Source of the DNA: a virus
Length of the DNA stretch: 51,920 nucleotides
Virus genome (UHGV): UHGV-0124386
Strand: one strand, 5' to 3'
Part shown: positions 1 to 51,920 of the stretch, piece after piece
Layout of the letters: each line of letters starts with the position of its first letter
Numbering within the stretch: position 1 is the stretch's first letter
Translations under genes and position numbers: made by a program
The notes under the pieces: generated by a model
The model's input: only the letters and a program-made list of their open reading frames with translations
What the model was told of the DNA's origin: nothing
Databases searched by the model: none

Positions 1-231
1 TTATGTGTTATCTTTGGCTGACGTTAAACCAATCCGATCAAAGAACTGCATTACGTCCTGATAGCGGTACATAACGCCACGCCCGGTCCCAAGTACGTCA
101 ACCGGGTCGGGGAACGGAGTTCCGTTCCGTTCCCATTTTTTACGCCATAAGTAAAACGTTCCCCTGCTAATTCCCCCAAGCATCCGGCAGATAGCAGGGC
201 GACTAAGAAGGATTGTCCCGGTTTTATCCAT
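1..231 (-). CDS. AlpA/Xis-family excisionase-like DNA-binding protein (76 aa)
   Basis: ORF track; pattern G.SRGTFY...FPDP...Y..DV..F typical of AlpA/phage excisionase winged-helix proteins; last gene of the leftward operon, integrase expected beyond window start. Confidence 0.55.
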   Translation of the reverse strand: MDKTGTILLSRPAICRMLGGISRGTFYLWRKKWERNGTPFPDPVDVLGTGRGVMYRYQDVMQFFDRIGLTSAKDNT

Positions 232-890
232 TATTTATCCCCCGTGTATTCAACGTGTCCGATACATCCGTCAATAATAGCTTGCGCCATGTTGCGATAA
301 TCGCACGAAAATTCGTTGTCGCGGTTAAAGTTAATCTCTTTCGCCGCATCTTCACCGATAACCTTAGTAGCCAGTGCGAAAGCAATTTCAGCAAGTGCCT
401 TTTCTTTCTGGTCAATGTGAATGCGATAAGAGTATTGTTTCCATGTAATTACCGTTTCCACATCTGATATTAATTTACTGTGAGCGATAGCCCAATTATC
501 ACCGAGATATAAAAACTTGACGACATCAAGAACCGTTCCGCTGGTCATACCTACACAATCAAGCCACACATTAACAGGAGGTTTATCACCTACGGCCCAT
601 TCCGTTTTTTCTGGTTGCGTTTCGCAATCATGCCGCTCATCTTCGATTAATTCATCAATGATCTCACTTTCTTTATTCATGCCGTCATCATCCTTATTAG
701 ATAAATTAGCGTATTTATCAAATTTCCAGCTTGCAGCCATAACCGAATAAGTGCCGCCATCCGCGCGAATACCCAATAAATAGTATGATCCAAAATTATA
801 TTCTGTGCGGCATGTTGTTACCTCAAACGATGGGTAACACTCAGGGTTAGTGCGATGGCTAATCACGCCAATTGCTTTAAGTTTATTCAT
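231..890 (-). CDS. hypothetical phage protein (219 aa)
   Basis: Long ORF, start codon overlaps downstream gene by 1 nt (operon packing); no recognisable motif. Confidence 0.45.
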   Translation of the reverse strand: MNKLKAIGVISHRTNPECYPSFEVTTCRTEYNFGSYYLLGIRADGGTYSVMAASWKFDKYANLSNKDDDGMNKESEIIDELIEDERHDCETQPEKTEWAVGDKPPVNVWLDCVGMTSGTVLDVVKFLYLGDNWAIAHSKLISDVETVITWKQYSYRIHIDQKEKALAEIAFALATKVIGEDAAKEINFNRDNEFSCDYRNMAQAIIDGCIGHVEYTGDK

Positions 891-904
891 TTGCTTATCC
901 TCAA

Positions 905-1081
905 TTACGCCACAGTTACATTGTCAACTTTGATAAAATATTCAGGGTGATTTTCTATTTCGTGCTTAAAGTGCGCGTGACACAATCGCCAATCACGCAC
1001 CTGGTTGTGAAAGTAATAAACGTATTCGCCATCAATCTTATACAAAATGCCTGTAGGTTTAGCCATGTAATAACGAGCCAT
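905..1081 (-). CDS. small hypothetical protein (58 aa), translationally coupled to ninB
   Basis: Hand-translated MARYYMAKPTGILYKIDGEYVYYFHNQVRDWRLCHAHFKHEIENHPEYFIKVDNVTVA; its ATG overlaps the ninB stop (TAATG); below ORF-track size cutoff. Confidence 0.3.
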   Translation of the reverse strand: MARYYMAKPTGILYKIDGEYVYYFHNQVRDWRLCHAHFKHEIENHPEYFIKVDNVTVA

Positions 1082-1512
1082 TATTGCCCCCAGCGTTTTA
1101 TGAATTCCTCGTTTAATTTCGTATCACCCGACCATTGAACATCATGTTCAGCACCGAACGAGTAAATTAATTCGATTAGTTCACTGAATTCTGATTTACT
1201 CATTCGACTTGTAGATGTTCCCAATACAACGAAGCCGGATTTATCCAGATTAGGCACGACGCCATATTTTTTAAGCCCGGCGGTGAATACCGCTTTCCAG
1301 TCTTCCGGCGACAGCTTCTTACCGTACCAATTAACCTGATCACTAATGTCGGTTAGCAACGCCCATAGAAGGCTATTTTGGCTTAGCGAGCGGGTTTTCT
1401 CCTGGATGGTAATTATCAGCGGGCTTTTGCTATCAGGCTGGATCTCTCTTATCTGCCTGATAGCGTTTTCTTTTACGGCGTCGTTAACTACTTCAAACCT
1501 AATTTGTCTCAT
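1081..1512 (-). CDS. ninB: NinB (Orf) family recombination protein (143 aa)
   Basis: Translation aligns along its length with recalled lambda NinB/Orf (e.g. ITIQEKTRSLSQNSLLW vs VTIQERNRSLDQNRKLW; PNLDKSGFVVLGTSTSRMSKSEFSELIELIYSFG vs PNLAGNGFVVIGQSTSRMRVGEFAELLELIQAFG). Confidence 0.8.
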   Translation of the reverse strand: MRQIRFEVVNDAVKENAIRQIREIQPDSKSPLIITIQEKTRSLSQNSLLWALLTDISDQVNWYGKKLSPEDWKAVFTAGLKKYGVVPNLDKSGFVVLGTSTSRMSKSEFSELIELIYSFGAEHDVQWSGDTKLNEEFIKRWGQ

Positions 1513-1730
1513 AATACACCGTTGCTATTTTTCCACTGCGCCCGCGCATACATGATCGCCCGCAAAGAAATTAGCCGCGAGCTTGTCATGAAAGCGCTTT
1601 TTAAGTATCTCATATCAACCACAACAGGCTTATCAGGATTATCGCCTCTCATGTATTCCGCAATTGTGCTAAAGTCTTCTAATGTTAAATCTAATTCCTT
1701 ATTCATGACAGCCCCCTCTGCACAATCCAC
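1509..1730 (-). CDS. hypothetical protein (start uncertain, up to 73 aa)
   Basis: ORF track; packed between ninB and upstream genes with overlapping boundaries. Confidence 0.3.
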   Translation of the reverse strand: MDCAEGAVMNKELDLTLEDFSTIAEYMRGDNPDKPVVVDMRYLKSAFMTSSRLISLRAIMYARAQWKNSNGVL

Positions 1731-1924
1731 ATTGTGCTTCTTAATTCCCCACGCAGCGCCCGTAATGCATCGCGCATTGGCACGAAAACCCGGTTAAATT
1801 TTACGTGTTTATATTTCCGCATCAGTGGCGGCGTATAAACCATCGCGCCGCAAGAATTGCATGGAAAACGGAAATGTGATTCATCAATGAATGTTTCAAC
1901 TGAATAAAAGATTACCCGTCTCAT
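1703..1924 (-). CDS. hypothetical protein (73 aa, CxxC-containing)
   Basis: ORF track; FPCNSCG motif; overlapping boundaries with neighbours. Confidence 0.3.
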   Translation of the reverse strand: MRRVIFYSVETFIDESHFRFPCNSCGAMVYTPPLMRKYKHVKFNRVFVPMRDALRALRGELRSTMWIVQRGLS

Positions 1925-2484
1925 AATTCTAACCCCGTTTCGCTGTTAAGTTTTTCGATTTCAAATACTGGTTTATCCGGCAGCAGGCCGTTATTTTTCC
2001 GGTATTCGTTCAGGCGGCTGTTAAATTCAAATACGATAGGACTCGAACAACCATAGAAGCGAGCTGATCTAAAAAAGTATTTCCCATCAAATTTATTAAC
2101 TGTTAATAAATTTTCACTGCCTAACATCTTTAAAACCCGACAAATTTTCCTCTGTTTTATTTCGAGTTTTAATTCTTTTTTAACATCCTCAGCAGAAAAA
2201 TAATCGCTACTATTCAGAAATAAAGGCATGATTTTTTTTATTGCCATTTCGCGCACTGACTTCAAGCAATATGATAATCGCGGCCCTCCCATTTCCACAG
2301 GAATAATAGCGCCGTCAGAAACCATATCACGCAAACTATTAACGATCTCGATTCCAGGACCTGGAATAGATTTAATAATTGTTGCTTCACCAGCAACAGT
2401 GGCATCCTGTAAAAATTTCGCTATTTGTGTTTTATAAATGGTTTTCATTGTTTCTAGCCTCGTTTTAAGCACAAAAACATCCAC
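1921..2484 (-). CDS. hypothetical protein (187 aa)
   Basis: ORF track; no recognisable motif. Confidence 0.4.
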   Translation of the reverse strand: MDVFVLKTRLETMKTIYKTQIAKFLQDATVAGEATIIKSIPGPGIEIVNSLRDMVSDGAIIPVEMGGPRLSYCLKSVREMAIKKIMPLFLNSSDYFSAEDVKKELKLEIKQRKICRVLKMLGSENLLTVNKFDGKYFFRSARFYGCSSPIVFEFNSRLNEYRKNNGLLPDKPVFEIEKLNSETGLEL

Positions 2485-2527
2485 CAGAAAGCGGTCAACT
2501 TTCCGGTAAGCCGTTTGCTCAAGTTAA

Positions 2528-3949
2528 TTAAAAAGATGCGTTGCTCTGGCTGTTTCGTGGGGAGAATCGACTTGCCGCCGGACGTTGTTGCATTGACTGA
2601 ATGCAAGCGGACGCCGCGCGGGCCTGGTCGCATGGGATGATGTTGCCGTTATCGTCAAACCGCTGGTAAACAGTCCCCGTTTTCCCGTGACGGTTTTTTG
2701 AAACGATGATCTCCATATATTCGCGGGCAACCGATTGTTCGTTGTAGTAGCCGTCGCGGTAGACCATGATGATCCGGTCTGCGTCCTGTTCAAGATTACC
2801 GGAATCACGCAGATCAGAATTGTTCGGGCGCTTGTTCGGTCGTTCCTCAACGCGGCGGGATAATTGCGCCAGTGCCGCCACTGGCACGCGCAACTCTTTC
2901 GCCATCATTTTCAATGACCGCGACAATTGCCCTACGGCGAGATCATGACGTTCGGCCTTAGCCAGTTTCATTAACCCGATATAGTCAATCATCACCATCC
3001 CCAGGTTATGATGGTCCTGTTTCATCCGTTCGACGGTGGCGCGTATTTCCTCGACCGTTAACTGCGATGCGTCAACAATCCACACATCGAGATCGGCAAG
3101 GGCACTCATTCCCTGGGCGACGTGCGCCCAACCTTCGTCATCCAGTTTTACCGGATTACGTAGGCAATCCGTTGATAAGTTCCCAGCGCCAGCGATAGCA
3201 CGTTCAGTCATCTGATCGAGCGACATTTCAAGCGTGAACAGCAAAACGCCGACCCGCTGACCTTCGCCTCCAGGGTATGGGCGTTCAGCCGCCGCGCGGG
3301 CAATTGCCAACGCCAACGCCGATTTACCAGACCCTGGGCGTCCGGCGATAAGCACCAGATCAGTAGCGTTAATGCCGCCTAACATTTCGTCGAGTGGGTC
3401 AATCCCTGTTTTGATGTTGTCAGAGTTCACGCCACACTCCATGCGTTTACTTAACACTTCCGTGTATTCCTGGACCGCATCGCGCAACAGCACCGGGATA
3501 ATTTGATCTTTTGTTACCTTTAATTTTGAATACCGGGAATCAAAATCTTTCATCGTCTCCCTGACGACTTCAAGCGTCCCTGTTTCCAGCTTGTAGCGAA
3601 TGTCTTCCATTAGTTCCAGCATTTGCCGACGCTGGTGTTCTTCCTGTAGTAGTTGCGCATATCCTTTCAGGTTGGCAGCAGAAGGGCACGATCGTGCCGT
3701 TTGCATTAGCGGTACAAAGTTTTCATTGCCAATCTCATCGCCAACCAATAACGCGTCGATAAGATTCCTGTTTCTGGCTTGCGCCCGGATAACTTCAAAC
3801 GCACGTTTATAAAGCGGGATCGTGAACACTTCAGGATCAAGTGTGGCGAGAACATCTTGAGCGTTAGGAGTAAGGCCACCTAACAGCAGCCCGCCGATAA
3901 CTGACGCTTCACGTTCCTGCCGTAGTGAGTTTATTTGCTCAGTTACCAT
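2528..3949 (-). CDS. DnaB-family replicative DNA helicase (P22 gene 12-like, 473 aa)
   Basis: Walker A GRPGSGKS, DnaB-like motifs (MIDYIGLM, SRRVEER, DSGNLEQDADRI, IVSKNRHG); position in replication module. Confidence 0.9.
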   Translation of the reverse strand: MVTEQINSLRQEREASVIGGLLLGGLTPNAQDVLATLDPEVFTIPLYKRAFEVIRAQARNRNLIDALLVGDEIGNENFVPLMQTARSCPSAANLKGYAQLLQEEHQRRQMLELMEDIRYKLETGTLEVVRETMKDFDSRYSKLKVTKDQIIPVLLRDAVQEYTEVLSKRMECGVNSDNIKTGIDPLDEMLGGINATDLVLIAGRPGSGKSALALAIARAAAERPYPGGEGQRVGVLLFTLEMSLDQMTERAIAGAGNLSTDCLRNPVKLDDEGWAHVAQGMSALADLDVWIVDASQLTVEEIRATVERMKQDHHNLGMVMIDYIGLMKLAKAERHDLAVGQLSRSLKMMAKELRVPVAALAQLSRRVEERPNKRPNNSDLRDSGNLEQDADRIIMVYRDGYYNEQSVAREYMEIIVSKNRHGKTGTVYQRFDDNGNIIPCDQARAASACIQSMQQRPAASRFSPRNSQSNASF

Positions 3950-3967
3950 TATGTTATTGCCTCCTGT

Positions 3968-5086
3968 TTACAAAATGGAATATTCAGGGTAATAAACAAA
4001 GCGCCCGATCTCCCCATGATCCGGGCTGTAAATAATCACCGCTGCCAGACGCCGCGACCGCCAGCCGCCATTAATTGAATAAGCGTCTTTACCCGCTAAT
4101 GTGCCGTGATACTCAACAACGCCTAGCGATGATTCAATCAGCCGTTGATGGTGCCAGTGCCCGCAATGAGCGTAAACCGCCGCAGACTTGCCGAAATCCT
4201 CACGCCAGTCAGCTACGCAAGCAGACAATAAATTTTCCGGCTTTTTGATAGTGTGCCCGTGGTGGTAAGCAAGGAATGTTTTGCCGTACTGTGTGTGGTG
4301 GACGATAGCAGGGGACACATCAACAGTTACGCGCGGTTCATCTTCGTAAAAAGCCGCCAGCGCAGCACGTAGCCAAATCATACCAGACTGGTCGTGATTG
4401 CCTGATAGTACCTGGATTTCAATATCCCTATGATTTAACAACATCTTCCCGACAGCCCGCCGGACCGACCTGATCGCTACATAGACAAGTTTTGCATAGC
4501 GCGAATCGCAATCAAGAACGTGATTGCTTGATGGCGTAACTGGCAACAGCCCGTCAGTGTGAAGAACATCCCCACCGAGAAGCAAAACAGCTTTCTCAGA
4601 CATCGGCGCAGCGCCTACAGCGTAGTCAAAGAATTCATTCAATACGCGCTCAGCGATCCCAGTGTCGTAACTCTCGCCGCATTCAGCTTTATGAGCAAGC
4701 GCCCCGATATGCAGATCAAATACCGGATAAAGGGCCAGGCTTTTTTGAAAATCAATTTCCGGCACTGGCACGGCCTCCGCGCGTGGGATTTCTTCAGTGA
4801 AAGCGTCGCGGGCCGCTTCCATTAGCCTTTCCATTTCATCGCGATCACGGGCTGTTTTAATCCAGCGCATGACTGTATTCCCATCCTTATCGACAAGAAC
4901 CGACTCACCAGTAACGCCAAAACCAGGGGCGCGGCGCGTTGATAATAAACCGCGTTTCGCCAGCTTTGCGCCCAGCCGCTCGACGTTGCGTTTTGACATG
5001 CCATATTTTTCAGCGATCTGCTTGTACGTTAAACCGTTGTTATATTCAGCGATCAATTGCTCATCGCTGATTTTTCTTTGCGACAT
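3968..5086 (-). CDS. N-terminal HTH domain fused to calcineurin-like metallophosphoesterase (372 aa)
   Basis: N-terminal HTH-like segment (LTYKQIAEKYGMSKRNVERLGAKLAKRGLL); phosphoesterase motifs DLHIG, GGDVLH, GNHD, HHGH, GHWHH; SD GAGGA upstream of ATG at 5086. Confidence 0.6.
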   Translation of the reverse strand: MSQRKISDEQLIAEYNNGLTYKQIAEKYGMSKRNVERLGAKLAKRGLLSTRRAPGFGVTGESVLVDKDGNTVMRWIKTARDRDEMERLMEAARDAFTEEIPRAEAVPVPEIDFQKSLALYPVFDLHIGALAHKAECGESYDTGIAERVLNEFFDYAVGAAPMSEKAVLLLGGDVLHTDGLLPVTPSSNHVLDCDSRYAKLVYVAIRSVRRAVGKMLLNHRDIEIQVLSGNHDQSGMIWLRAALAAFYEDEPRVTVDVSPAIVHHTQYGKTFLAYHHGHTIKKPENLLSACVADWREDFGKSAAVYAHCGHWHHQRLIESSLGVVEYHGTLAGKDAYSINGGWRSRRLAAVIIYSPDHGEIGRFVYYPEYSIL

Positions 5087-5119
5087 AATGTTATTTCCTC
5101 ATGTTTACATTTTGTATAT

Positions 5120-6043
5120 TTATTGACAGCAAACAATCTCTTTATATGTTTCTTCTACCATGTCGAATACTTCCGGCCTGTAATAAAAAAATTCAGTGCT
5201 ACCATCAAACTTAACAGGGAAGTTTATTTTATAGTCACTGAAAGCATCGTGCATTTTGCTTTCTATTTCCTGCATAATCTCAGTAGGCCCATTCCATGTT
5301 TTAACTACCTGTAAATCAGTCAGCCTTACACCTGCCTTACGAGCACTTTTAAATACTCTGTTCCTCCTTTCGTTCTCTTTTACGCTTACACCAATTTTCA
5401 TTTGTGTAGGCACTTCAAGATCATCAACCATGATGTAAAGTTTTCCGTTGTAGTGTGATAAAAACCCGTATTTAGCGCATTTCGGGCAACCGCGCCCGCT
5501 CTTAATGTCTCTAGGTTTAGCCGACCACTCATGATCACAAACCTTGCAGCGGCATAATACTTTTGTACTGTTATTAACTATTTCAACCAGCACTTCAATA
5601 TCAGGATTAACCTTAGCAATAGCCGATATTTGTTCTTCATGCGATATTTTTTTGCCTTGCGCTCGTTTTAGCACCGCACATTTCTGGCAACCGCTCCCGA
5701 TCTTAAGGCTTTTAGGTGTAGAATACCACTCATGATCACAAACCTTGCAGCGGCATAATACTTTTATTTTGTCGCCGGTAATTTCCCCAAGCACTTCAAT
5801 ATCAGGATTAACCTTAGCAATAGCCGATATTTGTTCTTCATGCGATAACTTCATATTCCCAGCGCATTTCTGGCAACCACGTCCATATTTAATATTGCTA
5901 GGTGTAGCCGACCATTCATGGTTACAAACTTTGCAGCGACATAATACTTTTGTACTGTTATTAACAATTTCCCCTAACACTTCAACATCAGGATTAACTT
6001 TCGCGATAGCTGCAACTTGTTCTTCATGTGTTAACTTGCGCAT
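5120..6043 (-). CDS. protein with three tandem zinc-ribbon repeats and a C-terminal T5orf172 (GIY-YIG-like) domain (307 aa)
   Basis: Three ~60-aa repeats HEEQ.AAIAKVNPD.EVLGEI..KVLCRCKVC.HEW..P..K.G.GC.KC; C-terminal KIGVS...GSTEFF signature resembling T5orf172; strong SD AAGGAG. Confidence 0.6.
   Translation of the reverse strand: MRKLTHEEQVAAIAKVNPDVEVLGEIVNNSTKVLCRCKVCNHEWSATPSNIKYGRGCQKCAGNMKLSHEEQISAIAKVNPDIEVLGEITGDKIKVLCRCKVCDHEWYSTPKSLKIGSGCQKCAVLKRAQGKKISHEEQISAIAKVNPDIEVLVEIVNNSTKVLCRCKVCDHEWSAKPRDIKSGRGCPKCAKYGFLSHYNGKLYIMVDDLEVPTQMKIGVSVKENERRNRVFKSARKAGVRLTDLQVVKTWNGPTEIMQEIESKMHDAFSDYKINFPVKFDGSTEFFYYRPEVFDMVEETYKEIVCCQ
5476..6028. repeat. triplicated ~190-200 bp tandem repeat inside the zinc-ribbon/T5orf172 gene
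   Basis: Antisense ORFs 5544.. and 5745.. both begin MQRHNTF and a third copy follows; protein shows three near-identical modules; coordinates approximate. Confidence 0.7.
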
Positions 6044-6182
6044 CGCTCCAACTCCTTAAGAACATCATGCGCGCTACAACGCAAAAACCCACCGCGACAC
6101 CCGTTTGCACAGGTTGCAGTGTCTTATTGCGTCAGAGACGCCATCAGGTGGCTAATTTTCGATTTACAGAATGGTAGGTAGG

Positions 6183-6284
6183 TTATGGATTGATTAGCAG
6201 GTACAGACCGCCGAACAAGGCGACGTTAACAGCGATTGCCGCAGCGATGGCAAAAGCCAGGGCGAAAACGTGTTTACCGTCCAT
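6183..6284 (-). CDS. small hydrophobic peptide (33 aa) MDGKHVFALAFAIAAAIAVNVALFGGLYLLINP
   Basis: Hand-translated; SD GAGAGGA about 8 nt upstream of ATG; single predicted TM segment; below ORF-track cutoff. Confidence 0.3.
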   Translation of the reverse strand: MDGKHVFALAFAIAAAIAVNVALFGGLYLLINP

Positions 6285-6417
6285 TTTAAAATCCTCTCTG
6301 TAACGCTCTATAACGAGCTAATCGCAAAAAGGTAAGCAAGTGTAGCACCACATGCGATTTAGCTCGCTGGTGAGGTTGTTTTGTGGGTAATTTTGGATTT
6401 TTGCGGATCGTGATTGG

Positions 6418-7470
6418 TCAAAGAACGCCAGCGCGCGTATCACGTAGCGTTTTTGGTTTAAGCAGGAAATCAAGTGTCGCGGTGAAGCCATCGCCGAAGT
6501 AAAAATCTGAAGCCGTGTTTTTGAACGTTTCGAAGTAGGCGACAAAGCCGTTAATGCTTTTGTCTTTCAGGTAGTCAGTGAACGCATAGATCTTGCGTTC
6601 AAGATCCCGATCCAGTTCGGCAGGTGGTAACAGGCCGTCAAACGTGCTGTTAAATGCTTCCACCACGTCGGCAGCGTTTACAGTGGCTGACAGTTTGCGC
6701 CATTGTTCAGCATCAGTCAGATACCCATCAAATTTAGTTACCCGGCAAATGTTGATAGGCTTAGGTACTCCACCACGGCTACGCCATTGGGTTAAAGCCC
6801 ACTCAATTACTAACGTGATCTCATTCTCCGTATACGCTTTACGTGTTTTTGTTTCTGTCAGTAGTTCTACGAATGGCTTAGCATCACGACATTTGCATCC
6901 TGCCTTGTCGTTGTAGAAGGCAAGGCAACGCAATGCCGCTTCGTTTACGCCATCCTGATTGACCATTTTTTGTTCATTTTCGACAATACACGAAGTGTAT
7001 ATATCTTTTTCTCTTTCTTTTTCTACTTCTAATTCTAATTCATGACCCTTTCCTGACCCGGTCATGACCCTATCATGACCTTTTTGTGTTGGATTGATTA
7101 ACTTTTCTAATTTTAATTGCTCCTTCGCTGTGTTTATGGCGGCCCTGTAAGCGCTTTTAGAAGTCATTGATTGGTCCAGCCTTTTCAATAACTTTAAACA
7201 AGTTATGTGGCCTTGAGAACATTCAAACAAACCAATTTCGATGAAGTATTTCATCATTTCTTCTATACGTTTTTCAGTAGATCCGACGTTTCGCGCAATT
7301 ATTCTTGCGTCATGTCGTAGGTCAAAAGTTAGATTGTGCTGATCTACGTCATAAGTTATTAGTTCTAGGCAATACCAATAAAGCCCGTACCCTTCCAGGC
7401 CATAATCTAACAAAACGTTTTGAAGTTTTTCATCGCGGTTCGCATCGCTGTCATGCTTAAACCACTTCAT
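6418..7470 (-). CDS. replication initiation protein / phage replisome organizer (O-like, 350 aa)
   Basis: N-terminus MKWFKHDSDANRDEKL typical of phage replisome-organizer N-terminal domain; position upstream of helicase. Confidence 0.7.
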   Translation of the reverse strand: MKWFKHDSDANRDEKLQNVLLDYGLEGYGLYWYCLELITYDVDQHNLTFDLRHDARIIARNVGSTEKRIEEMMKYFIEIGLFECSQGHITCLKLLKRLDQSMTSKSAYRAAINTAKEQLKLEKLINPTQKGHDRVMTGSGKGHELELEVEKEREKDIYTSCIVENEQKMVNQDGVNEAALRCLAFYNDKAGCKCRDAKPFVELLTETKTRKAYTENEITLVIEWALTQWRSRGGVPKPINICRVTKFDGYLTDAEQWRKLSATVNAADVVEAFNSTFDGLLPPAELDRDLERKIYAFTDYLKDKSINGFVAYFETFKNTASDFYFGDGFTATLDFLLKPKTLRDTRAGVL

Positions 7471-7473
7471 AGA

Positions 7474-7731
7474 TCATCCCTCCGGCAACATCACTACATA
7501 GACATCACTGAATGCATCAAGACGACAAACAAATCCTTTATCCATTAACGCGGCGAAGGCATCATGTACCGTATGAACAGGAAGTTCACACATTGCGGCT
7601 ACTTCTTTGCGTGATGCATCATGTACCCGTCCTTTGTTATCTGCCTTTTCAGCCAGAGCCATTAAGACAAGTTTTTGAATCGGGCTGTTAAGTTTTACGT
7701 TCCATACTTCATTCATCATGTGCATACTCAT
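7474..7731 (-). CDS. HTH DNA-binding regulator at Cro/CII position (85 aa from ATG 7731; ORF track extends to TTG at 7809)
   Basis: Strong SD AGGAGA 7 nt upstream of ATG at 7731; HTH-like segment SRKEVAAMCELPVHTVHDAFAALMDKGFV; first gene of the leftward operon. Confidence 0.5.
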   Translation of the reverse strand: MSMHMMNEVWNVKLNSPIQKLVLMALAEKADNKGRVHDASRKEVAAMCELPVHTVHDAFAALMDKGFVCRLDAFSDVYVVMLPEG

Positions 7732-8036
7732 CGTGTTTTCTCCTATGGTTAGAGTGAACGCGCGGGCGGGCATCCCATTAGCATTAGATAGCAGTGACTG
7801 ACCGCTCAACAGATCCCGCCGTTGCGTGATATTTGTTTTTCGCTTCGCAGCGACACCGGATTTTTAAAGAGCTTAAGGTAAGTGCCTTTTTGTGCCTTCC
7901 GTTATCTTTTTCCTTGCGTCTTTGCAAGTATGGCCTTACCTTGTCTGCAAGTTTACAAAATGGAATTTTAAGATCAAGGCTTAAAATACACGTTTTGTGA
8001 CTTGCATCAAACTTTTTGAGGTTATAGGGTAGCGAC
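7732..8036. promoter_or_regulatory. divergent immunity control region between Cro-like gene and CI-like repressor
   Basis: About 300 bp non-coding; contains inverted repeat ATTTTAAG-N7-CTTAAAAT (about 7964-7986) extended by ACAAAA/TTTTGT arms, a GTTTACAAAATGGAAT motif copy (7951-7966) and a TTGCAT -35-like hexamer near 8002. Confidence 0.55.
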
Positions 8037-8684
8037 ATGAAAACAAAATGGTATGACTTAGCAAAGCAGCTCATGCGGGCGCAGGGCATGAGCCAGGATT
8101 CGCTCGCGGATCGTATGGGGATAACTAAAGGCGGCCTGTCACACTGGCTGAACGGTCGCCGAGAGCCAAATCTTGAAGATATTGCGCGGATTATGCGCGA
8201 GCTTGGTCGTCGGCAGTTTACTGTTACACATGATGGCATGGTCATTGATGATTCTGTTTCTAATACACTTCAGGCCGTGCCGCCGCGTGATTTAGGTAGT
8301 TACCCGGTTATTGACTGGAAGGACACAGTAAACAATATGGATGACGCAAGGCGTTCAGCATTACGACACGTTACGACTAGCGTTATTTGTTCAGATGACA
8401 GTTACTGGCTGGTTGCCAAAGGTGAATCAATGAACGCGCCGCAGGGGTTGAGCATCCCGGCGGGGACGATGATACTTGTGGACCCGCACGCGCCAGCTAT
8501 TGACGGCAAACTGGTTATAGCCCAGCTTGAGGAAGGGCAGATACCGACGTTTAAACAGTTGATTATTGATGGAGGTCAAAGGCTTTTACGTTCGCTCAAT
8601 CCGCTGTATCCGCCAATCCCTATGAATCCAGAATCAAAAATTATAGGCGTGGTGGTTGATGCGAAGATCGTAAACCTGCCATAA
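8037..8684 (+). CDS. CI-like repressor, HTH (XRE) + S24 LexA-like peptidase domain (215 aa)
   Basis: N-terminal HTH (QDSLADRMGITKGGLSHWLNGRREP), C-terminal S24 signature GESMNAP with downstream Lys; followed by terminator. Confidence 0.85.
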   Translation: MKTKWYDLAKQLMRAQGMSQDSLADRMGITKGGLSHWLNGRREPNLEDIARIMRELGRRQFTVTHDGMVIDDSVSNTLQAVPPRDLGSYPVIDWKDTVNNMDDARRSALRHVTTSVICSDDSYWLVAKGESMNAPQGLSIPAGTMILVDPHAPAIDGKLVIAQLEEGQIPTFKQLIIDGGQRLLRSLNPLYPPIPMNPESKIIGVVVDAKIVNLP

Positions 8685-8690
8685 ACATGA

Positions 8691-8715
8691 GCCGCCGGAT
8701 GGCGGCTTTTCTTTG
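8691..8715 (+). terminator. rho-independent terminator after repressor gene
   Basis: GCCGCC-GGAT-GGCGGC stem-loop followed by TTTTCTTT. Confidence 0.7.
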
Positions 8716-8807
8716 CCTGAAGAACACCAAAACGTAAACAGAAAACGTTACTTATTGTTTAAATATCAATAGCATATAAAATATTTTAAAAAAGTATACA
8801 AAATGGA

Positions 8808-8836
8808 TTGACTCGATGTTTTACGGGGCGTATATT
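8808..8836 (+). promoter_or_regulatory. sigma70-like promoter (pL-equivalent) TTGACT-17 bp-TATATT
   Basis: Hexamers with 17-bp spacing read directly; flanked by inverted repeat TTGACTCG...CGAGTCAA (8808-8845) and preceded by a GTATACAAAATGGA motif copy. Confidence 0.5.
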
Positions 8837-9090
8837 GCGAGTCAAAGGAAGGGCGCAGGTAACAAAAGCAACTTCCTGGCACTTTAAAAATCAGGCTTAA
8901 CACCTTGTCAACCGTGGAGTAACTCCCCGATGGGGGACCGAAAGCGGCACTGATAACAAGGCGCATGGGGTGTTTAAAGCGTTACATCCCCCACGAAACC
9001 GCACGCAAGGCGACGAGTCAGCTTGCTTGGAGTGAGCAAGGTCACGCCGGGAACGGCGATGATTGCGGGATTAGTTGCAAGATGTTAAGC

Positions 9091-9128
9091 CGCTCATTAA
9101 CAATCTGGTCAGCCGCTGGAAGTGCGGC
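9091..9128 (+). promoter_or_regulatory. candidate nutL-like site (boxA-like CGCTCATTAA plus boxB-like hairpin GCCGC-TGGAAGT-GCGGC)
   Basis: boxA consensus CGCTCTT(T)A resembled at 9091-9100; 5-bp stem hairpin with purine-rich loop 11 nt downstream; lies in the leader of the N-like gene. Confidence 0.35.
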
Positions 9129-9184
9129 AATTAACGAAGATGATTTTTTATTAAGTATCATCAAGGATATACGGAGATCAGATT

Positions 9185-9475
9185 ATGAGCGTTACAATTA
9201 TATATGGTAAATGTGATAGCAAAATGAATGCCAGGGAACGCAGAAGGATAAAAAGAGAAAACGAAAGAAAATCATCACCTGCAATCAATAAAACAGACAA
9301 TGTGGATAAAGCTATTCGATTTGCAAACGAGGAAAGATGCAAACCGAATGGCATTAAAGAGCATCGCAAAGGTGCGGCAAAATGGTATGCGGAAAACGAA
9401 AGCGGCAATTACTACCACGCAACACAACCGCGTAGTCTAGGGGAAAAACCCCTGGATAAAGTACGCTACAGATAA
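9185..9475 (+). CDS. N-like transcription antiterminator with arginine-rich motif (96 aa)
   Basis: N-terminal arginine-rich motif NARERRRIKRENERK resembling the boxB-binding peptides of P22 and lambda N; first gene after repressor/promoter. Confidence 0.6.
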   Translation: MSVTIIYGKCDSKMNARERRRIKRENERKSSPAINKTDNVDKAIRFANEERCKPNGIKEHRKGAAKWYAENESGNYYHATQPRSLGEKPLDKVRYR

Positions 9476-9505
9476 TACAAAATGTAAACTTTCAAAGGTG
9501 ACATT

Positions 9506-9625
9506 ATGGTTGTTCAGGCGCTTCAATTCAAACTGGCAGTAGCGGAAATGCTTCACGATGCCGAAATGTGGAGCGCCGCGAATAAAGCCTTATACATAGT
9601 GTTAACAGCACGGGAGATTAAATAG
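9506..9625 (+). CDS. small protein (39 aa) translationally coupled to erf (arf-like position)
   Basis: Hand-translated MVVQALQFKLAVAEMLHDAEMWSAANKALYIVLTAREIK; SD AAAGGTGA; stop overlaps erf GTG start (TAGTG). Confidence 0.35.
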   Translation: MVVQALQFKLAVAEMLHDAEMWSAANKALYIVLTAREIK

Positions 9626-10266
9626 TGAAAACAGAGTTACATAAAAAGCTATGGGCGATTCAGCAAACGCTGAACGCGCCGAAAAATCAGCGTAATAATT
9701 TTGGTGGATATAATTACAGGTCGGCGGAGGATATTTTAGAGGCGGTTAAACCACTGCTTCAAAATATCACGCTGACTGTTAGTGATGAAATTGTCCTGAT
9801 CGGCAATCGCTATTATGTGAAAGCAACGGCGACGCTAAGCGACGGTGAAGACGTAATAGCGGTAACTGCTTATGCCAGGGAGGAAGAAAGCAAGAAGGGT
9901 ATGGACGCCAGCCAGCTAACAGGAGCAACATCAAGTTACGCGCGTAAATATGCTTTGAACGGTTTATTCTGTATAGATGATGCTCGCGATCCTGATACTG
10001 ATGCTTACGCGAAGCAGACAGGCCAGCAGCCGCGACAACAGAAAAACCCACCAAAACAACAACCGCAGCAGAAGAAAGCGCCGCCAAATCCTGATGAAGT
10101 GTTAGCACGTTTCTGTGATGCAGCAGCGAAAGCGCAGGACGCTAACAAGCTGCGTGAAATATTTGGCAAATGCTGGAAATTACTACCGGAAGGATCGGAG
10201 CATCGAATCAAGGCAAAAGATGTTTATGACATCCGGGTAGCAGAGCTTAACGGGGAGATGGGTTAA
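9625..10266 (+). CDS. erf: ERF-family single-strand annealing protein (213 aa, GTG start)
   Basis: ERF-like N-terminal region (FGGYNYRSAEDILEAVKPLL); Q/P-rich linker; position next to ssb. Confidence 0.75.
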   Translation: MKTELHKKLWAIQQTLNAPKNQRNNFGGYNYRSAEDILEAVKPLLQNITLTVSDEIVLIGNRYYVKATATLSDGEDVIAVTAYAREEESKKGMDASQLTGATSSYARKYALNGLFCIDDARDPDTDAYAKQTGQQPRQQKNPPKQQPQQKKAPPNPDEVLARFCDAAAKAQDANKLREIFGKCWKLLPEGSEHRIKAKDVYDIRVAELNGEMG

Positions 10267-10685
10267 TGAGTTTAAATTCAATCACGCTGGGCGGGAATAT
10301 CGGTAATGATATGGAGGTTCGCTACACACAAAACGGGAAAGCGATTGGTAGTTTTCCGTTAGCTGTAACGAATGGCTACGGCGATAATAAGCGGACAATG
10401 TGGGTCACTTGCCTTGTATTTGGTGAGCGTGCGGAAAAATTAGCGCCACATATCCGCAAGGGTGGAAAAATAGTGGTAAACGGTCGCTTGGATGTTCGGC
10501 AATATGACCGGAACGACGGCACGAAGGGAACGGCGGTAGAAGTGGCGGTTAACGAATTCGAATTTATGAACGTTAACCAACAGGGCCAGCAGCAAGGCCA
10601 GCAGCAGAAAGCGCCACCGCCGCAGCAGAATAACAACGGGAATAATCCGCCTCCGATGGACTTCGACGACGATATTCCTTTTTAG
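10266..10685 (+). CDS. ssb: single-stranded DNA-binding protein (139 aa)
   Basis: OB-fold SSB pattern, Gln/Pro-rich tail ending in acidic DFDDDIPF. Confidence 0.9.
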   Translation: MSLNSITLGGNIGNDMEVRYTQNGKAIGSFPLAVTNGYGDNKRTMWVTCLVFGERAEKLAPHIRKGGKIVVNGRLDVRQYDRNDGTKGTAVEVAVNEFEFMNVNQQGQQQGQQQKAPPPQQNNNGNNPPPMDFDDDIPF

Positions 10686-10701
10686 AATCAATGCGTTAGC
10701 T

Positions 10702-10980
10702 ATGAGTGATTATCTAAAACCGCCACCGCAACCACGAACAAAAGAGCAAGTATTAAAAGAAGCCCGCGATCAAATCGATCGCGGGCTTTTTTTATGCGGC
10801 ACGGCAGCGGATCGAATGGCGAAAAGATTTAGTGACCTGTACGCGAAGCAAATCTGGTTTGACAACTGGCGAGCGAGTTCTTACCCGCTACAGAAAACTG
10901 ATGATATGCAGTGGCCTGAATATGTTGATCCACGAATGCGCAAATATCGCGGGCGTATGGGCAAGGTTATTAACGATTAA
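10702..10980 (+). CDS. hypothetical protein (92 aa)
   Basis: ORF track; tight packing in operon. Confidence 0.4.
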   Translation: MSDYLKPPPQPRTKEQVLKEARDQIDRGLFLCGTAADRMAKRFSDLYAKQIWFDNWRASSYPLQKTDDMQWPEYVDPRMRKYRGRMGKVIND

Positions 10981-10992
10981 TGAGGTATTACC

Positions 10993-11244
10993 ATGACAGC
11001 TACAACATTAAGCGAAAATAACGGGCGCGGTTTTCAGGGGACTGCGGAAACCTCAGACGATGGTGATGTATTTGTCGAATTCGGTGGCGGTAACTATGAA
11101 TTCGAAACGTCGGCGGGCTGGCACGATAAATGGCCTTTCCCGACGCGCAAGGAATTAAGCGATCGAAAAACATTTGGCGAAGATGCCGAACGCCTGGCGA
11201 ATAATAAATGGATGGATAAATTTATTGCGGAGGCTGAAAAATGA
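10993..11244 (+). CDS. hypothetical protein (83 aa)
   Basis: ORF track. Confidence 0.4.
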   Translation: MTATTLSENNGRGFQGTAETSDDGDVFVEFGGGNYEFETSAGWHDKWPFPTRKELSDRKTFGEDAERLANNKWMDKFIAEAEK

Positions 11245-11366
11245 GTTTTGCAAAAATTGCAGCATTGGCTGCGGCGGTGGCGATCGCGGCGCTATATCTT
11301 AGCTTATCGCTTTATATTACGGTGGCGATCATCAAGCTGATTACAACTATGTGAGGCAATCATGAG
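11241..11366 (+). CDS. small hydrophobic membrane peptide (41 aa)
   Basis: Hand-translated MSFAKIAALAAAVAIAALYLSLSLYITVAIIKLNYNYVRQS; ATGA overlap with upstream stop. Confidence 0.3.
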
Positions 11367-11476
11367 AGTCAGTAAGGATATTGTGACGGTCGCGTTTTGC
11401 GTTATTTGTTTCCTGTTTGCGGTTGTGCTTTGTGGCGCACTTGCGGCAGTGATTAGCTTTATTGGTAAGGGGGTGA
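11363..11476 (+). CDS. small hydrophobic membrane peptide (37 aa)
   Basis: Hand-translated MRVSKDIVTVAFCVICFLFAVVLCGALAAVISLLVRG; ATGA overlap with upstream stop; fills gap exactly up to next gene. Confidence 0.3.
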
Positions 11477-11480
11477 TGTT

Positions 11481-11753
11481 ATGACTCTGTGGGATGCAAA
11501 AGAAGGTGATCTCGTTGTCTTGCCAGCATATCGTAGTGATCTCGGGCTGGTCGTACTGAATAAAACATGTAGCGACATTCAACGCCCGATCCTGGTTAGA
11601 TACTTAGACGGCACGATGATCGAACCGCGTTTCTTCGACAAAGTTGAACTGAAGGCCCGCAATGTTCGCGTTAAGCCTTTCCGGGCTTATGTTGAAAATC
11701 ACTGGCGTAAATTGTTCGCCGGACTGAATGGGATGTTCGGCGTATGGCTATAA
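11481..11753 (+). CDS. hypothetical protein (90 aa)
   Basis: ORF track; SD AAGGGGGTGA. Confidence 0.45.
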   Translation: MTLWDAKEGDLVVLPAYRSDLGLVVLNKTCSDIQRPILVRYLDGTMIEPRFFDKVELKARNVRVKPFRAYVENHWRKLFAGLNGMFGVWL

Positions 11754-11935
11754 AATTAGTGAAGGTTAAACACCTGAAAGGCGGTGAAAGATTAATGTCA
11801 TGGTGGGGACATGAATTTATTGCTACTGCCTTTCATTTCGGCCTAGGTGGTCAAGTAACAATATTTGATGAAGATTACGACGAGGTGGGGCAATGGCATC
11901 TTGAGCAATATGTCGAGGTGTTAAATGAAAATTAA
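11744..11935 (+). CDS. hypothetical protein (63 aa)
   Basis: ORF track. Confidence 0.35.
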   Translation: MAIKLVKVKHLKGGERLMSWWGHEFIATAFHFGLGGQVTIFDEDYDEVGQWHLEQYVEVLNEN

Positions 11936-12257
11936 ATTCCACAAAGCGTATGACGCTAACACAAACAAGCTATCACTATTTATCGAATTCGAACGCCGGA
12001 TCGTGGTAGCGCCTTGGTCGCGGCGCTTTAATGACGCCGCCGGATGTAGACAATTCGCGGTCGATATGCTGTTACGCGGCTGCGGCCTTATGCGTCCGCT
12101 ATCTGATTTAAAACGAATGATGCCGGGATCGTTCGGTCAGATTGATGAAATAGAAATAAGCCCGGAAGAACTGAAACGTGAGCGTGATTTATTCCTTTCA
12201 AGCGAAGGAAACCCGTTTAATTCAGAAACTGAAATGAAATGGCATCATCCACTATAA
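11925..12257 (+). CDS. hypothetical protein (110 aa)
   Basis: ORF track. Confidence 0.4.
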   Translation: MKIKFHKAYDANTNKLSLFIEFERRIVVAPWSRRFNDAAGCRQFAVDMLLRGCGLMRPLSDLKRMMPGSFGQIDEIEISPEELKRERDLFLSSEGNPFNSETEMKWHHPL

Positions 12258-12889
12258 GGGTAAATATTATGAACAATATCAAAACGGCTTATTCACTCGG
12301 CAGCGAAGGCATGTTAATTACTCGCTACACAGAGGACGCGAGCTTTCACGAAGTGGTAACTAAGGATTATCACGAAGTTTTAAAAGATATGGAAGCAGGA
12401 GTGTATGACAGTGACTTAAATCTGGCGCTACAGATTGTTGATATTATGATGGATGCATCAATCCGCGATTACGTGTCTTTAAGCATGGAAGAAAAAACAT
12501 CGGTAGCGCGTTATGTGTTCTGCCTCACTTTCGTAAGACGCATGGAGGAGGAATTCGGACGCGCACCAGTGCCGGAAGATGTTGATCCGCTCGCGTTCGG
12601 AAGTGCTGTTATTTTCCCGTTGAACAAGGATCGGCTTGGCAGTGTTTCACTGCATTCTATGCGCGCCCTGATGAAAAAGGTCTTTGAGGTTAAGATGTTG
12701 CAGAAATTTATTGAGGAAGGACACGAAGAAGTGAACGTTAAGGCGTTTATTCCGGTGCTTTACGGAAATTTTGTTGGCGATGATATGCGCGCTAATGAAT
12801 TAGGCGTACAGGCGGCTATAGCTACGCTTAACGAAGCAATGAAAAGTGCACAGCCTATTCATGAACAGGAAAAACGTGTACTGCATTAA
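12239..12889 (+). CDS. hypothetical protein (216 aa; alternative start at MNNIKTAY)
   Basis: ORF track. Confidence 0.45.
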   Translation: MASSTIRVNIMNNIKTAYSLGSEGMLITRYTEDASFHEVVTKDYHEVLKDMEAGVYDSDLNLALQIVDIMMDASIRDYVSLSMEEKTSVARYVFCLTFVRRMEEEFGRAPVPEDVDPLAFGSAVIFPLNKDRLGSVSLHSMRALMKKVFEVKMLQKFIEEGHEEVNVKAFIPVLYGNFVGDDMRANELGVQAAIATLNEAMKSAQPIHEQEKRVLH

Positions 12890-12988
12890 CAGCGTGATTG
12901 CGATCACATAAATATACATTTTGTATTGTGATTGCATATCCGTTTTGTAAGCCGAAATCAAAAGGTTTACGGTGCGGAGGAAAACAAG

Positions 12989-13207
12989 ATGGCCCGCGAA
13001 TTAATGCTTTATTGTGTTGAGGGTGGCGTAGGTAGTAATGCCTATGTCGCCGGGAAAGGCTATCCAGCCGATGAAGTGCTTTCTAATATGCACTTCCGGG
13101 AAAATGAAAGCCGGGTGTCTGTGTGGAAACGGTGCATTGATGGTATTGAGGTTGTAAGTATCGAACGGTATTTAGGCACGTTTGATTACGGTGTTATTGA
13201 GGCTTAA
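12989..13207 (+). CDS. hypothetical protein (72 aa)
   Basis: SD GGAGG upstream of ATG 12989; ORF track frame 12932..13207. Confidence 0.4.
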   Translation: MARELMLYCVEGGVGSNAYVAGKGYPADEVLSNMHFRENESRVSVWKRCIDGIEVVSIERYLGTFDYGVIEA

Positions 13208-13305
13208 TTATGGACGACACATTGTTTTATATGTGCTGTTGCTGGGGTTTTATTGCCTTATGTCTGTTTATCAGGTGGTTTATTGAATACCATATGAGGT
13301 GAGGC

Positions 13306-13500
13306 ATGGAACAGAAAACTGATTATAGAATACCTGATGGCCTAAAATTAGTTGGCATTGGTTTCGGGTGTAGATTTGTATCTGACGCAAAAGGAGCGAT
13401 TTATTTAATACGTCTTATTGATGGCGTTCAACATATAAGGAGATTAGGAATTTACATCAAAGCATTCAGAAGAGGTTATTTAAAAACTCATGAAATTTAA
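13306..13500 (+). CDS. hypothetical protein (64 aa)
   Basis: ORF track; SD GAGGTGAGG. Confidence 0.4.
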   Translation: MEQKTDYRIPDGLKLVGIGFGCRFVSDAKGAIYLIRLIDGVQHIRRLGIYIKAFRRGYLKTHEI

Positions 13501-13693
13501 ACATTACATGGAATGGAAAATTCCAGAAGCAGCAACAAAGGCAGCGCCAGGAAATGTTTCTGGCGTTTATTTTTATATGGATGGCAAATGGTATTTCGGC
13601 AGCAGGCCGGATCGCTACTATCAAGAAATATGCAAGCCTCACGTATGGGATATTAAAGAGCGCGTGAAAGGCGGGGTAATTGAGGACGTTTAA
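13490..13693 (+). CDS. hypothetical protein (67 aa)
   Basis: ORF track. Confidence 0.35.
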   Translation: MKFKHYMEWKIPEAATKAAPGNVSGVYFYMDGKWYFGSRPDRYYQEICKPHVWDIKERVKGGVIEDV

Positions 13694-13922
13694 AATGATG
13701 CGTGCAATTATTGACTTCATTATTGGATGGTTATTTTGTTCTTTTTTCGTATTCTCATGTATAGCTACGGTTTTTATTGGAATTTTATGTGGTGTGTCGT
13801 TTGTTACATGGGAGCTACCAGAAATTCCATCACCTGATGATGCGCTTTATATATTAAGGGTTATTATTGCTGTTAGTGTATTTGTTGGGTTCTTTTTCGC
13901 TGATTCTACTGATGATTTATAA
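13680..13922 (+). CDS. small membrane protein, two predicted TM helices (80 aa)
   Basis: ORF track; two long hydrophobic stretches. Confidence 0.4.
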   Translation: MRTFKMMRAIIDFIIGWLFCSFFVFSCIATVFIGILCGVSFVTWELPEIPSPDDALYILRVIIAVSVFVGFFFADSTDDL

Positions 13923-13923
13923 A

Positions 13924-14157
13924 ATGGCTTTATTTAACCTGTCAGAGCCGCAATTTAACGCCGTAAAGACTGCCGCCCGCGCCGCGCTTTCGGCCTGCAA
14001 AGCGGAAGTAGAAAAGAACGGCTACAGCGATAAAGCCACGCGGCTGATATTAGATAAGCATTATCGCAAGGTCGCCCCGCTAATCAGTATTGAGCGTTTT
14101 GTGTGGTTGGTGGGGTATCTGAATAACCGCTGGGGAACAGATCAGGATTATTTCTAA
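13924..14157 (+). CDS. hypothetical protein (77 aa from ATG 13924)
   Basis: ORF track frame 13867..14157; start chosen to abut upstream stop. Confidence 0.35.
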   Translation: MALFNLSEPQFNAVKTAARAALSACKAEVEKNGYSDKATRLILDKHYRKVAPLISIERFVWLVGYLNNRWGTDQDYF

Positions 14158-14166
14158 GGGGGCGTA

Positions 14167-14706
14167 ATGAAAAATGATTACGGCGGCAGCCATACGCCGA
14201 AAGAAATAAAGGACTTATGGCAAACGCCAAAACCCGTTTTTAGAGGAATGGATCGAGAATTCGAGTTCGTCGCGGATGTGGCGGCAAACAAGGCAAACGC
14301 ATTAATACCGCGATATATAACCGAAGAAATGGACACGCTCCATTATCCGTGGGGAGCGGTGGCGATGCCTGGTGAGTATGTCTGGATGAATCCGCCATAT
14401 TCTAATCCGGGGCCATTCGTTGATAAAGCGGCGCTTGAACACAGCCGAAATCATATCGGATGCGTAATGTTATTGCCCGCTGACATTTCTGTTAGCTGGT
14501 TTATGAACGGCGTGGAGACGGCAAACGAATGCCGATTAATCACGCGCGGGCGGCTGGCGTTTATCAATGCTGCAACAGGGAAACCAGTAAGCGGGAACAA
14601 TAAGGGGAGCTTGTTCCTGATCTGGCATCCACGATGCAGACATGAATGTATTTTCACGCAGATAACACGTAAAGAGCTATATGCAAGAGGTGCAGAAAAT
14701 GAATAA
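14167..14706 (+). CDS. phage-type DNA N6-adenine methyltransferase (Dam-like, 179 aa)
   Basis: Catalytic NPPY motif (WMNPPYS) and upstream WQTP motif characteristic of phage N6A methyltransferases. Confidence 0.8.
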   Translation: MKNDYGGSHTPKEIKDLWQTPKPVFRGMDREFEFVADVAANKANALIPRYITEEMDTLHYPWGAVAMPGEYVWMNPPYSNPGPFVDKAALEHSRNHIGCVMLLPADISVSWFMNGVETANECRLITRGRLAFINAATGKPVSGNNKGSLFLIWHPRCRHECIFTQITRKELYARGAENE

Positions 14707-15019
14707 AGCGGCTGAATTGCTGAGACTTGCGGCTGAAACTATCGAGGCAAGAGGGGAGCAAAACGGATACGATCGAAAAGAAGAAAAATCAGCGCCAAAA
14801 ATAGCGGCTATTTTCAACGCTAAGATGAATGCGAATTTAACCCCACTTGATGTATGGGATCTAATGATTTGCCTCAAGGAAGCGCGTTTAGGGGCTATTC
14901 TCGCTAATGGAACTGATCCGCTCGACACTCTTATAGACCTTATTGCTTATAACGCGCTTAAGGCCGAACAGATATTAGCGTATCGGGAGGAAGAGCTAAA
15001 TGAAGATGGTGGCAATTGA
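14699..15019 (+). CDS. hypothetical protein, possibly all-alpha MazG-like NTP pyrophosphohydrolase (106 aa)
   Basis: ORF track frame 14681..15019; SD AGAGGTG before ATG 14699; E..E...E acidic pattern (ETIEARGEQ) is only weakly suggestive. Confidence 0.3.
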   Translation: MNKAAELLRLAAETIEARGEQNGYDRKEEKSAPKIAAIFNAKMNANLTPLDVWDLMICLKEARLGAILANGTDPLDTLIDLIAYNALKAEQILAYREEELNEDGGN

Positions 15020-15503
15020 CAGGTTATTAGCCTGCGTTTATGTCGCCGTTTTCGTTATCATCAATCTTATTGTTAACCACTGTGGCACGTGGGTAATTCC
15101 GATCACCACGGTAGCCGCCGTGTGTGTCAATATGATGATTCGTGATTTTCTGTTATATGACGGCGGCCTTAAATGGTCGGCTACAACATGCGCCGCCGCT
15201 GGCGCAATCACGGTGCTGATAAATTACGACGCCGGAATGGTGGCGATCGCGTCATTCGTCGCGGTTGTTTCCGGTGCGCTTATTTCTGGCGGCGTTTACC
15301 GGGTTTTACCTGGTGATTTCGATTCTAAACGCTGGCCTGCAAATATAGCGTCCGCCATTGGCGATGCGTTAATTTTCCCAACGCTATCGTTTATGGCATT
15401 CATGCCGGAAATATCAGCTATGCAATTCATCTCAAAAATGGCGGCGGTAACGGTGATCACTATCATCATGCGCCGCTACTTTACGTTCGAGGGTAGGAAA
15501 TGA
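15000..15503 (+). CDS. polytopic membrane protein with weak resemblance to the VUT/YhhQ (DUF165) family (167 aa)
   Basis: 4-5 hydrophobic segments; local pattern similarity to recalled E. coli YhhQ (N.LV...G.TW...D..R; A..S..G..D.L.F); not verified by search. Confidence 0.4.
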   Translation: MKMVAIDRLLACVYVAVFVIINLIVNHCGTWVIPITTVAAVCVNMMIRDFLLYDGGLKWSATTCAAAGAITVLINYDAGMVAIASFVAVVSGALISGGVYRVLPGDFDSKRWPANIASAIGDALIFPTLSFMAFMPEISAMQFISKMAAVTVITIIMRRYFTFEGRK

Positions 15504-16264
15504 GTGGGCTTAGAAATTGGGTGGTGTGGTCGCTGTACGACGGCAGCGGATACGCCGTTAAAGATTGGGCCGACGCTGGTTATAAATGCTATTGCTTCAA
15601 CTATGATGGCGCTAATCACGGCGATTATGAAGGCGTCAAAATCATTCATCCGAACATTGAGTATATCAACGTATGGATTGACAGCCATTTCCTGGTAATG
15701 TTCTCCCCTGAATTGTCTGTTTATCCAGATCCTGACATTATCCTGGGCTTTCCTCCGTGCGACGATCTTGCGGTGTCCGGCGCTCGCTGGTTTGCTGATA
15801 AGCGGAAAAAAGATCCTTACTTCCAGCAGAAGGCGGCATACAACGCAAAACTGGTAGAAACGCTTGCTGATATGTACCACGTCCCGTGGATGGTGGAAAA
15901 TCCGGTAGGTGCGCTGTCAACGTTATGGCGCAAACCTGATTTTATCTTCAACCCGTGCGCTTACGGTGGCTACCTGCCTGAAGACGACAAACACCCTGCT
16001 TTCCCTGAATACATAGCTGCCCGCGACGCATACACGAAGAAAACTTGTATCTGGTGCGGGAATGGATTTAAGCAGCCGCTATTCCGGTCTGTACCTATGC
16101 CGGATGAATGGGAAGACAGCAAACAGCACGCGAAGTTAGGAGGAAAGTCGAAACGCACTAAGATGATCCGCTCACTAACGCCGCGCGGCTTTGCCCGTGC
16201 TGTATTCTTGGCTAACGACCGGGCCATCACTCGTACTACGCTTAACCGCATTTTACCGGACTAA
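15500..16264 (+). CDS. DNA C5-cytosine methyltransferase-like protein with non-canonical motifs (254 aa)
   Basis: Motif I-like SLYDGSG, motif IV GFPPCD (PC catalytic Cys, D in place of Q), motif VI ENP, motif IX-like RSLTPRGFARAVF; short variable region. Confidence 0.55.
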   Translation: MSGLRNWVVWSLYDGSGYAVKDWADAGYKCYCFNYDGANHGDYEGVKIIHPNIEYINVWIDSHFLVMFSPELSVYPDPDIILGFPPCDDLAVSGARWFADKRKKDPYFQQKAAYNAKLVETLADMYHVPWMVENPVGALSTLWRKPDFIFNPCAYGGYLPEDDKHPAFPEYIAARDAYTKKTCIWCGNGFKQPLFRSVPMPDEWEDSKQHAKLGGKSKRTKMIRSLTPRGFARAVFLANDRAITRTTLNRILPD

Positions 16265-16423
16265 AGTTTACAAAGTGGCATCATTGTGTGATGCGGATCA
16301 CATAATGGCGCTTTTTGTCTTGTTTGGGGGTATCCATTTTGTATACTTCAAGCAAACAAAATGCTCTTTAAAAATCCGGCAGCGCTGAAATGCGTAGAAA
16401 TCACCTGAAAAGGAGAGAGCATT

Positions 16424-16600
16424 ATGTCTTTTGATGATTACCAATGGCATGACGACTATGAACGAGAAAGCGTCATGCGTGCAATGTGCAATGTATGCAG
16501 CACGAAGAAAGGAGGCTGTAACGAGTGCAACGAATGCTTAGAACATTGGCTAAGGGCCGGACACGCCGAAAGGCTGAACGAAACAGAGAATCAAAAATAA
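16424..16600 (+). CDS. small Cys-rich protein (58 aa), NinF-like position
   Basis: Hand-translated MSFDDYQWHDDYERESVMRAMCNVCSTKKGGCNECNECLEHWLRAGHAERLNETENQK; SD AAAGGAGAG; immediately upstream of ninG. Confidence 0.35.
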   Translation: MSFDDYQWHDDYERESVMRAMCNVCSTKKGGCNECNECLEHWLRAGHAERLNETENQK

Positions 16601-16614
16601 TCGGGGTGGTTTTT

Positions 16615-17220
16615 ATGCAAAACCCTAAAAAACCCATAAGACGCCGTTGCAAATGCTGCGGCGTTTTTTTTGAGCCTAAATATCACAATCAAACGTGGTG
16701 CAGTGACGAATGTCTGGAAGAACTGAAGTTTGATCAGCTATGCCGCGACCGTGAGAAGGCTATGAAGGCTATGGAACGGAAGAAACGCCGTGATAGCCAG
16801 CGTGAAGAACGCAACCGGAAGCGTAAACAGTTAAATCCGCGTAGTTATTGGATCAAACAAGTTCAAAATGTATTTAACGCCTATATTCGCGAACGTGACG
16901 CGCGGTTGCCCTGTATATCCTGCGGGACTTACTACGGTGAGCAATGCGGATGGGATGCGGGCCATTATAGGACGGTTGCCGCCGCCGGACACCTTCGCTT
17001 TAACGAGGATAATTGCCATAAACAATGCAGGCACTGCAACCAGACATTAGACGGAAATATAGGAGGATATCGCCCGGCACTGATTCGAAAAATTGGCCTC
17101 GCCAGGGTGGTAGCACTGGAGAACAACAATGATACGCATAAATGGACGATCGCAGAATGTAAGGAGCTAATAAACATCTATCAGGCGAAATTGGACGCCT
17201 TAAGGAGAAAGGCAGCATGA
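16615..17220 (+). CDS. ninG: NinG/Rap recombination-promoting protein (201 aa from ATG 16615)
   Basis: Aligns with recalled lambda NinG (PRSYWIKQ, RDARLPCISCGT, WDAGHYRT, LRFNE.N.HKQC, HKWTIEECK); ORF track frame 16525..17220. Confidence 0.85.
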   Translation: MQNPKKPIRRRCKCCGVFFEPKYHNQTWCSDECLEELKFDQLCRDREKAMKAMERKKRRDSQREERNRKRKQLNPRSYWIKQVQNVFNAYIRERDARLPCISCGTYYGEQCGWDAGHYRTVAAAGHLRFNEDNCHKQCRHCNQTLDGNIGGYRPALIRKIGLARVVALENNNDTHKWTIAECKELINIYQAKLDALRRKAA

Positions 17221-17618
17221 ACGAATATACATTTAGCCTACCTTACCCGCCATCGAACAATAAATATTACCGGCATTCGCGCGGTTTCCACTATATAAGC
17301 AAGGAAGGTAAGGAATACAGGGAGCAGGTAAAAGACATTATAAAACTGCTTAATCTGAAAATTAATCTTAAGTGTAGGCTATCAATAACGGTGTATATTG
17401 CACCGCCAGATAACAGACGCCGCGATATTGACAATGTAGGGAAGGCATTATTTGACGCTATAACTTATTCCGGTTTTTGGGCTGATGATAGCCAGGTTGA
17501 CGCAATGAAATTTGTCCGCTGCCGGAAGGTAAAAAGAGGGCGATTGTTTATCAAGGTACGCGAACGCGGCGACCTGTTACCGGATATTAACGAATACTTG
17601 ACTAATATGTGGTGGTAA
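17217..17618 (+). CDS. rusA: RusA-family Holliday junction resolvase (133 aa)
   Basis: Length and DIDN-containing core (RRDIDNVGKALFDAI) typical of RusA. Confidence 0.8.
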   Translation: MNEYTFSLPYPPSNNKYYRHSRGFHYISKEGKEYREQVKDIIKLLNLKINLKCRLSITVYIAPPDNRRRDIDNVGKALFDAITYSGFWADDSQVDAMKFVRCRKVKRGRLFIKVRERGDLLPDINEYLTNMWW

Positions 17619-17803
17619 CAATGAAAAACGAAATTAAAGATCTGCAAATAGATATTCAGCGCGACGAGCATGATTTGGAAACTGTACGACAAATACAGGT
17701 TTTCCACATGCGAGAATTGCTTGCGCTTAAAGAGCTTGAAAGAAAGCTAGTGCAATCAATATCTGATCGCAAAAGACTGGTTGCACGTTACGGGGGTAAA
17801 TAA
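17609..17803 (+). CDS. hypothetical protein (64 aa)
   Basis: ORF track. Confidence 0.35.
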   Translation: MVVTMKNEIKDLQIDIQRDEHDLETVRQIQVFHMRELLALKELERKLVQSISDRKRLVARYGGK

Positions 17804-18525
17804 TGAATCTGGAATCTATTCTTAAATTCCACCTCCCAAAATCACCGCGTTTGTCAGATGAAAGCCGGGGCACGTCCCCAGACTCGCTTAATACTACTGA
17901 TGCACTAACCGCAGCAGGTATGGCGCAATCGCGCGTAGAGCTTGGTTATAGCGCTTTTTTAGGGAAGATGGAACTATCGCAAGCCGAAAAACACAGGGCC
18001 GTAGTTTTGCTTACAGAGCGTTTAAGAGCTATGGCAAAAGATTACGAATACGTCATGGAGCTGGACGAGGACAAACGCAATGATCTTATTATTCTTGTTG
18101 CCGTTTTCGCGTTTCGGGATTACTGCCAGAGTGCCGCGACAGAAAAAACTTGTATGGATTGCGGCGGATATAAATTTACGTTTGACGACTACGGAGAAAA
18201 ACACCTTTGCAAAAAATGCAAGGGGCATGGAAAAGTTCGCAATCATTGTAAACGATGCAAAGGGCGCGGCGAGATACCGGATAAAGCAGCCAGTGAAGCA
18301 GCGGAAATGCCAGTGTTCAAAACGTGCCAGCATTGCGGCGGGCGCGGGTACTCGCGTTTCCCTGTAGATCTTGTCCGGCGTGCGGTTAATCAGCTTGTAT
18401 TTCCGGTAAGCCGATCAACATGGTGGAAAAAATACCGGGTTTTCTATGAAGACGCCATCGCTGAATTGTTCAAAGAAGAGGCGCGGGCTGATAACGAAAT
18501 TAAACGAGTGACGCGAGGTGAATGA
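17803..18525 (+). CDS. Q-type late-gene antiterminator (240 aa)
   Basis: C-terminal zinc-binding cluster CMDCGG...CKKCKGHG...CKRCKGRG...CQHCGGRG as in Q antiterminators; position after nin/rusA genes. Confidence 0.7.
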   Translation: MNLESILKFHLPKSPRLSDESRGTSPDSLNTTDALTAAGMAQSRVELGYSAFLGKMELSQAEKHRAVVLLTERLRAMAKDYEYVMELDEDKRNDLIILVAVFAFRDYCQSAATEKTCMDCGGYKFTFDDYGEKHLCKKCKGHGKVRNHCKRCKGRGEIPDKAASEAAEMPVFKTCQHCGGRGYSRFPVDLVRRAVNQLVFPVSRSTWWKKYRVFYEDAIAELFKEEARADNEIKRVTRGE

Positions 18526-18983
18526 TGGATAAACTGGAAATAAACGATCAGTTTGCTGTTATCTTGTTCGAGGATAAAACAGGCGGTGCATGGTGTAAGA
18601 AAGTCACTGGTGCTGAAGCGCGTTTAATATTGGGAATGGCAAGCGCATTAAACGATGGCGAATTGCCCGCCGTACCTATTGAGCCTGTTCATATTTATGG
18701 GCGGGTAACGACAATGAAGCCTAAATTAAAAGAACATCTTTTTGCAAAACTTGTTAATGACCTGACGTTATCAGCGCGGTTGTGTGGTGATACACAACAA
18801 TTACTGGCGTGGATAGCAAGGGATTTGAAAAAATATATTGAGCCTGGCGGGCCTGGTGACGAAATGACGGTTGATAAGGCCATCGAGCGCCGGACGGCTG
18901 AATGGTCAGTAAGTAATACCGGATTAACCGGATACATCGAAGGCTATAACGACTGTTTACAGGATCATAGCGATGGCAAATAA
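18522..18983 (+). CDS. hypothetical protein (153 aa), start overlaps Q stop
   Basis: ORF track. Confidence 0.45.
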   Translation: MMDKLEINDQFAVILFEDKTGGAWCKKVTGAEARLILGMASALNDGELPAVPIEPVHIYGRVTTMKPKLKEHLFAKLVNDLTLSARLCGDTQQLLAWIARDLKKYIEPGGPGDEMTVDKAIERRTAEWSVSNTGLTGYIEGYNDCLQDHSDGK

Positions 18984-19281
18984 ACACTTACATTTGAATT
19001 TAAAAGGTGAATACTTCCACGCCATCCGGGCGGGAAAGAAGGTGGAGGAATACCGACTTTATAATGAATACTGGCGTAAACGCCTGGAGGGGCGGGAATA
19101 TGAACGCCTGATCATTAAGCTGGGGTATCCAGCCAGCCACGAAGCGCACCGGATCATAAACCTGTCTTATTTCGGGTACGAAGTAAAAACTATCACGCAT
19201 CCATTATTCGGCCCTGATCCTGTTAAGGTATTCGCAATTAAATGTGATGTGAATTGGATGTTAAGGTGGGGGGAGCAATGA
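18973..19281 (+). CDS. hypothetical protein, possibly ASCH/PUA-like (DUF3850-like) (102 aa)
   Basis: N-terminal pattern HLHLNLKGEYFHAIRAGKKVEEYRLYNEYW resembles DUF3850 proteins. Confidence 0.4.
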   Translation: MANKHLHLNLKGEYFHAIRAGKKVEEYRLYNEYWRKRLEGREYERLIIKLGYPASHEAHRIINLSYFGYEVKTITHPLFGPDPVKVFAIKCDVNWMLRWGEQ

Positions 19282-19493
19282 AAAAAGCTGGCCTGTCAAT
19301 CAGTCGTGTGTTGTGCGGCGACGAAAGCGAGATCCGCATAGAAATTAAATTTAGCACGGGTAAAGAGATAATTCTCTATACGACACCTGAAAACCTGACG
19401 CTGGCGCTTACTGGTAAATCTGAAACGCCGTGCGACGTCCGGTTGCGCAATATTGAGATCAAGGAAATAGGAGTGGTGAGAAATGAAAAGTAA
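19278..19493 (+). CDS. hypothetical protein (71 aa)
   Basis: Strong SD GGTGGGGGGAG before ATG 19278; ORF track frame 19254..19493. Confidence 0.45.
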   Translation: MKKAGLSISRVLCGDESEIRIEIKFSTGKEIILYTTPENLTLALTGKSETPCDVRLRNIEIKEIGVVRNEK

Positions 19494-19695
19494 CCGTAAA
19501 CGCCTGGTAAGGTCATATGACAAAGCGTTAAAGGTTTTTGATGATCTGCGACACAATAAACGCCAGCGCCGCAAATGGGCGCGAATGCTTGTTTGTGAAT
19601 GGCATAACGAAGATTTCTTTCTGGAAGCGCGGCACATGACGCAAGAAGACGCGGACCAATTAGCTTACGATAACGTTTATTATATGATGTGGTGA
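19483..19695 (+). CDS. hypothetical protein (70 aa)
   Basis: ORF track. Confidence 0.4.
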   Translation: MKSNRKRLVRSYDKALKVFDDLRHNKRQRRKWARMLVCEWHNEDFFLEARHMTQEDADQLAYDNVYYMMW

Positions 19696-19699
19696 CAAT

Positions 19700-20065
19700 A
19701 TGCAAATAATCCTTGATTACCTTTGCCACGCTGCAAATACAATTTTTGGCATGTATCAGCAACCATTCCTCAAAGAATGGGACGAAATGCTTAATGACAT
19801 CATTGATAAAGGGTTAATAGTTGAGGTTGGCGAGCTAACGATAAAATTTAATTACGAAGGCAAAGAATATGATATATGGGTAGGTAACAGATGGTACGCA
19901 TACGGGCATATTTATTCAATTGGCGGCAAATACATTAAACGTAGCCAGGAGTTCAGGCCGCGATTCCGCACAATGCGCCGCCTGCGTGACCTGCATATGA
20001 ATATATTTGAAAATCAGGAAGCGTGTGAACTATTCAAAATCTACGGAGATAAATCATGGAACTAA
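19700..20065 (+). CDS. hypothetical protein (121 aa)
   Basis: ORF track. Confidence 0.45.
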   Translation: MQIILDYLCHAANTIFGMYQQPFLKEWDEMLNDIIDKGLIVEVGELTIKFNYEGKEYDIWVGNRWYAYGHIYSIGGKYIKRSQEFRPRFRTMRRLRDLHMNIFENQEACELFKIYGDKSWN

Positions 20066-20286
20066 AAATCTGGCAGGGTATCGACGTAGTTGATAATGAA
20101 TTGTCTATGTTCGCCACTAACGGGAAACGCGTGGTGATCGCTACATGGACGCGCAACCATGATGATATAGCTTTTCGTCGCAAGGCTGCGGAGTGGCTTT
20201 TCTCTGATGAAGGCTACACGATGAATATCTCCCAGCTTGCCAGAATGAAGGATGAAAAGCTGGTAGATAGTTACACGACTGCATAG
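20056..20286 (+). CDS. hypothetical protein (76 aa)
   Basis: ORF track. Confidence 0.4.
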   Translation: MELKIWQGIDVVDNELSMFATNGKRVVIATWTRNHDDIAFRRKAAEWLFSDEGYTMNISQLARMKDEKLVDSYTTA

Positions 20287-20296
20287 TGGGGCAAAT

Positions 20297-20530
20297 ATGC
20301 GTATCTATGAACACAAGCGGGATAAAACCCGCTTTTTTGTTCGTGCTGGCGTGGCGTACCAGTATCACGAATGTGGATATATTGAGGTGCTTGCTTACAA
20401 CCTGGATTTCGAACAAGAAAAAGAATGGTTTGACTTTAAGATTTACCGTAAGCGCAAGCCAACGCGCGACGAACGACACGCTATCCGGGACTTTTTAATC
20501 AGCATAGACCACTGGGAGGCAGACGAATGA
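20297..20530 (+). CDS. hypothetical protein (77 aa)
   Basis: ORF track. Confidence 0.4.
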   Translation: MRIYEHKRDKTRFFVRAGVAYQYHECGYIEVLAYNLDFEQEKEWFDFKIYRKRKPTRDERHAIRDFLISIDHWEADE

Positions 20531-20754
20531 AAGTTAAATTCTTGCACGATCACGGATACCAGTCATTGAAACAGGTTGTTGGTAAGGTCGTTAATGTCGT
20601 TCATAGCGATGATATTACTTGCATGATTAATGGTGCTGATCTCATTGCCGCTGGTGCTGATGACCATTACATCAATCCGGCGTGGTCGTATACGTTCAGC
20701 TTGGGCGATTTCGTCGGGGACAAGGGGCGCGGGCTTGAGATTGTAGAGGATTAA
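20527..20754 (+). CDS. hypothetical protein (75 aa)
   Basis: ORF track. Confidence 0.4.
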   Translation: MKVKFLHDHGYQSLKQVVGKVVNVVHSDDITCMINGADLIAAGADDHYINPAWSYTFSLGDFVGDKGRGLEIVED

Positions 20755-20758
20755 CGGT

Positions 20759-20974
20759 ATGGACGTTTACGAAGATCTCTACCTACAGACCAATAGCCGC
20801 ACTTTTTATTTTCTGAAAAGCGGCGTCGTATATCGCAGCGACGACGGGGTGATAATGAAAGAGTGGTTATTTAAGCGTAAAGACCTACTCGAAGATCTGG
20901 TTTTTGCCGGGATATTTCGTAAACGTCCGGCTAACCTGGAAGAAGAAATGTTGATCGACGAGGTGTTAAAATGA
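20759..20974 (+). CDS. hypothetical protein (71 aa)
   Basis: ORF track. Confidence 0.4.
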   Translation: MDVYEDLYLQTNSRTFYFLKSGVVYRSDDGVIMKEWLFKRKDLLEDLVFAGIFRKRPANLEEEMLIDEVLK

Positions 20975-21216
20975 AAGTGAATTATTTCAGGGCAAAAGAC
21001 AAGGCAACAGGAAAGCGGGTGGCTATCCTTGTTAACGAAGCGAATTATATGTTCTTCCTTCAGCCGTGGTGTATTGCGGATCTTAATGACGATTATCGCC
21101 GTCACGCTGCGCGAAGTGCGGTAGGCATGAAAGGCTGGCAACCGCGCGACATGCTTAATTATTGCGAATGGAAGTTGATAGCAAAATACACGGTCGATTA
21201 TAAAGGGGTTTTCTGA
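20971..21216 (+). CDS. hypothetical protein (81 aa)
   Basis: ORF track. Confidence 0.4.
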   Translation: MKVNYFRAKDKATGKRVAILVNEANYMFFLQPWCIADLNDDYRRHAARSAVGMKGWQPRDMLNYCEWKLIAKYTVDYKGVF

Positions 21217-21440
21217 TGTTTGTAAAATGTATAAAGTCTCGTTTCCCTGATCTTTTTGTAGTTGATGAGATTTACGACATAGAAACGCTAATAAGCAGAA
21301 CTAACGATATTCAGTACATTTATGATGAAGACGGCGATCCGTGGTTTTTTTATAACGATCTTGATGGTAGCGGATTCGTTGATGGCGCTGGCGGTAATGG
21401 TGTGCCAGTTGCGCTATTTATAAATCCAAATAGGGAATGA
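21216..21440 (+). CDS. small protein, member of GIY/D.GD.W paralog family (74 aa)
   Basis: ORF track; shares V.C...S....(G/E)IY....L.......QYI.D..GD.W with 21437 and 22545 products. Confidence 0.45.
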   Translation: MFVKCIKSRFPDLFVVDEIYDIETLISRTNDIQYIYDEDGDPWFFYNDLDGSGFVDGAGGNGVPVALFINPNRE

Positions 21441-21652
21441 ATATCATGTATGTCAGATGCACTGAATCAAAAACATCATGCTTTGAGGTTGGTGGAATAT
21501 ATACCGTAGCTCACCTGACTGGTGATGAGCTTAACACTCAATACATTAAAGACGACCACGGCGACGCGTGGCGCTATTGGGATTGCTACGCGCGTGGACA
21601 CGTTACAAGTCAGTTTGGTACGGAACCGATCGCGCGTTTTGTTAAGTGGTAA
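21437..21652 (+). CDS. small protein, member of GIY/D.GD.W paralog family (71 aa)
   Basis: ORF track; paralog of 21216 product. Confidence 0.45.
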   Translation: MNIMYVRCTESKTSCFEVGGIYTVAHLTGDELNTQYIKDDHGDAWRYWDCYARGHVTSQFGTEPIARFVKW

Positions 21653-21704
21653 TGTCGTTTGCATCAATAAATGTGATCTACACAGCAAGGTTTACGAAAT
21701 GGCA

Positions 21705-21733
21705 TTGTTTCGGCAGTGCCATTTTGTTATATA
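21705..21733 (+). promoter_or_regulatory. candidate internal promoter TTGTTT-17-TATATA overlapped by palindrome AAATGGCA-N12-TGCCATTT (21697-21724)
   Basis: Read directly from sequence in the 21653-21766 intergenic gap; also contains a CATTTTGT motif copy. Confidence 0.3.
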
Positions 21734-21766
21734 TAAGCCACAGAAAGACGGATGGGAGGCAAGAAG

Positions 21767-21907
21767 ATGAACGCAAACGCAAAATATCCTGCCTGGGTGT
21801 TTGAGTTATATGCCAGATACTTCGAACTACTGGCACCAGGCGAAGAAGCATTAAGCATTGACGAATACGCGGAGTGTTTGGGGTTCAAAGGAGGCAAAGA
21901 AGGATAA
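21767..21907 (+). CDS. small hypothetical protein (46 aa)
   Basis: Strong SD GGGAGG before ATG; hand-translated MNANAKYPAWVFELYARYFELLAPGEEALSIDEYAECLGFKGGKEG. Confidence 0.35.
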   Translation: MNANAKYPAWVFELYARYFELLAPGEEALSIDEYAECLGFKGGKEG

Positions 21908-21950
21908 AGCACGGGGTCGGATGGCTCCATCAAACCAGAAGGGTTGAATC

Positions 21951-22250
21951 ATGAAAAGCGATAAATTCATAGCGTGCTGTTTTGTTGAAGTGCCTAAAGG
22001 TGATGCCTTCTGCGATTATGAATTTAAAGACAGTTGGGGAAAATCTCATGTTGTAGTTGGCAAGCGCGGAGACTGGTTATACATAACAGACGACGACATG
22101 ATTTTTACTGCAAACCAGTTATTCAAAATTAAGTCAGAAAATAGTGAAACGCCACTTTGCAGCATGTTTAACATGCATTATCACTCACTATTATTGTTAA
22201 AACAAGATGTTATAAATAAAGCGCGTAGCTTACCCGGTGCTGAATTTTAA
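21951..22250 (+). CDS. hypothetical protein (99 aa)
   Basis: ORF track; SD AGAAGGG. Confidence 0.45.
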   Translation: MKSDKFIACCFVEVPKGDAFCDYEFKDSWGKSHVVVGKRGDWLYITDDDMIFTANQLFKIKSENSETPLCSMFNMHYHSLLLLKQDVINKARSLPGAEF

Positions 22251-22273
22251 TTTATTACTAAGGAGAATAAGCA

Positions 22274-22615
22274 ATGTACAAATTTATCAGCGTTAAAGTT
22301 TTCCGTGGTACTTTACCGAACGAAGAAAGATTGGGACAGTACGCCGGGCAACCTGGCGCATGTTTCCGCGTAGCTACTGATAACGACGCTCACATCAAGT
22401 GCTTCCATGTATCTGAACCGCCTTTCGATGTGAAACACCTTGAAGATGAAAATCACGTTAAACACTTCGTTTTTGCCTCGCTGATGTTTGATTCTAGCCA
22501 TAAAACATCTAAAAACGAAGTGGATTTGATCGGCGCTGAACTGGTTGCGGAATACAAAATCACTGAAGGAGAAAACGGAGTGGCGGAAATTGAGCGCATC
22601 AAACAAGCTGTATAA
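22274..22615 (+). CDS. hypothetical protein (113 aa)
   Basis: ORF track; SD AAGGAGAA. Confidence 0.45.
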   Translation: MYKFISVKVFRGTLPNEERLGQYAGQPGACFRVATDNDAHIKCFHVSEPPFDVKHLEDENHVKHFVFASLMFDSSHKTSKNEVDLIGAELVAEYKITEGENGVAEIERIKQAV

Positions 22616-22841
22616 AGTCAGGTGTAAAGGTGAATATCCTGGCTTTACGGTTGGTTGCGAATACCTGGGCCATATTGGGTACGGCCCTTTCGGTGAACTT
22701 GGAATGAATACGATGGACGACGACGGCGACAGCAGGACGCTCGATCTTGATTCTGATGATTTCGAATACGTACCGCCAGTAACTTACCGCGTCGTTGATG
22801 ATTTCCTGGCTGAACATGAAGACGATGAAGAGGATGATTAA
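22545..22841 (+). CDS. small acidic protein, paralog-family member (start uncertain; track gives 98 aa)
   Basis: ORF track; contains VRCKGEYPGFTVGCEY...DDDGD pattern and acidic C-terminus. Confidence 0.35.
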   Translation: MRNTKSLKEKTEWRKLSASNKLYKVRCKGEYPGFTVGCEYLGHIGYGPFGELGMNTMDDDGDSRTLDLDSDDFEYVPPVTYRVVDDFLAEHEDDEEDD

Positions 22842-22843
22842 CT

Positions 22844-22984
22844 ATGAATGACGAATACGTTAAAAATTTTATTGTTATGTTTCTTAGTGAGAACTGGCGC
22901 ATGTTTGAACATTATTGTTTTGAGCGCGGGGAAAATGCTGAAGAAATCTATCAATATTTAGGCGGGGAGAAAGAGGATGATTGA
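22844..22984 (+). CDS. small hypothetical protein (46 aa)
   Basis: Hand-translated MNDEYVKNFIVMFLSENWRMFEHYCFERGENAEEIYQYLGGEKEDD; fills gap between neighbours. Confidence 0.3.
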   Translation: MNDEYVKNFIVMFLSENWRMFEHYCFERGENAEEIYQYLGGEKEDD

Positions 22985-23177
22985 ATGTCTTATCTTTGCT
23001 GTATTTCTCCTTTATATCGCTGGCGCTATCCTGATGTCTTGTTTCATCAAATGTAACGATCTCGATCGTGGTGGCCTTGAGATTCCTTTCTGGCCTGTAG
23101 CGGTGTTTATCGCTTTCTTCGATGCAACGCTAGTGCAGATTAAGCGAGCCATTAAGGAGCGTAAAAATGGGAAATAG
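22977..23177 (+). CDS. small membrane protein (66 aa)
   Basis: ORF track; hydrophobic segments. Confidence 0.4.
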   Translation: MIECLIFAVFLLYIAGAILMSCFIKCNDLDRGGLEIPFWPVAVFIAFFDATLVQIKRAIKERKNGK

Positions 23178-23391
23178 CGACCATCAATATGACGGCGTTT
23201 ATCAGTCATTGGTGTCACGCGCTTATTATCGCCTTGAAGGTGAACACGTAATGATGCGATCACGCCAGTTTGAACCGTGGCATGAAACGGTTTTACCTGT
23301 GACAGCGAAAGAAGTTATCACGATGTTTAATCACGGACATTGGAGCAAGATTGGCGATATTAAGTTCAGGATGTTTAAAGAGGGCGGTTAA
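23167..23391 (+). CDS. small protein, paralog-family member (74 aa)
   Basis: ORF track; YDGVYQSLVSRAYYRLEGEH...EPWHE pattern shared with 23392 and 23571 products. Confidence 0.45.
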   Translation: MGNSDHQYDGVYQSLVSRAYYRLEGEHVMMRSRQFEPWHETVLPVTAKEVITMFNHGHWSKIGDIKFRMFKEGG

Positions 23392-23574
23392 ATGATTGAA
23401 GATGGTATATACGCCGTGAACCTCATTGATGAAATGTTTTACCGCGTGGAGGGTAATGATATTCGTATCAGTATCGATGGTGGCGAGTGGAAAGAGCCAT
23501 TCATGGATATGACGCGGGAAATAATTGAAATCATGCTTTATAACGGCGACGTGGTGAAGGTTAGCGACCTGTGA
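23392..23574 (+). CDS. small protein, paralog-family member (60 aa)
   Basis: ORF track; EDGIYAVNLIDEMFYRVEGND...GGEWKE. Confidence 0.45.
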   Translation: MIEDGIYAVNLIDEMFYRVEGNDIRISIDGGEWKEPFMDMTREIIEIMLYNGDVVKVSDL

Positions 23575-23747
23575 ACGAGATCGAAGACGGCATCTATTTG
23601 CATAAGGTATTTAACATCGTCTATTTACTTAAAGGTAATAAGGTGATGATAAGACCTGATGACGATCCACATTGGGAATCAAGCGGCATGGATCGCGAAC
23701 ACATGCAAACATTGCTTGATAATGGCCTGATATACAGAAAGCAGTAA
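23571..23747 (+). CDS. small protein, paralog-family member (58 aa, GTG start)
   Basis: Hand-translated VNEIEDGIYLHKVFNIVYLLKGNKVMIRPDDDPHWESSGMDREHMQTLLDNGLIYRKQ; GTG overlaps upstream stop. Confidence 0.35.
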   Translation: MNEIEDGIYLHKVFNIVYLLKGNKVMIRPDDDPHWESSGMDREHMQTLLDNGLIYRKQ

Positions 23748-23769
23748 AGCCGTATTTGTTGGGGGTAAT

Positions 23770-23997
23770 ATGGAAGAAAGGGTTTTGCTGTCATCAATAT
23801 GGCATCGGTTCGGAAGTGAAAAAGGTTACTCACCTGCTTGCTGGCTGGATAGTAAAAGCGGAAAGGAGTATCAAAACGAGTGCGAATTTAGAAGGGAGTG
23901 GCGAGGCGGTAAGGAAGTGCAAGGATATTTTGCACCAAAACACGTTGCCGTCAAATACAAAGAATGGCTTGTTCGTTTGCTTGGACCTTATCGTTAA
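23770..23997 (+). CDS. hypothetical protein (75 aa)
   Basis: ORF track. Confidence 0.4.
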   Translation: MEERVLLSSIWHRFGSEKGYSPACWLDSKSGKEYQNECEFRREWRGGKEVQGYFAPKHVAVKYKEWLVRLLGPYR

Positions 23998-24005
23998 CGC
24001 CGTAT

Positions 24006-24034
24006 TTGTAGAGCGCAAACAAACAGATTAAAAT
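24006..24034 (+). promoter_or_regulatory. candidate late promoter (pR'-like) TTGTAG-17-TAAAAT
   Basis: Hexamers with 17-bp spacing about 30 bp upstream of a strong terminator and the lysis cassette; weak -35. Confidence 0.3.
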
Positions 24035-24062
24035 ATTTCCTAACAATGCGAAATTGTAATTA

Positions 24063-24088
24063 CCCGGCCCCGCGCCGGGTTTTTGCTT
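24063..24088 (+). terminator. rho-independent terminator (tR'-like) immediately upstream of holin
   Basis: CCCGGC-N5-GCCGGG stem followed by TTTTTGCTTTG. Confidence 0.65.
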
Positions 24089-24104
24089 TGTTGGAGGAAA
24101 ATCT

Positions 24105-24305
24105 ATGTTCGACAGAATACGGGAGGCGTGTGCGTATGTGACTGGGGCCGTAACTGCTTTTTTCGGCGCGATAACCATTAATGACATCGCTGTTTTCGTT
24201 GGTATCTTATCAACCGTAGGCACATTTGCCGTTAATTATTACTTCAAATCACAGGAGAACAAGCGGGCGCAAGAGGAACACGACGCGCGAATGGGGAATA
24301 AGTAA
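24105..24305 (+). CDS. holin, probably pinholin class (66 aa)
   Basis: Two hydrophobic segments then charged C-terminus (YYFKSQENKRAQEEHDARMGNK); immediately precedes SAR endolysin as in phage 21. Confidence 0.6.
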   Translation: MFDRIREACAYVTGAVTAFFGAITINDIAVFVGILSTVGTFAVNYYFKSQENKRAQEEHDARMGNK

Positions 24306-24794
24306 ATGATTAGCCAATCGCTGAAAAACAAGATTGTTGCGGCGGCTGGTGGGGCGATCGCTATTGCGGCGGTGATGATAAAAGATCTTGAAGGCGTTGA
24401 GTATAAGCCATACAGAGATGTCATCGGTGTTTACACGATATGTTATGGACACGTCGGAAAAGACATTATGCTTGGTAAGACTTACACGCAATCAGAATGC
24501 GATGCTTTATTAAATAAAGATCTACACAAGACCGCAAAAGCGATTGACCCATATATCAAAGTCGAAATATCAGATTTTACCCGCGCAGCACTTTATTCAT
24601 TCGCCTATAACGTAGGCGCTACCAACTTCAAAACATCAACCTTACTAAAACTACTCAATGACGGCAAGAAATCAGAAGCGTGCGCACAGCTTAAACGCTG
24701 GGTATACGCTGGCGGTAAGAAGTGGCAAGGCCTGGTAAACCGCCGCGAGGTTGAATATGCCGTTTGCGAATGGGGGGAAACGTGGACAAGGTGA
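24306..24794 (+). CDS. SAR endolysin (signal-anchor-release lysozyme, T4-lysozyme fold, 162 aa)
   Basis: N-terminal Gly/Ala-rich SAR helix ([17 protein letters not shown]) followed by [10 protein letters not shown]...GVYTICYGH; closely matches recalled phage 21 R21. Confidence 0.85.
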
Positions 24795-25252
24795 AGGCGT
24801 TAATTATCGCCGCTGTTGTTTGCATTATTGCCGGACTGACCGCCGTAACATGTTATTACCAGGGTGAGGCGGCAAGGTTACAGGAAGAAGTCACGGTAAC
24901 GAAAGGCGCACTGAAAACGGCAAGTAACACTATTCAGCAGATGAAGGAGCGAAACGCCGAACTGTCAAAACTTGATAAGAGGTATCACGATGAGATTAAA
25001 GCTATCAGATCTGACATTGCCGATCTGCGCACTGGCATTGATAACGGTACTATCCGGTTGCGCGTCAACGCAATACCCGTGCGAGTGTCCGACCCCGCCG
25101 CGACCGCCAGCCGCATTGATGGAGCCACCTGCGAGCTTGATGCCACTGCTAGACAATCTTATCTATCCCTCAGAGAACAACTAAAAGAGAAAGACGCACA
25201 GATCACTGGCCTACAGGACTACATCAAAACTCAGTGTTTACGCAAAGAATAG
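24764..25252 (+). CDS. Rz-like inner-membrane spanin (start uncertain, 24764 ATG or 24779 GTG)
   Basis: N-terminal TM segment, coiled-coil body, position after endolysin with embedded +1 frame lipoprotein gene. Confidence 0.65.
24990..25184 (+). CDS. Rz1-like outer-membrane lipoprotein spanin embedded in Rz (64 aa)
   Basis: Lipobox LSGC after hydrophobic signal, proline-rich mature part ([18 protein letters not shown]); entirely within Rz in another frame. Confidence 0.6.
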   Translation: MRLKLSDLTLPICALALITVLSGCASTQYPCECPTPPRPPAALMEPPASLMPLLDNLIYPSENN

Positions 25253-25531
25253 CAGCGCGTGGACGTGTCGCCGTTTCTGTCAGCCAGCCATAACCGGGCC
25301 AATCCTTCCCGCGAGCGACGGCGGAATAGTCAAAAACACGTAATACCGGATCAACAGTCCCATTAACAGGTCAGGCGCTACCTGGGTAGAAGAAAGCGCC
25401 ATTCACCAATTTTATAAAATTCTGGAAACGGTACTGATGAAGCGCCGTTTTCAGTGTTTTATAACTGTTTTCACTCCCTGCGGTGTCGAGTTTTGCGGGG
25501 GTTATATTTTTCAGAATAGGAGATTATTCTG

Positions 25532-34699: not shown

Positions 34700-35060
34700 G
34701 ATTGCGCGATTCAGTTACAAGGCATTAGCCACCATCTACCCCGTAACGCATGACGACTGGACAAACGCCGACGTATACGGCGCACCATACCTGATTAACT
34801 GCGCATGGGAGCGCACCGACGGCACTGCAACAGACACAAACGGTAATGAGGTTAGCAATACAATAACCGTATTTACCGAACTGCTTCATAATATGCAGCC
34901 AGTACAGCGCCCGGAAAACGGCTGGATGATTGCCACTGGTGACACCACCAATATTACCGACCCGATGGCGGCAGGAGCCAACATTATTACCGGGATCGTT
35001 GAATGGGATATGAGCATGTTTAACGATACGACGGATTATAAGATCGTGACAGGGGGTTAA
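34692..35060 (+). CDS. head-tail joining protein (122 aa)
   Basis: ORF track; position. Confidence 0.4.
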   Translation: MSKIARFSYKALATIYPVTHDDWTNADVYGAPYLINCAWERTDGTATDTNGNEVSNTITVFTELLHNMQPVQRPENGWMIATGDTTNITDPMAAGANIITGIVEWDMSMFNDTTDYKIVTGG

Positions 35061-35062
35061 TC

Positions 35063-35527
35063 ATGCCTATCAGGGGAGTTAAACGCGTCCGTGAGAGATT
35101 AAAGCAGGAGCTAAAGGAAATCACCGATAAAAAGACGCACGAAGTTTTATGGCGCGTCGGTATGCTGGCTGGTGGCTTTGCGGCAAACATGACACCGGTT
35201 GATACGGGTTTTTTAATTAACAGCCAATTTCAATATATAGGTAACACGGCGGAGGGTATGCAGTTACGGCTGGGATATACAGCCCGTTACGCTGAATGGG
35301 TGCACAATATGCCAGGCACATTAAAAGGCCAGCCGCGTGAACATTTCGGGAAAACAAATAACCTTTCAGATTTCGGGCCGAAACAGGTAATTGAGTTCGG
35401 CGGCGGTACTGGCAAAGGTAAATATTGGGACCCAAACGCGGAGCCGGAATTCTTGCGCAAGGCATTCGAAGATCCAAACAACGCCGACGATATTTATAAA
35501 GAGATTGTAGAAGGTTACAAAACATGA
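35063..35527 (+). CDS. tail component / head-tail joining protein (154 aa)
   Basis: ORF track; position. Confidence 0.4.
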   Translation: MPIRGVKRVRERLKQELKEITDKKTHEVLWRVGMLAGGFAANMTPVDTGFLINSQFQYIGNTAEGMQLRLGYTARYAEWVHNMPGTLKGQPREHFGKTNNLSDFGPKQVIEFGGGTGKGKYWDPNAEPEFLRKAFEDPNNADDIYKEIVEGYKT

Positions 35528-35910
35528 AACGCAGCGAAGTATACGACGAAATAAGGGATTGGATTAAATCCCACGGGTACGATAAAGGCTATATTTTGCA
35601 GGCCCGTTTCTGGAATGAAAAATCCAATTCGAATAACGACCGATACATTGTTATCCAGCAAAACGGCGGCGCGGCTGGTGAAGAAGCAATAACCCGTGAT
35701 TATTTTCGCATCCTGGTTATTTCAGCGCGTAATGATGCAAATATCTGTGAAGTGGAAGACCTGGCCGATGCCATCCGTCAAAGTATGTTAACAGAATATA
35801 AAACTGATAAAATTACACACATGAAGCCAGTTGGCGCTATTCCTGCGATGCAGACAAGAGAAGGGCGCTTTATTTTTACCGTAGCTTTTCAATCCATCAT
35901 ATCCAGATAA
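35524..35910 (+). CDS. tail completion protein (128 aa)
   Basis: ORF track; position upstream of tube protein. Confidence 0.4.
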   Translation: MKRSEVYDEIRDWIKSHGYDKGYILQARFWNEKSNSNNDRYIVIQQNGGAAGEEAITRDYFRILVISARNDANICEVEDLADAIRQSMLTEYKTDKITHMKPVGAIPAMQTREGRFIFTVAFQSIISR

Positions 35911-35923
35911 GAGGTAAACCAAT

Positions 35924-36400
35924 ATGTCCGAAACCTGTAAATCCGGTGCGTTTACCGGGCGTGATGTTGCCGTGTTCTATGCCATTGCTTGTCCCAGCGC
36001 GAAACCGGAAGAGGGTGGCTACAAGCCGTTAGGTATGATGCGCGGCAAAACGCTTTCCGTAGAATGGGAATCCGCAGACGCTACCGCTGATAAATCCGCC
36101 GACTATACCAAAGAGTCGCTGGTTACTTATAAATCAGTGAGCTTCTCTGGTGATGGTGTTTCACGTAGCGATGATACATACAACCAGAAAGCACTAAAAC
36201 GGCATGTAATGTCTCCGGGCACTGCTACCGGAAATCAACCATATGTGTGGCTGAAAATTGTCAGTGCCACCGATGTAACCGAGGGGCCATTCCTTTGCAC
36301 CTCCTTCAAAGAAGAGGCTCCGTATGATGATGTGACGACCTGGTCTATCGAGTGCGAAAGCGCTGGCCAGGTAACTGTAACCGATCCGGTTGCTGCGTAA
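35924..36400 (+). CDS. major tail tube protein (158 aa)
   Basis: Position before chaperone and tape measure; followed by terminator (attenuator typical after tube gene). Confidence 0.55.
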   Translation: MSETCKSGAFTGRDVAVFYAIACPSAKPEEGGYKPLGMMRGKTLSVEWESADATADKSADYTKESLVTYKSVSFSGDGVSRSDDTYNQKALKRHVMSPGTATGNQPYVWLKIVSATDVTEGPFLCTSFKEEAPYDDVTTWSIECESAGQVTVTDPVAA

Positions 36401-36407
36401 ACAATAA

Positions 36408-36433
36408 GGGGGCTATTTAGCCCCCTTTCTTTT
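36408..36433 (+). terminator. rho-independent terminator after tail tube gene
   Basis: GGGGGCT-ATTT-AGCCCCC followed by TTTCTTTT. Confidence 0.7.
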
Positions 36434-36445
36434 AGGGTGAAGACT

Positions 36446-37123
36446 ATGATTCATGTTCGTACCGGACAATTTGTGGCTATGGTGAACGGTAAGCGCTATG
36501 AATTTAACCCGTGTTTCGCTGCGATGGCTAAAATCGGTAATGACAGGGAGCTTGTGGAATATTTCGCAACCATCCACGGTAGCAAATACCCTTCACGATT
36601 ACCTACAGATCCAGACCTCCGCAATCGCATTATGGCGCGGTGTTATGGTGGGATAGTGCAAACGTCAATGCACATCCTGAAATGTTGCTCAGACGACGAA
36701 ACAGGCCCGTTATTGGGCGAATGCTGGTTTACTCCTTCGGGCAAATTAAGGTTAAAGCCCGGAATAATGCCAGTTGATGATGTTATTACGCTGGCGCAAC
36801 ACTGCATGTACCACGGTTTAATCGGTGACGGGCCGGAAGAAAATACAAGCGAGATCCGGGAAGGTGAATACAAGCCGACATTTGATGTACTTGATTTCGT
36901 TTATTCTGCCGTTGCTCATCTGGGATTATCTGAATCAGAAGCGTGGAACATGACAATGACCGGATACAGGGCCGCAGTGCGCGCTAAAACGCCGCCAGAC
37001 GAAAGAAATGAAAGAAGTAGACCAAATGTTCACATAAATAAACGTGCTTATGACGAGCAAATGGAGGCTGCTAAAAAGGCGCTAAAAAGAATGGAAAATC
37101 GCAAGCAAGAAAAAGCCCGGTAG
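36446..37123 (+). CDS. tail assembly chaperone-like protein (226 aa from ATG 36446; track starts at GTG 36437)
   Basis: Position between tube and tape measure; SD GGGTGA. Confidence 0.45.
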   Translation: MIHVRTGQFVAMVNGKRYEFNPCFAAMAKIGNDRELVEYFATIHGSKYPSRLPTDPDLRNRIMARCYGGIVQTSMHILKCCSDDETGPLLGECWFTPSGKLRLKPGIMPVDDVITLAQHCMYHGLIGDGPEENTSEIREGEYKPTFDVLDFVYSAVAHLGLSESEAWNMTMTGYRAAVRAKTPPDERNERSRPNVHINKRAYDEQMEAAKKALKRMENRKQEKAR

Positions 37124-37138
37124 ATCCGGGCGTTTGTC

Positions 37139-37552
37139 TTATTTGATTCTAACAATATCAATAAAACCGTTACCTAAATCGACAATTGCGTGATTTTTTG
37201 CACCAGCGCCGCCTTTATTAAAAATTCTTTCAGCGAAAGCAACTTTATTTGCTTTACACTCGTTAGCTATCCTGTTTTTTATTTCGCTGTTGTTTTCAAA
37301 GACTACGCCTACAGCAGCCTCGTTTACAAGGCCATAATTAAACCAACGAGCATAAACTGGTTTACCTTCAAAATTTTTATCAATTGCCTTAAAAAGAATT
37401 GTGGGTGCGGCTGGTTCTTTTTTGATCATGTCGTGATATGCGGCTACATGGTTTGCCACTTCTTCACAGTTAATGTTTATGGCCTCGTTAGCGTTAGCGT
37501 TAAATGCTAGTGCAGCAATCACAGCAAGCACCATTTTTGCTAACCGTTTCAT
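37139..37552 (-). CDS. secreted/periplasmic protein of unknown function, antisense to tail operon (137 aa)
   Basis: Sec-type signal peptide MKRLAKMVLAVIAALAFNANA; SD GGGGG; ORF track extends to TTG 37558. Confidence 0.5.
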   Translation of the reverse strand: MKRLAKMVLAVIAALAFNANANEAININCEEVANHVAAYHDMIKKEPAAPTILFKAIDKNFEGKPVYARWFNYGLVNEAAVGVVFENNSEIKNRIANECKANKVAFAERIFNKGGAGAKNHAIVDLGNGFIDIVRIK

Positions 37553-37620
37553 AATCAACCCCCTGTAATTATTCTGATTTGCTAAATGCTTCCTTTAACT
37601 TAGTTATACACGCATATTGT

Positions 37621-37704
37621 TTATTTTTTAAGTGCTTTTAACATTTCTTCGATAAGGTCCGCATAGCGTTCATATTCGTTGGGACGGTAGTTTACGTTTC
37701 TCAT
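37621..37704 (-). CDS. small charged peptide (27 aa) MRNVNYRPNEYERYADLIEEMLKALKK upstream of the antisense secreted-protein gene
   Basis: Hand-translated; SD GAGGA 9 nt upstream. Confidence 0.2.
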   Translation of the reverse strand: MRNVNYRPNEYERYADLIEEMLKALKK

Positions 37705-37855
37705 TTTCTTATCCTCTTTCACTTCCTCCGGGACATCCGGCCTTCCTGCATCTCTTCTATCTTTCTCTACATCATCTATACAAAACGGTATCGTTAAAAT
37801 AAAGACATTTTGTATAAAATAGATGCATAGATCACATTTTGCATGAGGTTAAATC

Positions 37856-40198
37856 ATGGCTACCAGTGTAGGCACAATTTATTACGAAGTTGACGCAAAA
37901 ACAGGACAACTTCTTGTAGCACAACGACAGGCAGACCAGGCCTTTGACCGTATAGAGCGCGGTGCTAAACAGGCCGATCGCCAGGTAAACACACTGAAAA
38001 CATCAATCAAAGCACTGACCAGGGTTATCCATCTGCTAATTGCTGCCGAGGCCGTTAGACAGTTTATGGAAATGGCAGAGCAGGCCAAAATGCTACGCGT
38101 CAAAATCAAAATGCTTACAGGCGACGCGGAATCTGCCGGGCGGGTTTTTGATGGTCTGAAAGAAATATCCAGGGAGACGGGGCAGAGCCTGAAAGATACT
38201 GGCGAATTATGGCAAGGCCTGGCTATCTCACTAAAAAACACCTCCGCTACGGAAGGGCAATTGCTTAACCTGGTTGGCACTATTCAGAAAATGGGTGCAT
38301 TAGGCGGCGCGTCAGCGGAACAGATGTCTAACTCAATGCGTCAATTCCGTCAGTCTATCGACGGCGGTGTTCTTCGTGCCGAAGAATTTAACAGCCTGCT
38401 TGAAAACACGCCGACCATCGTACAAACAATGGCCCGCCATATGGGATTATCAATGGGCCAGTTCCGCGCCGAAATGCTGGACGGCAAGATCACGGCTGAA
38501 AGGATGGTTAACGCAATACAGGCGGCTACGCAGGAAACAAACGATAAGTTTGCTCAGTTGCCGCGCACATCCGGCATGGCTATCAATGAGCTTAAAGTAG
38601 AAATTATGGGCCTTGTTGAGCAGTTGGATGATCTTTTTGGCGTGTCAGATGGCGTTGTTTCAGCTATCGACTTGATCACGAAAGGCGTTAAAGGGCTTGG
38701 CGATGGCGCTAAATTCGCTAAAACCTGCTTCGACACACTCAAAACGGCTGGTAGCGAATTTATCGACATGTTTGATGATGTGGCTGTTAAGGCTGGAGAG
38801 GTGGCAGAGAAGATCATCGCAATGGTGACGCCAATCAAGGCGCTAATGGATGGCTATAAATGGGTGAAGGAGGTAGTAGGAGAGCAAACCGACGAATATA
38901 ACAGCAACTACGAGAAGAAATACGGGAAGACCGTTGGCAAGGTCATGCAACTACAGGATGATCTGACCGCAGCAATCCAGGCTACAGAAGAAGCAAGGAA
39001 AAATGAACAGAATGCTGCCAATGACGGAGCGATTACCGGATTCGACAAGCCAGTAGACAAGCCGAAAAAACAGAAAAAAGAGAAGAAATCGGAAGCTGAT
39101 CGGCTTGGTGACAAAGGTATAAGCGTTTCTGATCAGTACAACAAAGACGCCGCCGCCATGCGCAAAGCGTTGGAGAACGGCAAGGCCATTGATGCTGCAT
39201 TTGCCCAGGGTAAAATCACGCTCCTTGAGTACCGCGCCGCGCAAAAAGGGATCGGCAAGGAACTGAAAGAAGAATTAGCGCAGATCCCGGTAGATGAACT
39301 GCGTGATAAATGGTCGCAAATAGTTAGCCCGATGGACCAGCTAAAAGGCGAGGTTGACCCCATCCAGCAGGCACAAAATGAATGGGCCGTCCGTAAGCAA
39401 ATGCTTATCGACCTGGGCGCTACAGAAGCACAACAGAAACAGGAATTGTTAGCCTATGAGCAGCAGATCCGCGATCTGAAATGGGAGCAGTGGCAGGCGC
39501 AAAGCGACACTAACGGCCTTATCGGTGATTGCGTTAATGGCCTTAAAGGTGGCATGAGCAATGCGCTTGTTGGCCTGCTTAACGGCACTCAATCATTGAG
39601 CGATGTTTTTGCTAACTTAGGGAGCAATATACTAGGGAACATCGGCAACAGGCTTTCTGACATAGCCGCCAACTGGATAGCAGATCAAATCATGATGGAG
39701 ACACAAAGCAAGGCAACGCAGGCCAGCACAACGGCAAGTGCGGTAGCCGCTCAGGGTAGCATCGCTGCGGCAGCGGCCCCGGCAGCGGCGGCAACAGCAG
39801 CATCAACTGGCGGTAGCTGGGCGGCGGCTGGCTCTGCGGCACTCACTGCGATCATGTCTCTGGCAACATCCATCTTCGGTGGCAGGCGCTTTAATGGTGG
39901 TAGCGTCATTGGTGGCAACTTGTACCGTGTCGGGGAAAACAACAGGACGGAGCTATTCCAGACGCCTAACGGGAATCAATATATGATTCCTGGCGAGAAC
40001 GGCAGAGTTATTCCGGGCCGTGATATTGGCGGCGGTGGCGGTATTAGTATGCCTGTCAGTATCAGCATTCAGACAACGAACGGATTCAGCGACGAAGACA
40101 GCCGCAGACTTGAACAGACAATGGAACGTGTAGCTATGAAGATGATAACAAGGGAATCTCAAAGACCGGGCGGAATGTTGCAACCGCGCCGCAAATAA
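37856..40198 (+). CDS. tail tape measure protein (780 aa)
   Basis: Length, coiled-coil-rich sequence, Gly-rich C-terminal region, position before M-L-K-I-J. Confidence 0.85.
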   Translation: MATSVGTIYYEVDAKTGQLLVAQRQADQAFDRIERGAKQADRQVNTLKTSIKALTRVIHLLIAAEAVRQFMEMAEQAKMLRVKIKMLTGDAESAGRVFDGLKEISRETGQSLKDTGELWQGLAISLKNTSATEGQLLNLVGTIQKMGALGGASAEQMSNSMRQFRQSIDGGVLRAEEFNSLLENTPTIVQTMARHMGLSMGQFRAEMLDGKITAERMVNAIQAATQETNDKFAQLPRTSGMAINELKVEIMGLVEQLDDLFGVSDGVVSAIDLITKGVKGLGDGAKFAKTCFDTLKTAGSEFIDMFDDVAVKAGEVAEKIIAMVTPIKALMDGYKWVKEVVGEQTDEYNSNYEKKYGKTVGKVMQLQDDLTAAIQATEEARKNEQNAANDGAITGFDKPVDKPKKQKKEKKSEADRLGDKGISVSDQYNKDAAAMRKALENGKAIDAAFAQGKITLLEYRAAQKGIGKELKEELAQIPVDELRDKWSQIVSPMDQLKGEVDPIQQAQNEWAVRKQMLIDLGATEAQQKQELLAYEQQIRDLKWEQWQAQSDTNGLIGDCVNGLKGGMSNALVGLLNGTQSLSDVFANLGSNILGNIGNRLSDIAANWIADQIMMETQSKATQASTTASAVAAQGSIAAAAAPAAAATAASTGGSWAAAGSAALTAIMSLATSIFGGRRFNGGSVIGGNLYRVGENNRTELFQTPNGNQYMIPGENGRVIPGRDIGGGGGISMPVSISIQTTNGFSDEDSRRLEQTMERVAMKMITRESQRPGGMLQPRRK

Positions 40199-40202
40199 CA
40201 CT

Positions 40203-40228
40203 AAGGCCACTTATAGTGGCCTTTTTCT
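40203..40228. terminator. terminator hairpin after tape measure gene (also at 3' end of antisense gene)
   Basis: AAGGCCAC-TTATA-GTGGCCTT followed by TTTCTT. Confidence 0.65.
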
Positions 40229-40410
40229 TAGTCTACCTCTTCGTTTTTAAACTCACCATCAACAAACTTTTGTAGTCCAGCAATAAGCTGTACAGCCTGC
40301 GACTTGTCAATCACGATGGTGTCAGTCCCCATAAGTTCGGTTATCCACAATACATCATTTTCAAGATCTAACCGGACACCATAACAACGTTTTGTTTCTT
40401 CAATAATCAC
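40228..40410 (-). CDS. hypothetical protein (60 aa), antisense island
   Basis: ORF track. Confidence 0.35.
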   Translation of the reverse strand: MIIEETKRCYGVRLDLENDVLWITELMGTDTIVIDKSQAVQLIAGLQKFVDGEFKNEEVD

Positions 40411-40520
40411 TTTTTTCTCCTACAGTCTGCCGTTACGTGCGATGTAACTCCTACTGGACATCACTAACCAGATGTTCCAGATCTCACGCCAGGTGAATTT
40501 ATCGTCCTTCATATCCCGAC

Positions 40521-40775
40521 TCACTTATGGCAACCGCGCACGCCAGATAATTCATTAAATTTATGATGTTCAACAATCACCCACTCCTTCAGATCCTGGC
40601 TATAGACTCGCCAGTCTAAATTGGCGCGGAAGGCGTAGCCGTAACCGTCTTTTAATTTTTTGGGCGACACATCCTTGTTTAAAAACGCGTTCAAAAGCTC
40701 CCTTGCTTTTTTAACTACACGTTCCGGCGCGTTTTTCTGTGCTTTCAGGTTTTTGTCAATCGCTACCAGTTTCAT
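40521..40775 (-). CDS. candidate RelE/YoeB-superfamily toxin-like protein (84 aa)
   Basis: Pattern ERVVKKARELLNAF...KKLKDGYGYAFRANLDWRVYSQDLKEWVIVEHHKF resembles RelE/YoeB toxins (KRIVKKINELIKD...HRLVY...); preceded by small ORF. Confidence 0.4.
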   Translation of the reverse strand: MKLVAIDKNLKAQKNAPERVVKKARELLNAFLNKDVSPKKLKDGYGYAFRANLDWRVYSQDLKEWVIVEHHKFNELSGVRGCHK

Positions 40776-40792
40776 AACTCACCCCATCATCC

Positions 40793-40948
40793 TTAGTTAA
40801 GTGCCTTCAGGAAGAAGTCCCGGTATTCATCTTCTTTCGCATTCATCATGAATTGACCGTATTTGAATGCGTCGTCGAAACCCTTAACGATTGCTATTTC
40901 CACTTGTTCGAATGCGTTATTTAGCATTACTACTACATAGCGTTTCAT
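40793..40948 (-). CDS. small protein (51 aa) upstream of toxin-like gene; candidate antitoxin
   Basis: Hand-translated MKRYVVVMLNNAFEQVEIAIVKGFDDAFKYGQFMMNAKEDEYRDFFLKALN; excellent SD AGGAGG 8 nt upstream; 17-bp gap to toxin-like gene. Confidence 0.35.
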   Translation of the reverse strand: MKRYVVVMLNNAFEQVEIAIVKGFDDAFKYGQFMMNAKEDEYRDFFLKALN

Positions 40949-41115
40949 TTTGGGCCTCCTTCGTTGGTACTGCTTTCTTCTTGCTTTCTATATACATCTT
41001 GTTGCATGCTACGTGAAGCCATTTTGTAAACTAGCTATAATCATTGTGACAAAGATCTCATTTTTCGCGTAGAAGCGCGTAAAGATATATACAAAATGTA
41101 ACTTGTGGGGGTTTT

Positions 41116-41469
41116 ATGCCGGAAGTGTTCAGATGGACGCCGCAAAGAAGCTACAGCGTGACCAGGGAACCAAACGTATCTGTCATTAAACTTGGTGATG
41201 GGTATGAACAACGCCAGGCGAAAGGGATTAACACATTACTTGATAGTTACACCCTGGTTTTTAAAGGCAGTAGTGCAGGATGCGGCGATGGTGGGAATGT
41301 AGCGATCCAGGCGGAAGCATTCTTGAGGGCGCGTGGCGCTGTCGAGGCTTTTTACTGGTCGCCGTCGATGGATAACGTGCAAAGGCTTTTTGTTTGCCGT
41401 AGCTGGAGCATGACTAAAGACGGTCCGCTATACACGCTAAATGCAACATTTGAGCAAGTTATTAATTAG
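41116..41469 (+). CDS. M: minor tail protein M (lambda gpM-like, 117 aa)
   Basis: Aligns with recalled lambda M (FRW, GDGY.QR...G.N, C..WS, EFEQV(I/V)N C-terminus). Confidence 0.8.
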   Translation: MPEVFRWTPQRSYSVTREPNVSVIKLGDGYEQRQAKGINTLLDSYTLVFKGSSAGCGDGGNVAIQAEAFLRARGAVEAFYWSPSMDNVQRLFVCRSWSMTKDGPLYTLNATFEQVIN

Positions 41470-41480
41470 AGGGAGGGGAT

Positions 41481-41663
41481 ATGCCTTATTTTTGTGTAGT
41501 GGAGCGCACTGGCGCTTTTACATTGTTCGCCGACTATGAAATTAATGATCTTACTGTCCGGGCTGATAATGGCGAGACGTGGTATCTTCATGATATGGGT
41601 GATGGATATATCGGCTGTACGACTTGGGATGGCAAAGAAGTAGCATTTCTATCCTACGATTAA
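41481..41663 (+). CDS. small hypothetical protein (60 aa) between M and L
   Basis: ORF track; followed by terminator. Confidence 0.35.
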   Translation: MPYFCVVERTGAFTLFADYEINDLTVRADNGETWYLHDMGDGYIGCTTWDGKEVAFLSYD

Positions 41664-41670
41664 AAAAACA

Positions 41671-41691
41671 CCCCGCCACGGCGGGGTTTAT
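41671..41691 (+). terminator. rho-independent terminator
   Basis: CCCCGC-CACG-GCGGGG followed by TTTAT. Confidence 0.6.
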
Positions 41692-41763
41692 AGTGTCGAT
41701 AGCAGAATGCATGACAATCCAATAATGATAATGATCATTTCCAGAACGTAATGTTCGCACATC

Positions 41764-42475
41764 TCATAACGCCCCCTTCAAATATGTCAATCCCTTATCA
41801 GTGACGAATGAGTGATTAACCTGGTTTTCATCCGTCATGATGATAAATAACTTTTCCTGTAGGTATTTCGCTTTAGGGTACAGCGTTAAGCAGACCTGGT
41901 ACAGTATCCCGCGCTCAATCAGCAAATCAATAAATTCGTGTTCATGATAACCGATAAGGCGGGCGGCCTGTTTCAACGTGTATACATAATCACTGTGATT
42001 GCGCCGCGCCATGTTCTTTATAGTACCCTCCGATTTCGTGCGCTTCTTTTGAGGCGTTACACGCATCAAGGTAGCTATTAAAACACCCTATATGCCGATA
42101 CACCCCACTAATCATCACTCTTACAATCCATTTTTTATTCGCTTCATTCCACCATACGCCAATGCACCCGCTCTTATTCCTTCTGGATAACGGCATATTT
42201 TTCATGTTTTCTTGTTTTGTTATCATTCTTAGATTTTATATTCTGTTATCACTCCTTATATGGTTTATATGGTCAATCACATACCCTTCTGGGATCGGGC
42301 CGTTGTGCATTTCCCAAATTATGTTGTGTGCCTTATACTTTTTATTTTGCACACAGATAACAATATACCCGTTGTGCAAACTTCCGGCTTCCTTGCCGTT
42401 GGTAATTCTACCGCTTGTTGGTATCTTCCAGAATAATTTCCCTTCATTATAAGTAAAGATGTTGTACCATTTCAT
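41764..42475 (-). pseudogene. disrupted HNH-AP2 homing endonuclease (HNH_3 domain, AP2 domain, C-terminal HTH region split into three ORFs)
   Basis: ORF 42236..42475 carries the HNH_3 core (HNGYIVICVQNKKYKAHNIIWEMHNGPIPEGYVIDHINHIRSDNRI) and stops at an in-frame TAA where the family motif DNRIENLR has Glu; ORF 41990..42226 continues NLR-MITKQENMKN and has the AP2 pattern (SGCIGVWWNEANKKWIVRV...GCFNSYLDACNASKEA); ORF 41764..42069 is frameshifted relative to it. Confidence 0.6.
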
Positions 42476-42480
42476 AATTT

Positions 42481-42885
42481 TTAATCAAAGCAACTTAAAT
42501 TGTCGATACAGAAATCTTTTGCCGCTTTTTCGTATTCGCGTTTTGCATCAGGATCATCAGCCGGGAAACCCTTTGCGTGTATTTCACCAGGGCAAGACTG
42601 ATCCATAGAGTCAGCAAAATTAACATTGACGTTAAAGTTAATATCTTTCGGGTTCATATCTTCCACCTTCTCATCTATTTGTACCTGAGTTATTTTGAAT
42701 TCCCTGGCGCGCCCGAAGAAGCGAACAAGTTTTTCTCCTTCCTCGACTGCCATTTCGTAACTGTCATATAATCCGTAACCTTCCCAATCTTTACTGCCTG
42801 CCATCCATACATCTAGACGGTATTTTTGCATTTTACTGATCCCCGCTTTTAATCGGTTTAATCCGGTAGCCCAGGACGCGATCAT
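42481..42885 (-). CDS. hypothetical protein (up to 134 aa; likely start at MQKYRL)
   Basis: ORF track. Confidence 0.35.
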   Translation of the reverse strand: MIASWATGLNRLKAGISKMQKYRLDVWMAGSKDWEGYGLYDSYEMAVEEGEKLVRFFGRAREFKITQVQIDEKVEDMNPKDINFNVNVNFADSMDQSCPGEIHAKGFPADDPDAKREYEKAAKDFCIDNLSCFD

Positions 42886-43039
42886 CTTTTTCTGATAGGT
42901 AAATGGACGTTTCTAAGGCGTCGCTAGGGTTATCGAATTCAGCCTCGATATCACGCCCGTTACTCACAAATAAGGTCAGTCTCCATAGTTTATCGTTCAT
43001 CCCGCGCCCTTTGTGCCATTTTGTTAACTTCCCCTTCAT
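42833..43039 (-). CDS. hypothetical protein (68 aa)
   Basis: ORF track. Confidence 0.3.
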   Translation of the reverse strand: MKGKLTKWHKGRGMNDKLWRLTLFVSNGRDIEAEFDNPSDALETSIYLSEKDDRVLGYRIKPIKSGDQ

Positions 43040-43130
43040 TTGAGTAAAATATACATATTGTAAAAACCTCGATCAATCCATTTTGGTATGATTTAGCGTG
43101 ACGCAGATCACAAAATGACAAGGTGAGAAA

Positions 43131-51920: not shown

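Follow-up and report, generated by a model that had tools for sequence, protein, structure and literature searches.

A 16-mer repeated in a mEp021-like phage belongs to a dispersed family of putative repressor operators

The 16-mer GTTTACAAAATGGAAT, present as two exact copies in UHGV-0124386, belongs to a family of about 20 17-bp sites that, judged from sequence, are most likely operators of Rep, the CI-like repressor. The window, meaning the whole 51,920-nt stretch of DNA that was analysed, belongs to the mEpimmI group, as a phage or prophage similar to mEp021. The copies lie at 3966-3981 and 7951-7966, as the original prediction had stated, and both are on the plus strand. The second would be O_L1, the operator proximal to the candidate leftward promoter PL. 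The first would be an operator without a promoter, situated within the leftward operon just upstream of the ribosome-binding site of the replicative helicase gene. We hold this reading with moderate confidence. The observation that started the analysis was partly confirmed and its interpretation partly supported.

An exact 16-bp repeat had been taken as very improbable in 52 kb. This did not hold up, since 73% of dinucleotide-preserving shuffles of the window contained at least one repeated 16-mer pair when both strands were counted (mean 1.37 pairs). Beyond the 16-mer, the two loci remain similar over 22 nt in all (91% identity). The window also contains an exact 19-mer pair of unrelated sequence, at 4050 and 25096. 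Among related loci, only 24 of 48 retained 16/16 identity between the 3966 and 7951 sites; in the remaining loci the two differed at one to five positions and kept GTTTACA-N3-TG. The repeat exceeds chance because its two copies are members of an enriched site family.

The family members are 17-bp pseudo-dyads of the form GTWTACA-N3-TGG/TGT: GT(A/T)TACA makes up the strong arm and TGG(A/C)(A/T)T or TGTA(A/T) the weaker one, on either side of 3 bp that in most cases read AAA. Depending on the model, 19 to 24 sites were recovered. The 17-mer scoring model GTWTACAAAATGKAWWC returned 19 sites at a score of at least 14/17 (1.9 expected) and eight at 15/17 or above (0.17 expected), whereas the relaxed pattern RTWTACR-N3-YGK, suggested by the operators of other lineages and loosened to admit the window's own variants, matched 24 times (3.5 expected). 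Matches to the 16-mer itself numbered seven at up to two mismatches, against 0.09 expected, and nine at up to three, against 1.1 expected. Enrichment of the family over shuffles was 10- to 50-fold. Using crude ORF calls, 13 of the 19 sites touched non-coding DNA (P = 1.3e-7), compared with 0.47 sites in shuffled non-coding DNA. Placed by our reading on the RefSeq gene map of L002, a near-identical prophage, about 16 of the 19 were intergenic or at gene junctions, the exceptions being a coding site at 21218 and ambiguous sites at 26501 and 42124. Coordinates of the main features are collected in Table 1.

Table 1. Genes, candidate promoters and sites of the motif family in the window.
Feature	Position	Strand	Sequence and context
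Replicative DNA helicase gene	2528..3949	-	Downstream of 3966 site
Promoter-less operator-like site, first 16-mer copy	3966..3982	+	GTTTACAAAATGGAATA; junction of 372-aa gene and helicase gene
372-aa gene	3968..5086	-	Weak N-terminal HTH matches; metallophosphoesterase in some RefSeq records
Near-palindromic site	5103..5119	-	ATATACAAAATGTAAAC; 33-bp spacer between variable zinc-ribbon gene and 372-aa gene
PL candidate	7977..7950	-	TTGATC-16-TAAACT; 8/12 promoter match, under scan threshold
Putative O_L1, second 16-mer copy	7951..7967	+	GTTTACAAAATGGAATT; over spacer and -10 of best PL candidate, centre about -16
Putative O_L2	7986..8002	+	ATACACGTTTTGTGACT (AAATACATTTTGTGACT in most relatives); adjoins -35 TTGCAT of candidate rep promoter
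rep, CI-like repressor, proposed motif binder	8037..8684	+	HTH_3 and Peptidase_S24
Possible third site upstream of PR	8723..8739	-	GTTTACGTTTTGGTGTT; weaker family member, directly 3' of rep terminator
Putative O_R2	8794..8810	+	GTATACAAAATGGATTG; overlaps first 3 nt of PR -35, centre -41
PR	8808..8836	+	TTGACT-17-TATATT; 10/12 match; upstream of nutR1 and early rightward genes
Putative O_R1	8819..8835	-	ATATACGCCCCGTAAAA on minus strand; RTWTACR-N3-YGK; over PR spacer and -10, centre -16
Site	9473..9489	+	TAATACAAAATGTAAAC; immediately 3' of stop of 96-aa gene (gp17 counterpart)
Site pair	12912-12928, 12936-12952		Intergenic; 24 bp centre to centre
Two sites near nutR2	16266-16282, 16330-16346	+, -	Second covers spacer and -10 of TTGTTT-16-TATACT
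Inverted pair	21690-21706, 21716-21732	+, -	26 bp apart
Site pair	37776-37792, 37801-37817		Upstream of tape-measure gene; 25 bp apart
Three sites	40990-41006, 41015-41031, 41087-41103		Divergent intergenic region
Two sites	43049-43065, 43075-43091		At -16 and -42 of leftward promoter TTGATC-17-TATATT
Two sites	50422-50438, 50456-50472		Intergenic, after tail-fibre gene

The motif was conserved across approximately 45 related mEpimmI phages. Column conservation of the 17-mers was 0.91-0.99, and most sites equalled or exceeded their flanking 40 bp. Orthologues of the 5103 site carried TTT, AAA or GAA in the centre and unchanged arms, a pattern that favours a DNA dyad over a signal at the RNA or coding level. 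Orientation was mixed, with for example 8794 (+) and 16330 (-) lying within one rightward unit. The mEpimmI loci had 3.4-4.6 sites per 10 kb; across 803 kb from other enterobacterial phages the density was only 0.06 per 10 kb, and no site there reached 15/17. This near-absence, together with the two orientations, the two different promoter positions and the lack of a promoter at the 3966 copy, makes it very improbable that the motif is, instead of a phage-specific operator, a generic sigma-70 promoter or UP-like element or a binding site for CRP, OmpR, IHF or another host factor. The arms do resemble -35 (TTTACA) and -10 (TAAACT, TATACT) hexamers, and several sites adjoin CRP-like palindromes (TGTGA-N6-TCACA), but in our own reading the distances from these palindromes to candidate start sites were inconsistent.

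Sites recurred at about -41 and/or about -16 of several sigma-70-type promoters, with pairs 24-26 bp apart; the -16 position is in part inherent in the motif, since a GTAWAC arm with a T after it can be read as a -10 hexamer. The motif adjoined the -35 of PR and of the promoter at 43076. O_R1 and O_R2 lie 25 bp apart, O_R2 was identical in 25 of 29 haplotypes, and the O_R1 counterpart in mEp021 is ATATACGCCCCGTGATA. The assignment of PL is probable, based on its partial promoter match, and the -35 of this candidate was not conserved in every relative. About 43 bp separate O_L2 from the downstream rep ATG, a start codon without a Shine-Dalgarno sequence; we take the placement of O_L2 to be akin to that of lambda OR2 relative to PRM. 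Besides boxA, the three nut-linked early control regions (PL, PR and nutR2) shared only the motif. At a word length of at least 8, the motif alone was common to all three, and boxA was common to two of the three. The nutR2 promoter is directly upstream of the nutR2 boxA, which begins at 16363.

Rep matched lambda CI (3bdn) over both domains, including the C-terminal domain, with an E-value of 1.4e-20, and Rep021 prevents infection by all six mEpimmI phages tested. The same type of N-terminal DNA-binding domain was identified in five other lineages (L048/L050, L223, L230, L232 and L233). Each of these had three or four 17-bp sites between a cro-like gene and rep, with arms GTATACA, ATACG or TGTACA, and one of the sites was GTTTACGAAATGGGACT. 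The half-site was absent upstream of the gene in 25 of 29 distinct homologues with a different type of N-terminal domain. The Rep-type domain and the motif co-occur; from the promoter positions, the sharing of the motif by the three nut-linked regions and the rep-side sites of the five lineages, we infer that the motif is the Rep operator. In the L048-L050 loci (about 15 kb each), sites were found only beside rep, so dispersal is not general to this repressor family.

The sites could also serve a Cro-like protein or some other regulator of the phage. Sites at many promoters beyond the immunity region are unusual for CI-type repressors, and the phage encodes several small DNA-binding candidates, including MarR-like and Lrp/AsnC-like proteins by RefSeq annotation. 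One proposal along these lines is that the motif belongs to a Cro analogue, namely the 85-aa MarR-like winged-helix protein that the first PL gene encodes, or to another small early protein. Cro and CI use common operators in lambda, so Rep and a Cro analogue could both bind. We consider a separate regulator unlikely, since these half-sites also occur in L048-L050, next to a Rep homologue whose N-terminal arm and recognition helix are conserved, yet those loci contain no homologue of this first leftward gene. Arm sequence also follows the Rep domain type in metagenomic lineages. In addition, PR needs repression by Rep, and the only repeated elements found at PR are the motif sites.

The copy at 3966 had been described as spanning the stop codon of the upstream gene and a 19-bp spacer. 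It does cover the TAA stop (3968-3970), along with the last 11 coding nt of the 372-aa gene (the 17-bp site overlaps the last four codons and the stop), but takes only 2 nt of the spacer, which is 18 nt long and ends at the helicase ATG (3949). Its centre is 25 bp upstream of that ATG. The promoter scan gave no convincing promoter at the site, no RNA structure was found there, and there was no strong partner at 24-26 bp, where the best candidate (3942-3958) matched 12/17 and was variable. The lack of a convincing promoter and of a strong partner, the overlap with coding sequence, the frequency of chance 16-mer pairs in shuffled windows and the loss of identity with the 7951 copy in half of the relatives would all suit a copy that is functionless, either a chance match or a decayed operator-promoter remnant kept because it overlaps the region where helicase translation starts and the C-terminal codons of the 372-aa gene. 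The overlap could account for part of the conservation. However, the site was more conserved than both flanks (0.977 vs. 0.93 and 0.90 across 33 haplotypes). It was kept beside the helicase gene in 44 relatives, including some in which a different gene adjoins it (mEp021, mEp515 and the IMG/VR relatives L025, L032 and L028) and sequence 13-20 bp away has been replaced. In L028 the weak arm reads TGTAT, nearer to a palindrome. Plain conserved coding sequence, the outcome against which the original prediction had been set, does not fit the retention of the site beside another gene in mEp021, mEp515 and L028. The gene junctions at 5103 and 9473, which are also short, have equivalent sites equally far from the start codon. 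A functionless copy appears improbable on this evidence.

The copy had also been proposed to mark the point at which two inserted genes joined the replication module. The 372-aa gene, which lies between the two 16-mers, was present in every relative aligned at the helicase junction or the gene-start region, in conflict with that proposal. More broadly, the repeats might be recombination substrates or scars, as boundary sequences for module exchange or as an insertion junction. In five haplotypes the homology among relatives breaks off 0-20 bp rightward of the 3966 site, and in many the break directly adjoins the right side of the 5103 site. HNH or other genes have been inserted at the 3966 junction in mEp021, mEp515 and L028, and the phage encodes an ERF recombinase. 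Mosaic breaks are usual at gene boundaries anyway, and most family members sit on promoters, not at mosaic breakpoints. When HNH or other genes were inserted, the motif stayed by the helicase gene with no second copy flanking the insertion. The 3966 and 7951 copies were also not homogenised, their exact identity not being kept across relatives. A recombination origin is accordingly regarded as most unlikely.

Under the operator reading, the sites would be bound by Rep dimers, in many cases at paired sites 24-26 bp apart near -41 and -16, and this occupancy would silence PL, PR, the nutR2 promoter and several others in the lysogen. Rep bound at 3966 would act as a roadblock, insulating the helicase gene from read-through of upstream variable genes and HNH insertions. 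Alternatively or additionally, the lambda-like C-terminal domain would allow cooperative looping between 3966, as the distal partner, and O_L or O_R. The search for a heteroimmune phage sharing this replication module found none. The suggestion of a second operator in the leftward operon survives as to the kind of site, which is operator-like, but about 20 dispersed sites do not make an OL/OR-like pair.

The system resembles lambda OL/OR in its 17-bp pseudo-dyads with one consensus and one weaker half, in pairs 24-26 bp centre to centre over the -35 and -10 of lytic promoters, in a site adjoining the repressor's own -35 with a start codon lacking a Shine-Dalgarno sequence, and in the homology of Rep to CI, cooperativity domain included. 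It differs in having about 20 sites over 50 kb, compared with six sites in two clusters, in the location of rep between PL and PR, which flank it, in a third nut-linked early promoter and in sites, 3966 among them, that have no promoter. The operator sequence is unrelated, and binding, cooperativity and looping are putative here. Coliphage 186 has distal CI sites (FL and FR) and a distant pB promoter, and Bacillus phage phi105 has multi-site operators; such sites outside the main switch, some in or beyond early genes, strengthen repression or control remote promoters. The present phage is similar in having extra repressor sites outside the main switch, whereas those phages have a handful of them within a few hundred bp or at one remote promoter, and here there are about 20, several in late and tail regions. 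Cluster A mycobacteriophages such as L5 have more than 20 repressor sites genome-wide, at promoters and in short intergenic spaces of operons, and these stoperators have been proposed to silence read-through transcription in the lysogen (PMC9283540). The layout of dispersed promoter and intra-operon sites is comparable to ours by analogy, not by family membership. In L5 the sites are asymmetric 13-mers, the repressor binds them as a monomer that has two DNA-binding domains, and they are oriented according to the direction of transcription (PMC9283540), whereas the present sites are pseudo-dyads of mixed orientation and the repressor is CI-like (HTH and S24 peptidase).

Beyond the immunity region, a leftward promoter, TTCACG-17-TATATA, has the 40990 site at -16 and the 41015 site at -41. 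The inverted pair at 21690 and 21716 brackets a promoter-like TTGTTT-16-TTATAT, seen by eye and too weak for the scan to list; the scan gave TCGGCA-16-TATAAG instead, placing the sites at -46 and -20. The L002 counterparts of the pair at 37776 and 37801 are both of the GTWTACAAAATGG type. In L002, the operon from the region equivalent to 43049-43091 includes a KilAC antirepressor gene.

The 16-mer GTTTACAAAATGGAAT was found exactly at 3966-3981 and at 7951-7966, on the plus strand in both cases, and the likeness around the two copies extends to 22 nt at 91% identity. The first copy comprises the last 11 coding nucleotides and the TAA stop codon (3968-3970) of a minus-strand gene (3968-5086) for a 372-aa protein, and the ATG of the adjoining helicase gene is at 3949. 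It overlaps the stop codon, as had been claimed. Of the spacer, which it was said to span and which is 18 nt long rather than 19 bp, it takes in just 2 nt. The second copy lies inside a 305-bp gap between the first leftward gene (start at 7731 in an equivalent RefSeq annotation) and the gene for the CI-like repressor Rep, which begins at 8037.

The original prediction considered an exact 16-bp repeat very unlikely by chance. Dinucleotide-preserving shuffles of the window contained an average of 1.37 repeated 16-mer pairs, and 73% of them contained at least one. An exact 19-bp direct repeat, CGCCGCGACCGCCAGCCGC, also occurs at two unrelated places (4050-4068 and 25096-25114), which indicates that long exact repeats arise in the window without obvious function. 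The 16-mer repeat itself is real, but for a different reason, namely that it is more than a pair: the window holds 7 matches with up to two mismatches (0.09 expected) and 9 with up to three (1.1 expected). Identity of the two copies at all 16 positions was seen in only 24 of 48 loci, which marks it as a trait of this sub-lineage and not a product of homogenisation. In the remaining loci, the copies differ at up to five positions and GTTTACA-N3-TG is kept.

Sites were searched for with a 17-mer model, GTWTACAAAATGKAWWC (GTWTACA-N3-TGKAWWC). In the window, eight sites matched at 15 or more of the 17 positions versus 0.17 expected, and 19 matched at 14 or more versus 1.9 expected. A looser pattern, RTWTACR-N3-YGK, which was suggested by operators of other lineages and widened to admit the window's own variants, gave 24 matches versus 3.5 expected. 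The motif is a 17-bp pseudo-dyad with partial two-fold symmetry, as in lambda-type operators. Among relatives, orthologues of the site at 5103 have TTT, AAA or GAA at the center with unchanged arms, which points to a two-fold symmetric DNA site and not to an RNA or coding signal. Thirteen of the 19 sites touched non-coding DNA (P = 1.3e-7; 0.47 sites in shuffled non-coding DNA), as judged from crude ORF calls that wrongly score several control regions as coding. In our own reading, based on the RefSeq annotation of the near-identical prophage L002, approximately 16 of the 19 lie between genes or at gene junctions, the site at 21218 is coding, and those at 26501 and 42124 are uncertain.

The region matches the mEpimmI coliphages mEp515, mEp013, mEp010, mEp554, mEp044, and mEp021 at 85–93% identity, as well as 35 E. 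coli prophages. Loci of this group carried 3.4–4.6 sites per 10 kb at 14 or more of 17 positions, compared with 0.06 per 10 kb in an 803-kb set of enterobacterial phages from outside the group that share a tail gene, where no site reached 15 of 17. Column conservation of the 17-mer was 0.91–0.99 (18–34 distinct haplotypes per site) and at most sites was at least as high as that of the 40-bp flanks. A degenerate copy on the minus strand, TACCATTCTGTAAATC (6162-6178), comes after the stop codon of a putative 35-aa ORF (6284-6180), in the 375 bp that separate the replication gene from the zinc-ribbon gene.

Motif sites, candidate promoters, and neighboring features in the window, and insertions at the helicase junction of related loci
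Feature	Position	Sequence or hexamers	Relation
3966 copy	3966-3982		helicase-gene junction
Site 5103	5103	ATATACAAAATGTAAAC	pseudo-dyad
7951 copy (O_L1)	7951-7967	TTGATC-16-TAAACT, minus strand	spacer and -10 of best, weak PL candidate; at -16
O_L2	7986-8002		abuts -35 of candidate rep promoter; ~43 bp upstream of rep ATG
Candidate PR	8808-8836	TTGACT-17-TATATT	
O_R2	8794-8810 (+)		overlaps PR -35; center at -41
O_R1	8819-8835 (-)		PR spacer and -10; center at -16; 25 bp from 8794 site
Site 16330	16330	GTATACAAAATGGATAC	pseudo-dyad; spacer and -10 of TTGTTT-16-TATACT, just upstream of nutR2
Leftward promoter	41017		two-site layout, pair 40990/41015
Leftward promoter	43076	TTGATC-17-TATATT	sites at -42 and -16
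Further two-site layout	37776/37801		
nutL and nutR2	7836-7872 / 16363-16399		inverted repeat
CRP-like palindromes	12893-12908, 16287-16302, 41045-41060, 43097-43112, 50447-50462, 7996-8011		intergenic control regions
Junction insertion, L001	3985-4539		at helicase-gene junction
Junction insertion, L175	1081-1584		at helicase-gene junction
Junction insertion, L028	3971-4657		different ORF

Adjacent pairs of sites overlapping -35 and -10 elements recur across the family; the 3966 copy, which has no promoter, is an exception. Four pairs (12912/12936, 21690/21716, 37776/37801, and 40990/41015) are 24–26 bp apart, the promoter assignment being less secure for the first two. In the related prophage L002, the operon served by the 43076 promoter includes a KilAC antirepressor gene. 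The only sequence of 8 nt or longer common to the control regions of PL, PR, and nutR2 was the motif; at this length, boxA was common to two of the three. Several sites fit a -35/16-bp/-10 layout when the reverse-complemented arm plus T is read as a -10 element, which raises the possibility that the motif is itself a promoter element. This identity was rejected: the -10-like reading (TAAACT or TATACT) is partly inherent in the motif, orientation is mixed, and the 3966 copy lacks a usable promoter. The -16 position is likewise partly inherent, because the arm with a following T looks like a -10 hexamer; sites centered at -41 of strong promoters provide evidence that is independent of this.

The rep ATG lacks a Shine-Dalgarno sequence; ~7 nt before it is a -10-like TAGGGT or TATAGG with a -35 of TTGCAT (8002-8039). 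The position of the ATG so close after the candidate -10 suggests that the rep mRNA may be leaderless. Lambda is comparable: the cI transcript from PRM is leaderless, its start has no Shine-Dalgarno sequence, and OR2 abuts PRM. Four of the comparison loci (L050, L223, L230, and L232) have TATAAT 6–7 nt before the rep ATG, within the rep-proximal operator, and the mEp021 GenBank record places the repressor start later (199 aa vs. 215 aa). An inverted repeat with perfect 7-bp arms (TTTTAAG-ATCAAGG-CTTAAAA, 7970-7991) lies between O_L1 and O_L2; its conservation among relatives is only partial. It may be bound by a second regulator, such as a Cro analogue.

Phages of the mEpimmI group have a single common immunity conferred by Rep, an N-like antiterminator (Gp17), and three nut sites, nutL, nutR1, and nutR2 (PMC11893012). 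The same paper describes no operators or promoters, and the mEp021 GenBank record has no operator annotation at positions 5000-13500. The motif was not found in a phage context in the literature searched; a 2023 Arch Virol article about Gp17 and the nut sites, outside that literature, may show the PL or PR promoters. Rep (8037-8684) consists of HTH_3 and Peptidase_S24 domains and is homologous to lambda CI across both. The sites at 7951, 7986, and 8794/8819 flank rep, and the 3966 copy is 4 kb away from it. Since Rep must repress PR and the motif sites were the sole repeated elements found there, these sites are its expected targets.

Comparison with other lineages also linked the motif to Rep. 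IMG/VR and metagenome searches recovered five other lineages with the same type of Rep N-terminal domain (arm MKxxWY[D/E][L/I]AK; recognition helix [V/I][S/T]KGA[V/I][G/S]HW), each of which has three or four sites of 17 bp in the interval from the cro-like gene to rep. The site arms were GTATACA in L048/L050 and L223, ATAC(A/G)...CGTAT in L230 and L232 (the latter also with GTTTACGAAATGGGACT), and TGTACA in L233, whose recognition helix reads TQGAM. No half-site was found upstream of the gene in 25 of 29 distinct homologues with a different type of N-terminal domain. Half-sites that accompany one domain type and are missing from most genes of other types indicate that the motif travels with the Rep DNA-binding domain, being repressor-adjacent and domain-specific as lambda-type operators are. 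This gives comparative support for the proposed binding by Rep, for a dimer of which GTTTACAAAATGGAATT is a candidate target. A Cro-like protein could share the motif sites. No homologue of the window's 85-aa first leftward gene was found in L048-L050. A search of IMG/VR for heteroimmune phages that carry this helicase module yielded members of the mEpimmI group and one 33%-identical outlier only, and two scans of genome contigs yielded none.

The original prediction offered two readings of the pair, a second operator of the lambda OL-OR looping kind and a recombination junction of a two-gene insertion. Under the second, the copies would enclose a segment that some relatives have and others lack; the 372-aa gene within the 3966-7951 interval was present in every relative aligned at the junction. 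In five haplotypes homology breaks off 0–20 bp rightward of 3966, and in many it does so immediately rightward of 5103; these positions are also gene boundaries, and most members of the motif family are not at breakpoints. No second motif copy was found flanking the HNH endonuclease insertions next to 3966. The recombination scar is not supported. The second operator is supported in kind, by a dispersed motif family at promoters that tracks the Rep DNA-binding domain. The best-supported reading of the sequence data is that both 16-mers are putative Rep operators, the 7951 copy proximal to PL and the 3966 copy a conserved operator without a promoter.

The 3966 copy was present in all 44 relatives that cover the helicase junction. 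No convincing promoter was found for it on either strand, and the promoter scan returned nothing there. Its best sense-strand hexamers, TTACCC-16-TAAACA (TAAACC in most relatives), were too weak to pass the scan, and a transcript begun from them would lack the Shine-Dalgarno sequence. In mEp021, where the site is intergenic (record position 6062), and in mEp515, L025, and L032, a gene for an HNH or homing endonuclease is inserted 13–20 bp to its right, and another ORF beside it in L028, where the weak arm is TGTAT and the site nearer to a palindrome. Despite these insertions, the site stays directly upstream of the helicase ribosome-binding site. The junction (~3983-4000) is an insertion hot-spot, with insertions always to the right of the operator-like site.

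The sites at 3966, 5103, and 9473 lie in gene junctions of 18–33 bp at an equal distance from the start codon, and the site at 5103 is immediately downstream of the variable zinc-ribbon gene. A common cassette of ~41 bp was seen at these junctions (3942-3982, 5084-5119, and 9473-9508), in which the 17-bp site is followed by 7 nt with the Shine-Dalgarno sequence and by ACAT(A/T)ATG(G/T) over the start codon. The end of the site is always 16 nt ahead of the ATG, and the segment at the start codon is itself a weak copy of the motif, 24 bp from the first. The stretch at 3942-3958, considered as a partner of 3966 (24 bp away, over the helicase ATG), matched at 12 of 17 positions and varied among relatives, and was not counted.

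Other identities were weighed for the motif. An RNA-level element was rejected, given no Rfam match in the window and no leader structure (z = 0.47 for folding of the helicase leader, no better than for shuffled sequence); the changes at the center of orthologues also speak against it. To our knowledge, no known OmpR, TyrR, IHF, or Fis site fits the motif, and its specificity to this phage group argues against all four. Six CRP-like palindromes (TGTGA-N6-TCACA, up to one mismatch; ~1.5 by chance in our estimate) adjoin operator-like sites and could be host CRP sites, terminators, or sites of another protein. CRP was rejected as an explanation: their spacing from candidate start sites is inconsistent, none lies at PR, and the perfect match at 16287 looks like a terminator, being also a hairpin followed by a T-run.

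The family resembles lambda CI/Cro operators in site architecture, pair spacing, and repressor family, and differs in the number and dispersal of sites. In dispersal it resembles the stoperators of mycobacteriophage L5, of which there are more than 20, located in promoters and short intergenic spaces (PMC9283540); here there are 19–24 sites, nearly all non-coding. However, L5 sites are asymmetric 13-mers to which the repressor, with its two DNA-binding domains, binds as a monomer, and their orientation follows the direction of transcription (PMC9283540). The sites described here are pseudo-dyads, Rep is lambda-CI-like in its domains, and orientation is mixed (8794+, 16266+, 16330-, 21690+, and 21716-, all in rightward units). 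Since the defining features of L5 are absent, the resemblance is one of analogy and not of family membership.

At 3966, Rep might act as a roadblock, which would shield the helicase gene from transcription of variable or inserted upstream genes, or the site might take part, as the distal partner, in cooperative looping mediated by the lambda-like C-terminal domain of Rep. A broader scheme, in which a network of ~20 operators of a CI-type dimeric repressor silences the whole prophage and promoter-less junction sites serve as roadblocks or looping anchors, is one we entertain tentatively and consider rather unlikely. The promoter-less sites of such a network would keep lytic genes insulated from genes that are inserted or are expressed in the lysogen. 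The network would be a functional counterpart of stoperators in an enterobacterial phage, built on a CI-type system that is symmetric and unrelated to theirs. If the junction sites work, a CI-type repressor can control transcription well beyond the immunity switch, and they would offer a compact repressor-dependent insulator for engineering.

In the human gut, mEpimmI phages of E. coli are as common as lambdoid phages (PMC11893012). Their repressor and N-like antiterminator have already been characterized, and their operators and promoters are undescribed in the literature reached. The analysis gives a testable operator consensus, a map of ~20 sites, a recurring two-operator promoter layout, and likely PL, PR, and nutR2 promoters. 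Judged from sequence, this is a plausible first map of operators for a prevalent, little-studied coliphage group, with a dispersed layout unusual for a CI-type repressor.

Several further elements were observed. The products of the leftward operon are, in gene order, a winged-helix protein of 85 aa, a Lin1244-type replication protein, the zinc-ribbon protein, the 372-aa protein, and the helicase. The zinc-ribbon gene contains three tandem copies of ~173–200 nt (5474-6033) that are 82–84% identical, its protein has three DUF4379/CapR-homology matches, and its region varies among relatives, as is typical for accessory (cargo) genes. A 34-nt element, ATTTTTCGCGTAG(C/A)A(A/G)CGCGTAAA..., occurs at 28934-28967 and 41060-41093 with 85% identity and holds a CGCG...CGCG hairpin; the second copy adjoins motif sites. 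Five copies of a 59-nt unit, spaced at multiples of 108 nt, lie at 48080-48924 within the gene for a 1656-aa tail fiber, in agreement with the C-terminal repeats reported for J-like proteins of the mEpimmI group.

What the first reader, a model, noticed from the sequence alone, without database searches (positions are those of the whole stretch)
3968..6284. Two-gene insertion (zinc-ribbon x3 T5orf172-like protein + HTH-metallophosphoesterase) plus a membrane micro-protein between replication initiator and helicase
In P22/lambda-type replication modules the initiator (O/gp18) is directly followed by its partner (P or DnaB-type helicase). Here three genes intervene on the minus strand: a 33-aa hydrophobic peptide (6183-6284), a 307-aa protein with three tandem CxxC...CxxC zinc-ribbon repeats and a C-terminal T5orf172/GIY-YIG-like domain (5120-6043, own strong SD AAGGAG), and a 372-aa fusion of an N-terminal HTH with a calcineurin-like metallophosphoesterase (3968-5086; DxH, GDxxH, GNHD, GHxH motifs). 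A putative nuclease paired with a phosphoesterase and DNA-binding domains could be a DNA-processing, anti-defence or abortive-infection module rather than core replication machinery.
Basis: partly seen in the sequence, partly recalled or inferred. Interest (0 to 1): 0.7.

Follow-up and report, generated by a model that had tools for sequence, protein, structure and literature searches.

The report
Homing-endonuclease cassette beside conserved phage phosphoesterase
The supposed two-gene insertion in this temperate coliphage's replication operon is one mobile, homing-endonuclease-type nuclease gene in a swap-in/swap-out slot, flanked by two genes (a 33-residue membrane peptide and an HTH-metallophosphoesterase) that are fixed parts of the operon; this is ordinary for phages.

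Summary
All three ORFs and their motifs are real. The window is an mEp021-like (mEpimmI) temperate coliphage. The "two-gene insertion" reading fails.

- **372-aa HTH-metallophosphoesterase.** It lies upstream of DnaB in all 40 related viral contigs: directly in 37, with an HNH gene between in 3. It belongs to PHROG 704 (T1 gp064-like), found in 2043 phage records and mostly not next to DnaB.
- **33-aa peptide.** It is also conserved, and its variation is mostly synonymous.
- **307-aa gene.** This is the only insertion. It is a 947-nt cassette (5123-6069) with exact conserved flanks. In relatives the slot is empty or holds Bro-N/pRha-ANT, DUF559 or MarR-like genes.

The 307-aa protein has three CapR/DUF4379 zinc-finger beads plus a T5orf172 (GIY-YIG superfamily) nuclease domain. 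This is the homing-endonuclease class described by Barth, Dunham and Seed (2023). Alleles with one and two beads are exact in-frame repeat-recombination deletions of this allele. Frameshifted copies exist. Identical alleles sit beside diverged neighbours. The two genes do not travel together, and PADLOC finds no defence family.

Verdict: new member of a known kind, low-to-moderate interest. The biochemical role of the phosphoesterase remains unknown.

The parts
6183..6284 (-). 33-aa hydrophobic (single transmembrane-like) micro-protein gene. It is a conserved part of the operon, not part of the insertion.
   Evidence: Found intact in 35 loci as 24 nucleotide alleles. Most variable codons change only synonymously. 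It is annotated in MagusPhagus, mEp515 and mEp013. No family match.
6070..6182 (-). Conserved non-coding leader forming the left flank of the cassette slot. It ends in GCGTTGTAGCGCG (6070-6082), the exact left boundary.
   Evidence: The same sequence precedes every cargo type and the empty site. No covariation-supported RNA structure and no Rfam family.
5123..6069 (-). Mobile cassette of 947 nt: a 26-nt leader carrying its own AAGGAG, plus the 307-aa gene without its stop codon.
   Evidence: The empty sites in MagusPhagus, L013, L015, L019 and L046 join GCGTTGTAGCGCG to TAAATATACA through only 12 nt (TTTTACGGAAAA). Other loci carry unrelated cargo between the same two flanks.
5468..6043 (-). 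Three tandem CapR/DUF4379 treble-clef zinc-finger 'beads' (about residues 1-64, 65-131 and 132-192), predicted to be the DNA-recognition module.
   Evidence: Pfam DUF4379 E 2e-21 and CapR E 7e-15, three stretches each. A 201-nt tandem repeat at 85% identity. The AF2 model shows three repeated helix/three-strand units at pLDDT 80-90. All twelve Cys are invariant or nearly so.
5120..5467 (-). T5orf172 (GIY-YIG superfamily) nuclease domain, residues about 193-307.
   Evidence: 36 of 37 homologues match T5orf172 and 35 of 37 match MUG113. G200, Y203, K216, G218, R226, E261, H265 and E284 are invariant. pLDDT exceeds 90. BFVD hits carry the names T5 Orf172, GIY-YIG and Hef-like homing endonuclease. 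Slx1 matches at probability 0.85 in the PDB.
5087..5122 (-). Conserved right flank of the slot (TAAATATACA..TGTAAAC..GAGGAA), including the ribosome-binding site of the phosphoesterase gene.
   Evidence: Present downstream of every cargo type and in empty sites.
3968..5086 (-). 372-aa protein: N-terminal HTH (about 8-44), a beta-hairpin/helix linker, and a calcineurin-like metallophosphoesterase domain (about 114-365). It is a fixed operon member belonging to PHROG 704.
2528..3949 (-). DnaB-type replicative helicase, the downstream neighbour. The 18-nt junction with the phosphoesterase gene is a second homing-endonuclease insertion site, empty in this window.
   Evidence: Pfam DnaB_C E 2e-77. 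An HNH endonuclease lies at this junction in mEp515, mEp021, L042, L044 and L045.
6418..7470 (-). Lin1244_N/O-like replication initiator, the upstream neighbour, carrying internal iteron-like repeats.
   Evidence: Pfam Lin1244_N E 7e-11, plus PHROG 20981, 428 and 345. An 11-nt repeat x4.2 at 7039-7084.

Best explanation
The interval is not one module. It is a conserved replication-operon backbone (initiator, 33-aa membrane peptide, HTH-metallophosphoesterase, DnaB) with one cassette slot between the peptide gene and the phosphoesterase gene. In this phage the slot holds a free-standing T5orf172-family homing-endonuclease-type gene.

Proposed mechanism for the nuclease (inferred): the three zinc-finger beads act as a 'beads on a string' DNA-recognition module that reads an extended target. 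The C-terminal GIY-YIG-like domain cuts nearby. The most likely target is the cassette-less or differently occupied allele of a co-infecting or resident related phage. Recombinational repair from the cassette-bearing genome then copies in the gene and adjacent markers. Gain and loss of beads by unequal recombination between the repeats changes target specificity.

Proposed role for the phosphoesterase (inferred, weaker): a DNA-tethered, metal-dependent nuclease or phosphodiesterase that serves phage DNA replication or recombination generally. It is not a dedicated partner of either the nuclease or DnaB.

Shown here: the domain architecture, the exact cassette boundaries, presence/absence/replacement of the cassette, the bead-number deletions, decayed copies, and independent assortment of the two genes. 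Inferred: cleavage, homing, and the phosphoesterase substrate.
For: Architecture: three CapR/DUF4379 repeats plus T5orf172. This is the class defined in PMC10448857, where 87% of T5orf172 homing endonuclease genes carry CapR, DUF723 or DUF4379 zinc fingers, often repeated.

Slot census of 40 related viral contigs: 15 carry the nuclease (1, 2 or 3 beads; 2 are frameshifted), 14 a Bro-N/pRha type, 5 a DUF559 type, 1 a MarR-like gene, 4 are empty and 1 is not assessable. Boundaries are exact and shared by all.

Bead dynamics: L010 is a precise 387-nt in-frame deletion between repeats 1 and 3 of this very allele. L017 is a 201-nt deletion consistent with repeat 2/3 recombination (protein sequence: repeat 1 plus a repeat 2/3 chimera). 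mEp013 has 1 bead and mEp021 has 6. Among the 120 best homologues, 22 have 2 beads, 67 have 3, 23 have 4, 4 have 5 and 3 have 6.

Mobility: the allele is 99.8-100% identical in three E. coli genomes whose adjacent phosphoesterase gene is only 93.7-97.1% identical. An identical protein (P0196) sits next to two different initiator types. Mosaic breakpoints lie within about 110 nt of the cassette.

Site fidelity: the two close E. coli homologues whose contigs could be read (66% and 71% identity) occupy this same slot.

Phosphoesterase as backbone: upstream of DnaB in 40 of 40 loci, in 2043 phage records and a large diverse family. It sits in replication/recombination regions of T1 and ST44-like phages that have no DnaB.
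Confidence: 0.6

Rival explanations
1. The zinc-bead T5orf172 protein is a domesticated accessory weapon rather than an actively homing gene. It would be a sequence-directed nuclease expressed from the early operon that cuts competing prophages, superinfecting relatives or satellites, as ICP1 Odn does. The slot would be a diversifying inter-element conflict locus.
For: The slot alternates with Bro-N/pRha-ANT and DUF559 genes. In ICP1, the Odn/CRISPR anti-satellite locus is accompanied by covarying Bro-N or Rha-like genes (PMC8263062). Most copies are intact, and catalytic-type residues are invariant. Alleles are far more diverged than the flanks. Bead number changes rapidly. PMC10448857 documents domestication of this family.
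Against: No candidate target element was identified. The DNA-binding beads are the generic homing-endonuclease type rather than a module captured from a rival's replication initiator, as in Odn. Frameshifted copies and empty sites show the gene is dispensable. The two close homologues examined keep to one site, as expected of a site-specific selfish element.
Confidence: 0.28
2. One reading: the nuclease and the HTH-phosphoesterase form one inserted two-gene DNA-processing, anti-defence or abortive-infection module.
For: The two genes are adjacent and co-oriented, and both plausibly act on DNA.
Against: The phosphoesterase is present in 40 of 40 related loci, while the nuclease is present in 15 of 39 assessable ones. 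The phosphoesterase occurs in 2043 phage records without this neighbour. In Vibrio phage K187 the two family members lie about 7 kb apart. No PADLOC hit for either protein. The cassette boundary falls between the two genes.
Confidence: 0.04
3. The HTH-phosphoesterase is a helicase loader or replisome-organising partner specific to the phage DnaB, analogous in role to lambda P or SPP1 G39P.
For: It is invariably upstream of DnaB with an 18-21 nt gap in this phage group. The best-aligned structural neighbours include polymerase B-subunits and PolD DP1, which are replisome scaffolds. The phage has no other obvious loader.
Against: Homologues 58-71% identical in T1, ST44-like phages and other Drexlerviridae sit in genomes that use SF2 helicase/primase systems with no adjacent DnaB. 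In Dhillonvirus and Jerseyvirus the gene lies next to terminase or tail genes. All metal-binding residues are invariant, implying catalysis rather than scaffolding. HNH genes can separate it from DnaB.
Confidence: 0.1

Closest known systems
T5orf172-family homing endonuclease genes of vibriophage ICP1 and other phages (e.g. gp174, gp165; Barth, Dunham and Seed 2023, PMC10448857)
   Same: A terminal T5orf172 nuclease domain plus repeated CapR/DUF4379-type zinc-finger DNA-binding beads. Variable presence among close relatives. In-frame deletions by recombination between bead repeats. Frameshifted copies. Location beside essential replication genes and at mosaic boundaries.
   Different: Here the host is a temperate, Nus-dependent coliphage group (mEpimmI) rather than a lytic phage. 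The gene shares its insertion slot with non-nuclease cargo. One allele lineage shows 1, 2 and 3 beads, and 6 beads occur in mEp021. No activity data exist.
Odn (ICP1 gp88) and CapR (PLE): domesticated derivatives of the same family (PMC8263062; Netter et al. 2021, as cited in PMC10448857)
   Same: A T5orf172 nuclease with conserved catalytic Arg and Glu (Odn), and a CapR-type zinc-finger DNA-binding domain (CapR).
   Different: Odn uses a captured RepA_N domain to target a satellite origin, and CapR lacks the nuclease. The window protein keeps generic beads plus an apparently intact nuclease, and no target element is known.
Free-standing GIY-YIG homing endonucleases of T4 (I-TevI, Seg proteins) (own knowledge)
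   Same: Modular nuclease-plus-DNA-binding architecture. An intergenic, free-standing position next to conserved genes. Expected co-conversion of flanking markers.
   Different: A different subfamily (T5orf172) and a different DNA-binding module (tandem treble-clef zinc fingers rather than zinc-finger linker + HTH).
PHROG 704 'DNA repair exonuclease' / coliphage T1 CPTT1_064
   Same: 58% identity over the full length, with the same HTH + metallophosphoesterase architecture. An HNH endonuclease gene is often adjacent.
   Different: In T1 the gene follows the SF2 helicase-resolvase-Dam operon rather than preceding DnaB. The function is untested in either phage.
SbcD/Mre11 and archaeal PolD DP1 nucleases
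   Different: About 11-18% identity. No Pfam Metallophos hit. No SbcC/Rad50-like gene among the ORFs examined. The N-terminal HTH replaces the usual partner-binding regions. The fold search cannot exclude a small-molecule phosphodiesterase.

Membership tests
T5orf172-family homing endonuclease genes (GIY-YIG superfamily) | T5orf172/MUG113 nuclease domain at one terminus | tested here: met
   The window protein scores just below cut-off (18.1 vs 20 bits; 20.2 vs 22.3 bits). However, 36 of 37 homologues match T5orf172 and 35 of 37 match MUG113. BFVD structural matches at E down to 2e-25 are to proteins named T5 Orf172 and GIY-YIG.
T5orf172-family homing endonuclease genes (GIY-YIG superfamily) | Core catalytic-type residues conserved (GIY-like and YIG-like strands, Arg, Glu) | tested here: met
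   G200, Y203, K216, G218, R226, E261, H265 and E284 are invariant in 37 sequences. The motif is kept in 114 of 120 homologues. Equating E284 with Odn E180 or I-TevI E75 is inferred from motif position, not from a structural superposition.
T5orf172-family homing endonuclease genes (GIY-YIG superfamily) | Zinc-finger DNA-binding domain(s) of CapR, DUF723 or DUF4379 type, often repeated | tested here: met
   Three DUF4379/CapR stretches and three repeated units in the AF2 model.
T5orf172-family homing endonuclease genes (GIY-YIG superfamily) | Variable presence among closely related genomes at a defined site next to conserved or essential genes | tested here: met
   Present in 15 of 39 assessable loci, with exact boundaries, between the initiator and the phosphoesterase/DnaB genes.
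T5orf172-family homing endonuclease genes (GIY-YIG superfamily) | Signs of instability (frameshifts, in-frame repeat deletions) | tested here: met
   L014 and L030 are frameshifted. L010 and L017 carry 387-nt and 201-nt in-frame deletions.
T5orf172-family homing endonuclease genes (GIY-YIG superfamily) | Site-specific cleavage of the gene-less allele and super-Mendelian inheritance (homing) | not testable with these tools
   Needs nuclease assays and phage crosses. No discriminating target polymorphism was found in silico.
Calcineurin-like metallophosphoesterases (Mre11/SbcD-type nucleases) | Five metal-ligand motifs: DxH, GDxx(D/H), GNH(D/E), H, GHxH | tested here: met
   D124/H126, G172-D173..H176, G229-N230-H231-D232, H276/H278 and G309-H310..H312 are all invariant.
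Calcineurin-like metallophosphoesterases (Mre11/SbcD-type nucleases) | Metallophosphoesterase fold | tested here: met
Calcineurin-like metallophosphoesterases (Mre11/SbcD-type nucleases) | Sequence-profile membership (Pfam Metallophos) | tested here: not met
   No Pfam or NCBIfam metallophosphoesterase hit at E<=0.01. No PDB sequence hit with a single sequence or a profile.
Calcineurin-like metallophosphoesterases (Mre11/SbcD-type nucleases) | Specifically Mre11/SbcD-type: an SbcC/Rad50 ATPase partner and nuclease activity on DNA ends | tested here: inconclusive
Phage helicase loaders (lambda P, SPP1 G39P, DnaC-like) | Family-wide linkage to a DnaB-type helicase gene | tested here: not met
   Linked in 40 of 40 mEpimmI-like loci. 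Not linked in T1, JL1, Jerseyvirus, Vibrio or ST44-like phages, at 30-71% identity.
Known anti-phage defence or abortive-infection systems | Match to a catalogued defence protein family, and co-inheritance of the component genes | tested here: not met
   PADLOC gives no hit for either protein. The two genes assort independently.

The most novel reading that the evidence does not exclude
The slot is a fast-evolving inter-element conflict locus of temperate coliphages. The zinc-bead T5orf172 nuclease would be a retargetable weapon against rival prophages or satellites, re-aimed by bead gain and loss, and interchangeable with Bro-N/pRha-ANT and DUF559 cargo. Together with the HNH site on the other side, it would bracket the phosphoesterase gene as a small 'homing-endonuclease island'. 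That could explain how this gene moved between lytic T1-like and temperate mEpimmI phages (66% protein identity).
Probability: 0.2. Interest if true: 0.55.

Novelty: new member of a known kind. Interest (0 to 1): 0.3.

Why it matters
This work corrects a tempting misreading. What looked like a nuclease + phosphoesterase 'module' is a selfish or accessory cassette next to a backbone gene. The locus is a clean natural series in a temperate coliphage group common in the human gut: an empty site, and 1-, 2-, 3- and 6-bead alleles, with two of the deletions exact. That series could be used to test how tandem zinc-finger beads set the target specificity of T5orf172 endonucleases, and whether such genes home in prophages. 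It also flags that the HTH-metallophosphoesterase family has no experimental function. The family is a core gene of T1-like phages, present in more than 2000 phage genomes and often flanked by homing endonucleases. None of this is surprising to a phage-genomics specialist.

Tried and rejected
- **PADLOC scan:** nothing for either protein.
- **Pfam/NCBIfam for the phosphoesterase:** only weak HTH hits.
- **Sequence and profile searches of PDB chains:** only DUF4379 mitoribosome factors for the nuclease, and HTH fragments for the phosphoesterase.
- **Foldseek of the full-length bead protein against the PDB:** uninformative apart from a weak Slx1 hit, because the beads are flexibly arranged. The viral model library gave clear matches instead.
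- **Phosphoesterase as the missing exonuclease partner of the phage's Erf annealing protein:** rejected. T1 carries RecE-like exonuclease + Erf + SSB in addition to its homologue.
- **Conserved leader as a structured RNA or terminator:** no covariation, no Rfam family, and only marginal terminator-like matches at chance frequency.
- **Search for a target-site polymorphism separating occupied from empty alleles at the junctions:** none evident.
- **Literature searches for functional data on the phosphoesterase family (Drexlerviridae; SECphi27 escape mutants):** nothing found. The mEpimmI paper does not discuss this locus.
- **Contig look-up of P0134:** not on record.
Full report
**1. The observation**

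The three minus-strand ORFs are where the finding says: 372 aa at 3968-5086, 307 aa at 5120-6043 and 33 aa at 6183-6284. They lie between a DnaB-type helicase (2528-3949; Pfam DnaB_C E 2e-77) and a Lin1244_N/O-like replication initiator (6418-7470). A small HTH gene (7474-7809) and a divergent cI-type repressor (8037-8684) lie beyond. The 307-aa gene has its own AAGGAG. G+C drops to 38-41% across it, against 50-53% in the phosphoesterase gene.

**2. Which phage this is**

The region matches Escherichia phage MagusPhagus at 92.5% and the mEp phages mEp515, mEp013, mEp554, mEp044, mEp010 and mEp021 at 85-89%. These belong to the Nus-dependent, non-lambdoid 'mEpimmI' group of temperate gut coliphages (PMC11893012). 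That paper does not discuss this locus.

**3. The 307-aa protein**

- Pfam finds three DUF4379 'treble clef zinc finger' stretches (E 2e-21) and three CapR-homology stretches (E 7e-15). MUG113 and T5orf172 match at residues 210-295, just under cut-off.
- At family level the nuclease assignment is solid. 36 of 37 homologues match T5orf172 and 35 of 37 match MUG113.
- G200, Y203, K216, G218, R226, E261, H265 and E284 are invariant.
- The AF2 model (mean pLDDT 85.8) shows three repeated helix/three-strand beads and a compact alpha/beta C-terminal domain at pLDDT above 90.
- Foldseek against viral models gives 246 hits at E<=0.001. Their names include T5 Orf172, CapR homology, treble-clef zinc finger, GIY-YIG nuclease and Hef-like homing endonuclease. 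The PDB search was uninformative apart from the GIY-YIG nuclease Slx1.
- This architecture is the T5orf172 homing-endonuclease class described by Barth, Dunham and Seed (PMC10448857). Their description covers repeated CapR, DUF723 or DUF4379 zinc fingers as 'beads on a string', recombination between bead repeats, and positions next to essential genes. T5orf172 nuclease activity that depends on the conserved Glu was shown for ICP1 Odn (PMC8263062).

**4. The 307-aa gene is a cassette in a slot**

Isolates differ at this position. MagusPhagus has no gene there, mEp013 has a 1-bead version (178 aa), mEp021 a 6-bead version (495 aa), and mEp515 a Bro-N/ANT protein.

In 40 related viral contigs (phosphoesterase at least 90% identical) the slot holds:

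| Slot content | Loci |
|---|---|
| Bead nuclease (1, 2 or 3 beads; 2 frameshifted) | 15 |
| Bro-N or pRha proteins, most with an ANT domain | 14 |
| 351-aa protein with a DUF559 endonuclease-like C-terminus | 5 |
| MarR-like 77-aa protein | 1 |
| Empty | 4 |
| Truncated contig, not assessable | 1 |

All cargoes lie between the same flanks. The left flank ends ...GCGTTGTAGCGCG (window 6070-6082). The right flank begins TAAATATACA... (from 5122). The cassette here is therefore 5123-6069. Empty sites retain 12 nt (TTTTACGGAAAA) that match the start of the Bro-type cassette leader.

**5. Bead dynamics and mobility**

- L010 is this very allele with an exact 387-nt in-frame deletion between repeats 1 and 3. 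The first 66 nt and last 479 nt are identical to the window allele.
- L017 carries a 201-nt in-frame deletion. Its protein reads as repeat 1 followed by a repeat 2/3 chimera.
- By a motif count, the 120 best database homologues have 2 beads (22), 3 (67), 4 (23), 5 (4) or 6 (3). 114 of the 120 keep the nuclease motif.
- The allele is 99.8-100% identical in three complete E. coli genomes whose adjacent phosphoesterase gene is only 93.7-97.1% identical.
- L009 is identical to the window from the cassette rightwards but 87-96% identical to its left.
- L016 is identical on both sides except for a patch from phosphoesterase codon 38 to about DnaB codon 65.
- One identical homologue (P0196) sits beside two different initiator types.
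- The two close E. coli homologues whose contigs could be read (66% and 71% identity) occupy this same slot. Distant ones (47% identity or less) occur in unrelated places in T5-like, Vequintavirus-like, Vibrio and Gram-positive phages. The beads alone are also fused to HNH nucleases.

**6. The 372-aa protein**

- It matches PHROG 704 'DNA repair exonuclease' over its full length (E 1e-137).
- No Pfam or NCBIfam metallophosphoesterase model and no PDB sequence matches it.
- The five metal-ligand motifs are present and invariant in 36 homologues: D124xH126, G172-D173xxH176, G229-N230-H231-D232, H276/H278 and G309-H310xH312.
- The N-terminal roughly 45 residues form a three-helix HTH with only sub-threshold matches to sigma-70 region 4 and LuxR-like models.
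- The family is large. tblastn finds it in 2043 phage records. 4316 clusters at 50% identity match at E<=0.001, typically 370-420 aa, with a conserved core from about residue 50 onward and a variable N-terminus.

**7. The phosphoesterase is backbone, not insertion**

In all 40 related loci it lies upstream of DnaB. In 37 it is directly upstream. In the other 3 an HNH homing endonuclease lies between, as in mEp515 and mEp021.

Outside this group, homologues sit in other contexts:

| Phage | Identity | Context |
|---|---|---|
| T1 | 58% | Ends the SF2 helicase-resolvase-Dam operon; followed by an HNH gene |
| ST44-like Salmonella phages | 71% | Among DUF3987, primase, SF2 helicase, DUF3799 and Erf genes |
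| Dhillonvirus JL1 | 44% | Directly upstream of terminase |
| Jerseyvirus | 38% | Among tail genes |
| Vibrio phages | 30% | Next to an HNH gene and lysis/head genes |

It is therefore neither a dedicated DnaB loader nor a partner of the bead nuclease. It is also not simply the exonuclease missing from this phage's Erf/SSB/NinB/NinG recombination set, because T1 has RecE, Erf and SSB as well as its homologue. I found no experimental paper on the family.

**8. The 33-aa ORF**

It is intact in 35 loci as 24 nucleotide alleles. Variation is mostly third-position synonymous, so it is a real, conserved gene for a single-helix hydrophobic peptide. Its function is unknown.

**9. Interpretation**

The best-supported picture is a conserved backbone (initiator, 33-aa peptide, phosphoesterase, DnaB) with two hot spots for mobile nuclease genes. 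One is the cassette slot upstream of the phosphoesterase gene. The other is the phosphoesterase/DnaB junction, which is empty here.

The 307-aa gene is a T5orf172-family homing-endonuclease-type element. I infer that its beads recognise a DNA target and its nuclease domain cuts it. The cut would promote the element's own inheritance and nearby gene conversion.

Two facts keep a domesticated 'conflict nuclease' reading alive at roughly 0.28. The slot also trades non-nuclease cargo at identical boundaries. And most copies are intact yet deeply diverged.

**10. Novelty**

Both proteins belong to described or catalogued families, and the evolutionary behaviour matches published descriptions of T5orf172 homing endonuclease genes. 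What is new is limited. It is the first description of this slot in mEpimmI phages. It is an unusually clean series of bead-number alleles. And it shows that the widespread HTH-phosphoesterase gene is repeatedly flanked by homing endonucleases. This is a new member of a known kind, of low-to-moderate interest.

Noticed in passing
window 41990-42475 (-): An HNH-AP2-type homing endonuclease homologue, 40% identical to the mEp021 HNH that sits between the phosphoesterase and DnaB. It is split into two ORFs: 42236-42475 (the HNH half) and 41990-42226 (the AP2-like half). It looks like a decayed homing endonuclease gene.
   Followed up: partly
window 7004-7084 (inside the initiator gene 6418-7470): An 11-nt repeat TTCATGACCCT x4.2 (7039-7084) lies next to a T-rich 12-nt repeat (7004-7041). 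These are probably iterons plus an AT-rich origin inside the O-like gene, as in lambda.
   Followed up: no
window 3950-3967 (phosphoesterase/DnaB junction); L002 2951-3505, L004 4951-5454, L042/L044/L045 about 7121-7621: This junction is a second homing-endonuclease site. It is occupied by an HNH gene in mEp515, mEp021 and three viral contigs. In mEp515 and mEp021 the last roughly 70 codons of the phosphoesterase gene are diverged and the C-terminus is replaced, which looks like co-conversion. HNH genes also abut the homologous gene in T1, Vibrio phage 95E33-1 and several T1-like contigs.
   Followed up: partly
window 6070-6182 (-): A roughly 110-nt non-coding leader between the 33-aa gene and the slot is conserved in front of every cargo type. 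No covariation, no Rfam match and no convincing terminator were found, so its role (recombination flank, regulatory site or nuclease target) is unexplained.
   Followed up: partly
L016 vs window about 3750-4974: A contig otherwise 99.5-100% identical across the compared genes differs only in a roughly 1.2-kb patch. The patch runs from phosphoesterase codon 38 to about DnaB codon 65 at 91-95% identity. The phosphoesterase gene itself appears to be exchanged as a patch between the two endonuclease sites.
   Followed up: partly
L023/L025/L029/L037/L085, about 4900-5966: An alternative slot cargo: a 351-aa protein with no recognisable N-terminal domains and a DUF559 (Vsr-like, PD-(D/E)xK) endonuclease C-terminus. 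It may be another nuclease-type mobile gene using the same slot.
   Followed up: partly
window 9625-10685, 1081-1512, 16525-17220, 14167-14706, 15500-16264: The phage carries Erf, SSB, NinB/Orf, NinG/Rap and two DNA methyltransferases. No lambda-Exo or RecE-type exonuclease was seen among the ORFs examined.
   Followed up: partly
window 3968-5086 vs T1-like phages: The phosphoesterase is 59-67% identical to that of lytic Drexlerviridae. tblastn with this window's initiator, helicase and HTH proteins gave no hits in those T1-like contigs. This suggests horizontal transfer of this single gene between lytic and temperate lineages.
   Followed up: no

Follow-up and report, generated by a model that had tools for sequence, protein, structure and literature searches.

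The triplicated repeat at positions 5476–6028 of the viral genome UHGV-0124386 (51,920 nt; the whole stretch is referred to as the window) is probably the DNA-binding arm of a free-standing homing-endonuclease-type gene (HEG) that is carried as a self-contained cassette and would fall within the GIY-YIG superfamily, in its T5orf172 branch. The gene is a complete minus-strand ORF (5120–6043) of 307 aa, and its product is identical to a 307-aa E. coli protein on record as a 'zinc-ribbon domain-containing protein' (WP_001229015.1). The exact protein (P0004) has been recorded from 176 contigs, and the CDS of strain FAH is identical to the 5120–6043 gene. A repeat search returned in-register direct copies of 173 nt at 5474–5646, 5675–5847 and 5861–6033, with 82–84% identity to the reference copy and start-to-start distances of 201 and 186 nt, and Tandem Repeats Finder reported a period of 201 with 85% matches. 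Repeats of 173 nt at >80% identity in a 1.7-kb region cannot arise by chance. With three in-register DNA copies found and coordinates that fit, the in-frame triplication described in the initial annotation is real, and the '~195-bp' period given there averages the two spacings of 201 and 186 nt.

In the protein, the motif HEEQ..AIAKVNPD.EVL.EI....KVLCRCKVC.HEW...P...K.G.GC.KC occurs three times (aa 6–60, 68–122 and 135–189), giving a repeat unit of 55 aa with inter-unit linkers of 7 and 12 aa. The earlier description of the units as nearly identical was overstated: compared unit versus unit, the 165-nt cores share 75%, 82% and 84% identity as DNA and 71%, 82% and 73% as protein, and the longest exact direct repeat in the array is 58 nt (5589–5646, second copy 5790–5847). 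Antisense ORFs beginning MQRHNTF had also been reported. Two ORFs on the plus strand, 5544–5735 and 5745–6059, do start in this way, and the third QRHNTF lies within the second of them. They were dismissed: such ORFs arise where the repeated KVLCRCK codons are read as their reverse complement, and there is no sign that they are genes. From the ORF and the Pfam and PHROG 681 matches, the gene is laid out as follows:

5120..6043, minus strand: whole gene, three predicted zinc-finger modules followed by a C-terminal T5orf172/GIY-YIG-like domain
5864..6028, minus strand: predicted zinc-finger unit 1, aa 6–60, hypervariable residues VNNST / SATPSNIKYGRG
5678..5842, minus strand: predicted zinc-finger unit 2, aa 68–122, hypervariable residues TGDKI / YSTPKSLKIGSG
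5477..5641, minus strand: predicted zinc-finger unit 3, aa 135–189, a mosaic of units 2 and 1
5123..5476, minus strand: C-terminal domain, aa 190–307, GIY-YIG fold, T5orf172/MUG113-like

The Pfam family DUF4379 matches three stretches of the protein (2.3e-21; 76.2 bits against a cut-off of 24.5), and the CapR homology domain matches as well (PF21817, 6.6e-15; 55.5 bits against a cut-off of 24.2), and both profiles are matched by 42 of 42 homologues. The fold of the module is named a treble clef in Pfam and a zinc ribbon at NCBI, and in the AF2 model unit 1 is a helix-strand-strand-strand-helix module with a pLDDT of about 90. The profile matches bear out the three zinc modules that had been claimed, and each 55-aa unit is predicted from them to be a Cys4 zinc finger with the treble clef of the CapR/DUF4379 domains. 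By homology to CapR, whose cysteines are required for binding, the units would be expected to bind DNA. When the family profile was used to search solved structures by sequence, the matches were confined to DUF4379 proteins of the trypanosomal mitoribosome and included no nuclease. The first motif, CxCxxC, holds three Cys, and some units have Phe at the first position or Asp at the third (P0001 unit 2 and the units of P0081), which suggests that either CxC or CxxC may supply two ligands and that zinc ligation is redundant. In two metagenomic proteins of 514 aa (P0081 and P0088), six similar modules are fused to a different C-terminal domain, 'RPDF...WIEYDGIQHF', that looks PD-(D/E)xK-like by eye. 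Since PHROG 559, 'HNH endonuclease', likewise matches the zinc-finger array, the array appears to be a portable DNA-binding arm common to several nuclease types.

Residues 190–307 adopt a GIY-YIG fold, and the protein matches PHROG 681, 'endonuclease', over aa 5–301 (7.7e-57). The scores of the window protein itself lie under the Pfam cut-offs for both T5orf172 (PF10544, 18.1 bits against 20) and MUG113 (PF13455, 20.2 bits against 22.3); among its close homologues, T5orf172 is matched in 34 of 42 and MUG113 in 30 of 42 at E<=1e-3. Pfam GIY-YIG (PF01541) was absent among matches up to E=0.1. Residues Y203, K216, G218, R226, H265 and E284 are invariant in 42 homologues, and the domain has a dN/dS of 0.15. 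Of these residues, Y203, R226 and E284 are the putative counterparts of the catalytic Tyr, the Arg and the metal-binding Glu, an equivalence read from motif order only because an hhalign comparison of the family alignment with the I-TevI catalytic domain gave no alignment. A Foldseek search with the full-length model was uninformative, since the modules are flexibly linked; Slx1 was returned at a probability of 0.84 but at E=0.1. The putative nuclease domain would be expected to cleave DNA. P0040 (233 aa), encoded on an E. coli contig of 5.1 Mb, copies the window allele exactly but is truncated by a frameshift within the nuclease domain, after ...KENERR, as would fit a selfish nuclease gene that decays in part of the lysogens.

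The window shares 84–92% DNA identity with phages MagusPhagus, mEp515, mEp013, mEp554, mEp044, mEp010 and mEp021, and on these similarities we assign it to an mEp021-like (mEpimmI-group) temperate coliphage or prophage. The mEpimmI phages are a group of Nus-dependent non-lambdoid phages (PMC11893012); neither 'zinc' nor 'homing' occurs in the text of that genome paper, in which the gene is apparently not discussed. The prophage is present at 99.5–99.9% identity in the complete chromosomes of E. coli FAH, MS 21-1 and 2017C-4173W12. Every gene of the replication stretch lies on the minus strand, transcribed in the order replication-initiator-like genes (7474–7809 and 6418–7470), a 33-aa ORF, the zinc-array gene, an exonuclease gene and a helicase gene. 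The surroundings of the array gene comprise the following:

2528–3949, minus strand: DnaB-type helicase gene, after the exonuclease gene
3968–5086, minus strand: DNA-repair-exonuclease/metallophosphoesterase gene, after the zinc-array gene
5125..6069, no strand assigned: cassette of 945 bp, absent from the empty-site relatives MagusPhagus and mEp010, with BLAST breakpoints at 5124/6070
6052..6057, minus strand: putative Shine-Dalgarno AAGGAG read from the sequence, within the cassette and 8 nt upstream of the ATG

In BLAST comparisons, homology to all relatives that lack the gene ends at 5118–5133 and restarts exactly at 6070. The empty slot in MagusPhagus and mEp010 is about 15 bp, TTTTACGGAAAATAA on the coding strand. 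The same slot holds a 247-aa Bro-N/KilAC-type gene in mEp515 and mEp554, two other genes in mEp044, and the zinc-array gene in the window, mEp013, mEp021 and at least 12 E. coli prophages. The gene is thus free-standing, and genomes that are otherwise similar either have it at this one site or lack it. At 36–41%, the GC content of the cassette is lower than that of the window (46%) and of the adjoining exonuclease gene (51%). Homologues at 45–54% identity (47–54% over the full length) occur in unrelated lytic Vequintaviruses (Escherichia phage WalterGehring, L014 2390–3382, and others), directly downstream of nrdD, which encodes the anaerobic ribonucleotide reductase. Vequintavirus nrdD is split by an intron carrying another homing endonuclease, and one of the array homologues is annotated as 'putative homing endonuclease'. 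Presence and absence, a frameshifted copy and homologues in lytic phages together form a pattern typical of free-standing homing endonuclease genes; the slot also holds non-nuclease cargo, and ordinary recombination at conserved flanks could also give this pattern. Within flanks of 400 nt on each side, the only fixed difference between genomes with and without the gene is position 5094 (C/T in 6 genomes with it, A in 5 without), 8 nt upstream of the exonuclease start codon, which is one weak candidate for a target or immunity site in a sample that is too small (6 versus 5 genomes).

Sites in a promoter and terminator scan of 4900–6600 were no more numerous than in shuffled sequence, and Rfam and tRNA scans of the window gave no match. 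Between the replication gene and the cassette sits a strongly hydrophobic 33-aa ORF (6183–6284, minus strand; MDGKHVFALAFAIAAAIAVNVALFGGLYLLINP). An ORF of equal size, 102 bp, is annotated at this position in 7 of 7 related phages, and it may encode a conserved small membrane peptide. A second variable slot is the gap between the helicase and exonuclease genes, which is only 18 bp in the window (3950–3967) and contains an HNH 'homing endonuclease' in mEp515, mEp021 and mEp010 (L002 585–1139, L004 2585–3088 and L007 550–1140). Bro-N/KilAC-type genes with the same slot boundaries as the array cassette are found in mEp515, mEp554 and mEp044 (L002 2242–2985, L005 1721–2464 and L006 1721–3075) and in several E. 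coli prophages, and one of these proteins, mEp044_12, joins a Bro-N N-terminus to a 'YEIDEEQHF' C-terminus that by eye resembles a PD-(D/E)xK nuclease. Several records of about 137–143 kb labelled 'Campylobacter phage' carry a homologue at 47% identity, a value also seen for homologues from coliphages, and these records may bear the wrong host label.

The number of modules varies at this locus, with one unit in mEp013 (178 aa), three in the window and six in mEp021 (495 aa). Among the best 120 of 573 homologues, two units were counted in 22, three in 67, four in 23, five in 4 and six in 3, using a Cys-motif regular expression that slightly undercounts variant units (P0001 scored 0 and has 4). 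In the lineage of the window itself, P0031 combines two units with a C-terminal domain 97% identical to that of the window protein, and P0001 combines four units with one that is 94% identical. P0031 (L013, E. coli assembly GCA_025795475.1) equals the window gene minus exactly 201 nt: 23 of 723 nt differ when one register switch is allowed, against 170–282 when none is. The switch falls at nt 278–321 of P0031, which corresponds to 5723–5766 (unit 2) and 5522–5565 (unit 3) of the window, a tract common to both units:

5723..5766, partner 5522–5565, minus strand: crossover interval of the 201-nt in-frame contraction, encoding the KVLCRCKVCDHEW zinc knuckle

The product joins the unit-2 loop to the C-terminal half of unit 3. 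This is the form predicted for an in-register deletion from three units to two, and a duplication from two to three predicts otherwise. The repeat-number polymorphism anticipated in the initial annotation is therefore present among homologues, as one, three and six units at the locus, two to six among the best 120 homologues and one exact 201-nt recombinant.

The recombination between units that had also been proposed has left its trace in the array of the window. Unit 3 matches unit 2 without a mismatch along 53 nt at its 5' end (P=0.0004 given site-specific variability) and along 41 nt across the zinc knuckle, and between these tracts it bears the loop block of unit 1 (VNNST) in a 26-nt identical run. 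The 58-, 53- and 41-nt tracts that units 2 and 3 have in common could be taken to mean that the triplication is a very recent, strain-private duplication or an assembly artefact, and the initial annotation had held that high identity implies recent duplication. The units nevertheless differ at 16–25% of nucleotides, synonymous differences among the three amount to a pS of 0.40–0.58, and the diverged alleles MLI107, LP-26, M1/5 and N25 (82–84% DNA identity) all have three units as well. The similarity of the units at the protein level thus reflects purifying selection on the scaffold rather than youth. Neither positional orthology of units between alleles nor strict concerted evolution within them describes the data, as unit-to-unit identity is 65–86% equally within and between alleles; units 5 and 6 of mEp021, at 93%, are the only pair that looks recent. 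The units are old on average, yet patchily homogenised by ongoing gene conversion or crossover. As for the concern that the repeat may cause assembly collapse, the longest exact repeat is shorter than an ordinary sequencing read, the same array is found in the three complete E. coli chromosomes and on the 176 contigs, and collapse or artefact is unlikely. Taken as a whole, a recent or artefactual origin of the triplication is extremely improbable.

Across 19 units from six alleles, dN/dS is 0.90 at 11 hypervariable columns (6, 22, 24–26, 36, 41, 44, 45, 48 and 50) and 0.12 at the remaining 44. The most variable columns among 376 units from 119 proteins (2, 9, 22, 24–26, 36, 40–42, 44, 45, 48 and 50) largely overlap these 11, and 363 distinct units carry 356 distinct hypervariable signatures. 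Mapped onto the AF2 model, the hypervariable positions occupy two regions: one directly follows the first zinc knuckle, in the loop that joins strands 1 and 2, and the other precedes the second knuckle, in the segment of strand 3, a short helix and a loop. We infer that such positions set DNA specificity on a conserved scaffold. In the mechanism that we propose, each 55-aa unit would fold independently, with short flexible linkers giving 'beads on a string', and the three units would jointly read an extended DNA site, so positioning the C-terminal GIY-YIG-like domain for a cut nearby. Repair of the cut from a genome that carries the gene would spread the gene, by which the cassette may home, and the same cut could also disable a competing phage. 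Since the units have identical tracts of 40–60 nt in common, homologous recombination between them adds, removes and reshuffles units in frame and may thereby retarget the nuclease. A stronger form of this proposal is speculative, and we think it unlikely to hold: the 55-aa units would be true modular readers, each on a fixed short stretch with about 11 hypervariable residues specifying bases, and arrays of one to six units would be programmable by recombination. If so, unit shuffling such as the 201-nt contraction or the mosaic unit 3 would retarget the nuclease in a single step, and phage nucleases would possess a natural targeting system analogous to zinc-finger or TALE arrays. Eukaryotic C2H2 arrays and TALE repeats, like the array of the window, consist of small tandem modules with a fixed scaffold and few hypervariable residues, and change length by recombination; their folds are unrelated and the analogy is functional only. 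For CapR/DUF4379 modules, neither a recognition code nor a footprint per module is known to us.

The closest known systems are the T5orf172 HEGs of lytic vibriophages. According to Barth et al. 2023 (PMC10448857), CapR, DUF723 or DUF4379 zinc fingers occur in 87% of 229 T5orf172 HEGs, often several per gene as 'beads on a string'; their coding repeats recombine, as seen from a 228-bp deletion that keeps gp174 of ICP1 in frame and from an array of six repeats in phage Helene; T5orf172 nuclease activity is Glu-dependent in Odn, the one case cited; and sequence alone, the authors caution, cannot establish homing. The HEGs of ICP1 (gp174, gp165 and others) and Vibrio phage Helene share with the window gene one to six N-terminal zinc modules ahead of the C-terminal domain, which is T5orf172 in those HEGs and T5orf172-like here. 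Also shared are degenerate nucleotide repeats, the gain and loss of whole modules in frame through repeat recombination, and a location at boundaries of variable regions. In contrast to those genes, the window gene comes from a non-lambdoid, Nus-dependent phage or prophage of E. coli that is temperate, its 55-aa unit is very regular, and it has a relative with a deletion of 201 nt rather than 228 bp. The pattern of hypervariable positions and dN/dS was measured here and did not turn up in term searches of that paper. In every testable feature, the window gene appears to fit the class of T5orf172 HEGs with CapR-like arrays. It was rejected as a classical GIY-YIG enzyme of the I-TevI/Seg kind, to which only the fold is similar and for which there is no PF01541 match: in T4 I-TevI and Seg the nuclease is N-terminal and the DNA-binding part, a NUMOD/HTH domain, is C-terminal, whereas here the order is reversed, the DNA-binding part is a zinc-finger array and the YIG tyrosine is replaced by Lys (KIG).

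Two other roles for the protein were weighed against that of a homing-type nuclease. CapR of the Vibrio PLE satellite is a zinc-finger DNA-binding repressor, related to the N-terminal domains of putative T5orf172 HEGs of ICP1, and it needs all four of its Cys to bind DNA (Netter et al. 2021, PMC8096241). The window protein has the homologous domain PF21817 with the conserved Cys pairs, the CapR repressor itself derives from HEGs of this kind, I-TevI has a second function in repression, and the T5orf172 and MUG113 scores fall under the Pfam cut-offs, all of which would accord with a non-cutting regulator whose fingers sit on a promoter or origin and whose C-terminal domain is non-catalytic. The similarity of CapR to HEGs is, however, confined to the N-terminal DNA-binding part; CapR is satellite-encoded, whereas the window protein is phage-encoded and combines three fingers with an apparently intact nuclease domain, in which the complete GIY-YIG fold and the invariant Tyr, Lys, Arg, His and Glu are kept under a dN/dS of 0.15. 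Identity with CapR was rejected on the conserved domain and the position of the gene in a phage replication module, and we hold a regulatory role to be very improbable. Unlikely, though conceivable, is that the gene is a domesticated or weaponised nuclease, retained by the prophage against competing phages, satellites or plasmids, with an array that evolves fast to track its targets. It has precedents in coliphage odn-like T5orf172 nucleases and in ICP1 Odn, which cuts the PLE origin and which, like the window protein with its T5orf172-like domain, fuses a T5orf172 nuclease domain to an exchangeable DNA-binding domain (RepA_N in Odn, which acts in anti-satellite defence, and a zinc-finger array here). 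A location in a prophage, within the replication module, would suit such a role, a dN/dS near 0.9 at the hypervariable positions fits retargeting in an arms race, and the three-module form is stably kept across the alleles at 82–84% DNA identity. Against this, PADLOC defence models gave no match, no target is known, and the presence and absence of the gene, its frameshifted copy and its spread to unrelated lytic phages beside nrdD are typical of selfish HEGs. Weaponised and homing roles are not mutually exclusive.

As a homing-endonuclease-type cassette, then, the gene is of a type already described in phages, and is a further member in a temperate coliphage group; what is added is a clean natural series that runs from one module to six, a single pair of exact recombinants and the difference in selection on the scaffold and on the hypervariable positions. 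Genes annotated as 'zinc-ribbon domain-containing protein' in mEpimmI-group E. coli prophages would, on this reading, be HEG-type nuclease cassettes, and such cassettes would mark the replication module as containing a gene-exchange hot-spot. The repeat has diverged far enough for safe assembly, and variant calling should expect real in-frame length alleles of about 186–201 nt. The lineage offers one, two, three, four, five or six modules on the same nuclease domain, together with hundreds of distinct units on one scaffold, a series with which the reading of DNA by CapR-type zinc fingers, and the effect of module number on nuclease targeting, could be tested.

Follow-up and report, generated by a model that had tools for sequence, protein, structure and literature searches.

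Gene content and early control regions

The window analysed here is the whole 51,920-nucleotide stretch of UHGV virus genome UHGV-0124386. Its plus strand carries, in this order, the repressor, an N-like gene, erf, ssb, the nin genes, Q and the lysis, head and tail genes, and from 8.8 kb onwards all genes as far as the tail genes share one direction, without large gaps; the replication genes, ninB and a xis-like gene lie on the minus strand. Profile searches and the open reading frames (ORFs) recovered all the genes named in the original prediction, on the strands and at the coordinates it had given. The minus-strand genes identified by profile match are the xis-like gene (1-231; HTH_23), NinB (1081-1512), the DnaB helicase (2528-3949) and a replication protein (6418-7470). 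The first gene of this leftward (replication) operon is a small winged-helix gene in the cro position (7474-7809, minus strand). It had been called Cro-like, which is right for its position but not for its family: a Pfam search returned no match, and its matches to PHROG 4617 and 8540 correspond to the winged-helix N-terminus of replication initiators. Its counterpart in mEp021, mEp021_14, is annotated as an HTH protein. On the same strand, sequence reading and a motif search pointed to a leftward early promoter-like element, TTGATC-16-TAAACT, containing TCCATTTTGTAAAC (7950-7977), and sequence reading to a nutL boxA-like GCTCTTTAAAAATC (7859-7872).

All further features are on the plus strand. 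The CI-type repressor (8037-8684; HTH_3 and Peptidase_S24) shares 94% identity with Rep021 of mEp021, which confers immunity (PMC11893012), and the terminator scan placed a hairpin, t1, 3' of its gene (8689-8708), at the same place as TERM_1 of mEp021. The promoter described earlier as pL-like was recovered as the early promoter-like TTGACT-17-TATATT (8808-8836), with 10/12 consensus matches. Beyond it are a nutR1 boxA-like CACTTTAAAAATC (8880-8892; sequence reading) and the N-like antiterminator (9185-9475; PHROG 271, 1e-12), which has the arginine-rich motif RERRRIKRENERK and is 93% identical to its homologue Gp17 of mEp021, the function of which is reported in papers cited by PMC11893012. 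ERF (9625-10266; Pfam, 5e-42) and SSB (10266-10685; Pfam, 2e-23) come next. Further along, the terminator scan found a hairpin, t4, 3' of the cytosine methyltransferase gene (16281-16308), of which 45 relatives keep the stem and vary only the loop. After t4 stand a conserved promoter-like TTGTTT-16-TATACT containing TCCATTTTGTATAC (16320-16347; conservation and motif search), which is a candidate third early promoter, and nutR2 (16363-16395; sequence reading and conservation), made of a boxA-like GCTCTTTAAAAATC and a boxB-like hairpin CGC-TGAAAT-GCG that in some relatives has C-G instead of G.U at the base of its stem. The position of nutR2 agrees with PMC11893012. With this promoter-like element and nut site (16320-16395), Q probably has an early promoter of its own and closer to it; between them lie the ninF-position ORF (16424-16600; PHROG and profile searches), NinG (16615-17220; 1e-66), RusA (17217-17618; 1e-16) and a 64-aa ORF from the ORF list (17609-17803).

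The window shows ~87% nucleotide identity to phages mEp010, mEp021, mEp044 and mEp554; identity to E. coli prophages is as high as 95%, and relatives of it are carried by 35 E. coli genomes. Based on the identity to the mEp phages and on that of the repressor and N-like proteins to those of mEp021, the window is, by sequence, a temperate phage or prophage of the mEpimmI (mEp021-like) group of E. coli phages. It shares with mEp021 the gene order on both arms, the three nut sites, the terminator before the holin and the lysis and structural genes, and the two Q proteins are 92% identical. This gene order is that of a group published as "non-lambdoid, Nus-dependent" (GenBank MH706966; Negrete-Mendez et al., 2025, PMC11893012; Valencia-Toxqui et al., 2023, Arch Virol 168:92). 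The label "lambdoid" was wrong, and the architecture was already on record in these sources. The more recent paper mentions neither a late promoter nor the holin (PMC11893012), and it is the separation of Q from its cassette, described below, that appears to be undescribed so far.

Q and the genes that follow it

The 240-aa product of 17803-18525 had been proposed as a Q-type antiterminator, and this is supported. It matches PF03589 with 102.5 bits (Pfam cut-off 26.7) and PDB 7UBM with an E value of 1.3e-39, and its identity to lambda Q is 35% in an alignment that spans the whole protein, N-terminal segment included. The structural matches of its AlphaFold model (pLDDT 81) are Q-lambda chains only, the best being 7UBN_Q (E 3e-15, TM 0.67/0.76). 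Judged by sequence and model, it is a genuine lambda-type Q antiterminator, of a long-arm (four-CXXC) subtype in which a 31-aa insertion relative to lambda Q adds two CXXC pairs and enlarges the DNA-contacting zinc arm. A full-length Q-lambda homologue is conserved in every member of the group.

In each of 48 relatives (48 of 48 loci) the ATG of the following gene, which differs between relatives, overlaps the stop codon of Q, and this overlap leaves no promoter space directly after Q in any of them. Downstream lie ~22 small ORFs of unknown function (18522-23997). The original prediction had seen here a 5.5-kb coupled run of about 25 genes; the overlap at the Q stop stands, but the gene count was too high, and the run is not one translationally coupled string. 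It is broken by a 99-nt gap (21653-21751) holding a conserved intergenic module, GTTTACGAAATGGCA-12-TGCCATTTTGTTATATATAA (21680-21745; conservation and motif search), which is a candidate internal promoter/operator. Six core genes occupy 19700-21216 and the other block genes vary in presence among 42 relatives, so that much of the content between Q and the holin varies, over a distance of 2.0-6.8 kb. In the window five genes extra to mEp021 (18522-20056) separate Q from the first core gene, and Q lies 5.6 kb from the holin as against 2.0 kb in mEp021. None of 20 small block genes has a Pfam match, and 18 of the 20 match PHROGs of unknown function. Inside the core gene 20297-20530, the terminator scan found a terminator-like hairpin, AAGCGGG-ATAAAA-CCCGCTT followed by T6 (20315-20340). 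Its exact 24-mer is present in 44 of 46 IMG/VR relatives and in mEp021, the block of ~26 nt does not vary even at synonymous sites, and a further 10 nt vary little. A separate observation concerns gp41 of mEp021, the homologue of 20759-20974, which was found in the virion by mass spectrometry and counts against an early block.

The conserved cassette before the holin

The lysis genes begin with the holin (24105-24305; PF16080), followed by the lysozyme (24306-24794) and an Rz-like gene (24764-25252) in which a lipoprotein ORF (24972-25184) is embedded, the last three being read from the ORFs in agreement with the mEp021 annotation. Just before the holin lies a candidate late promoter (24006-24034). 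Of the promoter formerly proposed to start at 24006, the -10 TAAAAT (24029-24034) is invariant and the spacer holds an invariant AACAA, but the -35-like TTGTAG (24006-24011) is weak and not conserved, about a quarter of relatives differing there and having no TTG. Seven nucleotides after the -10 is a -10-like AACAAT (24042-24047), invariant in 34 distinct sequences and placed where lambda has its sigma-dependent pause element, AACGAT. After another 14 nt comes an intrinsic terminator, ACCCGGC-CCCGC-GCCGGGT followed by T5 (24062-24084), predicted at ~+21 to +43 of the candidate transcript. This hairpin (24062-24080) with its T5 is the strongest plus-strand terminator-like site from Q to the holin in the terminator scan; relatives differ from one another in its 5-nt loop but not in its stem, and TERM_5 of mEp021 is annotated at the matching place.

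Among 34 distinct relatives, 71% of the columns of 24018-24104 (~87 nt) are invariant, compared with 17% of the third codon positions of the holin and 47% of its first and second positions. The cassette is thus more conserved than the holin coding sequence, with conservation reaching ~45 nt upstream of the hairpin, and it is kept whatever gene lies upstream. The window has a single copy, and among the phages of IMG/VR and GenBank it was found in this group alone; it has no Rfam family match. The earlier view that the sole pR'/tR'-like arrangement lies just before the holin was therefore well founded, as this is the sole conserved non-coding promoter, pause and terminator arrangement there and has the layout of lambda pR'. 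No Q-binding element is recognisable in the cassette, and we found no Q residue that co-varies with the two alleles of its upstream half. The AACAAT block and the U-tract side of the terminator are complementary, so part of its conservation could serve the terminator instead of a pause. Because the only such arrangement sits after the variable block, the genes between Q and the cassette are most likely early genes. Strong plus-strand terminators inside the late operon, at 34079, 36406 and 40203, imply that this operon needs a processive antiterminator.

Comparison with other Q systems and control of the late genes

Lambda (Yin et al., 2022, PMC9388147) shares with the window the Q family and fold and the succession of a -10, a -10-like element 6-7 nt on (TAAATT-6-AACGAT in lambda pR'), an intrinsic terminator and lysis genes. 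The differences lie in distance and position. In lambda 66 nt separate the Q stop from the start of the -10, whereas 5.5 kb and the small genes intervene here; the terminator is at ~+194 in lambda; lambda's Q-binding element lies in the spacer, to which the window spacer is unrelated in sequence; and Q is on the cro side of the immunity region in lambda but on the N side in the window. A sister clade with a 48% identical Q has the same genome architecture, and TATAAT-6-AATAAT-17-hairpin-T7 before the holin. The four-CXXC Q subtype recurs in lambdoid prophages of Citrobacter, Pantoea and Xenorhabdus (loci L099, L101 and L102), at 36-39% identity by BLASTP and 39-42% in a MAFFT alignment. Their cassettes have AATGAT (Citrobacter, Pantoea) or AACGAT-type pause-like elements (AACGATGGGTTA in Xenorhabdus), with the terminator as near as 21 nt downstream. 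Unlike the window, these prophages keep the classical order of cI, cro, replication, nin and Q, and their cassette lies in a 216-534 nt non-coding gap directly after Q, with accessory genes, if any, downstream of it. In Shiga-toxin phages such as 933W, pR' is located directly after Q and the stx cargo is Q-dependent and late. These phages resemble the window in having several kb of accessory cargo between Q and the lysis genes (PMC6266700); since the cassette follows the cargo in the window, early expression is predicted for its cargo. That Q can be unlinked from the late operon has a precedent in the telomere phages N15, phiKO2 and PY54, whose q lies in the immunity region after cro, apart from the lysis and late genes (PMC4997575), although their prophage, unlike the window, is a linear plasmid.

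Taken together, we consider it fairly probable that Q acts on the distant pre-holin cassette while N-like-driven early transcription operates upstream, a mechanism well supported by comparison. Early rightward transcription would start at the immunity-controlled promoter 8808-8836 and probably again at 16320-16347. The N-like Gp17, acting at nutR1 and nutR2, would make it resistant to terminators, so that it could reach the nin genes, Q and the variable block. Q, as a diffusible protein, would then act 5.5 kb downstream on a compact cassette comprising a putative sigma-70 promoter, the AACAAT pause at ~+1 to +6 and the terminator. In the absence of Q, transcription from this promoter would end at the hairpin and give just a ~43-nt RNA. 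When Q is present, the polymerase paused at ~+16 would be modified and would pass both the cassette terminator and the further strong terminators within the lysis, head and tail operon (~27 kb). The hairpin should likewise be no barrier to Gp17-modified polymerase that comes from upstream, and the late genes therefore need not depend wholly on Q.

Carried further, such read-through might dispense with a late promoter altogether: Gp17-modified polymerase from the early promoters would reach the lysis and structural genes, the pre-holin block would be a gating terminator (t5) plus holin translation signals, and Q would act elsewhere or be auxiliary. The co-directional run to the tail genes, without large gaps, agrees with this, as do the N-like system with its three nut sites, nutR2 being just upstream of the nin-Q block, the annotation of the mEp021 hairpin as a terminator only, the weak or absent -35 and the possible pairing of AACAAT with the U-tract side. 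We nevertheless regard it as unlikely, given that every member conserves a full-length homologue of Q-lambda, which loads solely on sigma-containing complexes paused near a promoter (PMC9388147), that the invariant TAAAAT and an AAYRAT at lambda-like spacing recur in the sister clade, whose sequence is otherwise different, and that the conservation upstream of the hairpin exceeds what a terminator needs. Quite improbable, in our judgement, is a Q-responsive promoter inside coding sequence soon after Q, for which the scan offers CTGGCA-16-GATAAT (20070-20097; 9/12 match). The invariant hairpin at 20315-20340 would be its tR', ~210 nt downstream as in lambda, and the window would carry a 1.5-kb insertion before the promoter; in mEp021 the homologue of 20056-20286 begins at the stop codon of Q, and 260 nt separate Q from the hairpin. 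Against it, several relatives lack the critical final T of the -10 (GATAAC), the variation around the site is that of ordinary coding DNA, and no AAYRAT-type pause element is found at the right spacing. The site is also at least 1.5 kb from Q in the window and most relatives, so the split would remain, and the conserved pre-holin cassette would be left unexplained. Finally, the layout, with its predicted short terminated RNA and stable hairpin, would suit a constitutive unit of promoter and terminator that mainly makes a short regulatory RNA, with a factor other than Q controlling read-through; Stx phages are known to make sRNAs from pR' (PMC7547250). We hold this to be highly improbable as a replacement for Q control, with which it is compatible rather than mutually exclusive: the lack of an Rfam match speaks against it, and Q is the sole antiterminator gene whose known action fits a promoter-proximal -10-like element.

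In conclusion, control of the pre-holin cassette by a distant Q is the reading that we favor. A Q gene separated by 2-7 kb from its most likely target, the conserved cassette of promoter, pause and terminator, is unusual, and would represent a modest twist on the textbook unit.

Phage group, gene order and the Q protein

Comparison with sequenced phages places the window in a group that is already described. With window 7000-25500 as an 18.5-kb query, seven phage records (Escherichia phages mEp010, mEp044, mEp554, mEp013, mEp515, mEp021 and MagusPhagus) covered 69-82% of the query at 86-89% identity, and a relative was found in 35 of 5,426 complete E. coli genomes, the best at 95% identity over 96% of the query. 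The annotated mEp021 record (MH706966) is collinear with the window; the window repressor is 94% identical to Rep021, the mEp021 repressor, and the N-like protein is 93% identical to Gp17, the mEp021 antiterminator. Based on this identity, the window is a member of the mEp021-like mEpimmI group, new within a known phage group. A 2025 study that includes 48 genomes (PMC11893012) characterised these phages as temperate coliphages, non-lambdoid and Nus-dependent, that have a conserved genome architecture and a toolkit of a CI-like repressor, the N-like Gp17 with three nut sites and a Q-like protein. Besides the architecture, that study treats the repressor, Gp17 and its nut sites, and it calls the terminator t5 experimentally demonstrated; the Q-lambda-like protein receives one sentence, and neither a late promoter nor the holin is mentioned.

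Pfam, PHROG, ORF and terminator scans bore out the gene calls and the layout of the original prediction. On the plus strand, the repressor gene (8037-8684; HTH_3 and Peptidase_S24) is followed by a terminator hairpin (8689-8708), a promoter match with 10/12 consensus positions (8808-8836), the N-like gene (9185-9475) and, downstream of it, erf, ssb and two methyltransferase genes. An ORF in the ninF position, ninG, rusA, a 64-aa ORF and Q (17803-18525) lie upstream of a block of about 22 small ORFs, after which come the holin (24105-24305), lysozyme, Rz, terminase, head and tail genes. The minus strand carries an HTH xis-like gene, ninB, a DnaB-type helicase gene and a replication protein gene, as well as a small winged-helix gene adjoining the repressor (7474-7809). 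The last of these had been called Cro-like, which is right by position but not by family: its match is to replication initiators, at their N-terminal domain, and Cro families gave none. In lambda, N and recombination genes run leftward, and cro, replication, nin, Q and the late genes run rightward, an order from which the window differs. The atypical architecture is therefore real but not new, being a published property of the mEpimmI group. We do not retain the label "lambdoid" for the window, given this difference in gene order and the report that co-infection of the mEpimmI immunity group with a lambda derivative yields no viable progeny (PMC11893012). An Rfam scan of the whole window returned no family at threshold.

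The 240-aa protein had been taken for a Q-type antiterminator, and several lines of evidence agree. It matches the Pfam "Antitermination protein Q" model PF03589 at 102.5 bits (cut-off 26.7; E = 1.3e-29), PHROG 127 "anti-termination protein Q-like" (1.5e-78) and its closest solved relative, lambda Q (PDB 7UBM_Q; E = 1.3e-39, residues 1-122 aligned to 1-123). By BLASTP, it is 35% identical to lambda Q in 238 columns, over the whole length including the N-terminal 60 residues; the N-terminal segment of lambda Q forms the nozzle on the RNA-exit channel (PMC9388147, in which three Q-protein families are named). An AlphaFold2 model (pLDDT 81.3), built from an input alignment that left out the lambda Q sequence, has the fold of the Q family, a helical body with a helix-turn-helix and a zinc-ribbon arm. 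Its PDB matches with E < 0.001 are Q-lambda chains only, the best being 7UBN_Q from the engaged loading complex (E = 3e-15, TM 0.67/0.76). As judged from the alignments and the predicted fold, the protein is an antiterminator of the Q-lambda family, with a predicted antitermination activity.

The protein departs clearly from lambda Q at one point, where 31 residues are inserted into the zinc-ribbon "arm" and bring two more CXXC pairs. Whereas C149/C152 and C175/C178 align with the two CXXC pairs of lambda Q, the added motifs are C117/C120 and C136/C139, which are invariant in the long-arm subfamily. Long-arm homologues occur in Citrobacter, Pantoea, Pectobacterium, Xenorhabdus and Serratia, and all four CXXC pairs are invariant there. 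Residues 116-146 (window 18148-18240), in the DNA-contacting arm, give a weak DnaJ-type zinc-finger match. Within the group, the arm insertion is the most variable part of Q and the helix-turn-helix region is almost invariant.

From the Q gene to the cassette before the holin

In all 48 loci, namely the window, mEp021 and 46 IMG/VR relatives, Q ends on a stop codon that shares bases with the start ATG of its downstream neighbour (TGATG or TAATG), and the gene directly 3' of Q differs among relatives. This overlap, together with a candidate -10 that lies 5,504 nt past the Q stop, confirms the original claim that no canonical cassette adjoins Q, and argues that Q does not act next to its own gene. 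The distance from Q to the holin is 5.6 kb in the window and ranges among relatives from 2.0 kb (mEp021) to 6.8 kb. Six genes of the interval (19700-21216) are present in 42 of 42 complete relatives, the remaining ones in 5 to 39. Pfam gave no matches for the 20 small genes tested from the Q-holin interval, and 18 of these 20 fall in PHROGs of unknown function. Tandem paralogues occur among them at 21216-21652 and 23167-23747 (two in PHROG 31142, three in PHROG 15318). The core 71-aa gene at 20759-20974 is a homologue of mEp021 gp41, annotated as a virion structural protein (mass spectrometry); it nevertheless sits 5' of the predicted late promoter, within the predicted early block.

At the far end of this interval, the ~105 nt before the holin ATG are nearly identical in every relative, despite at least four different upstream genes. 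Among 34 distinct sequences, 71% of the columns of 24018-24104 are invariant; in the holin gene, invariance falls to 47% for the first two codon positions and to 17% for the third. On the plus strand, this cassette has a variable -35-like element, TTGTAG (24006-24011), which reads TTGTAG or TTGTGG in one allele and has no TTG in the second. A spacer, AGCGCAAACAAACAGAT, with an invariant AACAA core leads to an invariant -10, TAAAAT (24029-24034), and 7 nt after the -10 starts an invariant CTAACAATGCGAAA that holds a -10-like AACAAT (24042-24047). After another 14 nt comes the hairpin ACCCGGC-loop-GCCGGGT (24062-24080), of which the 7-bp GC-rich stem is invariant and only five loop bases vary. 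With the T5 that follows, it has the sequence of an intrinsic terminator (24062-24084) between the candidate sigma-70 promoter and the late genes, and GGAGG and the holin ATG at 24105 complete the region.

Lambda pR' reads TTGACT-17-TAAATT-6-AACGAT, in which AACGAT is the sigma-dependent pause element and Q loading site (PMC9388147). The invariant AACAAT of the window, placed 7 nt after the -10, is pause-like, and pausing is predicted there; the spacer AGCGCAAACAAACAGAT has no similarity to the Q-binding element of lambda. We found no second copy of the cassette in the window (25-mer with up to 3 mismatches; TAAAAT-N5-9-AACRAT) and none outside the mEpimmI group in IMG/VR or GenBank phages, so that no relative was found in which this exact cassette adjoins a Q gene. 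The upstream half of the cassette has two alleles, and no Q residue co-varied with them: the best column classifies 78% of sequences (baseline 72%), which makes the co-variation test uninformative on a Q-binding element. A 9-mer, GCAAACAAA, shared by the cassette and the sequence downstream of the -10 at 16342, is not conserved in relatives at either site, and we judge it coincidental.

How Q would reach the late genes

Comparison outside the mEpimmI phages bears on the role of this cassette. In a sister clade (loci L096-L098, on Logan contigs of ~52 kb from sequencing runs), Q is 48% identical to that of the window and the architecture is the same, in the order erf, ssb, dam, ninG, rusA, Q, 11-12 small genes and holin. 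The sequence 5' of the sister-clade holin is unlike that of the window though of the same design, with a perfect TATAAT, AATAAT after 6 nt, and then 17 nt to a hairpin followed by T7. Three lambdoid prophages with a long-arm Q have the classical order and a non-coding gap of 216-534 nt directly 3' of Q. Inside each gap, a pause-like element stands 5-8 nt past the -10 of a -35/-10 pair, and a terminator follows it. The pause-like element is AATGAT in Citrobacter, where the terminator is just 21 nt further on, AATGATGGG in Pantoea, and AACGATGGGTTA, near-identical to that of lambda, in Xenorhabdus. As the same design occurs in the sister clade and directly 3' of long-arm Q genes, the arrangement before the holin would be, by this sequence comparison, the usual Q target of the family, and mEpimmI differs in its placement. 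The telomere phages, in which q lies beside cro and away from the late genes, are a precedent for an unlinked Q (PMC4997575).

Based on these observations, we consider it probable that Q acts at a distance, which is the best reading of the data and a modest variation on a known system. The original prediction had favoured such a mechanism; the conservation of the cassette and the comparative layout speak for it, and the mechanism that we infer is itself a known one. Q would be made from the N-antiterminated early operon and would act in trans on the cassette 2-7 kb away. From a predicted start at ~24041-24042, the polymerase would reach a lambda-like pause at ~24057, and transcription of the hairpin would span +21 to +39, past the point where the RNA 5' end enters the Q nozzle, which in lambda is threaded at 12-16 nt (PMC9388147). 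The terminated transcript is predicted to be ~43 nt long. The strong plus-strand terminators within the late operon, at 34079, 36406 and 40203, fit the need for a processive antiterminator.

Two other explanations have to be weighed against action at a distance. A Q-responsive promoter could lie inside the gene 3' of Q, with a hairpin at 20315-20340 as its terminator. This hairpin (AAGCGGG-ATAAAA-CCCGCTT and T6, inside codons 7-14 of a core small gene) is present as an exact 24-mer in 44 of the 46 IMG/VR relatives and in mEp021, and the block is free of variation even at synonymous sites, in contrast to the ordinary variation of the codons on either side. However, the final T is missing in several relatives from the sole promoter-like match upstream of it (20070-20097), and the surroundings of this match vary like coding DNA. 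On these grounds, a canonical promoter directly 3' of Q in mEp021, paired with the hairpin, is rejected as the main model. We regard the hairpin as an embedded element and not as tR'; attenuation, RNA stability and translation are possible roles. The late genes could also be expressed purely by read-through from the early promoters, but then the full-length Q, itself conserved, would have nowhere to load, and nothing would account for the conservation of the -10 and -10-like elements; read-through may be a contributor.

Other features of the late region were observed alongside. The Rz-like gene (24764-25252) has an embedded out-of-frame lipoprotein ORF (24972-25184) with the lipobox LSGC, an ordinary Rz/Rz1 arrangement. 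Just 5' of the small terminase gene, an exceptionally long stretch of ~750 nt (26074-26827) has no plus-strand ORF of at least 50 aa and might hold the packaging site. Strong GC-rich terminator hairpins of the plus strand stand at 34079-34099, 36406-36427 and 40203-40223, after the ORFs 32995-34059, 35924-36400 and 37856-40198. Position and the collinear mEp021 annotation make these ORFs the probable capsid, major tail and tape-measure genes. Two of these three hairpins are also terminator-like on the opposite strand.

Candidate early promoters and what a distant Q would mean

Boxes of the boxA type, GCTCTTTAAAAATC or CACTTTAAAAATC, mark nutL (7859-7872, minus strand), nutR1 (8880-8892, plus strand) and nutR2 (16363-16376, plus strand), in agreement with the published map (PMC11893012). 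At nutR2, a boxB-like hairpin follows (16382-16395), in which the base of the stem changes from G.U to C-G in some relatives. Upstream, a plus-strand terminator hairpin lies 3' of the cytosine methyltransferase gene (16281-16308), and between it and nutR2 we found a promoter-like TTGTTT-16-TATACT (16320-16347, plus strand) that is conserved in 45 relatives. This element contains the motif TCCATTTTGTATAC, which is found again at the leftward early promoter and, directly next to the -35, at the rightward one.

Allowing up to 2 mismatches, the window has 10 copies of the 14-mer form of the motif, TCCATTTTGTAWAC, where 0.5 would be expected; exact copies of its core, CCATTTYGTWWA, number 7, for an expectation of 0.12. 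Copies lie at 5106-5119, 16333-16346, 41018-41031, 42127-42140 and 43016-43027 on the plus strand and at 3966-3979, 7951-7964, 8328-8341, 8794-8807, 21691-21702, 30162-30175 and 41087-41100 on the minus strand. Most are intergenic and in promoter-like positions, all three early promoter regions included, and the repressor or the small winged-helix protein may use the motif as an operator. Two inverted copies, GTTTACGAAATGGCA and TGCCATTTTGTTATA, stand 12 nt apart in an intergenic module (21680-21745) with a small palindrome upstream. The module is kept in relatives regardless of the preceding gene and looks like a mobile promoter/operator unit ahead of the gene at 21752-21907.

These elements suggest operator-controlled early promoters that belong to the nin-Q block itself and to part of the cargo. 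Such promoters would support the "early" timing proposed for these genes, and would mean that the block is not one translationally coupled string. Possibly the nin-Q block forms a third early operon, served by a nut site of its own, which PMC11893012 does not describe.

The Q cassette of the structural literature consists of the Q gene and then pR' (PMC9388147). More tentatively, as a possibility about which we have some doubt, the mEpimmI phages would have a split Q cassette, with a Q that works purely in trans and, in the intervening space, a "cargo bay" of small, early-expressed and freely exchangeable genes, and, with the third promoter and its operator and nut site, a three-operon early programme that has no counterpart in lambda. 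The gain in knowledge is incremental, since the phage group and its gene order are published and the proposed mechanism is known. The compact cassette and its predicted ~43-nt transcript would nevertheless make a convenient in vitro substrate for a long-arm Q.

In reviews and structural papers, the Q gene and its promoter are presented as one adjacent unit, and Q with a promoter-proximal loading site is a standard model of regulated transcription elongation. A cis-preference of lambda Q has been reported. If our reading is true, this preference would be dispensable for a working late switch, and a common gut coliphage family would show that adjacency of Q and its promoter is not required. It would also put ~20 uncharacterised genes on the early side, likely expressed before lysis and independently of Q.

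Follow-up and report, generated by a model that had tools for sequence, protein, structure and literature searches.

The nutR1 leader of an mEp021-group coliphage and a 213-nt insert that may act as a folded RNA

In phage lambda, boxB is a 5-bp stem capped by a GAAAA or GAAGA pentaloop, and the N leader is a substrate of RNase III. For mEp021, nutR1 was reportedly defined by Valencia-Toxqui et al. 2023 (Arch Virol 168:92); the abstract of that paper reportedly puts nutR2 further downstream by 'more than 7.9 kbp'. Gp17 of mEp021 has been shown experimentally to mediate early antitermination via nutL, nutR1 and nutR2, with nutL located upstream of the repressor gene and nutR1 upstream of gp17; the evidence for read-through, which is Nus-dependent, comes from GFP reporters and a gp17 deletion (PMC11893012).

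The DNA analysed here, which we call the window, is the whole 51,920-nt stretch of virus genome UHGV-0124386. Judged by its sequence, it is a temperate E. coli phage of the mEp021 group (mEpimmI). Its leader region shares 92–96% nucleotide identity with mEp021, mEp010, mEp515 and MagusPhagus (92% with mEp021), and the gene order of the locus is that of mEp021: repressor, terminator, promoter, leader, gp17, erf and ssb. We put at about 0.8 the probability that the region at 8808–9184 is the 5′ untranslated leader of an early operon opening with the Gp17 orthologue of an mEp021-group coliphage. N/nut antitermination at this locus is already known, since the system of mEp021 Gp17 and nutR1 has been published, and the main value of this part of the analysis is confirmation. 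The initial annotation had called boxA, boxB and the arginine-rich motif accurately from the sequence alone, and the chain that it proposed, from an early promoter through a long structured leader and a nut site to an N-like gene, is correct by orthology with mEp021.

Promoter, N-like gene and nut sites

Behind the repressor gene (8037–8684), the plus strand carries an intrinsic terminator at 8689–8708 (an 8-bp stem with 6 G-C pairs and a T-rich tail; TERM_1 in the mEp021 annotation) that keeps transcription of the repressor gene apart from the gp17 promoter. The only promoter-like site on the plus strand within 7700–9700 is the one recognized initially, a sigma-70 promoter of the gp17 operon at 8808–8836 with 10/12 matches, made up of TTGACT (8808–8813), a 17-nt spacer and TATATT (8831–8836). 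Both hexamers are near-invariant in the relatives, where a single TTGACT → CTGACT variant occurs, and the spacer is fixed in length and variable in its letters. Transcription probably starts near 8843–8844, which would place the ATG at the end of a leader of ∼342 nt.

An 8-bp inverted repeat, TTGACTCG (8808–8815) and CGAGTCAA (8838–8845), spans the promoter (8808–8845). It is present as first described, but only 5–8 of its 8 positions are kept in the relatives: read by eye, 8/8 in most, 7/8 in ∼10 and 5–6/8 in a few, with 6/8 in mEp021 itself. Because conservation is only partial, the repeat is not obviously the operator, and we rejected it in that role. A better operator candidate would be the motif TACAAAATGG, which adjoins the -35 hexamer on the plus strand as a putative half-site (8797–8806) and is invariant in the relatives. 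Other copies lie at 7954, at ∼7990–8001 (inverted), at 8042 and on the flanks of nutR2, and the window contains 26 copies versus 5.6 expected.

The N-like gene follows on the plus strand (9173–9475), with a Shine–Dalgarno sequence, GGAG, at 9173–9176 and a reading frame of 96 aa at 9185–9475 that begins with ATG at 9185. Its product contains an arginine-rich motif from N15 to K29 (NARERRRIKRENERK, residues 15–29), is 93% identical to mEp021 Gp17 and matches PHROG 271, 'anti-termination protein N-like', with E = 1e-12. Residues R17, R19, R20, R21 and R24 coincide with the arginine-rich motif positions of Gp17 (PMC11893012), in agreement with the arginine-rich, N-like protein that had been predicted downstream of the leader. 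A Pfam search with this protein did not match lambda N, and a PDB sequence search gave no meaningful match. We also looked for distant N relatives with other leader architectures; GTDB contained none, and a protein-alignment search of IMG/VR found none below 68% identity.

Upstream of this gene, nutR1 occupies 9092–9128 on the plus strand, 44 nt from the Shine–Dalgarno sequence, and consists of boxA (GCTCATTAACAATCTGG, 9092–9108), the spacer TCA and boxB (GCCGC-UGGAAGU-GCGGC, 9112–9128). The boxA-like CGCTCATTAA at 9091–9100 and the boxB-like hairpin GCCGC-TGGAAGT-GCGGC were both found exactly where they had first been placed, and they belong to a site with paralogues and covarying boxB stems. 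Paralogous nut sites occur in the window at exactly the three published places, and the 17-mer GCWCWTTAAMAATCHGG has 4 copies in the window versus 0 expected. The nutR2-like site, GCTCTTTAAAAATCCGG-CA-GCGC-UGAAAU-GCGU, is on the plus strand at 16363–16395, and in mEp021 it lies after the cytosine methyltransferase gene and TERM_4. The nutR1-like site is found in long and short leader forms and with both N-allele types, and has more variants than nutL or nutR2; the published nutR1 likewise occurs in every member of the group and varies more than the other two sites. It is probably the published nutR1, an assignment that rests on its position, its presence in all relatives and the reported 7.9-kbp spacing: in mEp021 the nutR1-like site, at 12225–12261, precedes the nutR2-like site by 7,947 bp, and in the window the nutR2-like site is 7.3 kb downstream of nutR1. 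The nutL-like site, GCTCTTTAAAAATCCGG-TG-UCGCU-GCGA-AGCGA, is on the minus strand at 7840–7872, with the repressor gene on one side and the leftward genes on the other, in agreement with its published place (PMC11893012). Both divergent early transcripts carry nut sites, nutL on the minus strand and nutR1 and nutR2 on the plus strand.

Compared with GYTCTTTAANA (PMC5725501), boxA matches at 11/11 positions in nutL and nutR2, 10/11 in nutR1 (GCTCATTAACA) and 11/11 in the nutR1 of short-leader relatives. The boxB stems were compared by folding each one singly because MAFFT left the nut sites out of structural register. They covary between sites and relatives (GCCGC/GCGGC, GCUAC/GUAGC, UGCAC/GUGCA, GCGC/GCGU, ACGC/GCGU and UCGC/GCGA, the second and third being variants of nutR1 among relatives), and every variant is a hairpin at the same offset with a GNRA-like loop, GGAA(G), GAAA, GCGA or GCAA. 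One mismatch was seen in the boxB stem of the L038 lineage. The minimum-energy fold also pairs boxA and the spacer (9092–9110) with the start region (9176–9190); we discarded this pairing, which does not hold in mEp021, L035, L039 or the RM9245 type.

On this arrangement, transcription begins at the promoter at 8808–8836 and yields an RNA that carries nutR1. Judging from the orthologous system of mEp021, in which this has been put to experimental test, the Gp17 orthologue would bind boxB via its arginine-rich motif and, with host Nus factors on boxA, would make RNA polymerase resistant to terminators downstream of nutR1, such as those on the plus strand at 13543–13567 and 16281–16308. The nutL site would do likewise on the leftward transcript, and nutR2 would serve as a third site.

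A 213-nt insert in the leader

The leader in its entirety has a fold of −122 kcal/mol (z = −4.6), a stability that 0/100 shuffles reached. It contains no terminator or U-tail; ARAGORN found nothing, and Rfam searches at E up to 10 gave only noise, both for 2.2 kb and for the leader by itself (8840–9190). The 5′-proximal hairpin GGAAG (8847–8851)/CUUCC (8872–8876) is one of three stems named in the initial annotation and forms helix 1 of the consensus on the plus strand, 100% paired, with one G-C → G·U change, 6 bp in mEp021-type leaders and a loop that varies in sequence and, through indels, in length. The other two exist at slightly different places: CCCC-GAT-GGGG (CCCCGATGGGG) is at 8925–8935, not 8926–8936, and CTTGCT-TGGAGTG-AGCAAG is at 9022–9040, 9 nt away from the 9031–9049 first given. 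A plus-strand hairpin between nut and the ribosome binding site (GAUGAU...AUCAUC, 9139–9162) proved not to be conserved: RM9245-type leaders lack it through a deletion, and in L022 it is disrupted. A helix proposed by RNAalifold (8878–8883/9107–9114) was taken out of the model because two sequences break it and boxB would be occluded.

The leader owes its length to a 213-nt unit placed between its promoter-proximal part and nutR1. This insert is carried by 35/45 IMG/VR relatives and 31/35 E. coli prophages, hence by about three relatives in four or more, whatever their N allele; the others have short leaders of 133–135 nt (109 in L045) versus 347 nt for the long form. Isolates of both kinds come from the same laboratory collection, mEp021, mEp010 and mEp515 with long leaders and mEp013, mEp044 and mEp554 with short ones. 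Since the latter three are viable isolates, the insert is dispensable. It is single-copy, always at the nut locus and confined to the mEp021 phage group: neither BLAST against 5,426 E. coli genomes, PLSDB plasmids and 50,697 phage records nor scans of IMG/VR, metagenomes and GTDB representatives turned up a copy outside the locus. The metagenome scan added 11 insert copies, all near-identical and from the same phage group, and four matches in a GTDB 20-mer scan were taken as chance because their flanks were ∼29–31% identical.

Two parts make up the insert, a second boxA-like element (boxA′, GCACTTTAAAAATCAGG, 8879–8895) and a 198-nt domain (8894–9091), both on the plus strand. The boxA′ element is 15/17 identical to the boxA of nutL and nutR2 and matches GYTCTTTAANA at 10/11 positions; it and the nutR1 boxA are each off consensus at one position, which in boxA′ is position 3. 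Its distance from the probable transcription start, 37 nt, is that of the single boxA in short-leader relatives, and it is essentially invariant among long-form relatives. The initial annotation had missed this copy, and had also missed that the greater part of the long leader can be set apart as a 213-nt insertion without counterpart in a quarter of relatives. PMC11893012 and the other accessible literature mention neither the insert, the second boxA-like copy nor the long/short leader polymorphism; we regard the insert as a previously undescribed RNA element of modest interest.

The 198-nt domain is predicted to be a self-closing, non-coding RNA with a fold of −79.6 kcal/mol (z = −3.9). Its predicted closing helix pairs GGCUUAACA (8894–8902) with UGUUAAGCC (9083–9091) over 9 bp, ending at the true boxA, and continues with 8908–8912 paired to 9074–9078. 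The consensus structure further predicts internal helices at 8913–8917/8991–8995, 8925–8928/8933–8936, 8967–8973/8984–8990, 8999–9003/9064–9068, 9022–9028/9034–9040 and 9041–9049/9054–9063, the last with a GNRA loop. Across the alignment 99.8% of cells are paired, and 9/11 variable paired columns keep pairing. The hairpin CUUGCU(U)-GGAGU-(G)AGCAAG (9022–9040) is the only helix with compensatory changes: in RM9245, STEC308, E21845 and L059 its stem reads AUCACU/AGUGGU, with three pairs changed on both sides, one U-A pair changed to U·G and all still paired. All three double changes belong to one clade, and a single event may account for them. Four one-sided changes are paired only through G·U, which fits an RNA of the plus strand. 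Because 53/63 predicted pairs never vary, most of the fold is prediction only. Some changes act against the closing helix: C8896A in one genome, WCHEC025970, breaks a pair, and changes at 9078 and 9080 weaken its middle.

Variable columns amount to 10.6% in the domain versus 30% in flanking non-coding DNA (p = 2e-7), and the core is no more variable than codon positions 1–2 of the repressor gene; the insert is the least variable non-coding stretch of the immunity region. The low-diversity stretch is bounded by boxA′ and the closing helix, and both immediate flanks of the insert have 22–30% variable columns. Part of this low diversity could stem from recent spread by recombination. The insert may act on the sense transcript in the form of a folded RNA.

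Possible roles of the insert

Because the ends of the domain pair, boxA′ and the true boxA/boxB would adjoin at the base of one helix. The insert may then act in cis on the gp17 message, through its folding, stability or processing, to influence the timing or level of Gp17 and nut function. By loading Nus factors early, boxA′ may keep the 5′ arm of the closing helix close to the polymerase while the 3′ arm is yet to be transcribed, in the way proposed for boxA at the stem of 16S rRNA (PMC4807359). Our tentative reading, offered as a possibility, is that the 213-nt unit is a functional cis-acting RNA module of the nut site: Nus factors on boxA′, 37 nt past the start and held at the polymerase, would help to close the long-range helix, and the domain would set when and how strongly Gp17 and antitermination switch on, or would be freed as a stable RNA. 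If this is true, the unit would represent a new type of regulatory insert within an otherwise classical N/nut switch. The existing long- and short-leader isolates make it directly testable, with reporters already in use for mEp021, whether the insert tunes antitermination or serves another role.

It is doubtful that the unit is instead a neutral relic, left when a small element bearing terminal inverted repeats inserted into boxA and duplicated it, or by unequal exchange between nut sites, with no function, self-pairing ends harmless to nut and a uniformity due to recent spread. Such an origin would account for the terminal inverted repeat of the insert (GGCTTAACACCTTG/CAAGATGTTAAGCC, 14-nt arms at 8894–8907 and 9078–9091, 93% complementary), the boxA-like direct repeats that flank it, the GC content of the 198-nt domain (56% versus 35–43% in the flanks), the patchy distribution irrespective of N allele and the viability of short-form phages. 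However, each genome has one copy, never off-locus in the databases scanned, and when its ends were sought around any interior, the same 35 contigs came back and no element with a different interior. The flanking 17-nt repeats share only 13/17 positions, unusually long and diverged for a target-site duplication, while the interior is near-invariant. The coincidence of the low-diversity boundaries with boxA′ and the closing helix, next to flanks with 22–30% variable columns, also argues against a relic, as do stem substitutions that preserve pairs.

We consider it unlikely that RNase III, acting at the closing helix, or else RNase E or RNase P excises the insert to give a stable trans-acting early regulatory or anti-defence RNA, an idea that goes back to the processed RNA or sRNA suggested in the initial annotation. 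A closed, compact and highly conserved domain would suit this role, its primary sequence is kept beyond the needs of the stems, as for an RNA that contacts partners, and the lambda N leader is an RNase III substrate. The closing helix, however, is short for this enzyme: lambda-type RNase III sites have about two turns of near-continuous dsRNA, whereas here the consensus consists of 9 bp, an internal loop and 5 bp (+5 bp), with 9 bp, loop and 5 bp in most relatives and ∼18 bp interrupted by a mismatch and a bulge in the window. The leader's lack of a terminator or U-tail and of any Rfam relative speaks against a separate RNA as well. An antisense target inside the phage was rejected, as complementarity of at least 13 nt to the rest of the window is absent and 12-mers and 11-mers are at chance level.

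Very unlikely is a role of the conserved block as DNA (a repressor-looping operator, an origin or a protein site) or as the template of a minus-strand antisense transcript. The minus strand folds equally well by energy (z = −4.0) and has a weak promoter-like site (9088–9059), and conservation of the primary sequence is extreme; but the candidate operator motif is missing from the block, there are no iterons, the four one-sided substitutions and four invariant pairs that are G·U on the plus strand would be A·C mismatches on the minus strand, and the compensatory changes indicate a folded single strand.

Hardly credible at all is a coding role for the region, to which GenBank assigns small proteins in mEp021 (gp16, 37 aa) and MagusPhagus (three small CDS): an ATG at 8965 does open a plus-strand frame (8965–9210), but its variable columns fall 7/3/5 by codon position with no third-position excess, the RM9245-type replacements are radical (LA → IT, S → I, QG → WC) yet keep the RNA hairpin, there is no convincing Shine–Dalgarno sequence, and Pfam and PHROG searches gave no match. 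The stop at 9076–9078, present in all relatives, is lost in the window (TGA → TGC), so that here the frame reaches 81 aa and extends through nut into gp17. We therefore rejected gp16 as a gene and regard the GenBank label of the insert, hypothetical protein gp16, as a mis-annotation.

Comparison with known systems

The locus is orthologous to that of mEp021 Gp17/nutR1, and its N/nut part is essentially without difference. It resembles lambda pL-nutL-N, as well as P22 gene 24 and phi21 N, in having a repressor-controlled early promoter, a nut site with boxA and boxB and, behind it, the gene of a small protein whose N-terminal part holds an arginine-rich motif. The boxB elements here have stems of 4–5 bp and the form U-GNRA-U/A (or GGAAG), in contrast to the pentaloop of lambda, and there are three nut sites where lambda has two. 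The structured segment that RNase III cleaves in lambda lies between nutL and N, whereas the structured segment here is upstream of boxA/boxB and bracketed by two boxA copies. Nus dependence, known for mEp021 (PMC11893012), and a structured untranslated leader are shared with the lambda N leader. The proximity of nut to the start codon may allow translational autoregulation by N and Nus factors, as cited for lambda (PMC5725501).

Two boxA systems outside the N family offer further parallels. In the rRNA leader (PMC4807359), as here, a boxA-like element immediately precedes the upstream arm of a long-range helix, within which a structured RNA is enclosed. The enclosed RNA is 198 nt here and not 1.5 kb, boxA′ is off consensus at position 3 and there is no boxC, and we regard the likeness as an analogy rather than as membership. 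In suhB-type regulation (PMC5725501), boxA likewise lies in an untranslated leader within ∼80–90 nt of the start codon, and the match to GYTCTTTAANA is 10/11 here. The difference is that boxA at the present locus is coupled to boxB and a phage N-like protein, and that the outcome in mEp021 is antitermination, not repression.

The early antitermination system

The nut/N system of the window is already published for the mEp021 phage group; the sole part without a description in accessible sources is a conserved 213-nt unit of the leader, made up of a second boxA-like copy (boxA') and an RNA domain. The segment 8690-9480 shares 92-96% identity with Escherichia phages MagusPhagus, mEp010, mEp515 and mEp021, and matches mEp013, mEp044 and mEp554 in two pieces only. 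The annotation of mEp021 has the same order, from repressor (gp15) through a terminator, a 37-aa hypothetical gp16, a 96-aa hypothetical gp17 and Erf to SSB, and the 96-aa product in MagusPhagus is labelled 'anti-termination protein N-like'. The product of ORF 9185-9475 is 93% identical to mEp021 gp17 and matches PHROG 271 ('anti-termination protein N-like', E = 1e-12); it has no Pfam match, and a PDB search gave no meaningful match. The mEpimmI group is Nus-dependent and non-lambdoid (PMC11893012, citing Valencia-Toxqui et al. 2023), and early antitermination in mEp021 is carried out by the N-like protein Gp17, with arginines 17, 19, 20 and 24 invariant and R21 nearly so (PMC11893012). The protein encoded in the window carries R17, R19, R20, R21 and R24. 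Directly after gp17, a 39-aa ORF (9506-9625) matches PHROG 34942 (E = 3e-30), with a weak match to the Kil septation-inhibitor family (phrog_2055, E = 0.0014), recalling the lambda pL operon.

A motif check found every motif of the initial annotation in the sequence: the plus-strand promoter (TTGACT 8808-8813, 17 nt, TATATT 8831-8836), an inverted repeat (8808-8815/8838-8845), a GGAAG/CTTCC hairpin (8847-8851/8872-8876), CCCCGATGGGG (8925-8935), a CTTGCT-N7-AGCAAG hairpin, a boxA-like CGCTCATTAA (9091-9100) and a boxB hairpin, GCCGC-TGGAAGT-GCGGC (9112-9128). The CTTGCT hairpin lies at 9022-9040, 9 nt from the 9031-9049 first assigned to it. The promoter is the only plus-strand consensus match in 2 kb. 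Among relatives its hexamers hardly change (a single variant, TTGACT to CTGACT) and its spacer is constant in length, with the sequence of the spacer changed at many positions, as a functional promoter should show. Folding bears out the proposed structured leader, which is far more stable than shuffles (z = -4.6).

Gp17 is described as acting on three nut sites, of which nutL is upstream of the repressor gene, nutR1, the most variable, is upstream of gp17, and nutR2 is downstream of a gene for a cytosine methyltransferase (PMC11893012). Four copies of the extended boxA 17-mer GCWCWTTAAMAATCHGG are present in 51.9 kb, where none is expected: at 7872-7856 (nutL, minus strand, between the repressor gene and the leftward genes), 9092-9108 (nutR1), 16363-16379 (nutR2-type) and 8879-8895 (boxA'). 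At the first three a short GC-rich hairpin follows 2-3 nt after boxA. The boxB stems of the window and its relatives differ in sequence and keep their pairing (GCCGC/GCGGC, GCUAC/GUAGC and UGCAC/GUGCA in nutR1; GCGC/GCGU and ACGC/GCGU in nutR2; UCGC/GCGA in nutL), and the loops are always U-GNRA-U/A (GAAA, GCGA, GCAA) or, in the common nutR1 form, GGAA plus one G. Against the published boxA consensus, GYTCTTTAANA (PMC5725501), nutL and nutR2 score 11/11 and nutR1 10/11. Plus-strand terminators lie downstream of nutR1 at 13543-13567 and 16281-16308. In mEp021, the nutR2-type boxA follows the methyltransferase gene and TERM_4, 7,947 bp from the nutR1-type copy, a spacing that fits the distance of 'more than 7.9 kbp' at which nutR2 reportedly lies downstream of nutR1. 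We conclude that nutR1 is 9092-9128. Given the Gp17 orthology, the published nut positions, the boxA copies and the paired boxB stems, the initial reading of promoter, nut site and N-like gene was correct, and the promoter, nutR1 and Gp17-mediated, Nus-dependent antitermination are strongly supported by orthology and literature.

Three further observations concern these sites. The methyltransferase is mEp021_33 in GenBank (L099, the mEp021 record, 19315-20073) and the gene upstream of nutR2 is 'gp32' in the 2025 paper; the two numberings appear to be offset by one. A third perfect boxA consensus match, GCTCTTTAATA (13651-13661, minus strand), lies inside an 84-aa minus-strand ORF near the terminator at 13543-13567, with no boxB-like hairpin seen after it, and is probably due to chance. 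The leader of a metagenome contig (L093, OQVL01004386.1, about 6822) shows full identity as far as the boxB loop (…GCCGCTGGAAG) and continues into unrelated sequence without a match in the window, which marks the contig as a chimeric assembly or else a rearranged prophage.

A repeated motif in the control regions

With up to one mismatch, TACAAAATGG occurs 26 times in the window against 5.6 expected (0/100 shuffles). It is found at both early control regions and flanking the terminator directly upstream of nutR2 (7954-7963, ~7990-8001 (inverted), 8042-8051, 8797-8806, 16269-16278 and 16334-16343). Copies are often paired, as inverted pairs about 26 bp apart (21693/21719, 37779/37805), on the same strand (12916/12940) or as a wider inverted pair (41019/41090). 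The motif may be an operator, of the repressor or Cro type, or else a dispersed regulatory repeat; the accessible literature holds no definition of the Rep021 operators. A large imperfect palindrome (7946-8006; 27-nt arms, 70% complementary, 7-nt spacer) with two inverted ACAAAAYG motifs is situated in the divergent control region that separates nutL from the repressor gene.

Long and short leaders

An alignment of upstream regions from 43 IMG/VR relatives distinguished two leader forms. A 347-nt leader is present in 35 contigs, in mEp021, mEp010, mEp515 and MagusPhagus, and in 31/35 E. coli prophages; a short leader, measuring 133-135 nt with the common N type but 109 nt in one relative (L045), is present in ten contigs and in mEp013, mEp044 and mEp554. 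The difference is exactly 213 nt. The single boxA of the short form is consensus and begins 37 nt downstream of the inferred start. At that position the long form has the boxA-like GCACTTTAAAAATCAGG (boxA', 8879-8895), then 198 nt (8894-9091) and the nutR1 boxA, so that a boxA copy stands on each side of the insert. Because each leader form is found with each N allele (93% and roughly 70% types), the insert assorts independently of the N allele.

The insert has a GC content of 56%, against 35-43% in its neighbours, and folds at -79.6 kcal/mol (z = -3.9). There is one copy per genome, and none was found at another locus in E. coli genomes, plasmids, phage records, IMG/VR, metagenomes or GTDB representatives; Rfam and ARAGORN gave no match, and the sequence is absent from the searchable literature. 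Across 31 distinct sequences, 10.6% of insert columns vary, against 30% in flanking non-coding DNA (Fisher p = 2e-7), and the block of low diversity runs from boxA' to the closing helix. Mean pairwise difference is 0.006 in the insert core (8894-9019), against 0.022-0.026 for codon positions 1-2 and 0.148 for position 3 of the repressor gene; in variable columns, the core (6.3%) does not differ significantly from repressor positions 1-2 (10.4%, p = 0.23). A serious rival to any function is that the insert is a neutral insertion relic, the short leader form being clearly viable.

Structure and possible roles of the insert

The insert ends pair, GGCUUAACA (8894-8902) with UGUUAAGCC (9083-9091) and 8908-8912 with 9074-9078. 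In a consensus model of 63 pairs, 99.8% of cells are paired (21 distinct sequences), and 9/11 variable paired columns keep pairing everywhere. Two-sided changes are confined to the helix 9022-9028/9034-9040 (three such pairs, plus one U-A to U.G), and all fall in one clade and so may be a single event; the chance of all four changed pairs staying canonical is about 0.02. Four further independent one-sided changes keep pairing through G.U, which is consistent with folding of the sense RNA but not of its complement. Points against the model are that 53 pairs are invariant, the middle of the closing helix is weakened in most relatives, the minus strand is equally stable by energy, and in one prophage (L102, E. 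coli WCHEC025970) a C-to-A change at the 8896 equivalent breaks the third closing-helix pair, the only such change among all copies examined.

As a gene, gp16 was rejected: there is no third-position excess (variable columns 7/3/5 by codon position), and the substitutions of the RM9245-type clade are radical at the protein level. At 9076-9078 its stop, TGA in every other relative, is TGC in the window and an identical IMG/VR contig (L003), so the frame continues through nutR1 as an 81-aa ORF overlapping the gp17 start; the same C gives the closing helix an added G-C pair. An internal hairpin (9045-9058) is CGCCG-GGAA-CGGCG in the window and CCG-GAAA-CGG in mEp021-type sequences; since it shares these GNRA loop alternatives with the boxB hairpins, it could be an extra Gp17 contact.

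The anatomy of the insert suggests an RNA domain of the sense strand that acts in cis. Interest in the 213-nt unit is modest, and isolates and reporters suited to testing it already exist. By analogy with the rRNA leader, in which boxA lies beside a 16S rRNA stem (PMC4807359), we favour the idea that boxA', directly 5' of the upstream arm of the long-range helix, would be placed beside boxA/boxB when that helix closes. N/Nus-mediated translational autoregulation has also been cited for lambda N and for suhB (PMC5725501), and with nutR1 44 nt from the Shine-Dalgarno sequence, similar autoregulation of gp17 would be plausible as well.

Follow-up and report, generated by a model that had tools for sequence, protein, structure and literature searches.

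The four overlapping genes at positions 14,167 to 16,264 of a 51,920-nucleotide viral genome (UHGV-0124386; the whole stretch is hereafter called the window) probably constitute a conserved accessory module in the early operon of an mEp021-like prophage, whose members are neighbours on a transcript rather than parts of one pathway. We give this reading a probability of roughly 0.6. The segment and its surroundings contain the following features:

13543..13567, + strand: terminator-like hairpin upstream of the segment, an 11-bp stem followed by a T-run, syntenic with mEp021 TERM_3
13924..14157, + strand: homologue of ipe ('inducer of pleiotropic effects'), syntenic with mEp021_29, inside the listed open reading frame 13867-14157
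14167..14706, + strand: gene 1, predicted Dam (PF05869 family orphan N6-adenine DNA methyltransferase), 179 aa
14699..15019, + strand: gene 2, DUF6378 protein, 106 aa (112 aa for the longest open reading frame, from 14681)
15000..15503, + strand: gene 3, predicted short divergent VUT/QPTR (YhhQ, COG1738) polytopic membrane protein, 167 aa
15500..16264, + strand: gene 4, predicted short phage Dcm-like C5-cytosine DNA methyltransferase (PHROG 757), 254 aa
16281..16308, + strand: terminator-like hairpin closing the segment, a 12-bp stem followed by CGCTTTTTGT, syntenic with mEp021 TERM_4

Genomic context and gene layout

Nucleotide identity and gene order place the window among the mEp021-like (mEpimmI) temperate coliphages, as a prophage in Escherichia coli. 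The region shares 85-90% nucleotide identity and the same gene order with mEp021, MagusPhagus, mEp010, mEp013, mEp044, mEp515 and mEp554, and the chromosome of E. coli N25 is 100% identical to it; the cluster is present in 35 of 5,426 complete E. coli genomes (~0.6%). The same four genes occupy the same order and operon position in mEp021 as mEp021_30 to mEp021_33 (GenBank MH706966; PMC11893012), where the annotation reads, in order, putative N6-adenine methyltransferase, hypothetical protein, putative membrane protein (six transmembrane helices) and putative DNA cytosine methyltransferase. mEp021 differs in encoding a third methylase (N4/N6 type, mEp021_05), which has no counterpart in the window, and in the ~60-aa C-terminal tail of its gene-2 homologue, which gene 2 of the window lacks. 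The published nutR2 site of mEp021 lies downstream of the gene-4 counterpart (PMC11893012).

The initial annotation described four consecutive genes with overlapping boundaries, and all of these open reading frames were recovered at the same positions on the plus strand. Stop and start overlap by 8 nt between genes 1 and 2 (26 nt with the 14681 start), 20 nt between genes 2 and 3, and 4 nt between genes 3 and 4. Such tight translational coupling fits functional linkage, yet is common across phage genomes. Purifying selection acts on each of the four (dN/dS 0.025-0.21), and the set is conserved together down to the metagenomic relative L003, in which protein identity is only 51-65%. Bracketed by terminator-like hairpins, the module would be read together with the upstream ipe homologue (13924..14157), a protein with no Pfam match.

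Predicted methylases and the DUF6378 protein

Gene 1 encodes a clear member of the phage Dam family of N6-adenine methylases. It matches PF05869 over residues 7-176 of 179 (E = 1.9e-51; 174.5 bits, threshold 28.1), the equivalog model TIGR01712 (E = 2.7e-41; 140.9 bits, cut-off 97.05) and phrog_111 (E = 5.8e-64), and its catalytic NPPY motif lies at residues 75-78 (nt 14389-14400), so that the Dam-like assignment of the initial annotation holds above both curated thresholds, with NPPY in place. Its dN/dS is 0.05-0.09. GATC sites are over-represented in the window rather than avoided (240 versus 173 +/- 10 expected), as are CCWGG sites; both excesses are uninformative beyond host-like composition.

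Gene 4, judged by its sequence, is a member of a widespread family of short phage Dcm-like C5-cytosine methylases. It matches phrog_757 at E = 1.1e-86, and PHROG 757 members occur in 1,539 phage records, almost none of which has a transporter as well. PF00145 does not match gene 4 itself (E up to 1) and is matched by 12 of its 29 homologues (best E = 1.3e-6). When PDB sequences were searched with a profile of the gene-4 family, weak matches to DNMT3B and HaeIII appeared, in the N-terminal half only, with the family PC dipeptide aligned to the PCN motif of DNMT3B, and gene 4 was classed as having a C5-methylase fold. The same search with the gene-4 sequence alone gave a single match, to a potassium channel, which we regard as chance.

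The motifs of gene 4 lie where the initial annotation had described them. The retained PC dipeptide occupies residues 86-87 in the context FPPCDD (hence PCD), with the catalytic Cys87 at nt 15758-15760, and ENP occupies residues 133-135, with Glu133 at nt 15896-15898. QxRxR (motif VIII) was not found in gene 4, which carries W143-R144-K145-P146 with a family-invariant R144. The GN of motif X is likewise not canonical, being represented by a terminal A-N in which N239 is invariant; the positional equivalence of both to the M.HhaI motifs is presumed. These motifs had been called non-canonical, but they are not peculiar to gene 4: PPC(T/D), ENP, WRKP, RSLTPRG and the terminal AN are invariant or near-invariant in 29 diverse PHROG 757 members, with P86-C87 and E133-N134-P135 invariant across the 29 gene-4 homologues.

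A relative of gene 4 has been characterized biochemically. The 711-bp dcm of phage K42, a strain of Hanrivervirus KarlJaspers, yields 5mC at CCWGG as measured by LC-MS, loses function on mutation of C82, E128, K175 and K176, and is the trigger of retron Ec86 (bioRxiv 10.1101/2023.08.16.553469). These four residues correspond to C87, E133, K180 and K181 of the window protein, in an alignment in which the congeneric phage vojen stood in for the KarlJaspers/K42 Dcm sequence; vojen_76 has exactly the K42 catalytic residues and is 61% identical to gene 4. The K42/KarlJaspers Dcm falls in the same short family (~230-255 aa, DNMT3-like fold), with its catalytic Cys, Glu (of ENP) and KK pair spaced identically to those of gene 4, whereas gene 4 is extended by 5 residues at the N terminus and by ~15 at the C terminus, and its source is a temperate mEp021-type phage, not a virulent T1-like one. 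A second point of comparison is CmoX, a phage DNA cytosine C5-carboxymethyltransferase (PDB 8yf3; PMC12783734), in which an Arg replaces Asn304 of M.HhaI, selectivity depends on that Arg, and CmoA and CmoY are encoded alongside (PMC12783734). Unlike CmoX, the gene-4 family keeps an Asn, lacks CmoA and CmoY as neighbours and has one member that makes 5mC.

Gene 2 matches PF19905 (DUF6378) at 37.3 bits (gathering cut-off 27.1) over profile positions 2-79 of 81, as do all 11 aligned homologues (11/11). Homologues occur in 226 phage records, and dN/dS is 0.11-0.21. Translation probably starts at ATG 14699, as in relatives. In the alignment, the C-terminal tail that the window gene lacks is variable and is present in MagusPhagus as well as in mEp021. 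A weak MazG-like acidic pattern had been noted in this protein, which we could not substantiate: MazG-type families were matched neither by gene 2 (Pfam, E up to 1) nor by the 11 homologues (E up to 10), and the sequence searches gave DUF6378 only. The one match in a profile search of PDB sequences with the gene-2 family was a chance hit to ribosomal S16, with no MazG structure among the results.

A divergent VUT-family membrane protein

Gene 3 is assigned by profile comparison to the VUT/QPTR (YhhQ) family, as a very divergent member. The resemblance reported in the initial annotation is real but visible only with a family profile. Alone, gene 3 scores 11.7 bits against Vut_1 (PF02592; E = 0.34), below the gathering score of 27.2, in an alignment covering residues 13-157 and profile positions 6-149 of 152; it matches phrog_4899 at E = 8.6e-46. 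A word-indexed homologue search gave only 12 close matches, so an exhaustive profile search was needed, and this gathered 256 relatives. Vut_1 was matched by 59 of the 61 relatives that were sampled and aligned (best E = 1.9e-16), and hhalign aligned the gene-3 family with E. coli YhhQ at 92% probability (E = 6.5e-7, 137 columns). A narrow gene-3 profile fails against YhhQ (E = 0.1), and the PDB-sequence profile search with the VUT family of gene 3 had no matches. The AF2 model is all-helical (pLDDT 93.9), with five long helices, one of 45 residues, and in a BFVD fold search the top two hits were VUT-like (probability 1.00, weak E-values), the first being a 'putative vitamin uptake transporter'.

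Divergence extends to conserved residues. Of 37 positions with at least 75% conservation across the wider short-VUT family, gene 3 keeps 19, among them D49 and the family-invariant G29, R48, D122, F131 and K146; H52, D96, N112, S114, S123, G149 and G150 are replaced. Because conserved positions are lost and the Pfam score is sub-threshold, the substrate of gene 3 may have changed. Constraint on the gene is nonetheless the strongest of the four: dN/dS is 0.025-0.058, protein identity reaches 97-99% where DNA identity is only 91-94%, and the gene is intact in a relative only 52% identical. This type of transporter occurs in only 24 phage genomes.

E. coli YhhQ/QPTR (COG1738, PF02592) and gene 3 are both polytopic helical proteins of one family by profile comparison, but gene 3 is shorter (167 versus 221 aa) and lacks the YhhQ loop insertions. 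It also differs from the YhhQ/CAjan yhhQ family in having no deazaguanine gene neighbours, in scoring below the Pfam threshold and in the loss of several polar positions. Known substrates are preQ0 and preQ1 for E. coli QPTR and queuine for its Chlamydia counterpart (PMC11130926); the assay described there complements E. coli queD yhhQ and reads out Q-tRNA on APB gels. Some phages encode YhhQ homologues irrespective of modification group, and those that lack DpdA may raise the supply of Q precursors in the host (PMC6884629); deletion of yhhQ from phage CAjan had no detectable effect (PMC7544227).

DpdA-like genes adjoin related transporters

In the literature, DpdA counts as the hallmark protein of every known form of 7-deazaguanine DNA modification (PMC10516641). 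A DpdA-like gene directly adjoins the short VUT in 8/8 of the other readable contexts sampled, three DpdA-less lineages being excluded from that count: phages LHE71, Opt-719, RCIP0319, Tbat1_6, PEAT2 and AB3P2, and two metagenome contigs. It lies downstream of the transporter in six contexts and upstream in two (AB3P2 and locus L016). The VUT-DpdA pairs of these phages (Drexlerviridae LHE71, Opt-719, RCIP0319 and Tbat1_6, Pectobacterium phage PEAT2 and Acinetobacter phage AB3P2) contain the nearest phage relatives of gene 3, with transporters of about 155-160 aa and 27-36% identity to it. In those phages, the transporter abuts a phrog_887 DpdA-like gene, whereas in the window a Dcm-like methylase stands downstream instead. 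The ~247-aa gene downstream of the Drexlerviridae VUT was at one point suspected of being the same short methylase as gene 4; BLASTP did not bear this out, and PHROGs identify it as DpdA-like.

The initial annotation saw no DpdA/TGT-like transglycosylase, and a six-frame profile search agrees: no TGT/DpdA-like open reading frame was found in any frame of the window (hmmsearch --max, best E = 0.87), with a profile made from five phage DpdA-like proteins that recovers DpdA in eight other phage loci at E = 3e-43 to 2e-134. The same profile found none in all of mEp021, in the MagusPhagus region or in the 52%-identical L003. Nor was any further Dpd-system component found among 24 window open reading frames (Pfam) or in the annotation of the complete mEp021 record. 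Absence of DpdA cannot be read from lost VUT residues, several of which are also missing in P0256, a DpdA-linked transporter of the Drexlerviridae type. In a second lineage without DpdA (P0253, loci L006-L008), the second gene downstream of the VUT encodes an N6_N4-type DNA methylase, which hints faintly at a VUT-methylase link.

Proposed independent action and alternative explanations

We propose that the methylases are two orphan enzymes working separately on ordinary SAM, neither of which would need an imported substrate. By methylating the phage DNA as it replicates, probably at GATC and a CCWGG-like site, they would let progeny evade restriction on entering new hosts. For the transporter, the most likely cargo is a queuosine precursor of the 7-deazaguanine type (preQ0, preQ1 or queuine), because all characterized family members carry such bases and the nearest relatives adjoin a DpdA-like gene. 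With DpdA missing from this group of phages, such a base would enter only the host Tgt/queuosine-tRNA pathway, unless the substrate has drifted; import of a queuosine precursor usable by host tRNA only is, by this comparison with relatives, the most likely function of gene 3.

The position of a transporter between two DNA-modifying enzymes had originally been taken to suggest that an imported base or cofactor feeds those enzymes, and our results lend this no support: DpdA is absent and the methylase family almost always occurs without a transporter. We consider it highly improbable that the C5-methylase-like protein, the DUF6378 protein or an unrecognized non-DpdA enzyme installs an imported base or cofactor on phage DNA. 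Translational coupling of the four genes, their joint conservation as far as L003, the very strong purifying selection on a DpdA-less transporter and the DNA methylase near a second DpdA-less VUT all speak for such a pathway, and carboxy-SAM would be on hand from E. coli through CmoA. Against these stand the lack of DpdA/TGT in any frame, when every virus known to have 7-deazaguanine DNA has DpdA; the disparity between about 1,500 phage genomes with the methylase family and only 24 with the transporter type; and the plain 5mC made by a family member whose catalytic residues are conserved in gene 4. In addition, the invariant Asn239 of the C-terminal AN contrasts with the Arg that CmoX has at the position of M.HhaI Asn304 (an equivalence that is presumed), and no CmoA, CmoY or other tailoring enzyme occurs among the scanned open reading frames. 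The more general form of this idea, in which the DpdA-less short VUT imports a base or cofactor for a non-DpdA DNA or RNA modifier (for example, DUF6378 or an uncharacterized early protein) or for the flanking methylase-fold enzyme and the cassette is a functional unit, seems to us just as improbable.

Two further alternatives concern gene 3 alone. It could be a useless leftover of a VUT-DpdA cassette in which illegitimate recombination replaced DpdA with the short Dcm, which would fit the adjacent DpdA-like gene in the eight other contexts, the Dcm-like gene in the downstream slot of the mEp021 group and the loss of many otherwise conserved polar residues. A relic is nevertheless hard to reconcile with the lowest dN/dS of the four genes, with protein that is more conserved than its DNA, with an intact copy in the 52%-identical relative or with the retention of every family-invariant residue listed above (G29, R48, D122, F131 and K146), and DpdA-neighboured Drexlerviridae VUTs share several of the residue losses; we hold this explanation to be improbable. 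That gene 3 keeps only the VUT fold and was re-purposed, whether for another small molecule or as a membrane device (superinfection exclusion or lysis timing), is unlikely, though less far-fetched. E. coli already encodes a YhhQ and synthesizes preQ0 de novo, which makes a phage importer of preQ0 or preQ1 look redundant; the strong divergence from canonical QPTR, in Vut_1 score and in the narrow-profile comparison with YhhQ, and the loss of H52, D96, N112 and S114 point the same way, and the upstream neighbours, gp28 and ipe, are small membrane or toxic-effect proteins. No evidence was found for an alternative activity, however; the full-length six-helix architecture and the charged R48, D49, D122 and K146 are kept, and linkage to DpdA persists in the closest clades that share these residue losses.

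Implications

Read as an accessory module of independently acting genes, the region loses most of its apparent oddity: its 'non-canonical' C5 methylase comes from a family that ranks among the commonest of phage methylases and has a biochemically validated member. Because the gene-4 family is a known trigger of retron Ec86, mEp021-type prophages may on induction set off retron defence, and they may also alter host methylation. One oddity is left, in that a short VUT usually paired with a DpdA-like transglycosylase is kept here under strong selection without DpdA. What gene 3 carries thus bears on whether temperate phages manipulate the queuosine-tRNA status of their hosts or whether this branch of the VUT family carries something else.

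Layout of the cluster and identity of the phage

The four genes lie on the plus strand at the positions proposed in the initial annotation, and every junction overlaps. Comparison with relatives places the true start of gene 2 at the ATG at 14699, giving a 106-aa protein. Terminator-like hairpins, both syntenic with annotated mEp021 terminators, flank the genes.

Cluster genes and flanking hairpins
13543-13567: terminator-like hairpin upstream of the genes
14167-14706, + strand: gene 1, Dam, 179 aa
14681-15019, + strand: gene 2, DUF6378, 112 aa as longest ORF
15000-15503, + strand: gene 3, VUT-family transporter, 167 aa
15500-16264, + strand: gene 4, C5 methylase, 254 aa
16281-16308: terminator-like hairpin directly 3' of the last stop codon

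Nucleotide identity of 85-90% and gene order are shared with seven temperate coliphages (mEp021, MagusPhagus and mEp010/013/044/515/554), and the cluster region matches the E. coli N25 chromosome at 100% identity; the window is therefore most of an 'mEpimmI' group prophage. The paper describing that group only annotates the cluster genes; its nutR2 site lies immediately 3' of the gene for the cytosine methylase (PMC11893012). The remainder of the window encodes a CI-like repressor, Erf, SSB, DnaB, NinB, NinG, RusA, Q and late genes. Among 5,426 complete genomes of E. coli, 35 carry the cluster, and a metagenomic relative whose proteins are only 51-65% identical preserves its gene order.

Several other genes were noted. 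Two small genes directly upstream, inside the same terminator-bounded segment (13680-14157), encode an 80-aa predicted membrane protein and a homologue of the 'inducer of pleiotropic effects', ipe, of mEp021; Pfam has no match for either. The 307-aa product of a minus-strand gene (5120-6043) carries three treble-clef zinc-finger repeats of the DUF4379 type, together with matches to CapR and, weakly, to T5orf172/MUG113 (GIY-YIG-like). Its mEp021 counterpart is the longer 'zinc-ribbon domain-containing protein' mEp021_12, and blastn cross-hits reveal a diverged partial copy in that phage's late region. A 102-aa ORF (18973-19281) that lies downstream of the Q antiterminator gives the impression of ASCH/PUA-like domains and has no Pfam match at E up to 0.01. 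In mEp021, a third DNA methylase of N4/N6 type (mEp021_05, 245 aa; locus L013, 2836-3573) lies beside ninB in the leftward operon; no counterpart was found in the window (tblastn best E = 0.38; region about 1512-1921).

Genes 1, 2 and 4 belong to described phage families

Gene 1 is unambiguously predicted to encode a phage Dam (PF05869, E = 1.9e-51; TIGR01712 equivalog, 140.9 bits, cut-off 97.05) with NPPY at residues 75-78, in agreement with its earlier designation as a phage N6-adenine methyltransferase. Gene 2 encodes a DUF6378 protein (PF19905, 37.3 versus 27.1 bits). The suggested MazG-like character found no support: DUF6378 was the sole Pfam match among 11 homologues at E up to 10, and a DUF6378 profile search of PDB sequences returned one chance match. 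DUF6378 homologues occur in 226 phage records, mostly Dhillonvirus, with some N4-like and 9NA-like phages; in a Faecalibacterium phage, the gene sits in a nucleotide-metabolism block with Dam, a 225-aa cytosine methylase and ThyX. The role of DUF6378 is possibly nucleotide-related. Compared with loci L001 (4700-5197) and L002 (3701-4213), the window protein (14699-15019, 106 aa) is without the variable C-terminal tail (~60 residues) of the mEp021 and MagusPhagus copies. E. coli prophages carry both short and long forms.

The gene 4 protein itself has no Pfam match and matches PHROG 757 'DNA methyltransferase' (E = 1.1e-86). Its family is large (>2,372 homologues by word-indexed search; 1,539 phage records by tblastn), spanning T1-like Drexlerviridae, Dhillonvirus, rV5-like and other large myoviruses, as well as Klebsiella, Salmonella and Vibrio phages. 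Across 29 diverse aligned members, FPPC(T/D), ENP, WRKP, IRSLTPRGF and a C-terminal AN are invariant or nearly so. The reported PC, PCD and ENP motifs are present, and their 'non-canonical' status gives way to family consensus. PF00145 matches 12 of the 29 weakly, and with the family profile, motif I and the PC motif align to the DNMT3B PCN motif. A preprint identified the 711-bp dcm gene of phage K42 (KarlJaspers strain) as the trigger of retron Ec86, with the CCWGG site in the msDNA being required; the gene product makes 5mC by LC-MS, was modelled on DNMT3A and is inactive as a C82A/E128A/K175A/K176A mutant (bioRxiv 10.1101/2023.08.16.553469). KarlJaspers is a Hanrivervirus, as is phage vojen. 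The vojen protein of this family (vojen_76, 234 aa) shares 61% identity with the window protein and carries C82, E128, K175 and K176. The corresponding window residues are C87, E133, K180 and K181, with spacings constant throughout the family. The PHROG 757 match, the family motifs and the K42 precedent with its conserved catalytic residues thus place the 254-aa protein, as judged from sequence, as an unexceptional member of the short phage Dcm-like methylases, a known family with experimental validation.

A methylase-fold enzyme, CmoX, can use carboxy-SAM, a selectivity that rests on Arg replacing M.HhaI Asn304 (PMC12783734). Unlike CmoX, the gene 4 family keeps an invariant N239, which is only the putative equivalent of Asn304. 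Neither putative methylase target is avoided across the window; both are over-represented relative to dinucleotide shuffles (GATC, 240 sites versus 173 ± 10; CCWGG, 115 versus 56 ± 8).

Gene 3 encodes a diverged member of the VUT transporter family under selection

The proposed YhhQ/VUT resemblance of gene 3 was borne out but is barely detectable. The protein alone aligns over its full length to Vut_1 at E = 0.34; 59 of 61 aligned relatives match Vut_1 (best E = 1.9e-16), and when their alignment is compared with E. coli YhhQ (MG1655), hhalign gives 92% probability (E = 6.5e-7, 137 columns). A narrow profile of mEp021-group proteins alone fails in the same comparison. Word-indexed search found 12 close relatives and exhaustive profile search 256. 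The predicted model, of high confidence (pLDDT 93.9), is a bundle made up entirely of helices, and a 'putative vitamin uptake transporter' is among its best BFVD matches; no solved structure was detectable by PDB profile search. The charged and invariant residues of the wider family (G29, R48, D49, D122, F131 and K146) are retained, and 18 of 37 well-conserved positions are replaced, including H52, D96, N112, S114 and S123. Several of these losses recur in a DpdA-linked Drexlerviridae-type protein, so they are not a specific marker of DpdA loss, and this use of them was ruled out.

Pairwise dN/dS (Nei-Gojobori; window, mEp021 and MagusPhagus) is 0.025-0.058 for the transporter, 0.05-0.09 for Dam, 0.05-0.12 for the C5 methylase and 0.11-0.21 for DUF6378. 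Because of its low values, the orphan transporter is considered alive, that is, under selection.

Short VUT genes adjoin DpdA-like genes in several other phages

Short VUT genes occur in merely 24 phage records (tblastn), seven of them mEp021-like. In all six other phages inspected, namely the Drexlerviridae LHE71, Opt-719, RCIP0319 and Tbat1_6, Pectobacterium phage PEAT2 and Acinetobacter phage AB3P2, the short VUT gene (~155-160 aa) abuts a DpdA-like gene (~245-275 aa) matching phrog_887 'queuine tRNA-ribosyltransferase' (E = 1e-62 to 3e-86). Two metagenome contigs with close VUT representatives share this adjacency, for eight of eight. No preQ0 synthesis genes lie near the pairs in these loci, and together the two genes resemble a compact deazaguanine module of the 'import and insert' kind. 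Both genes are labelled hypothetical in most records.

VUT-DpdA loci
L009: 3486-4789
L004: 3989-5292
L010: 3489-4789
L011: 3489-4747
L005: 5004-6229
L012: 2782-3974
L015
L016

About 2 kb from the pair in Escherichia phage LHE71 (Tunavirus), a short Dcm-like gene (L009, 657-1390, minus strand) appears to be broken into two ORFs that overlap (657-1097 and 968-1390), which suggests a frameshift or sequencing error.

A profile built from five phage DpdA-like proteins found no DpdA in any frame of the window (best E = 0.87), upholding the initial annotation on this point, nor in whole mEp021, the fetched MagusPhagus region or the 52%-identical metagenomic relative. Besides the mEp021 group, two VUT lineages have no nearby DpdA. 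P0258 adjoins a DNA ligase gene; P0253 is a 43%-identical homologue in a different, metagenomic temperate phage (L006, 6001-8258; L008), with no DpdA found in its locus. There, a PF01555 N6/N4 DNA methylase lies two genes downstream of VUT, with two phrog_2510 proteins between. We note that this is a second DpdA-less VUT near a DNA methylase.

Interpretation of the cluster

The best-supported reading, at a probability of about 0.6, is that the genes are neighbours on one transcript rather than parts of a single pathway. Both orphan methylases would use SAM and protect progeny DNA. The transporter belongs to the queuosine-precursor family, and in this phage group its product could serve only the host Tgt/Q-tRNA route, unless its substrate has shifted. 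Of the characterised family members, that of E. coli carries preQ0 and preQ1 and that of Chlamydia carries queuine (PMC11130926). Some phages encode YhhQ homologues that show no correlation with any one modification group, and DpdA-less phages might raise host queuosine precursors (PMC6884629). In phage CAjan, preQ0 modification was unaffected by deletion of yhhQ (PMC7544227).

The import-fed hypermodification pathway first proposed draws on the tight conservation of the cassette and on the methylase near a second DpdA-less VUT, and is nevertheless very improbable, with no DpdA found in the window. All viruses known to carry 7-deazaguanine in their DNA have DpdA, which is regarded as the signature of that modification (PMC10516641). 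That the transporter is a relic is contradicted by the selection data and is also highly unlikely; that it is a membrane protein re-purposed for another role is doubtful, if less remote.

All components come from described families, and GenBank already carries an annotation of the cluster for mEp021. What is new, though it would not surprise specialists, is that VUT is paired with DpdA in other phages, whereas this group conserves a VUT without DpdA.

Follow-up and report, generated by a model that had tools for sequence, protein, structure and literature searches.

To our knowledge, Gp54 is the only small non-structural phage protein for which direct sensing by CapRelSJ46 has been demonstrated. 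The protein, from Escherichia phage Bas11 (JohannLBurckhardt), has a structure entry (PDB 9AXB) and a Pfam family (PF25180, 'Phage antiviral trigger protein Gp54'). It binds the sensor domain of CapRelSJ46 directly and acts as a trigger of the defence system, not as an inhibitor; its own function is not known, it is non-essential in the laboratory, and CapRelSJ46 binding and activation are not conserved even among its close homologues (PMC11578894).

The Q-region accessory blocks (moron or nin-type) of lambdoid phages provide the closest parallel in gene order. They consist of variable, small, non-essential genes located beside Q and the lysis genes, and are mosaic among relatives. In lambda, the late promoter lies directly after Q. 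The mEpimmI phages are classified as non-lambdoid, and the mEpimmI paper places their variable genes mainly in the regulation cluster considered here, outside its 50 core genes. The window analysed in this work (51,920 nucleotides, UHGV virus genome UHGV-0124386) belongs to the mEp021 (mEpimmI) group of temperate E. coli phages, and the region under study is the far end of its hypervariable accessory block. As in the lambdoid blocks, small genes that vary among relatives lie next to Q and the lysis genes; in the window, about 22 of them, densely packed on the + strand, occupy the interval between Q and the lysis cassette, in an operon shared with nin-type recombination genes and Q. The following genes delimit the block.

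17803..18525, + strand: gene for a Q-type late antiterminator of 240 aa, bounding the accessory block on its upstream side (PF03589, phrog_127)
24105..24305, + strand: holin gene, first of the lysis cassette (orthologues annotated holin)
24306-24794, + strand: lysozyme gene (orthologues annotated endolysin)
24764-25252, + strand: Rz gene (orthologues annotated Rz-like spanin)

The Q protein matches PF03589 with an E-value of 1.3e-29 (102.5 bits, cut-off 26.7) and phrog_127 with an E-value of 1.5e-78, in mEp021 its orthologue bears the label putative late gene regulator Q, and the Q gene of the window overlaps the next one downstream. With holin, lysozyme and Rz on the other side, the placement of the small genes between Q and the lysis cassette, as proposed in the initial annotation, is upheld. 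The mEp021 orthologue of one neighbouring small gene (at 20759 in the window) is annotated as a virion structural protein.

Six ORFs of this block had been described as paralogues sharing a single architecture. All six were recovered at their positions on the + strand; their peptides are those quoted, they are 58-98 codons long, and they distribute over three groups.

21216..21440, + strand: first family A paralogue (74 aa; blastp, shuffle z, phrog_31142, family HMM E 6e-26)
21437..21652, + strand: second family A paralogue (71 aa), predicted to be a beta-barrel of six strands whose beta1-beta2 loop is long
22590..22841, + strand: gene D, read from TTG 22590 (83 aa); its longest possible ORF begins at 22545 (phrog_25234)
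23167..23391, + strand: first family B paralogue (74 aa), extended at its C-terminus (blastp, shuffle z, phrog_15318)
23392..23574, + strand: second family B paralogue (60 aa), predicted three strands, helix and fourth strand
23571..23747, + strand: third family B paralogue (58 aa), whose GTG start overlaps the stop of the preceding gene (phrog_15318, E 3.8e-31)

Paralogy holds within each of the two families and fails across them. The two A proteins are 33% identical over 70 aa (blastp E 6e-9), with a Smith-Waterman shuffle z of 13.1. Among the three B proteins, pairwise E-values range from 1e-5 to 2e-3 and z from 6.5 to 11.2; 23167 is closest to 23392 (E 1e-5, z 11.2) and more distant from 23571 (E 2e-3, z 6.5). 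By contrast, every cross-family pair gives a z between -1.0 and +0.2. Profile-profile comparison of A with B using hhalign yields P 0.14 when each family is represented by 10-11 sequences and P 0.064 when the alignments are larger, and the HMM of one family does not retrieve the other in either direction (E above 2). The PHROGs grouping agrees, with phrog_31142 for A (E 4e-9 to 2e-41), phrog_15318 for B (E 2e-5 to 6e-33) and phrog_25234 for the 22545/22590 product (E 7e-45), each matched over most of the profile; all three are labelled 'unknown function', and membership confers no mechanism. The AlphaFold2 models of A and B (pLDDT 88.7 and 95.6) differ in secondary structure: family A is predicted to form a six-stranded beta-barrel with a long beta1-beta2 loop, whereas the B model has the strand and helix order given above. 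A and B are two unrelated tandem small-protein families, not one.

The motif that had been taken as the signature of all six genes, (D/G)G(I/V)Y followed by an acidic turn and Trp, carries no statistical significance, and its structural position differs between the families. In the AlphaFold2 models, the acidic turn is the β3-β4 hairpin of A, while in B the GGEW follows the third strand, in a loop that leads to the helix. The acidic turn plus Trp common to A and B is a generic beta-hairpin. In a profile search with family A in a set of 1.84 billion proteins, the top matches are large repeat proteins, in which positions 30-68 of the A profile align to beta-propeller blades, with E-values down to 1.5e-32 that are summed over 23 repeats. 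The blades (NHL PF01436, Reg_prop PF07494) share the hairpin motif D-x-x-G-(D/N)-x-W-(F/Y) with family A, but a propeller is a toroid built from several blades and hundreds of residues long, whereas family A is a single barrel of about 70 aa. Homology to these proteins was rejected, since the propellers match the hairpin motif only, once per blade; the similarity is treated as non-homologous convergence on a stable hairpin.

The gene D ORF beginning at 22545 is real, and its more likely start is TTG 22590, which has GGAG 9 nt upstream and gives 83 aa; the phrog_25234 match covers profile positions 14-83 of 83 (product of 22629-22838). The comparison with family A by hhalign gives P 0.008 over 39 columns, with C, F-x-x-G-x-x-Y and D-x-x-G matching, and the gene D HMM matches family A members at E 0.012-0.023 (174 ORFs), whereas pairwise shuffle z values are about 0. 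The A-like stretch is the N-terminal half and is marginal; the C-terminal tail is strongly acidic. Gene D is at best a marginal relative of family A, and may be a distant one that carries an acidic tail. The membership assigned to it in the initial annotation reduces to at best a marginal kinship with A, and the gene belongs to a third PHROG.

Several elements accompany the two arrays.

19700..20065, + strand: 121-aa gene outside the span described earlier; residues 16-46 resemble the family B C-terminal half (helix plus last strand)
21694..21727, + strand: hairpin conserved in the gap that follows the A array; its stem has 15 bp (-19.9 kcal/mol, z -5.2), intrinsic-terminator-like
23750..23999, + strand: 250-bp insertion with ORF 23770-23997 (75 aa, phrog_23715), absent from six related phages
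24007..24090, + strand: highly conserved non-coding block immediately before the holin gene, comprising in this order the promoter-like TTGTAG-17 nt-TAAAAT, AACAAT and a GC-rich hairpin with a T run

The 19700 gene is similar to a family B protein of mEp554 (blastp E 8e-5, shuffle z 8.8) and less so to the B protein at 23392 (z 2.9); the family B HMM finds it at E 0.03. The 23750..23999 insertion corresponds to a clean alignment gap in all six relatives (6/6), is flanked by direct repeats with the common core GCCGTATTTGT, and has a gene of the same size at its site in E. coli 2017C-4173W12. The hairpin after the A array is kept in five relatives, and ARNold terminators are annotated at its site in mEp010, mEp044 and mEp554.

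The block upstream of the holin gene hardly varies among seven phages, whereas identity in the coding DNA on its flanks is only 80-90%. Its hairpin (24062-24090, identified by a terminator scan) has a 7-bp stem with six GC pairs and a T run, ends 15 nt before the holin start and is invariant in the seven phages. TERM_5 (score 100) is annotated at the homologous site in the mEp021 record. The mEpimmI paper reports a terminator 't5' shown experimentally, in text without coordinates, which may correspond to TERM_5. A promoter consensus scan did not call TTGTAG-17-TAAAAT. We propose that the block is a late promoter followed by a putative terminator. A terminator before the lysis genes would be shared with lambda (tR'), but the conserved block of the window lies about 5.5 kb past Q, beyond the small genes, which sets it apart from the lambdoid arrangement. 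The small genes are thus probably upstream of the late promoter. They would form the last part of the early-right operon, with transcription preceding that of the late genes; we infer that they are late-early genes rather than passengers of the late operon.

The expansion of small paralogues in a variable accessory region, another element of the initial annotation, is borne out by a survey of 15 related genomes, in which A is present in 0-4 copies and B in 1-3. Family A is wholly missing in mEp021 and in the prophages of strains M15 and E21845/O/A, and B is down to one copy in viable phages; the gene at 23571 is the most widely kept B member (13 of the 15 genomes, mEp021 included). Both arrays are under purifying selection, with dN/dS of 0.08-0.43 at substantial dS (0.08-0.20 in the N-terminal 28 codons of gene D); these values were obtained for whole genes or segments, and a ratio below 1 denotes constraint, not positive selection. 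No long direct DNA repeats linking the paralogues were found, and the duplications are therefore old. Old duplications, together with divergence, expanded each family into a tandem array, and deletions between neighbouring genes at short shared motifs, among them the GAY-rich acidic turn, gave rise to in-frame chimeras.

These chimeras bear on the idea that one ancestral small gene with one fold stands behind all six genes or more, the motif being its signature and the remaining similarity having been erased by divergence. Natural A-B and A-D chimeras have their junctions at the motif or beside it, hhalign selects the expected register without significance (GIY on GIY, acidic turn plus W aligned), D shows its marginal likeness to A, and all the genes are adjacent and similar in size. 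A 36-member single-linkage cluster of ORFs from seven phages even seemed to unite everything; it was rejected because the link ran through the natural chimeric protein mEp013_60 and overlapping alternative-frame ORFs. The shuffle, profile, HMM and predicted-fold comparisons largely refute a single origin, which we regard as very doubtful. Even less credible is the view that the stretch from Q to the lysis genes is a junk-like spacer in which all six ORFs, or a part of them, are non-functional, having arisen by chance or being remnants in decay. The ORFs are very short, some start codons differ between the PGAP and PHANOTATE annotations (gene D being 43-46 aa or 81-83 aa), and the databases hold many truncated or frameshifted variants. 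Nevertheless, the dN/dS values, the reading frames kept across the 15 genomes, the ribosome-binding sites, the overlapping stop and start codons, the confident AlphaFold2 models and database clusters that number in the hundreds argue strongly for genuine genes.

The nearest structural relative of family A is Gp54, with which its predicted model shares the rare six-stranded beta-barrel and long β1-β2 loop. A link at the sequence level was rejected: hhalign gives P 0.3 for the two alignments, the PHROGs differ, and none of 35 family A sequences matches PF25180 even at E up to 10 (gathering score 27 bits), whereas Gp54 homologues score 112-124 bits. As judged from the predicted A model, the relation is one of fold only. 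Searches of the block against Pfam, NCBIfam, PDB sequences and Rfam returned nothing useful, and ten block proteins had no match in PADLOC-DB at E up to 1, a collection of defence models with little bearing on an anti-defence role. The 'host-takeover or anti-defence' reading of these genes is conjecture. In the account that we favour, and consider reasonably probable overall, family A is a predicted Gp54-like six-stranded barrel and family B a predicted three-strand, helix, one-strand domain, with gene D a possible distant A relative. The two arrays, which gain and lose copies between related phages, would be expressed by early-right transcription, and by analogy with Gp54 their products may be small soluble proteins that bind host or defence proteins in the course of lytic growth. 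Conflict with host factors would then account for the fast divergence and the turnover in copy number.

Alternatively, the genes may be real paralogues without any defence role, small proteins that regulate or assist the phage's own cycle (for example replication, recombination, lysis timing or virion assembly), with neutral copy-number variation in a recombination-prone region. The operon common with the nin-type recombination genes and Q, dN/dS ratios below 1 with no sign of positive selection, the structural annotation of the 20759 orthologue and the lack of a match to any defence or counter-defence family are consistent with it. The absence of A and the single copy of B in viable phages argue against a core role, the mEpimmI paper leaves the variable genes out of its core set, and Gp54 is itself dispensable in the laboratory; we consider this explanation rather unlikely. 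A bolder version of the account based on host and defence binding appears improbable: family A would consist of true, highly diverged Gp54 relatives, and the arrays of evolving barrels that engage immune sensors (such as CapRel-type toxin-antitoxins), inhibiting or decoying one system or triggering a different one, while recombination at acidic-beta-turn microhomology would swap halves and create new specificities, including A-B and A-D hybrids.

The analysis removes the false lead of one six-member family, puts three concrete leads in its place and does not overturn current views. The gene order suggests that in mEpimmI phages a large accessory cargo separates Q from the promoter that it targets, and the chimeras of neighbouring small genes illustrate how new small proteins originate in such blocks. 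Most new counter-defence factors and immune triggers come from small phage proteins of unknown function, and family A is prophage-borne, common in gut E. coli phages and predicted to adopt the rare Gp54 barrel. This raises the questions of whether Gp54-like barrels represent a wider class of host-interaction modules, and whether CapRel-type sensors detect temperate phages through them.

Over the 3.2-kb region that carries the small paralogues, the window aligns as a mosaic, with 82.6–87% identity, to seven Escherichia phages (mEp044, mEp010, mEp554, mEp013, mEp021, mEp515 and MagusPhagus). These phages are the mEpimmI group, non-lambdoid, Nus-dependent temperate coliphages isolated from human faeces (PMC11893012). 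The initial annotation correctly placed the small genes between Q and the lysis cassette, as the gene order demonstrates:

17803–18525, + strand: Q-type antiterminator gene (PF03589, E 1.3e-29; phrog_127)
3' of Q, + strand: block of about 22 small genes, with mostly overlapping stop and start codons
24105–24305, + strand: holin gene, 3' of the small genes
24306–24794, + strand: lysozyme gene, after the holin gene
24764–25252, + strand: Rz gene, after the lysozyme gene

The 153-aa ORF at 18522–18983 matches two PHROGs end to end, phrog_35000 (residues 2–62) and phrog_29262 (65–153); in mEp010, mEp554 and others it corresponds to a pair of distinct genes, and in the window phage and some prophages it is apparently a fused gene. 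The products of 20297–20530 and 20759–20974 are 26% identical across 77 aa (E 0.034 by blastp, P 0.02 by hhalign and z 3.7 by shuffling), share the motifs M-x-(I/V)-Y-E, T-x-(F/Y)-F-x-x-x-G-V-x-Y and (I/F)-(Y/F)-R-K-R, and may by this resemblance constitute a third, weak paralogue pair. The mEp021 orthologue of 20759–20974, mEp021_41 (L001 8233–8481), is labelled a virion structural protein in its record and lies in the accessory block, distant from the structural genes.

Six ORFs of the block had been described as one small-protein family, and all six, with their quoted peptides, are present in the window. Comparing the 22 proteins of the block with one another by blastp gave only two strong groups, family A (21216 and 21437, named by start coordinate; 33% identical across 70 aa, E 6e-9) and family B (23167, 23392 and 23571; mutual matches at E 1e-5, 2e-3 and 1e-4). 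Smith-Waterman z values (1,000 shuffles) were 13.1 within family A and 6.5–11.2 within family B, and −1.0 to +0.2 for every cross pair between A, B and the 22545 product (gene D). PHROGs splits the six genes into three families (phrog_31142, phrog_15318 and phrog_25234), and searches of the block proteins with Pfam, NCBIfam and PADLOC gave no match. A search of the family alignments against 5.8 billion proteins found 78 clusters for family A and 204 for family B; none of the hits carried a Pfam domain, and wherever a source was named it was E. coli, an uncultured-phage record or a single Escherichia sp. genome. Between these enlarged alignments of A and B, hhalign gave P 0.064 (0.14 with smaller ones), in the register initially proposed but with a chance-level score, and the HMM of either family misses the other. 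The original observation is thus partly right: the paralogue arrays exist, as two unrelated small-protein families with gene D as one marginal relative.

Single-linkage clustering of the pooled ORFs of seven phages produced one 36-member cluster that seemingly unites A, B and the 121-aa gene at 19700. The A–B link passes through mEp013_60, a natural chimera with a family A N-terminus (...ARAGGG) and a family B C-terminus (EWVAPIIKTTRE...); without it there are zero direct A–B edges, and the cluster was rejected as a single family. In the 19700–20065 protein, residues 16–46 are similar to the helix and strand that make up the C-terminal half of family B; shuffling gives z 8.8 with the family B protein of mEp554 and only 2.9 with the copy in the window, and the similarity may reflect another module exchange.

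Template-free AlphaFold2 models from 35-sequence alignments were confident for both families. The family A model (21437 product; pLDDT 88.7) has six strands and zero helices, with GGIY in strand 2 and DDHGD as the turn between strands 3 and 4. The family B model (23392 product; pLDDT 95.6, pTM 0.81) consists of three strands, a helix (42–50) and a fourth strand, with DGIY in strand 1, followed by two strands, and GGEW in the loop before the helix. The single architecture formerly assigned to the six genes, a (D/G)G(I/V)Y motif followed by an acidic turn and Trp, therefore falls on different structural positions in two different models. Among 1.84 billion representatives, the family A profile found about 25 true small relatives, and also matched large repeat proteins, with E as low as 1.5e-32 when 23 stretches are summed. 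These proteins are beta-propellers of the NHL or Reg_prop type, with D-x-x-G-N-x-W-F in their blades; an acidic turn with a Trp after it is thus a common and stable form of beta-hairpin that says little about ancestry.

The start of gene D is most likely TTG 22590, preceded by GGAG at 9 nt; the 83-aa product spans the full length of the phrog_25234 profile. The 28 codons upstream of an internal ATG show a dN/dS of 0.08–0.20 and are therefore translated, which supports the long form. Annotations of window 22545–22841 and its RefSeq counterparts (L008, L009, L010, L011, L013) vary: some give a 45-aa product that starts at the internal ATG, others 81–83 aa. The long form overlaps the end of gene 22274–22615 by 26 nt. 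The N-terminal half of gene D aligns with family A over 39 columns (hhalign P 0.008), matching a conserved Cys, an F-x-x-G-x-x-Y block and D-x-x-G, with Ser and Trp unmatched, and its HMM finds family A members at E 0.012–0.023 among 174 ORFs. These alignments make gene D a possible, not an established, distant relative of family A.

Several database homologues are in-frame fusions of neighbouring genes:

P0055: family A with a 23571-type family B gene, junction ...DNDDD|PHWE
P0054 and P0058: family A with gene D, junction ...D-x-x-G-D|SRTLDL
P0043: family A with gene D, junction ...NDLD|TDDFEY
P0068: family A with another family A type
P0012: family A with a 23392-type family B gene

With P0029, P0074 and locus L006 5423–5719, the natural chimeras comprise A–B, A–D and A–A types and family A with the C-terminus of the 22274 type. 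Their joints are microhomologies of 2–5 residues, and several fall precisely on the acidic D-x-x-G-D turn. The codons for the turn in 21437 and in 22590 agree at 14 of 15 nt, GACGAC(C/G)ACGGCGAC. Microhomology-mediated deletion explains the junctions, and whole-gene homology is not needed; new small ORFs of the block seem often to arise by deletion between neighbours. The gene at 22977–23177 (66-aa product with two hydrophobic stretches) immediately precedes the family B array and runs into the first gene of the array; in one database protein, P0176, its product is fused by read-through to a family B member.

Because Q overlaps the next gene, there is no space for a promoter and terminator directly 3' of it. 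In lambda, the late promoter is laid out with a terminator, and the sequence before the holin gene resembles this arrangement. These roughly 100 non-coding nt (24007–24100) are near-invariant in seven phages, where neighbouring coding DNA is only 80–90% identical, and hold a promoter-like TTGTAG-17 nt-TAAAAT, not called by a promoter scan, then AACAAT and a strong GC-rich terminator hairpin with a T run (24062–24090); TERM_5 is annotated at the corresponding position in the mEp021 record, and the terminator t5 that the mEpimmI paper demonstrates by experiment may be the same element. The segment is a candidate site of Q action, about 5.5 kb from the Q gene. The small genes would form the tail of the early-right transcript, with read-through into them by an N-like Gp17 antiterminator. 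A second conserved hairpin (21694–21727; −19.9 kcal/mol, 15-bp stem) sets the A array apart from the genes that follow, with a small conserved ORF (~21767–21907) on its other side and a further conserved GC hairpin without a T run at ~21913–21928; either hairpin may serve for termination or for RNA processing. A 250-bp insertion (23750–23999) between direct repeats (core GCCGTATTTGT) directly precedes the proposed late promoter. Six related phages lack the insertion, whereas E. coli 2017C-4173W12 has it; its ORF (23770–23997; 75 aa, phrog_23715) has weak KilA-N similarity (E 0.0035).

Against orthologues, dN/dS is 0.15–0.43 for A and B, 0.14–0.18 for D and 0.04–0.17 for neighbouring genes, which indicates constraint with faster protein divergence. 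Counted in the window, in six related phages and in eight E. coli prophages, full-length copies number 0–4 for A, 1–3 for B and 0–1 for D (2, 3 and 1 in the window). The duplications are old, as no long DNA repeats are shared between paralogues. Within the phage collection, families A and B are confined to mEpimmI phages, and the block has matches, mosaic in every case, in 35 of 5,426 complete E. coli genomes.

The predicted family A model has the strand count of Gp54 of Escherichia phage Bas11, which triggers CapRelSJ46, and a 9-residue beta1–beta2 loop. Sequence comparison gave no link between the two: Gp54 is assigned to PF25180 and phrog_7421, family A members have zero PF25180 matches at E up to 10, and hhalign gives P 0.3. 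The resemblance is hence one of fold, between a predicted model and Gp54, and does not make family A part of the Gp54 family. An anti-defence role, as initially suggested, is a reasonable conjecture for phage proteins that are small, dispensable and quick to turn over, and the predicted Gp54-like fold of family A slightly strengthens this reading.
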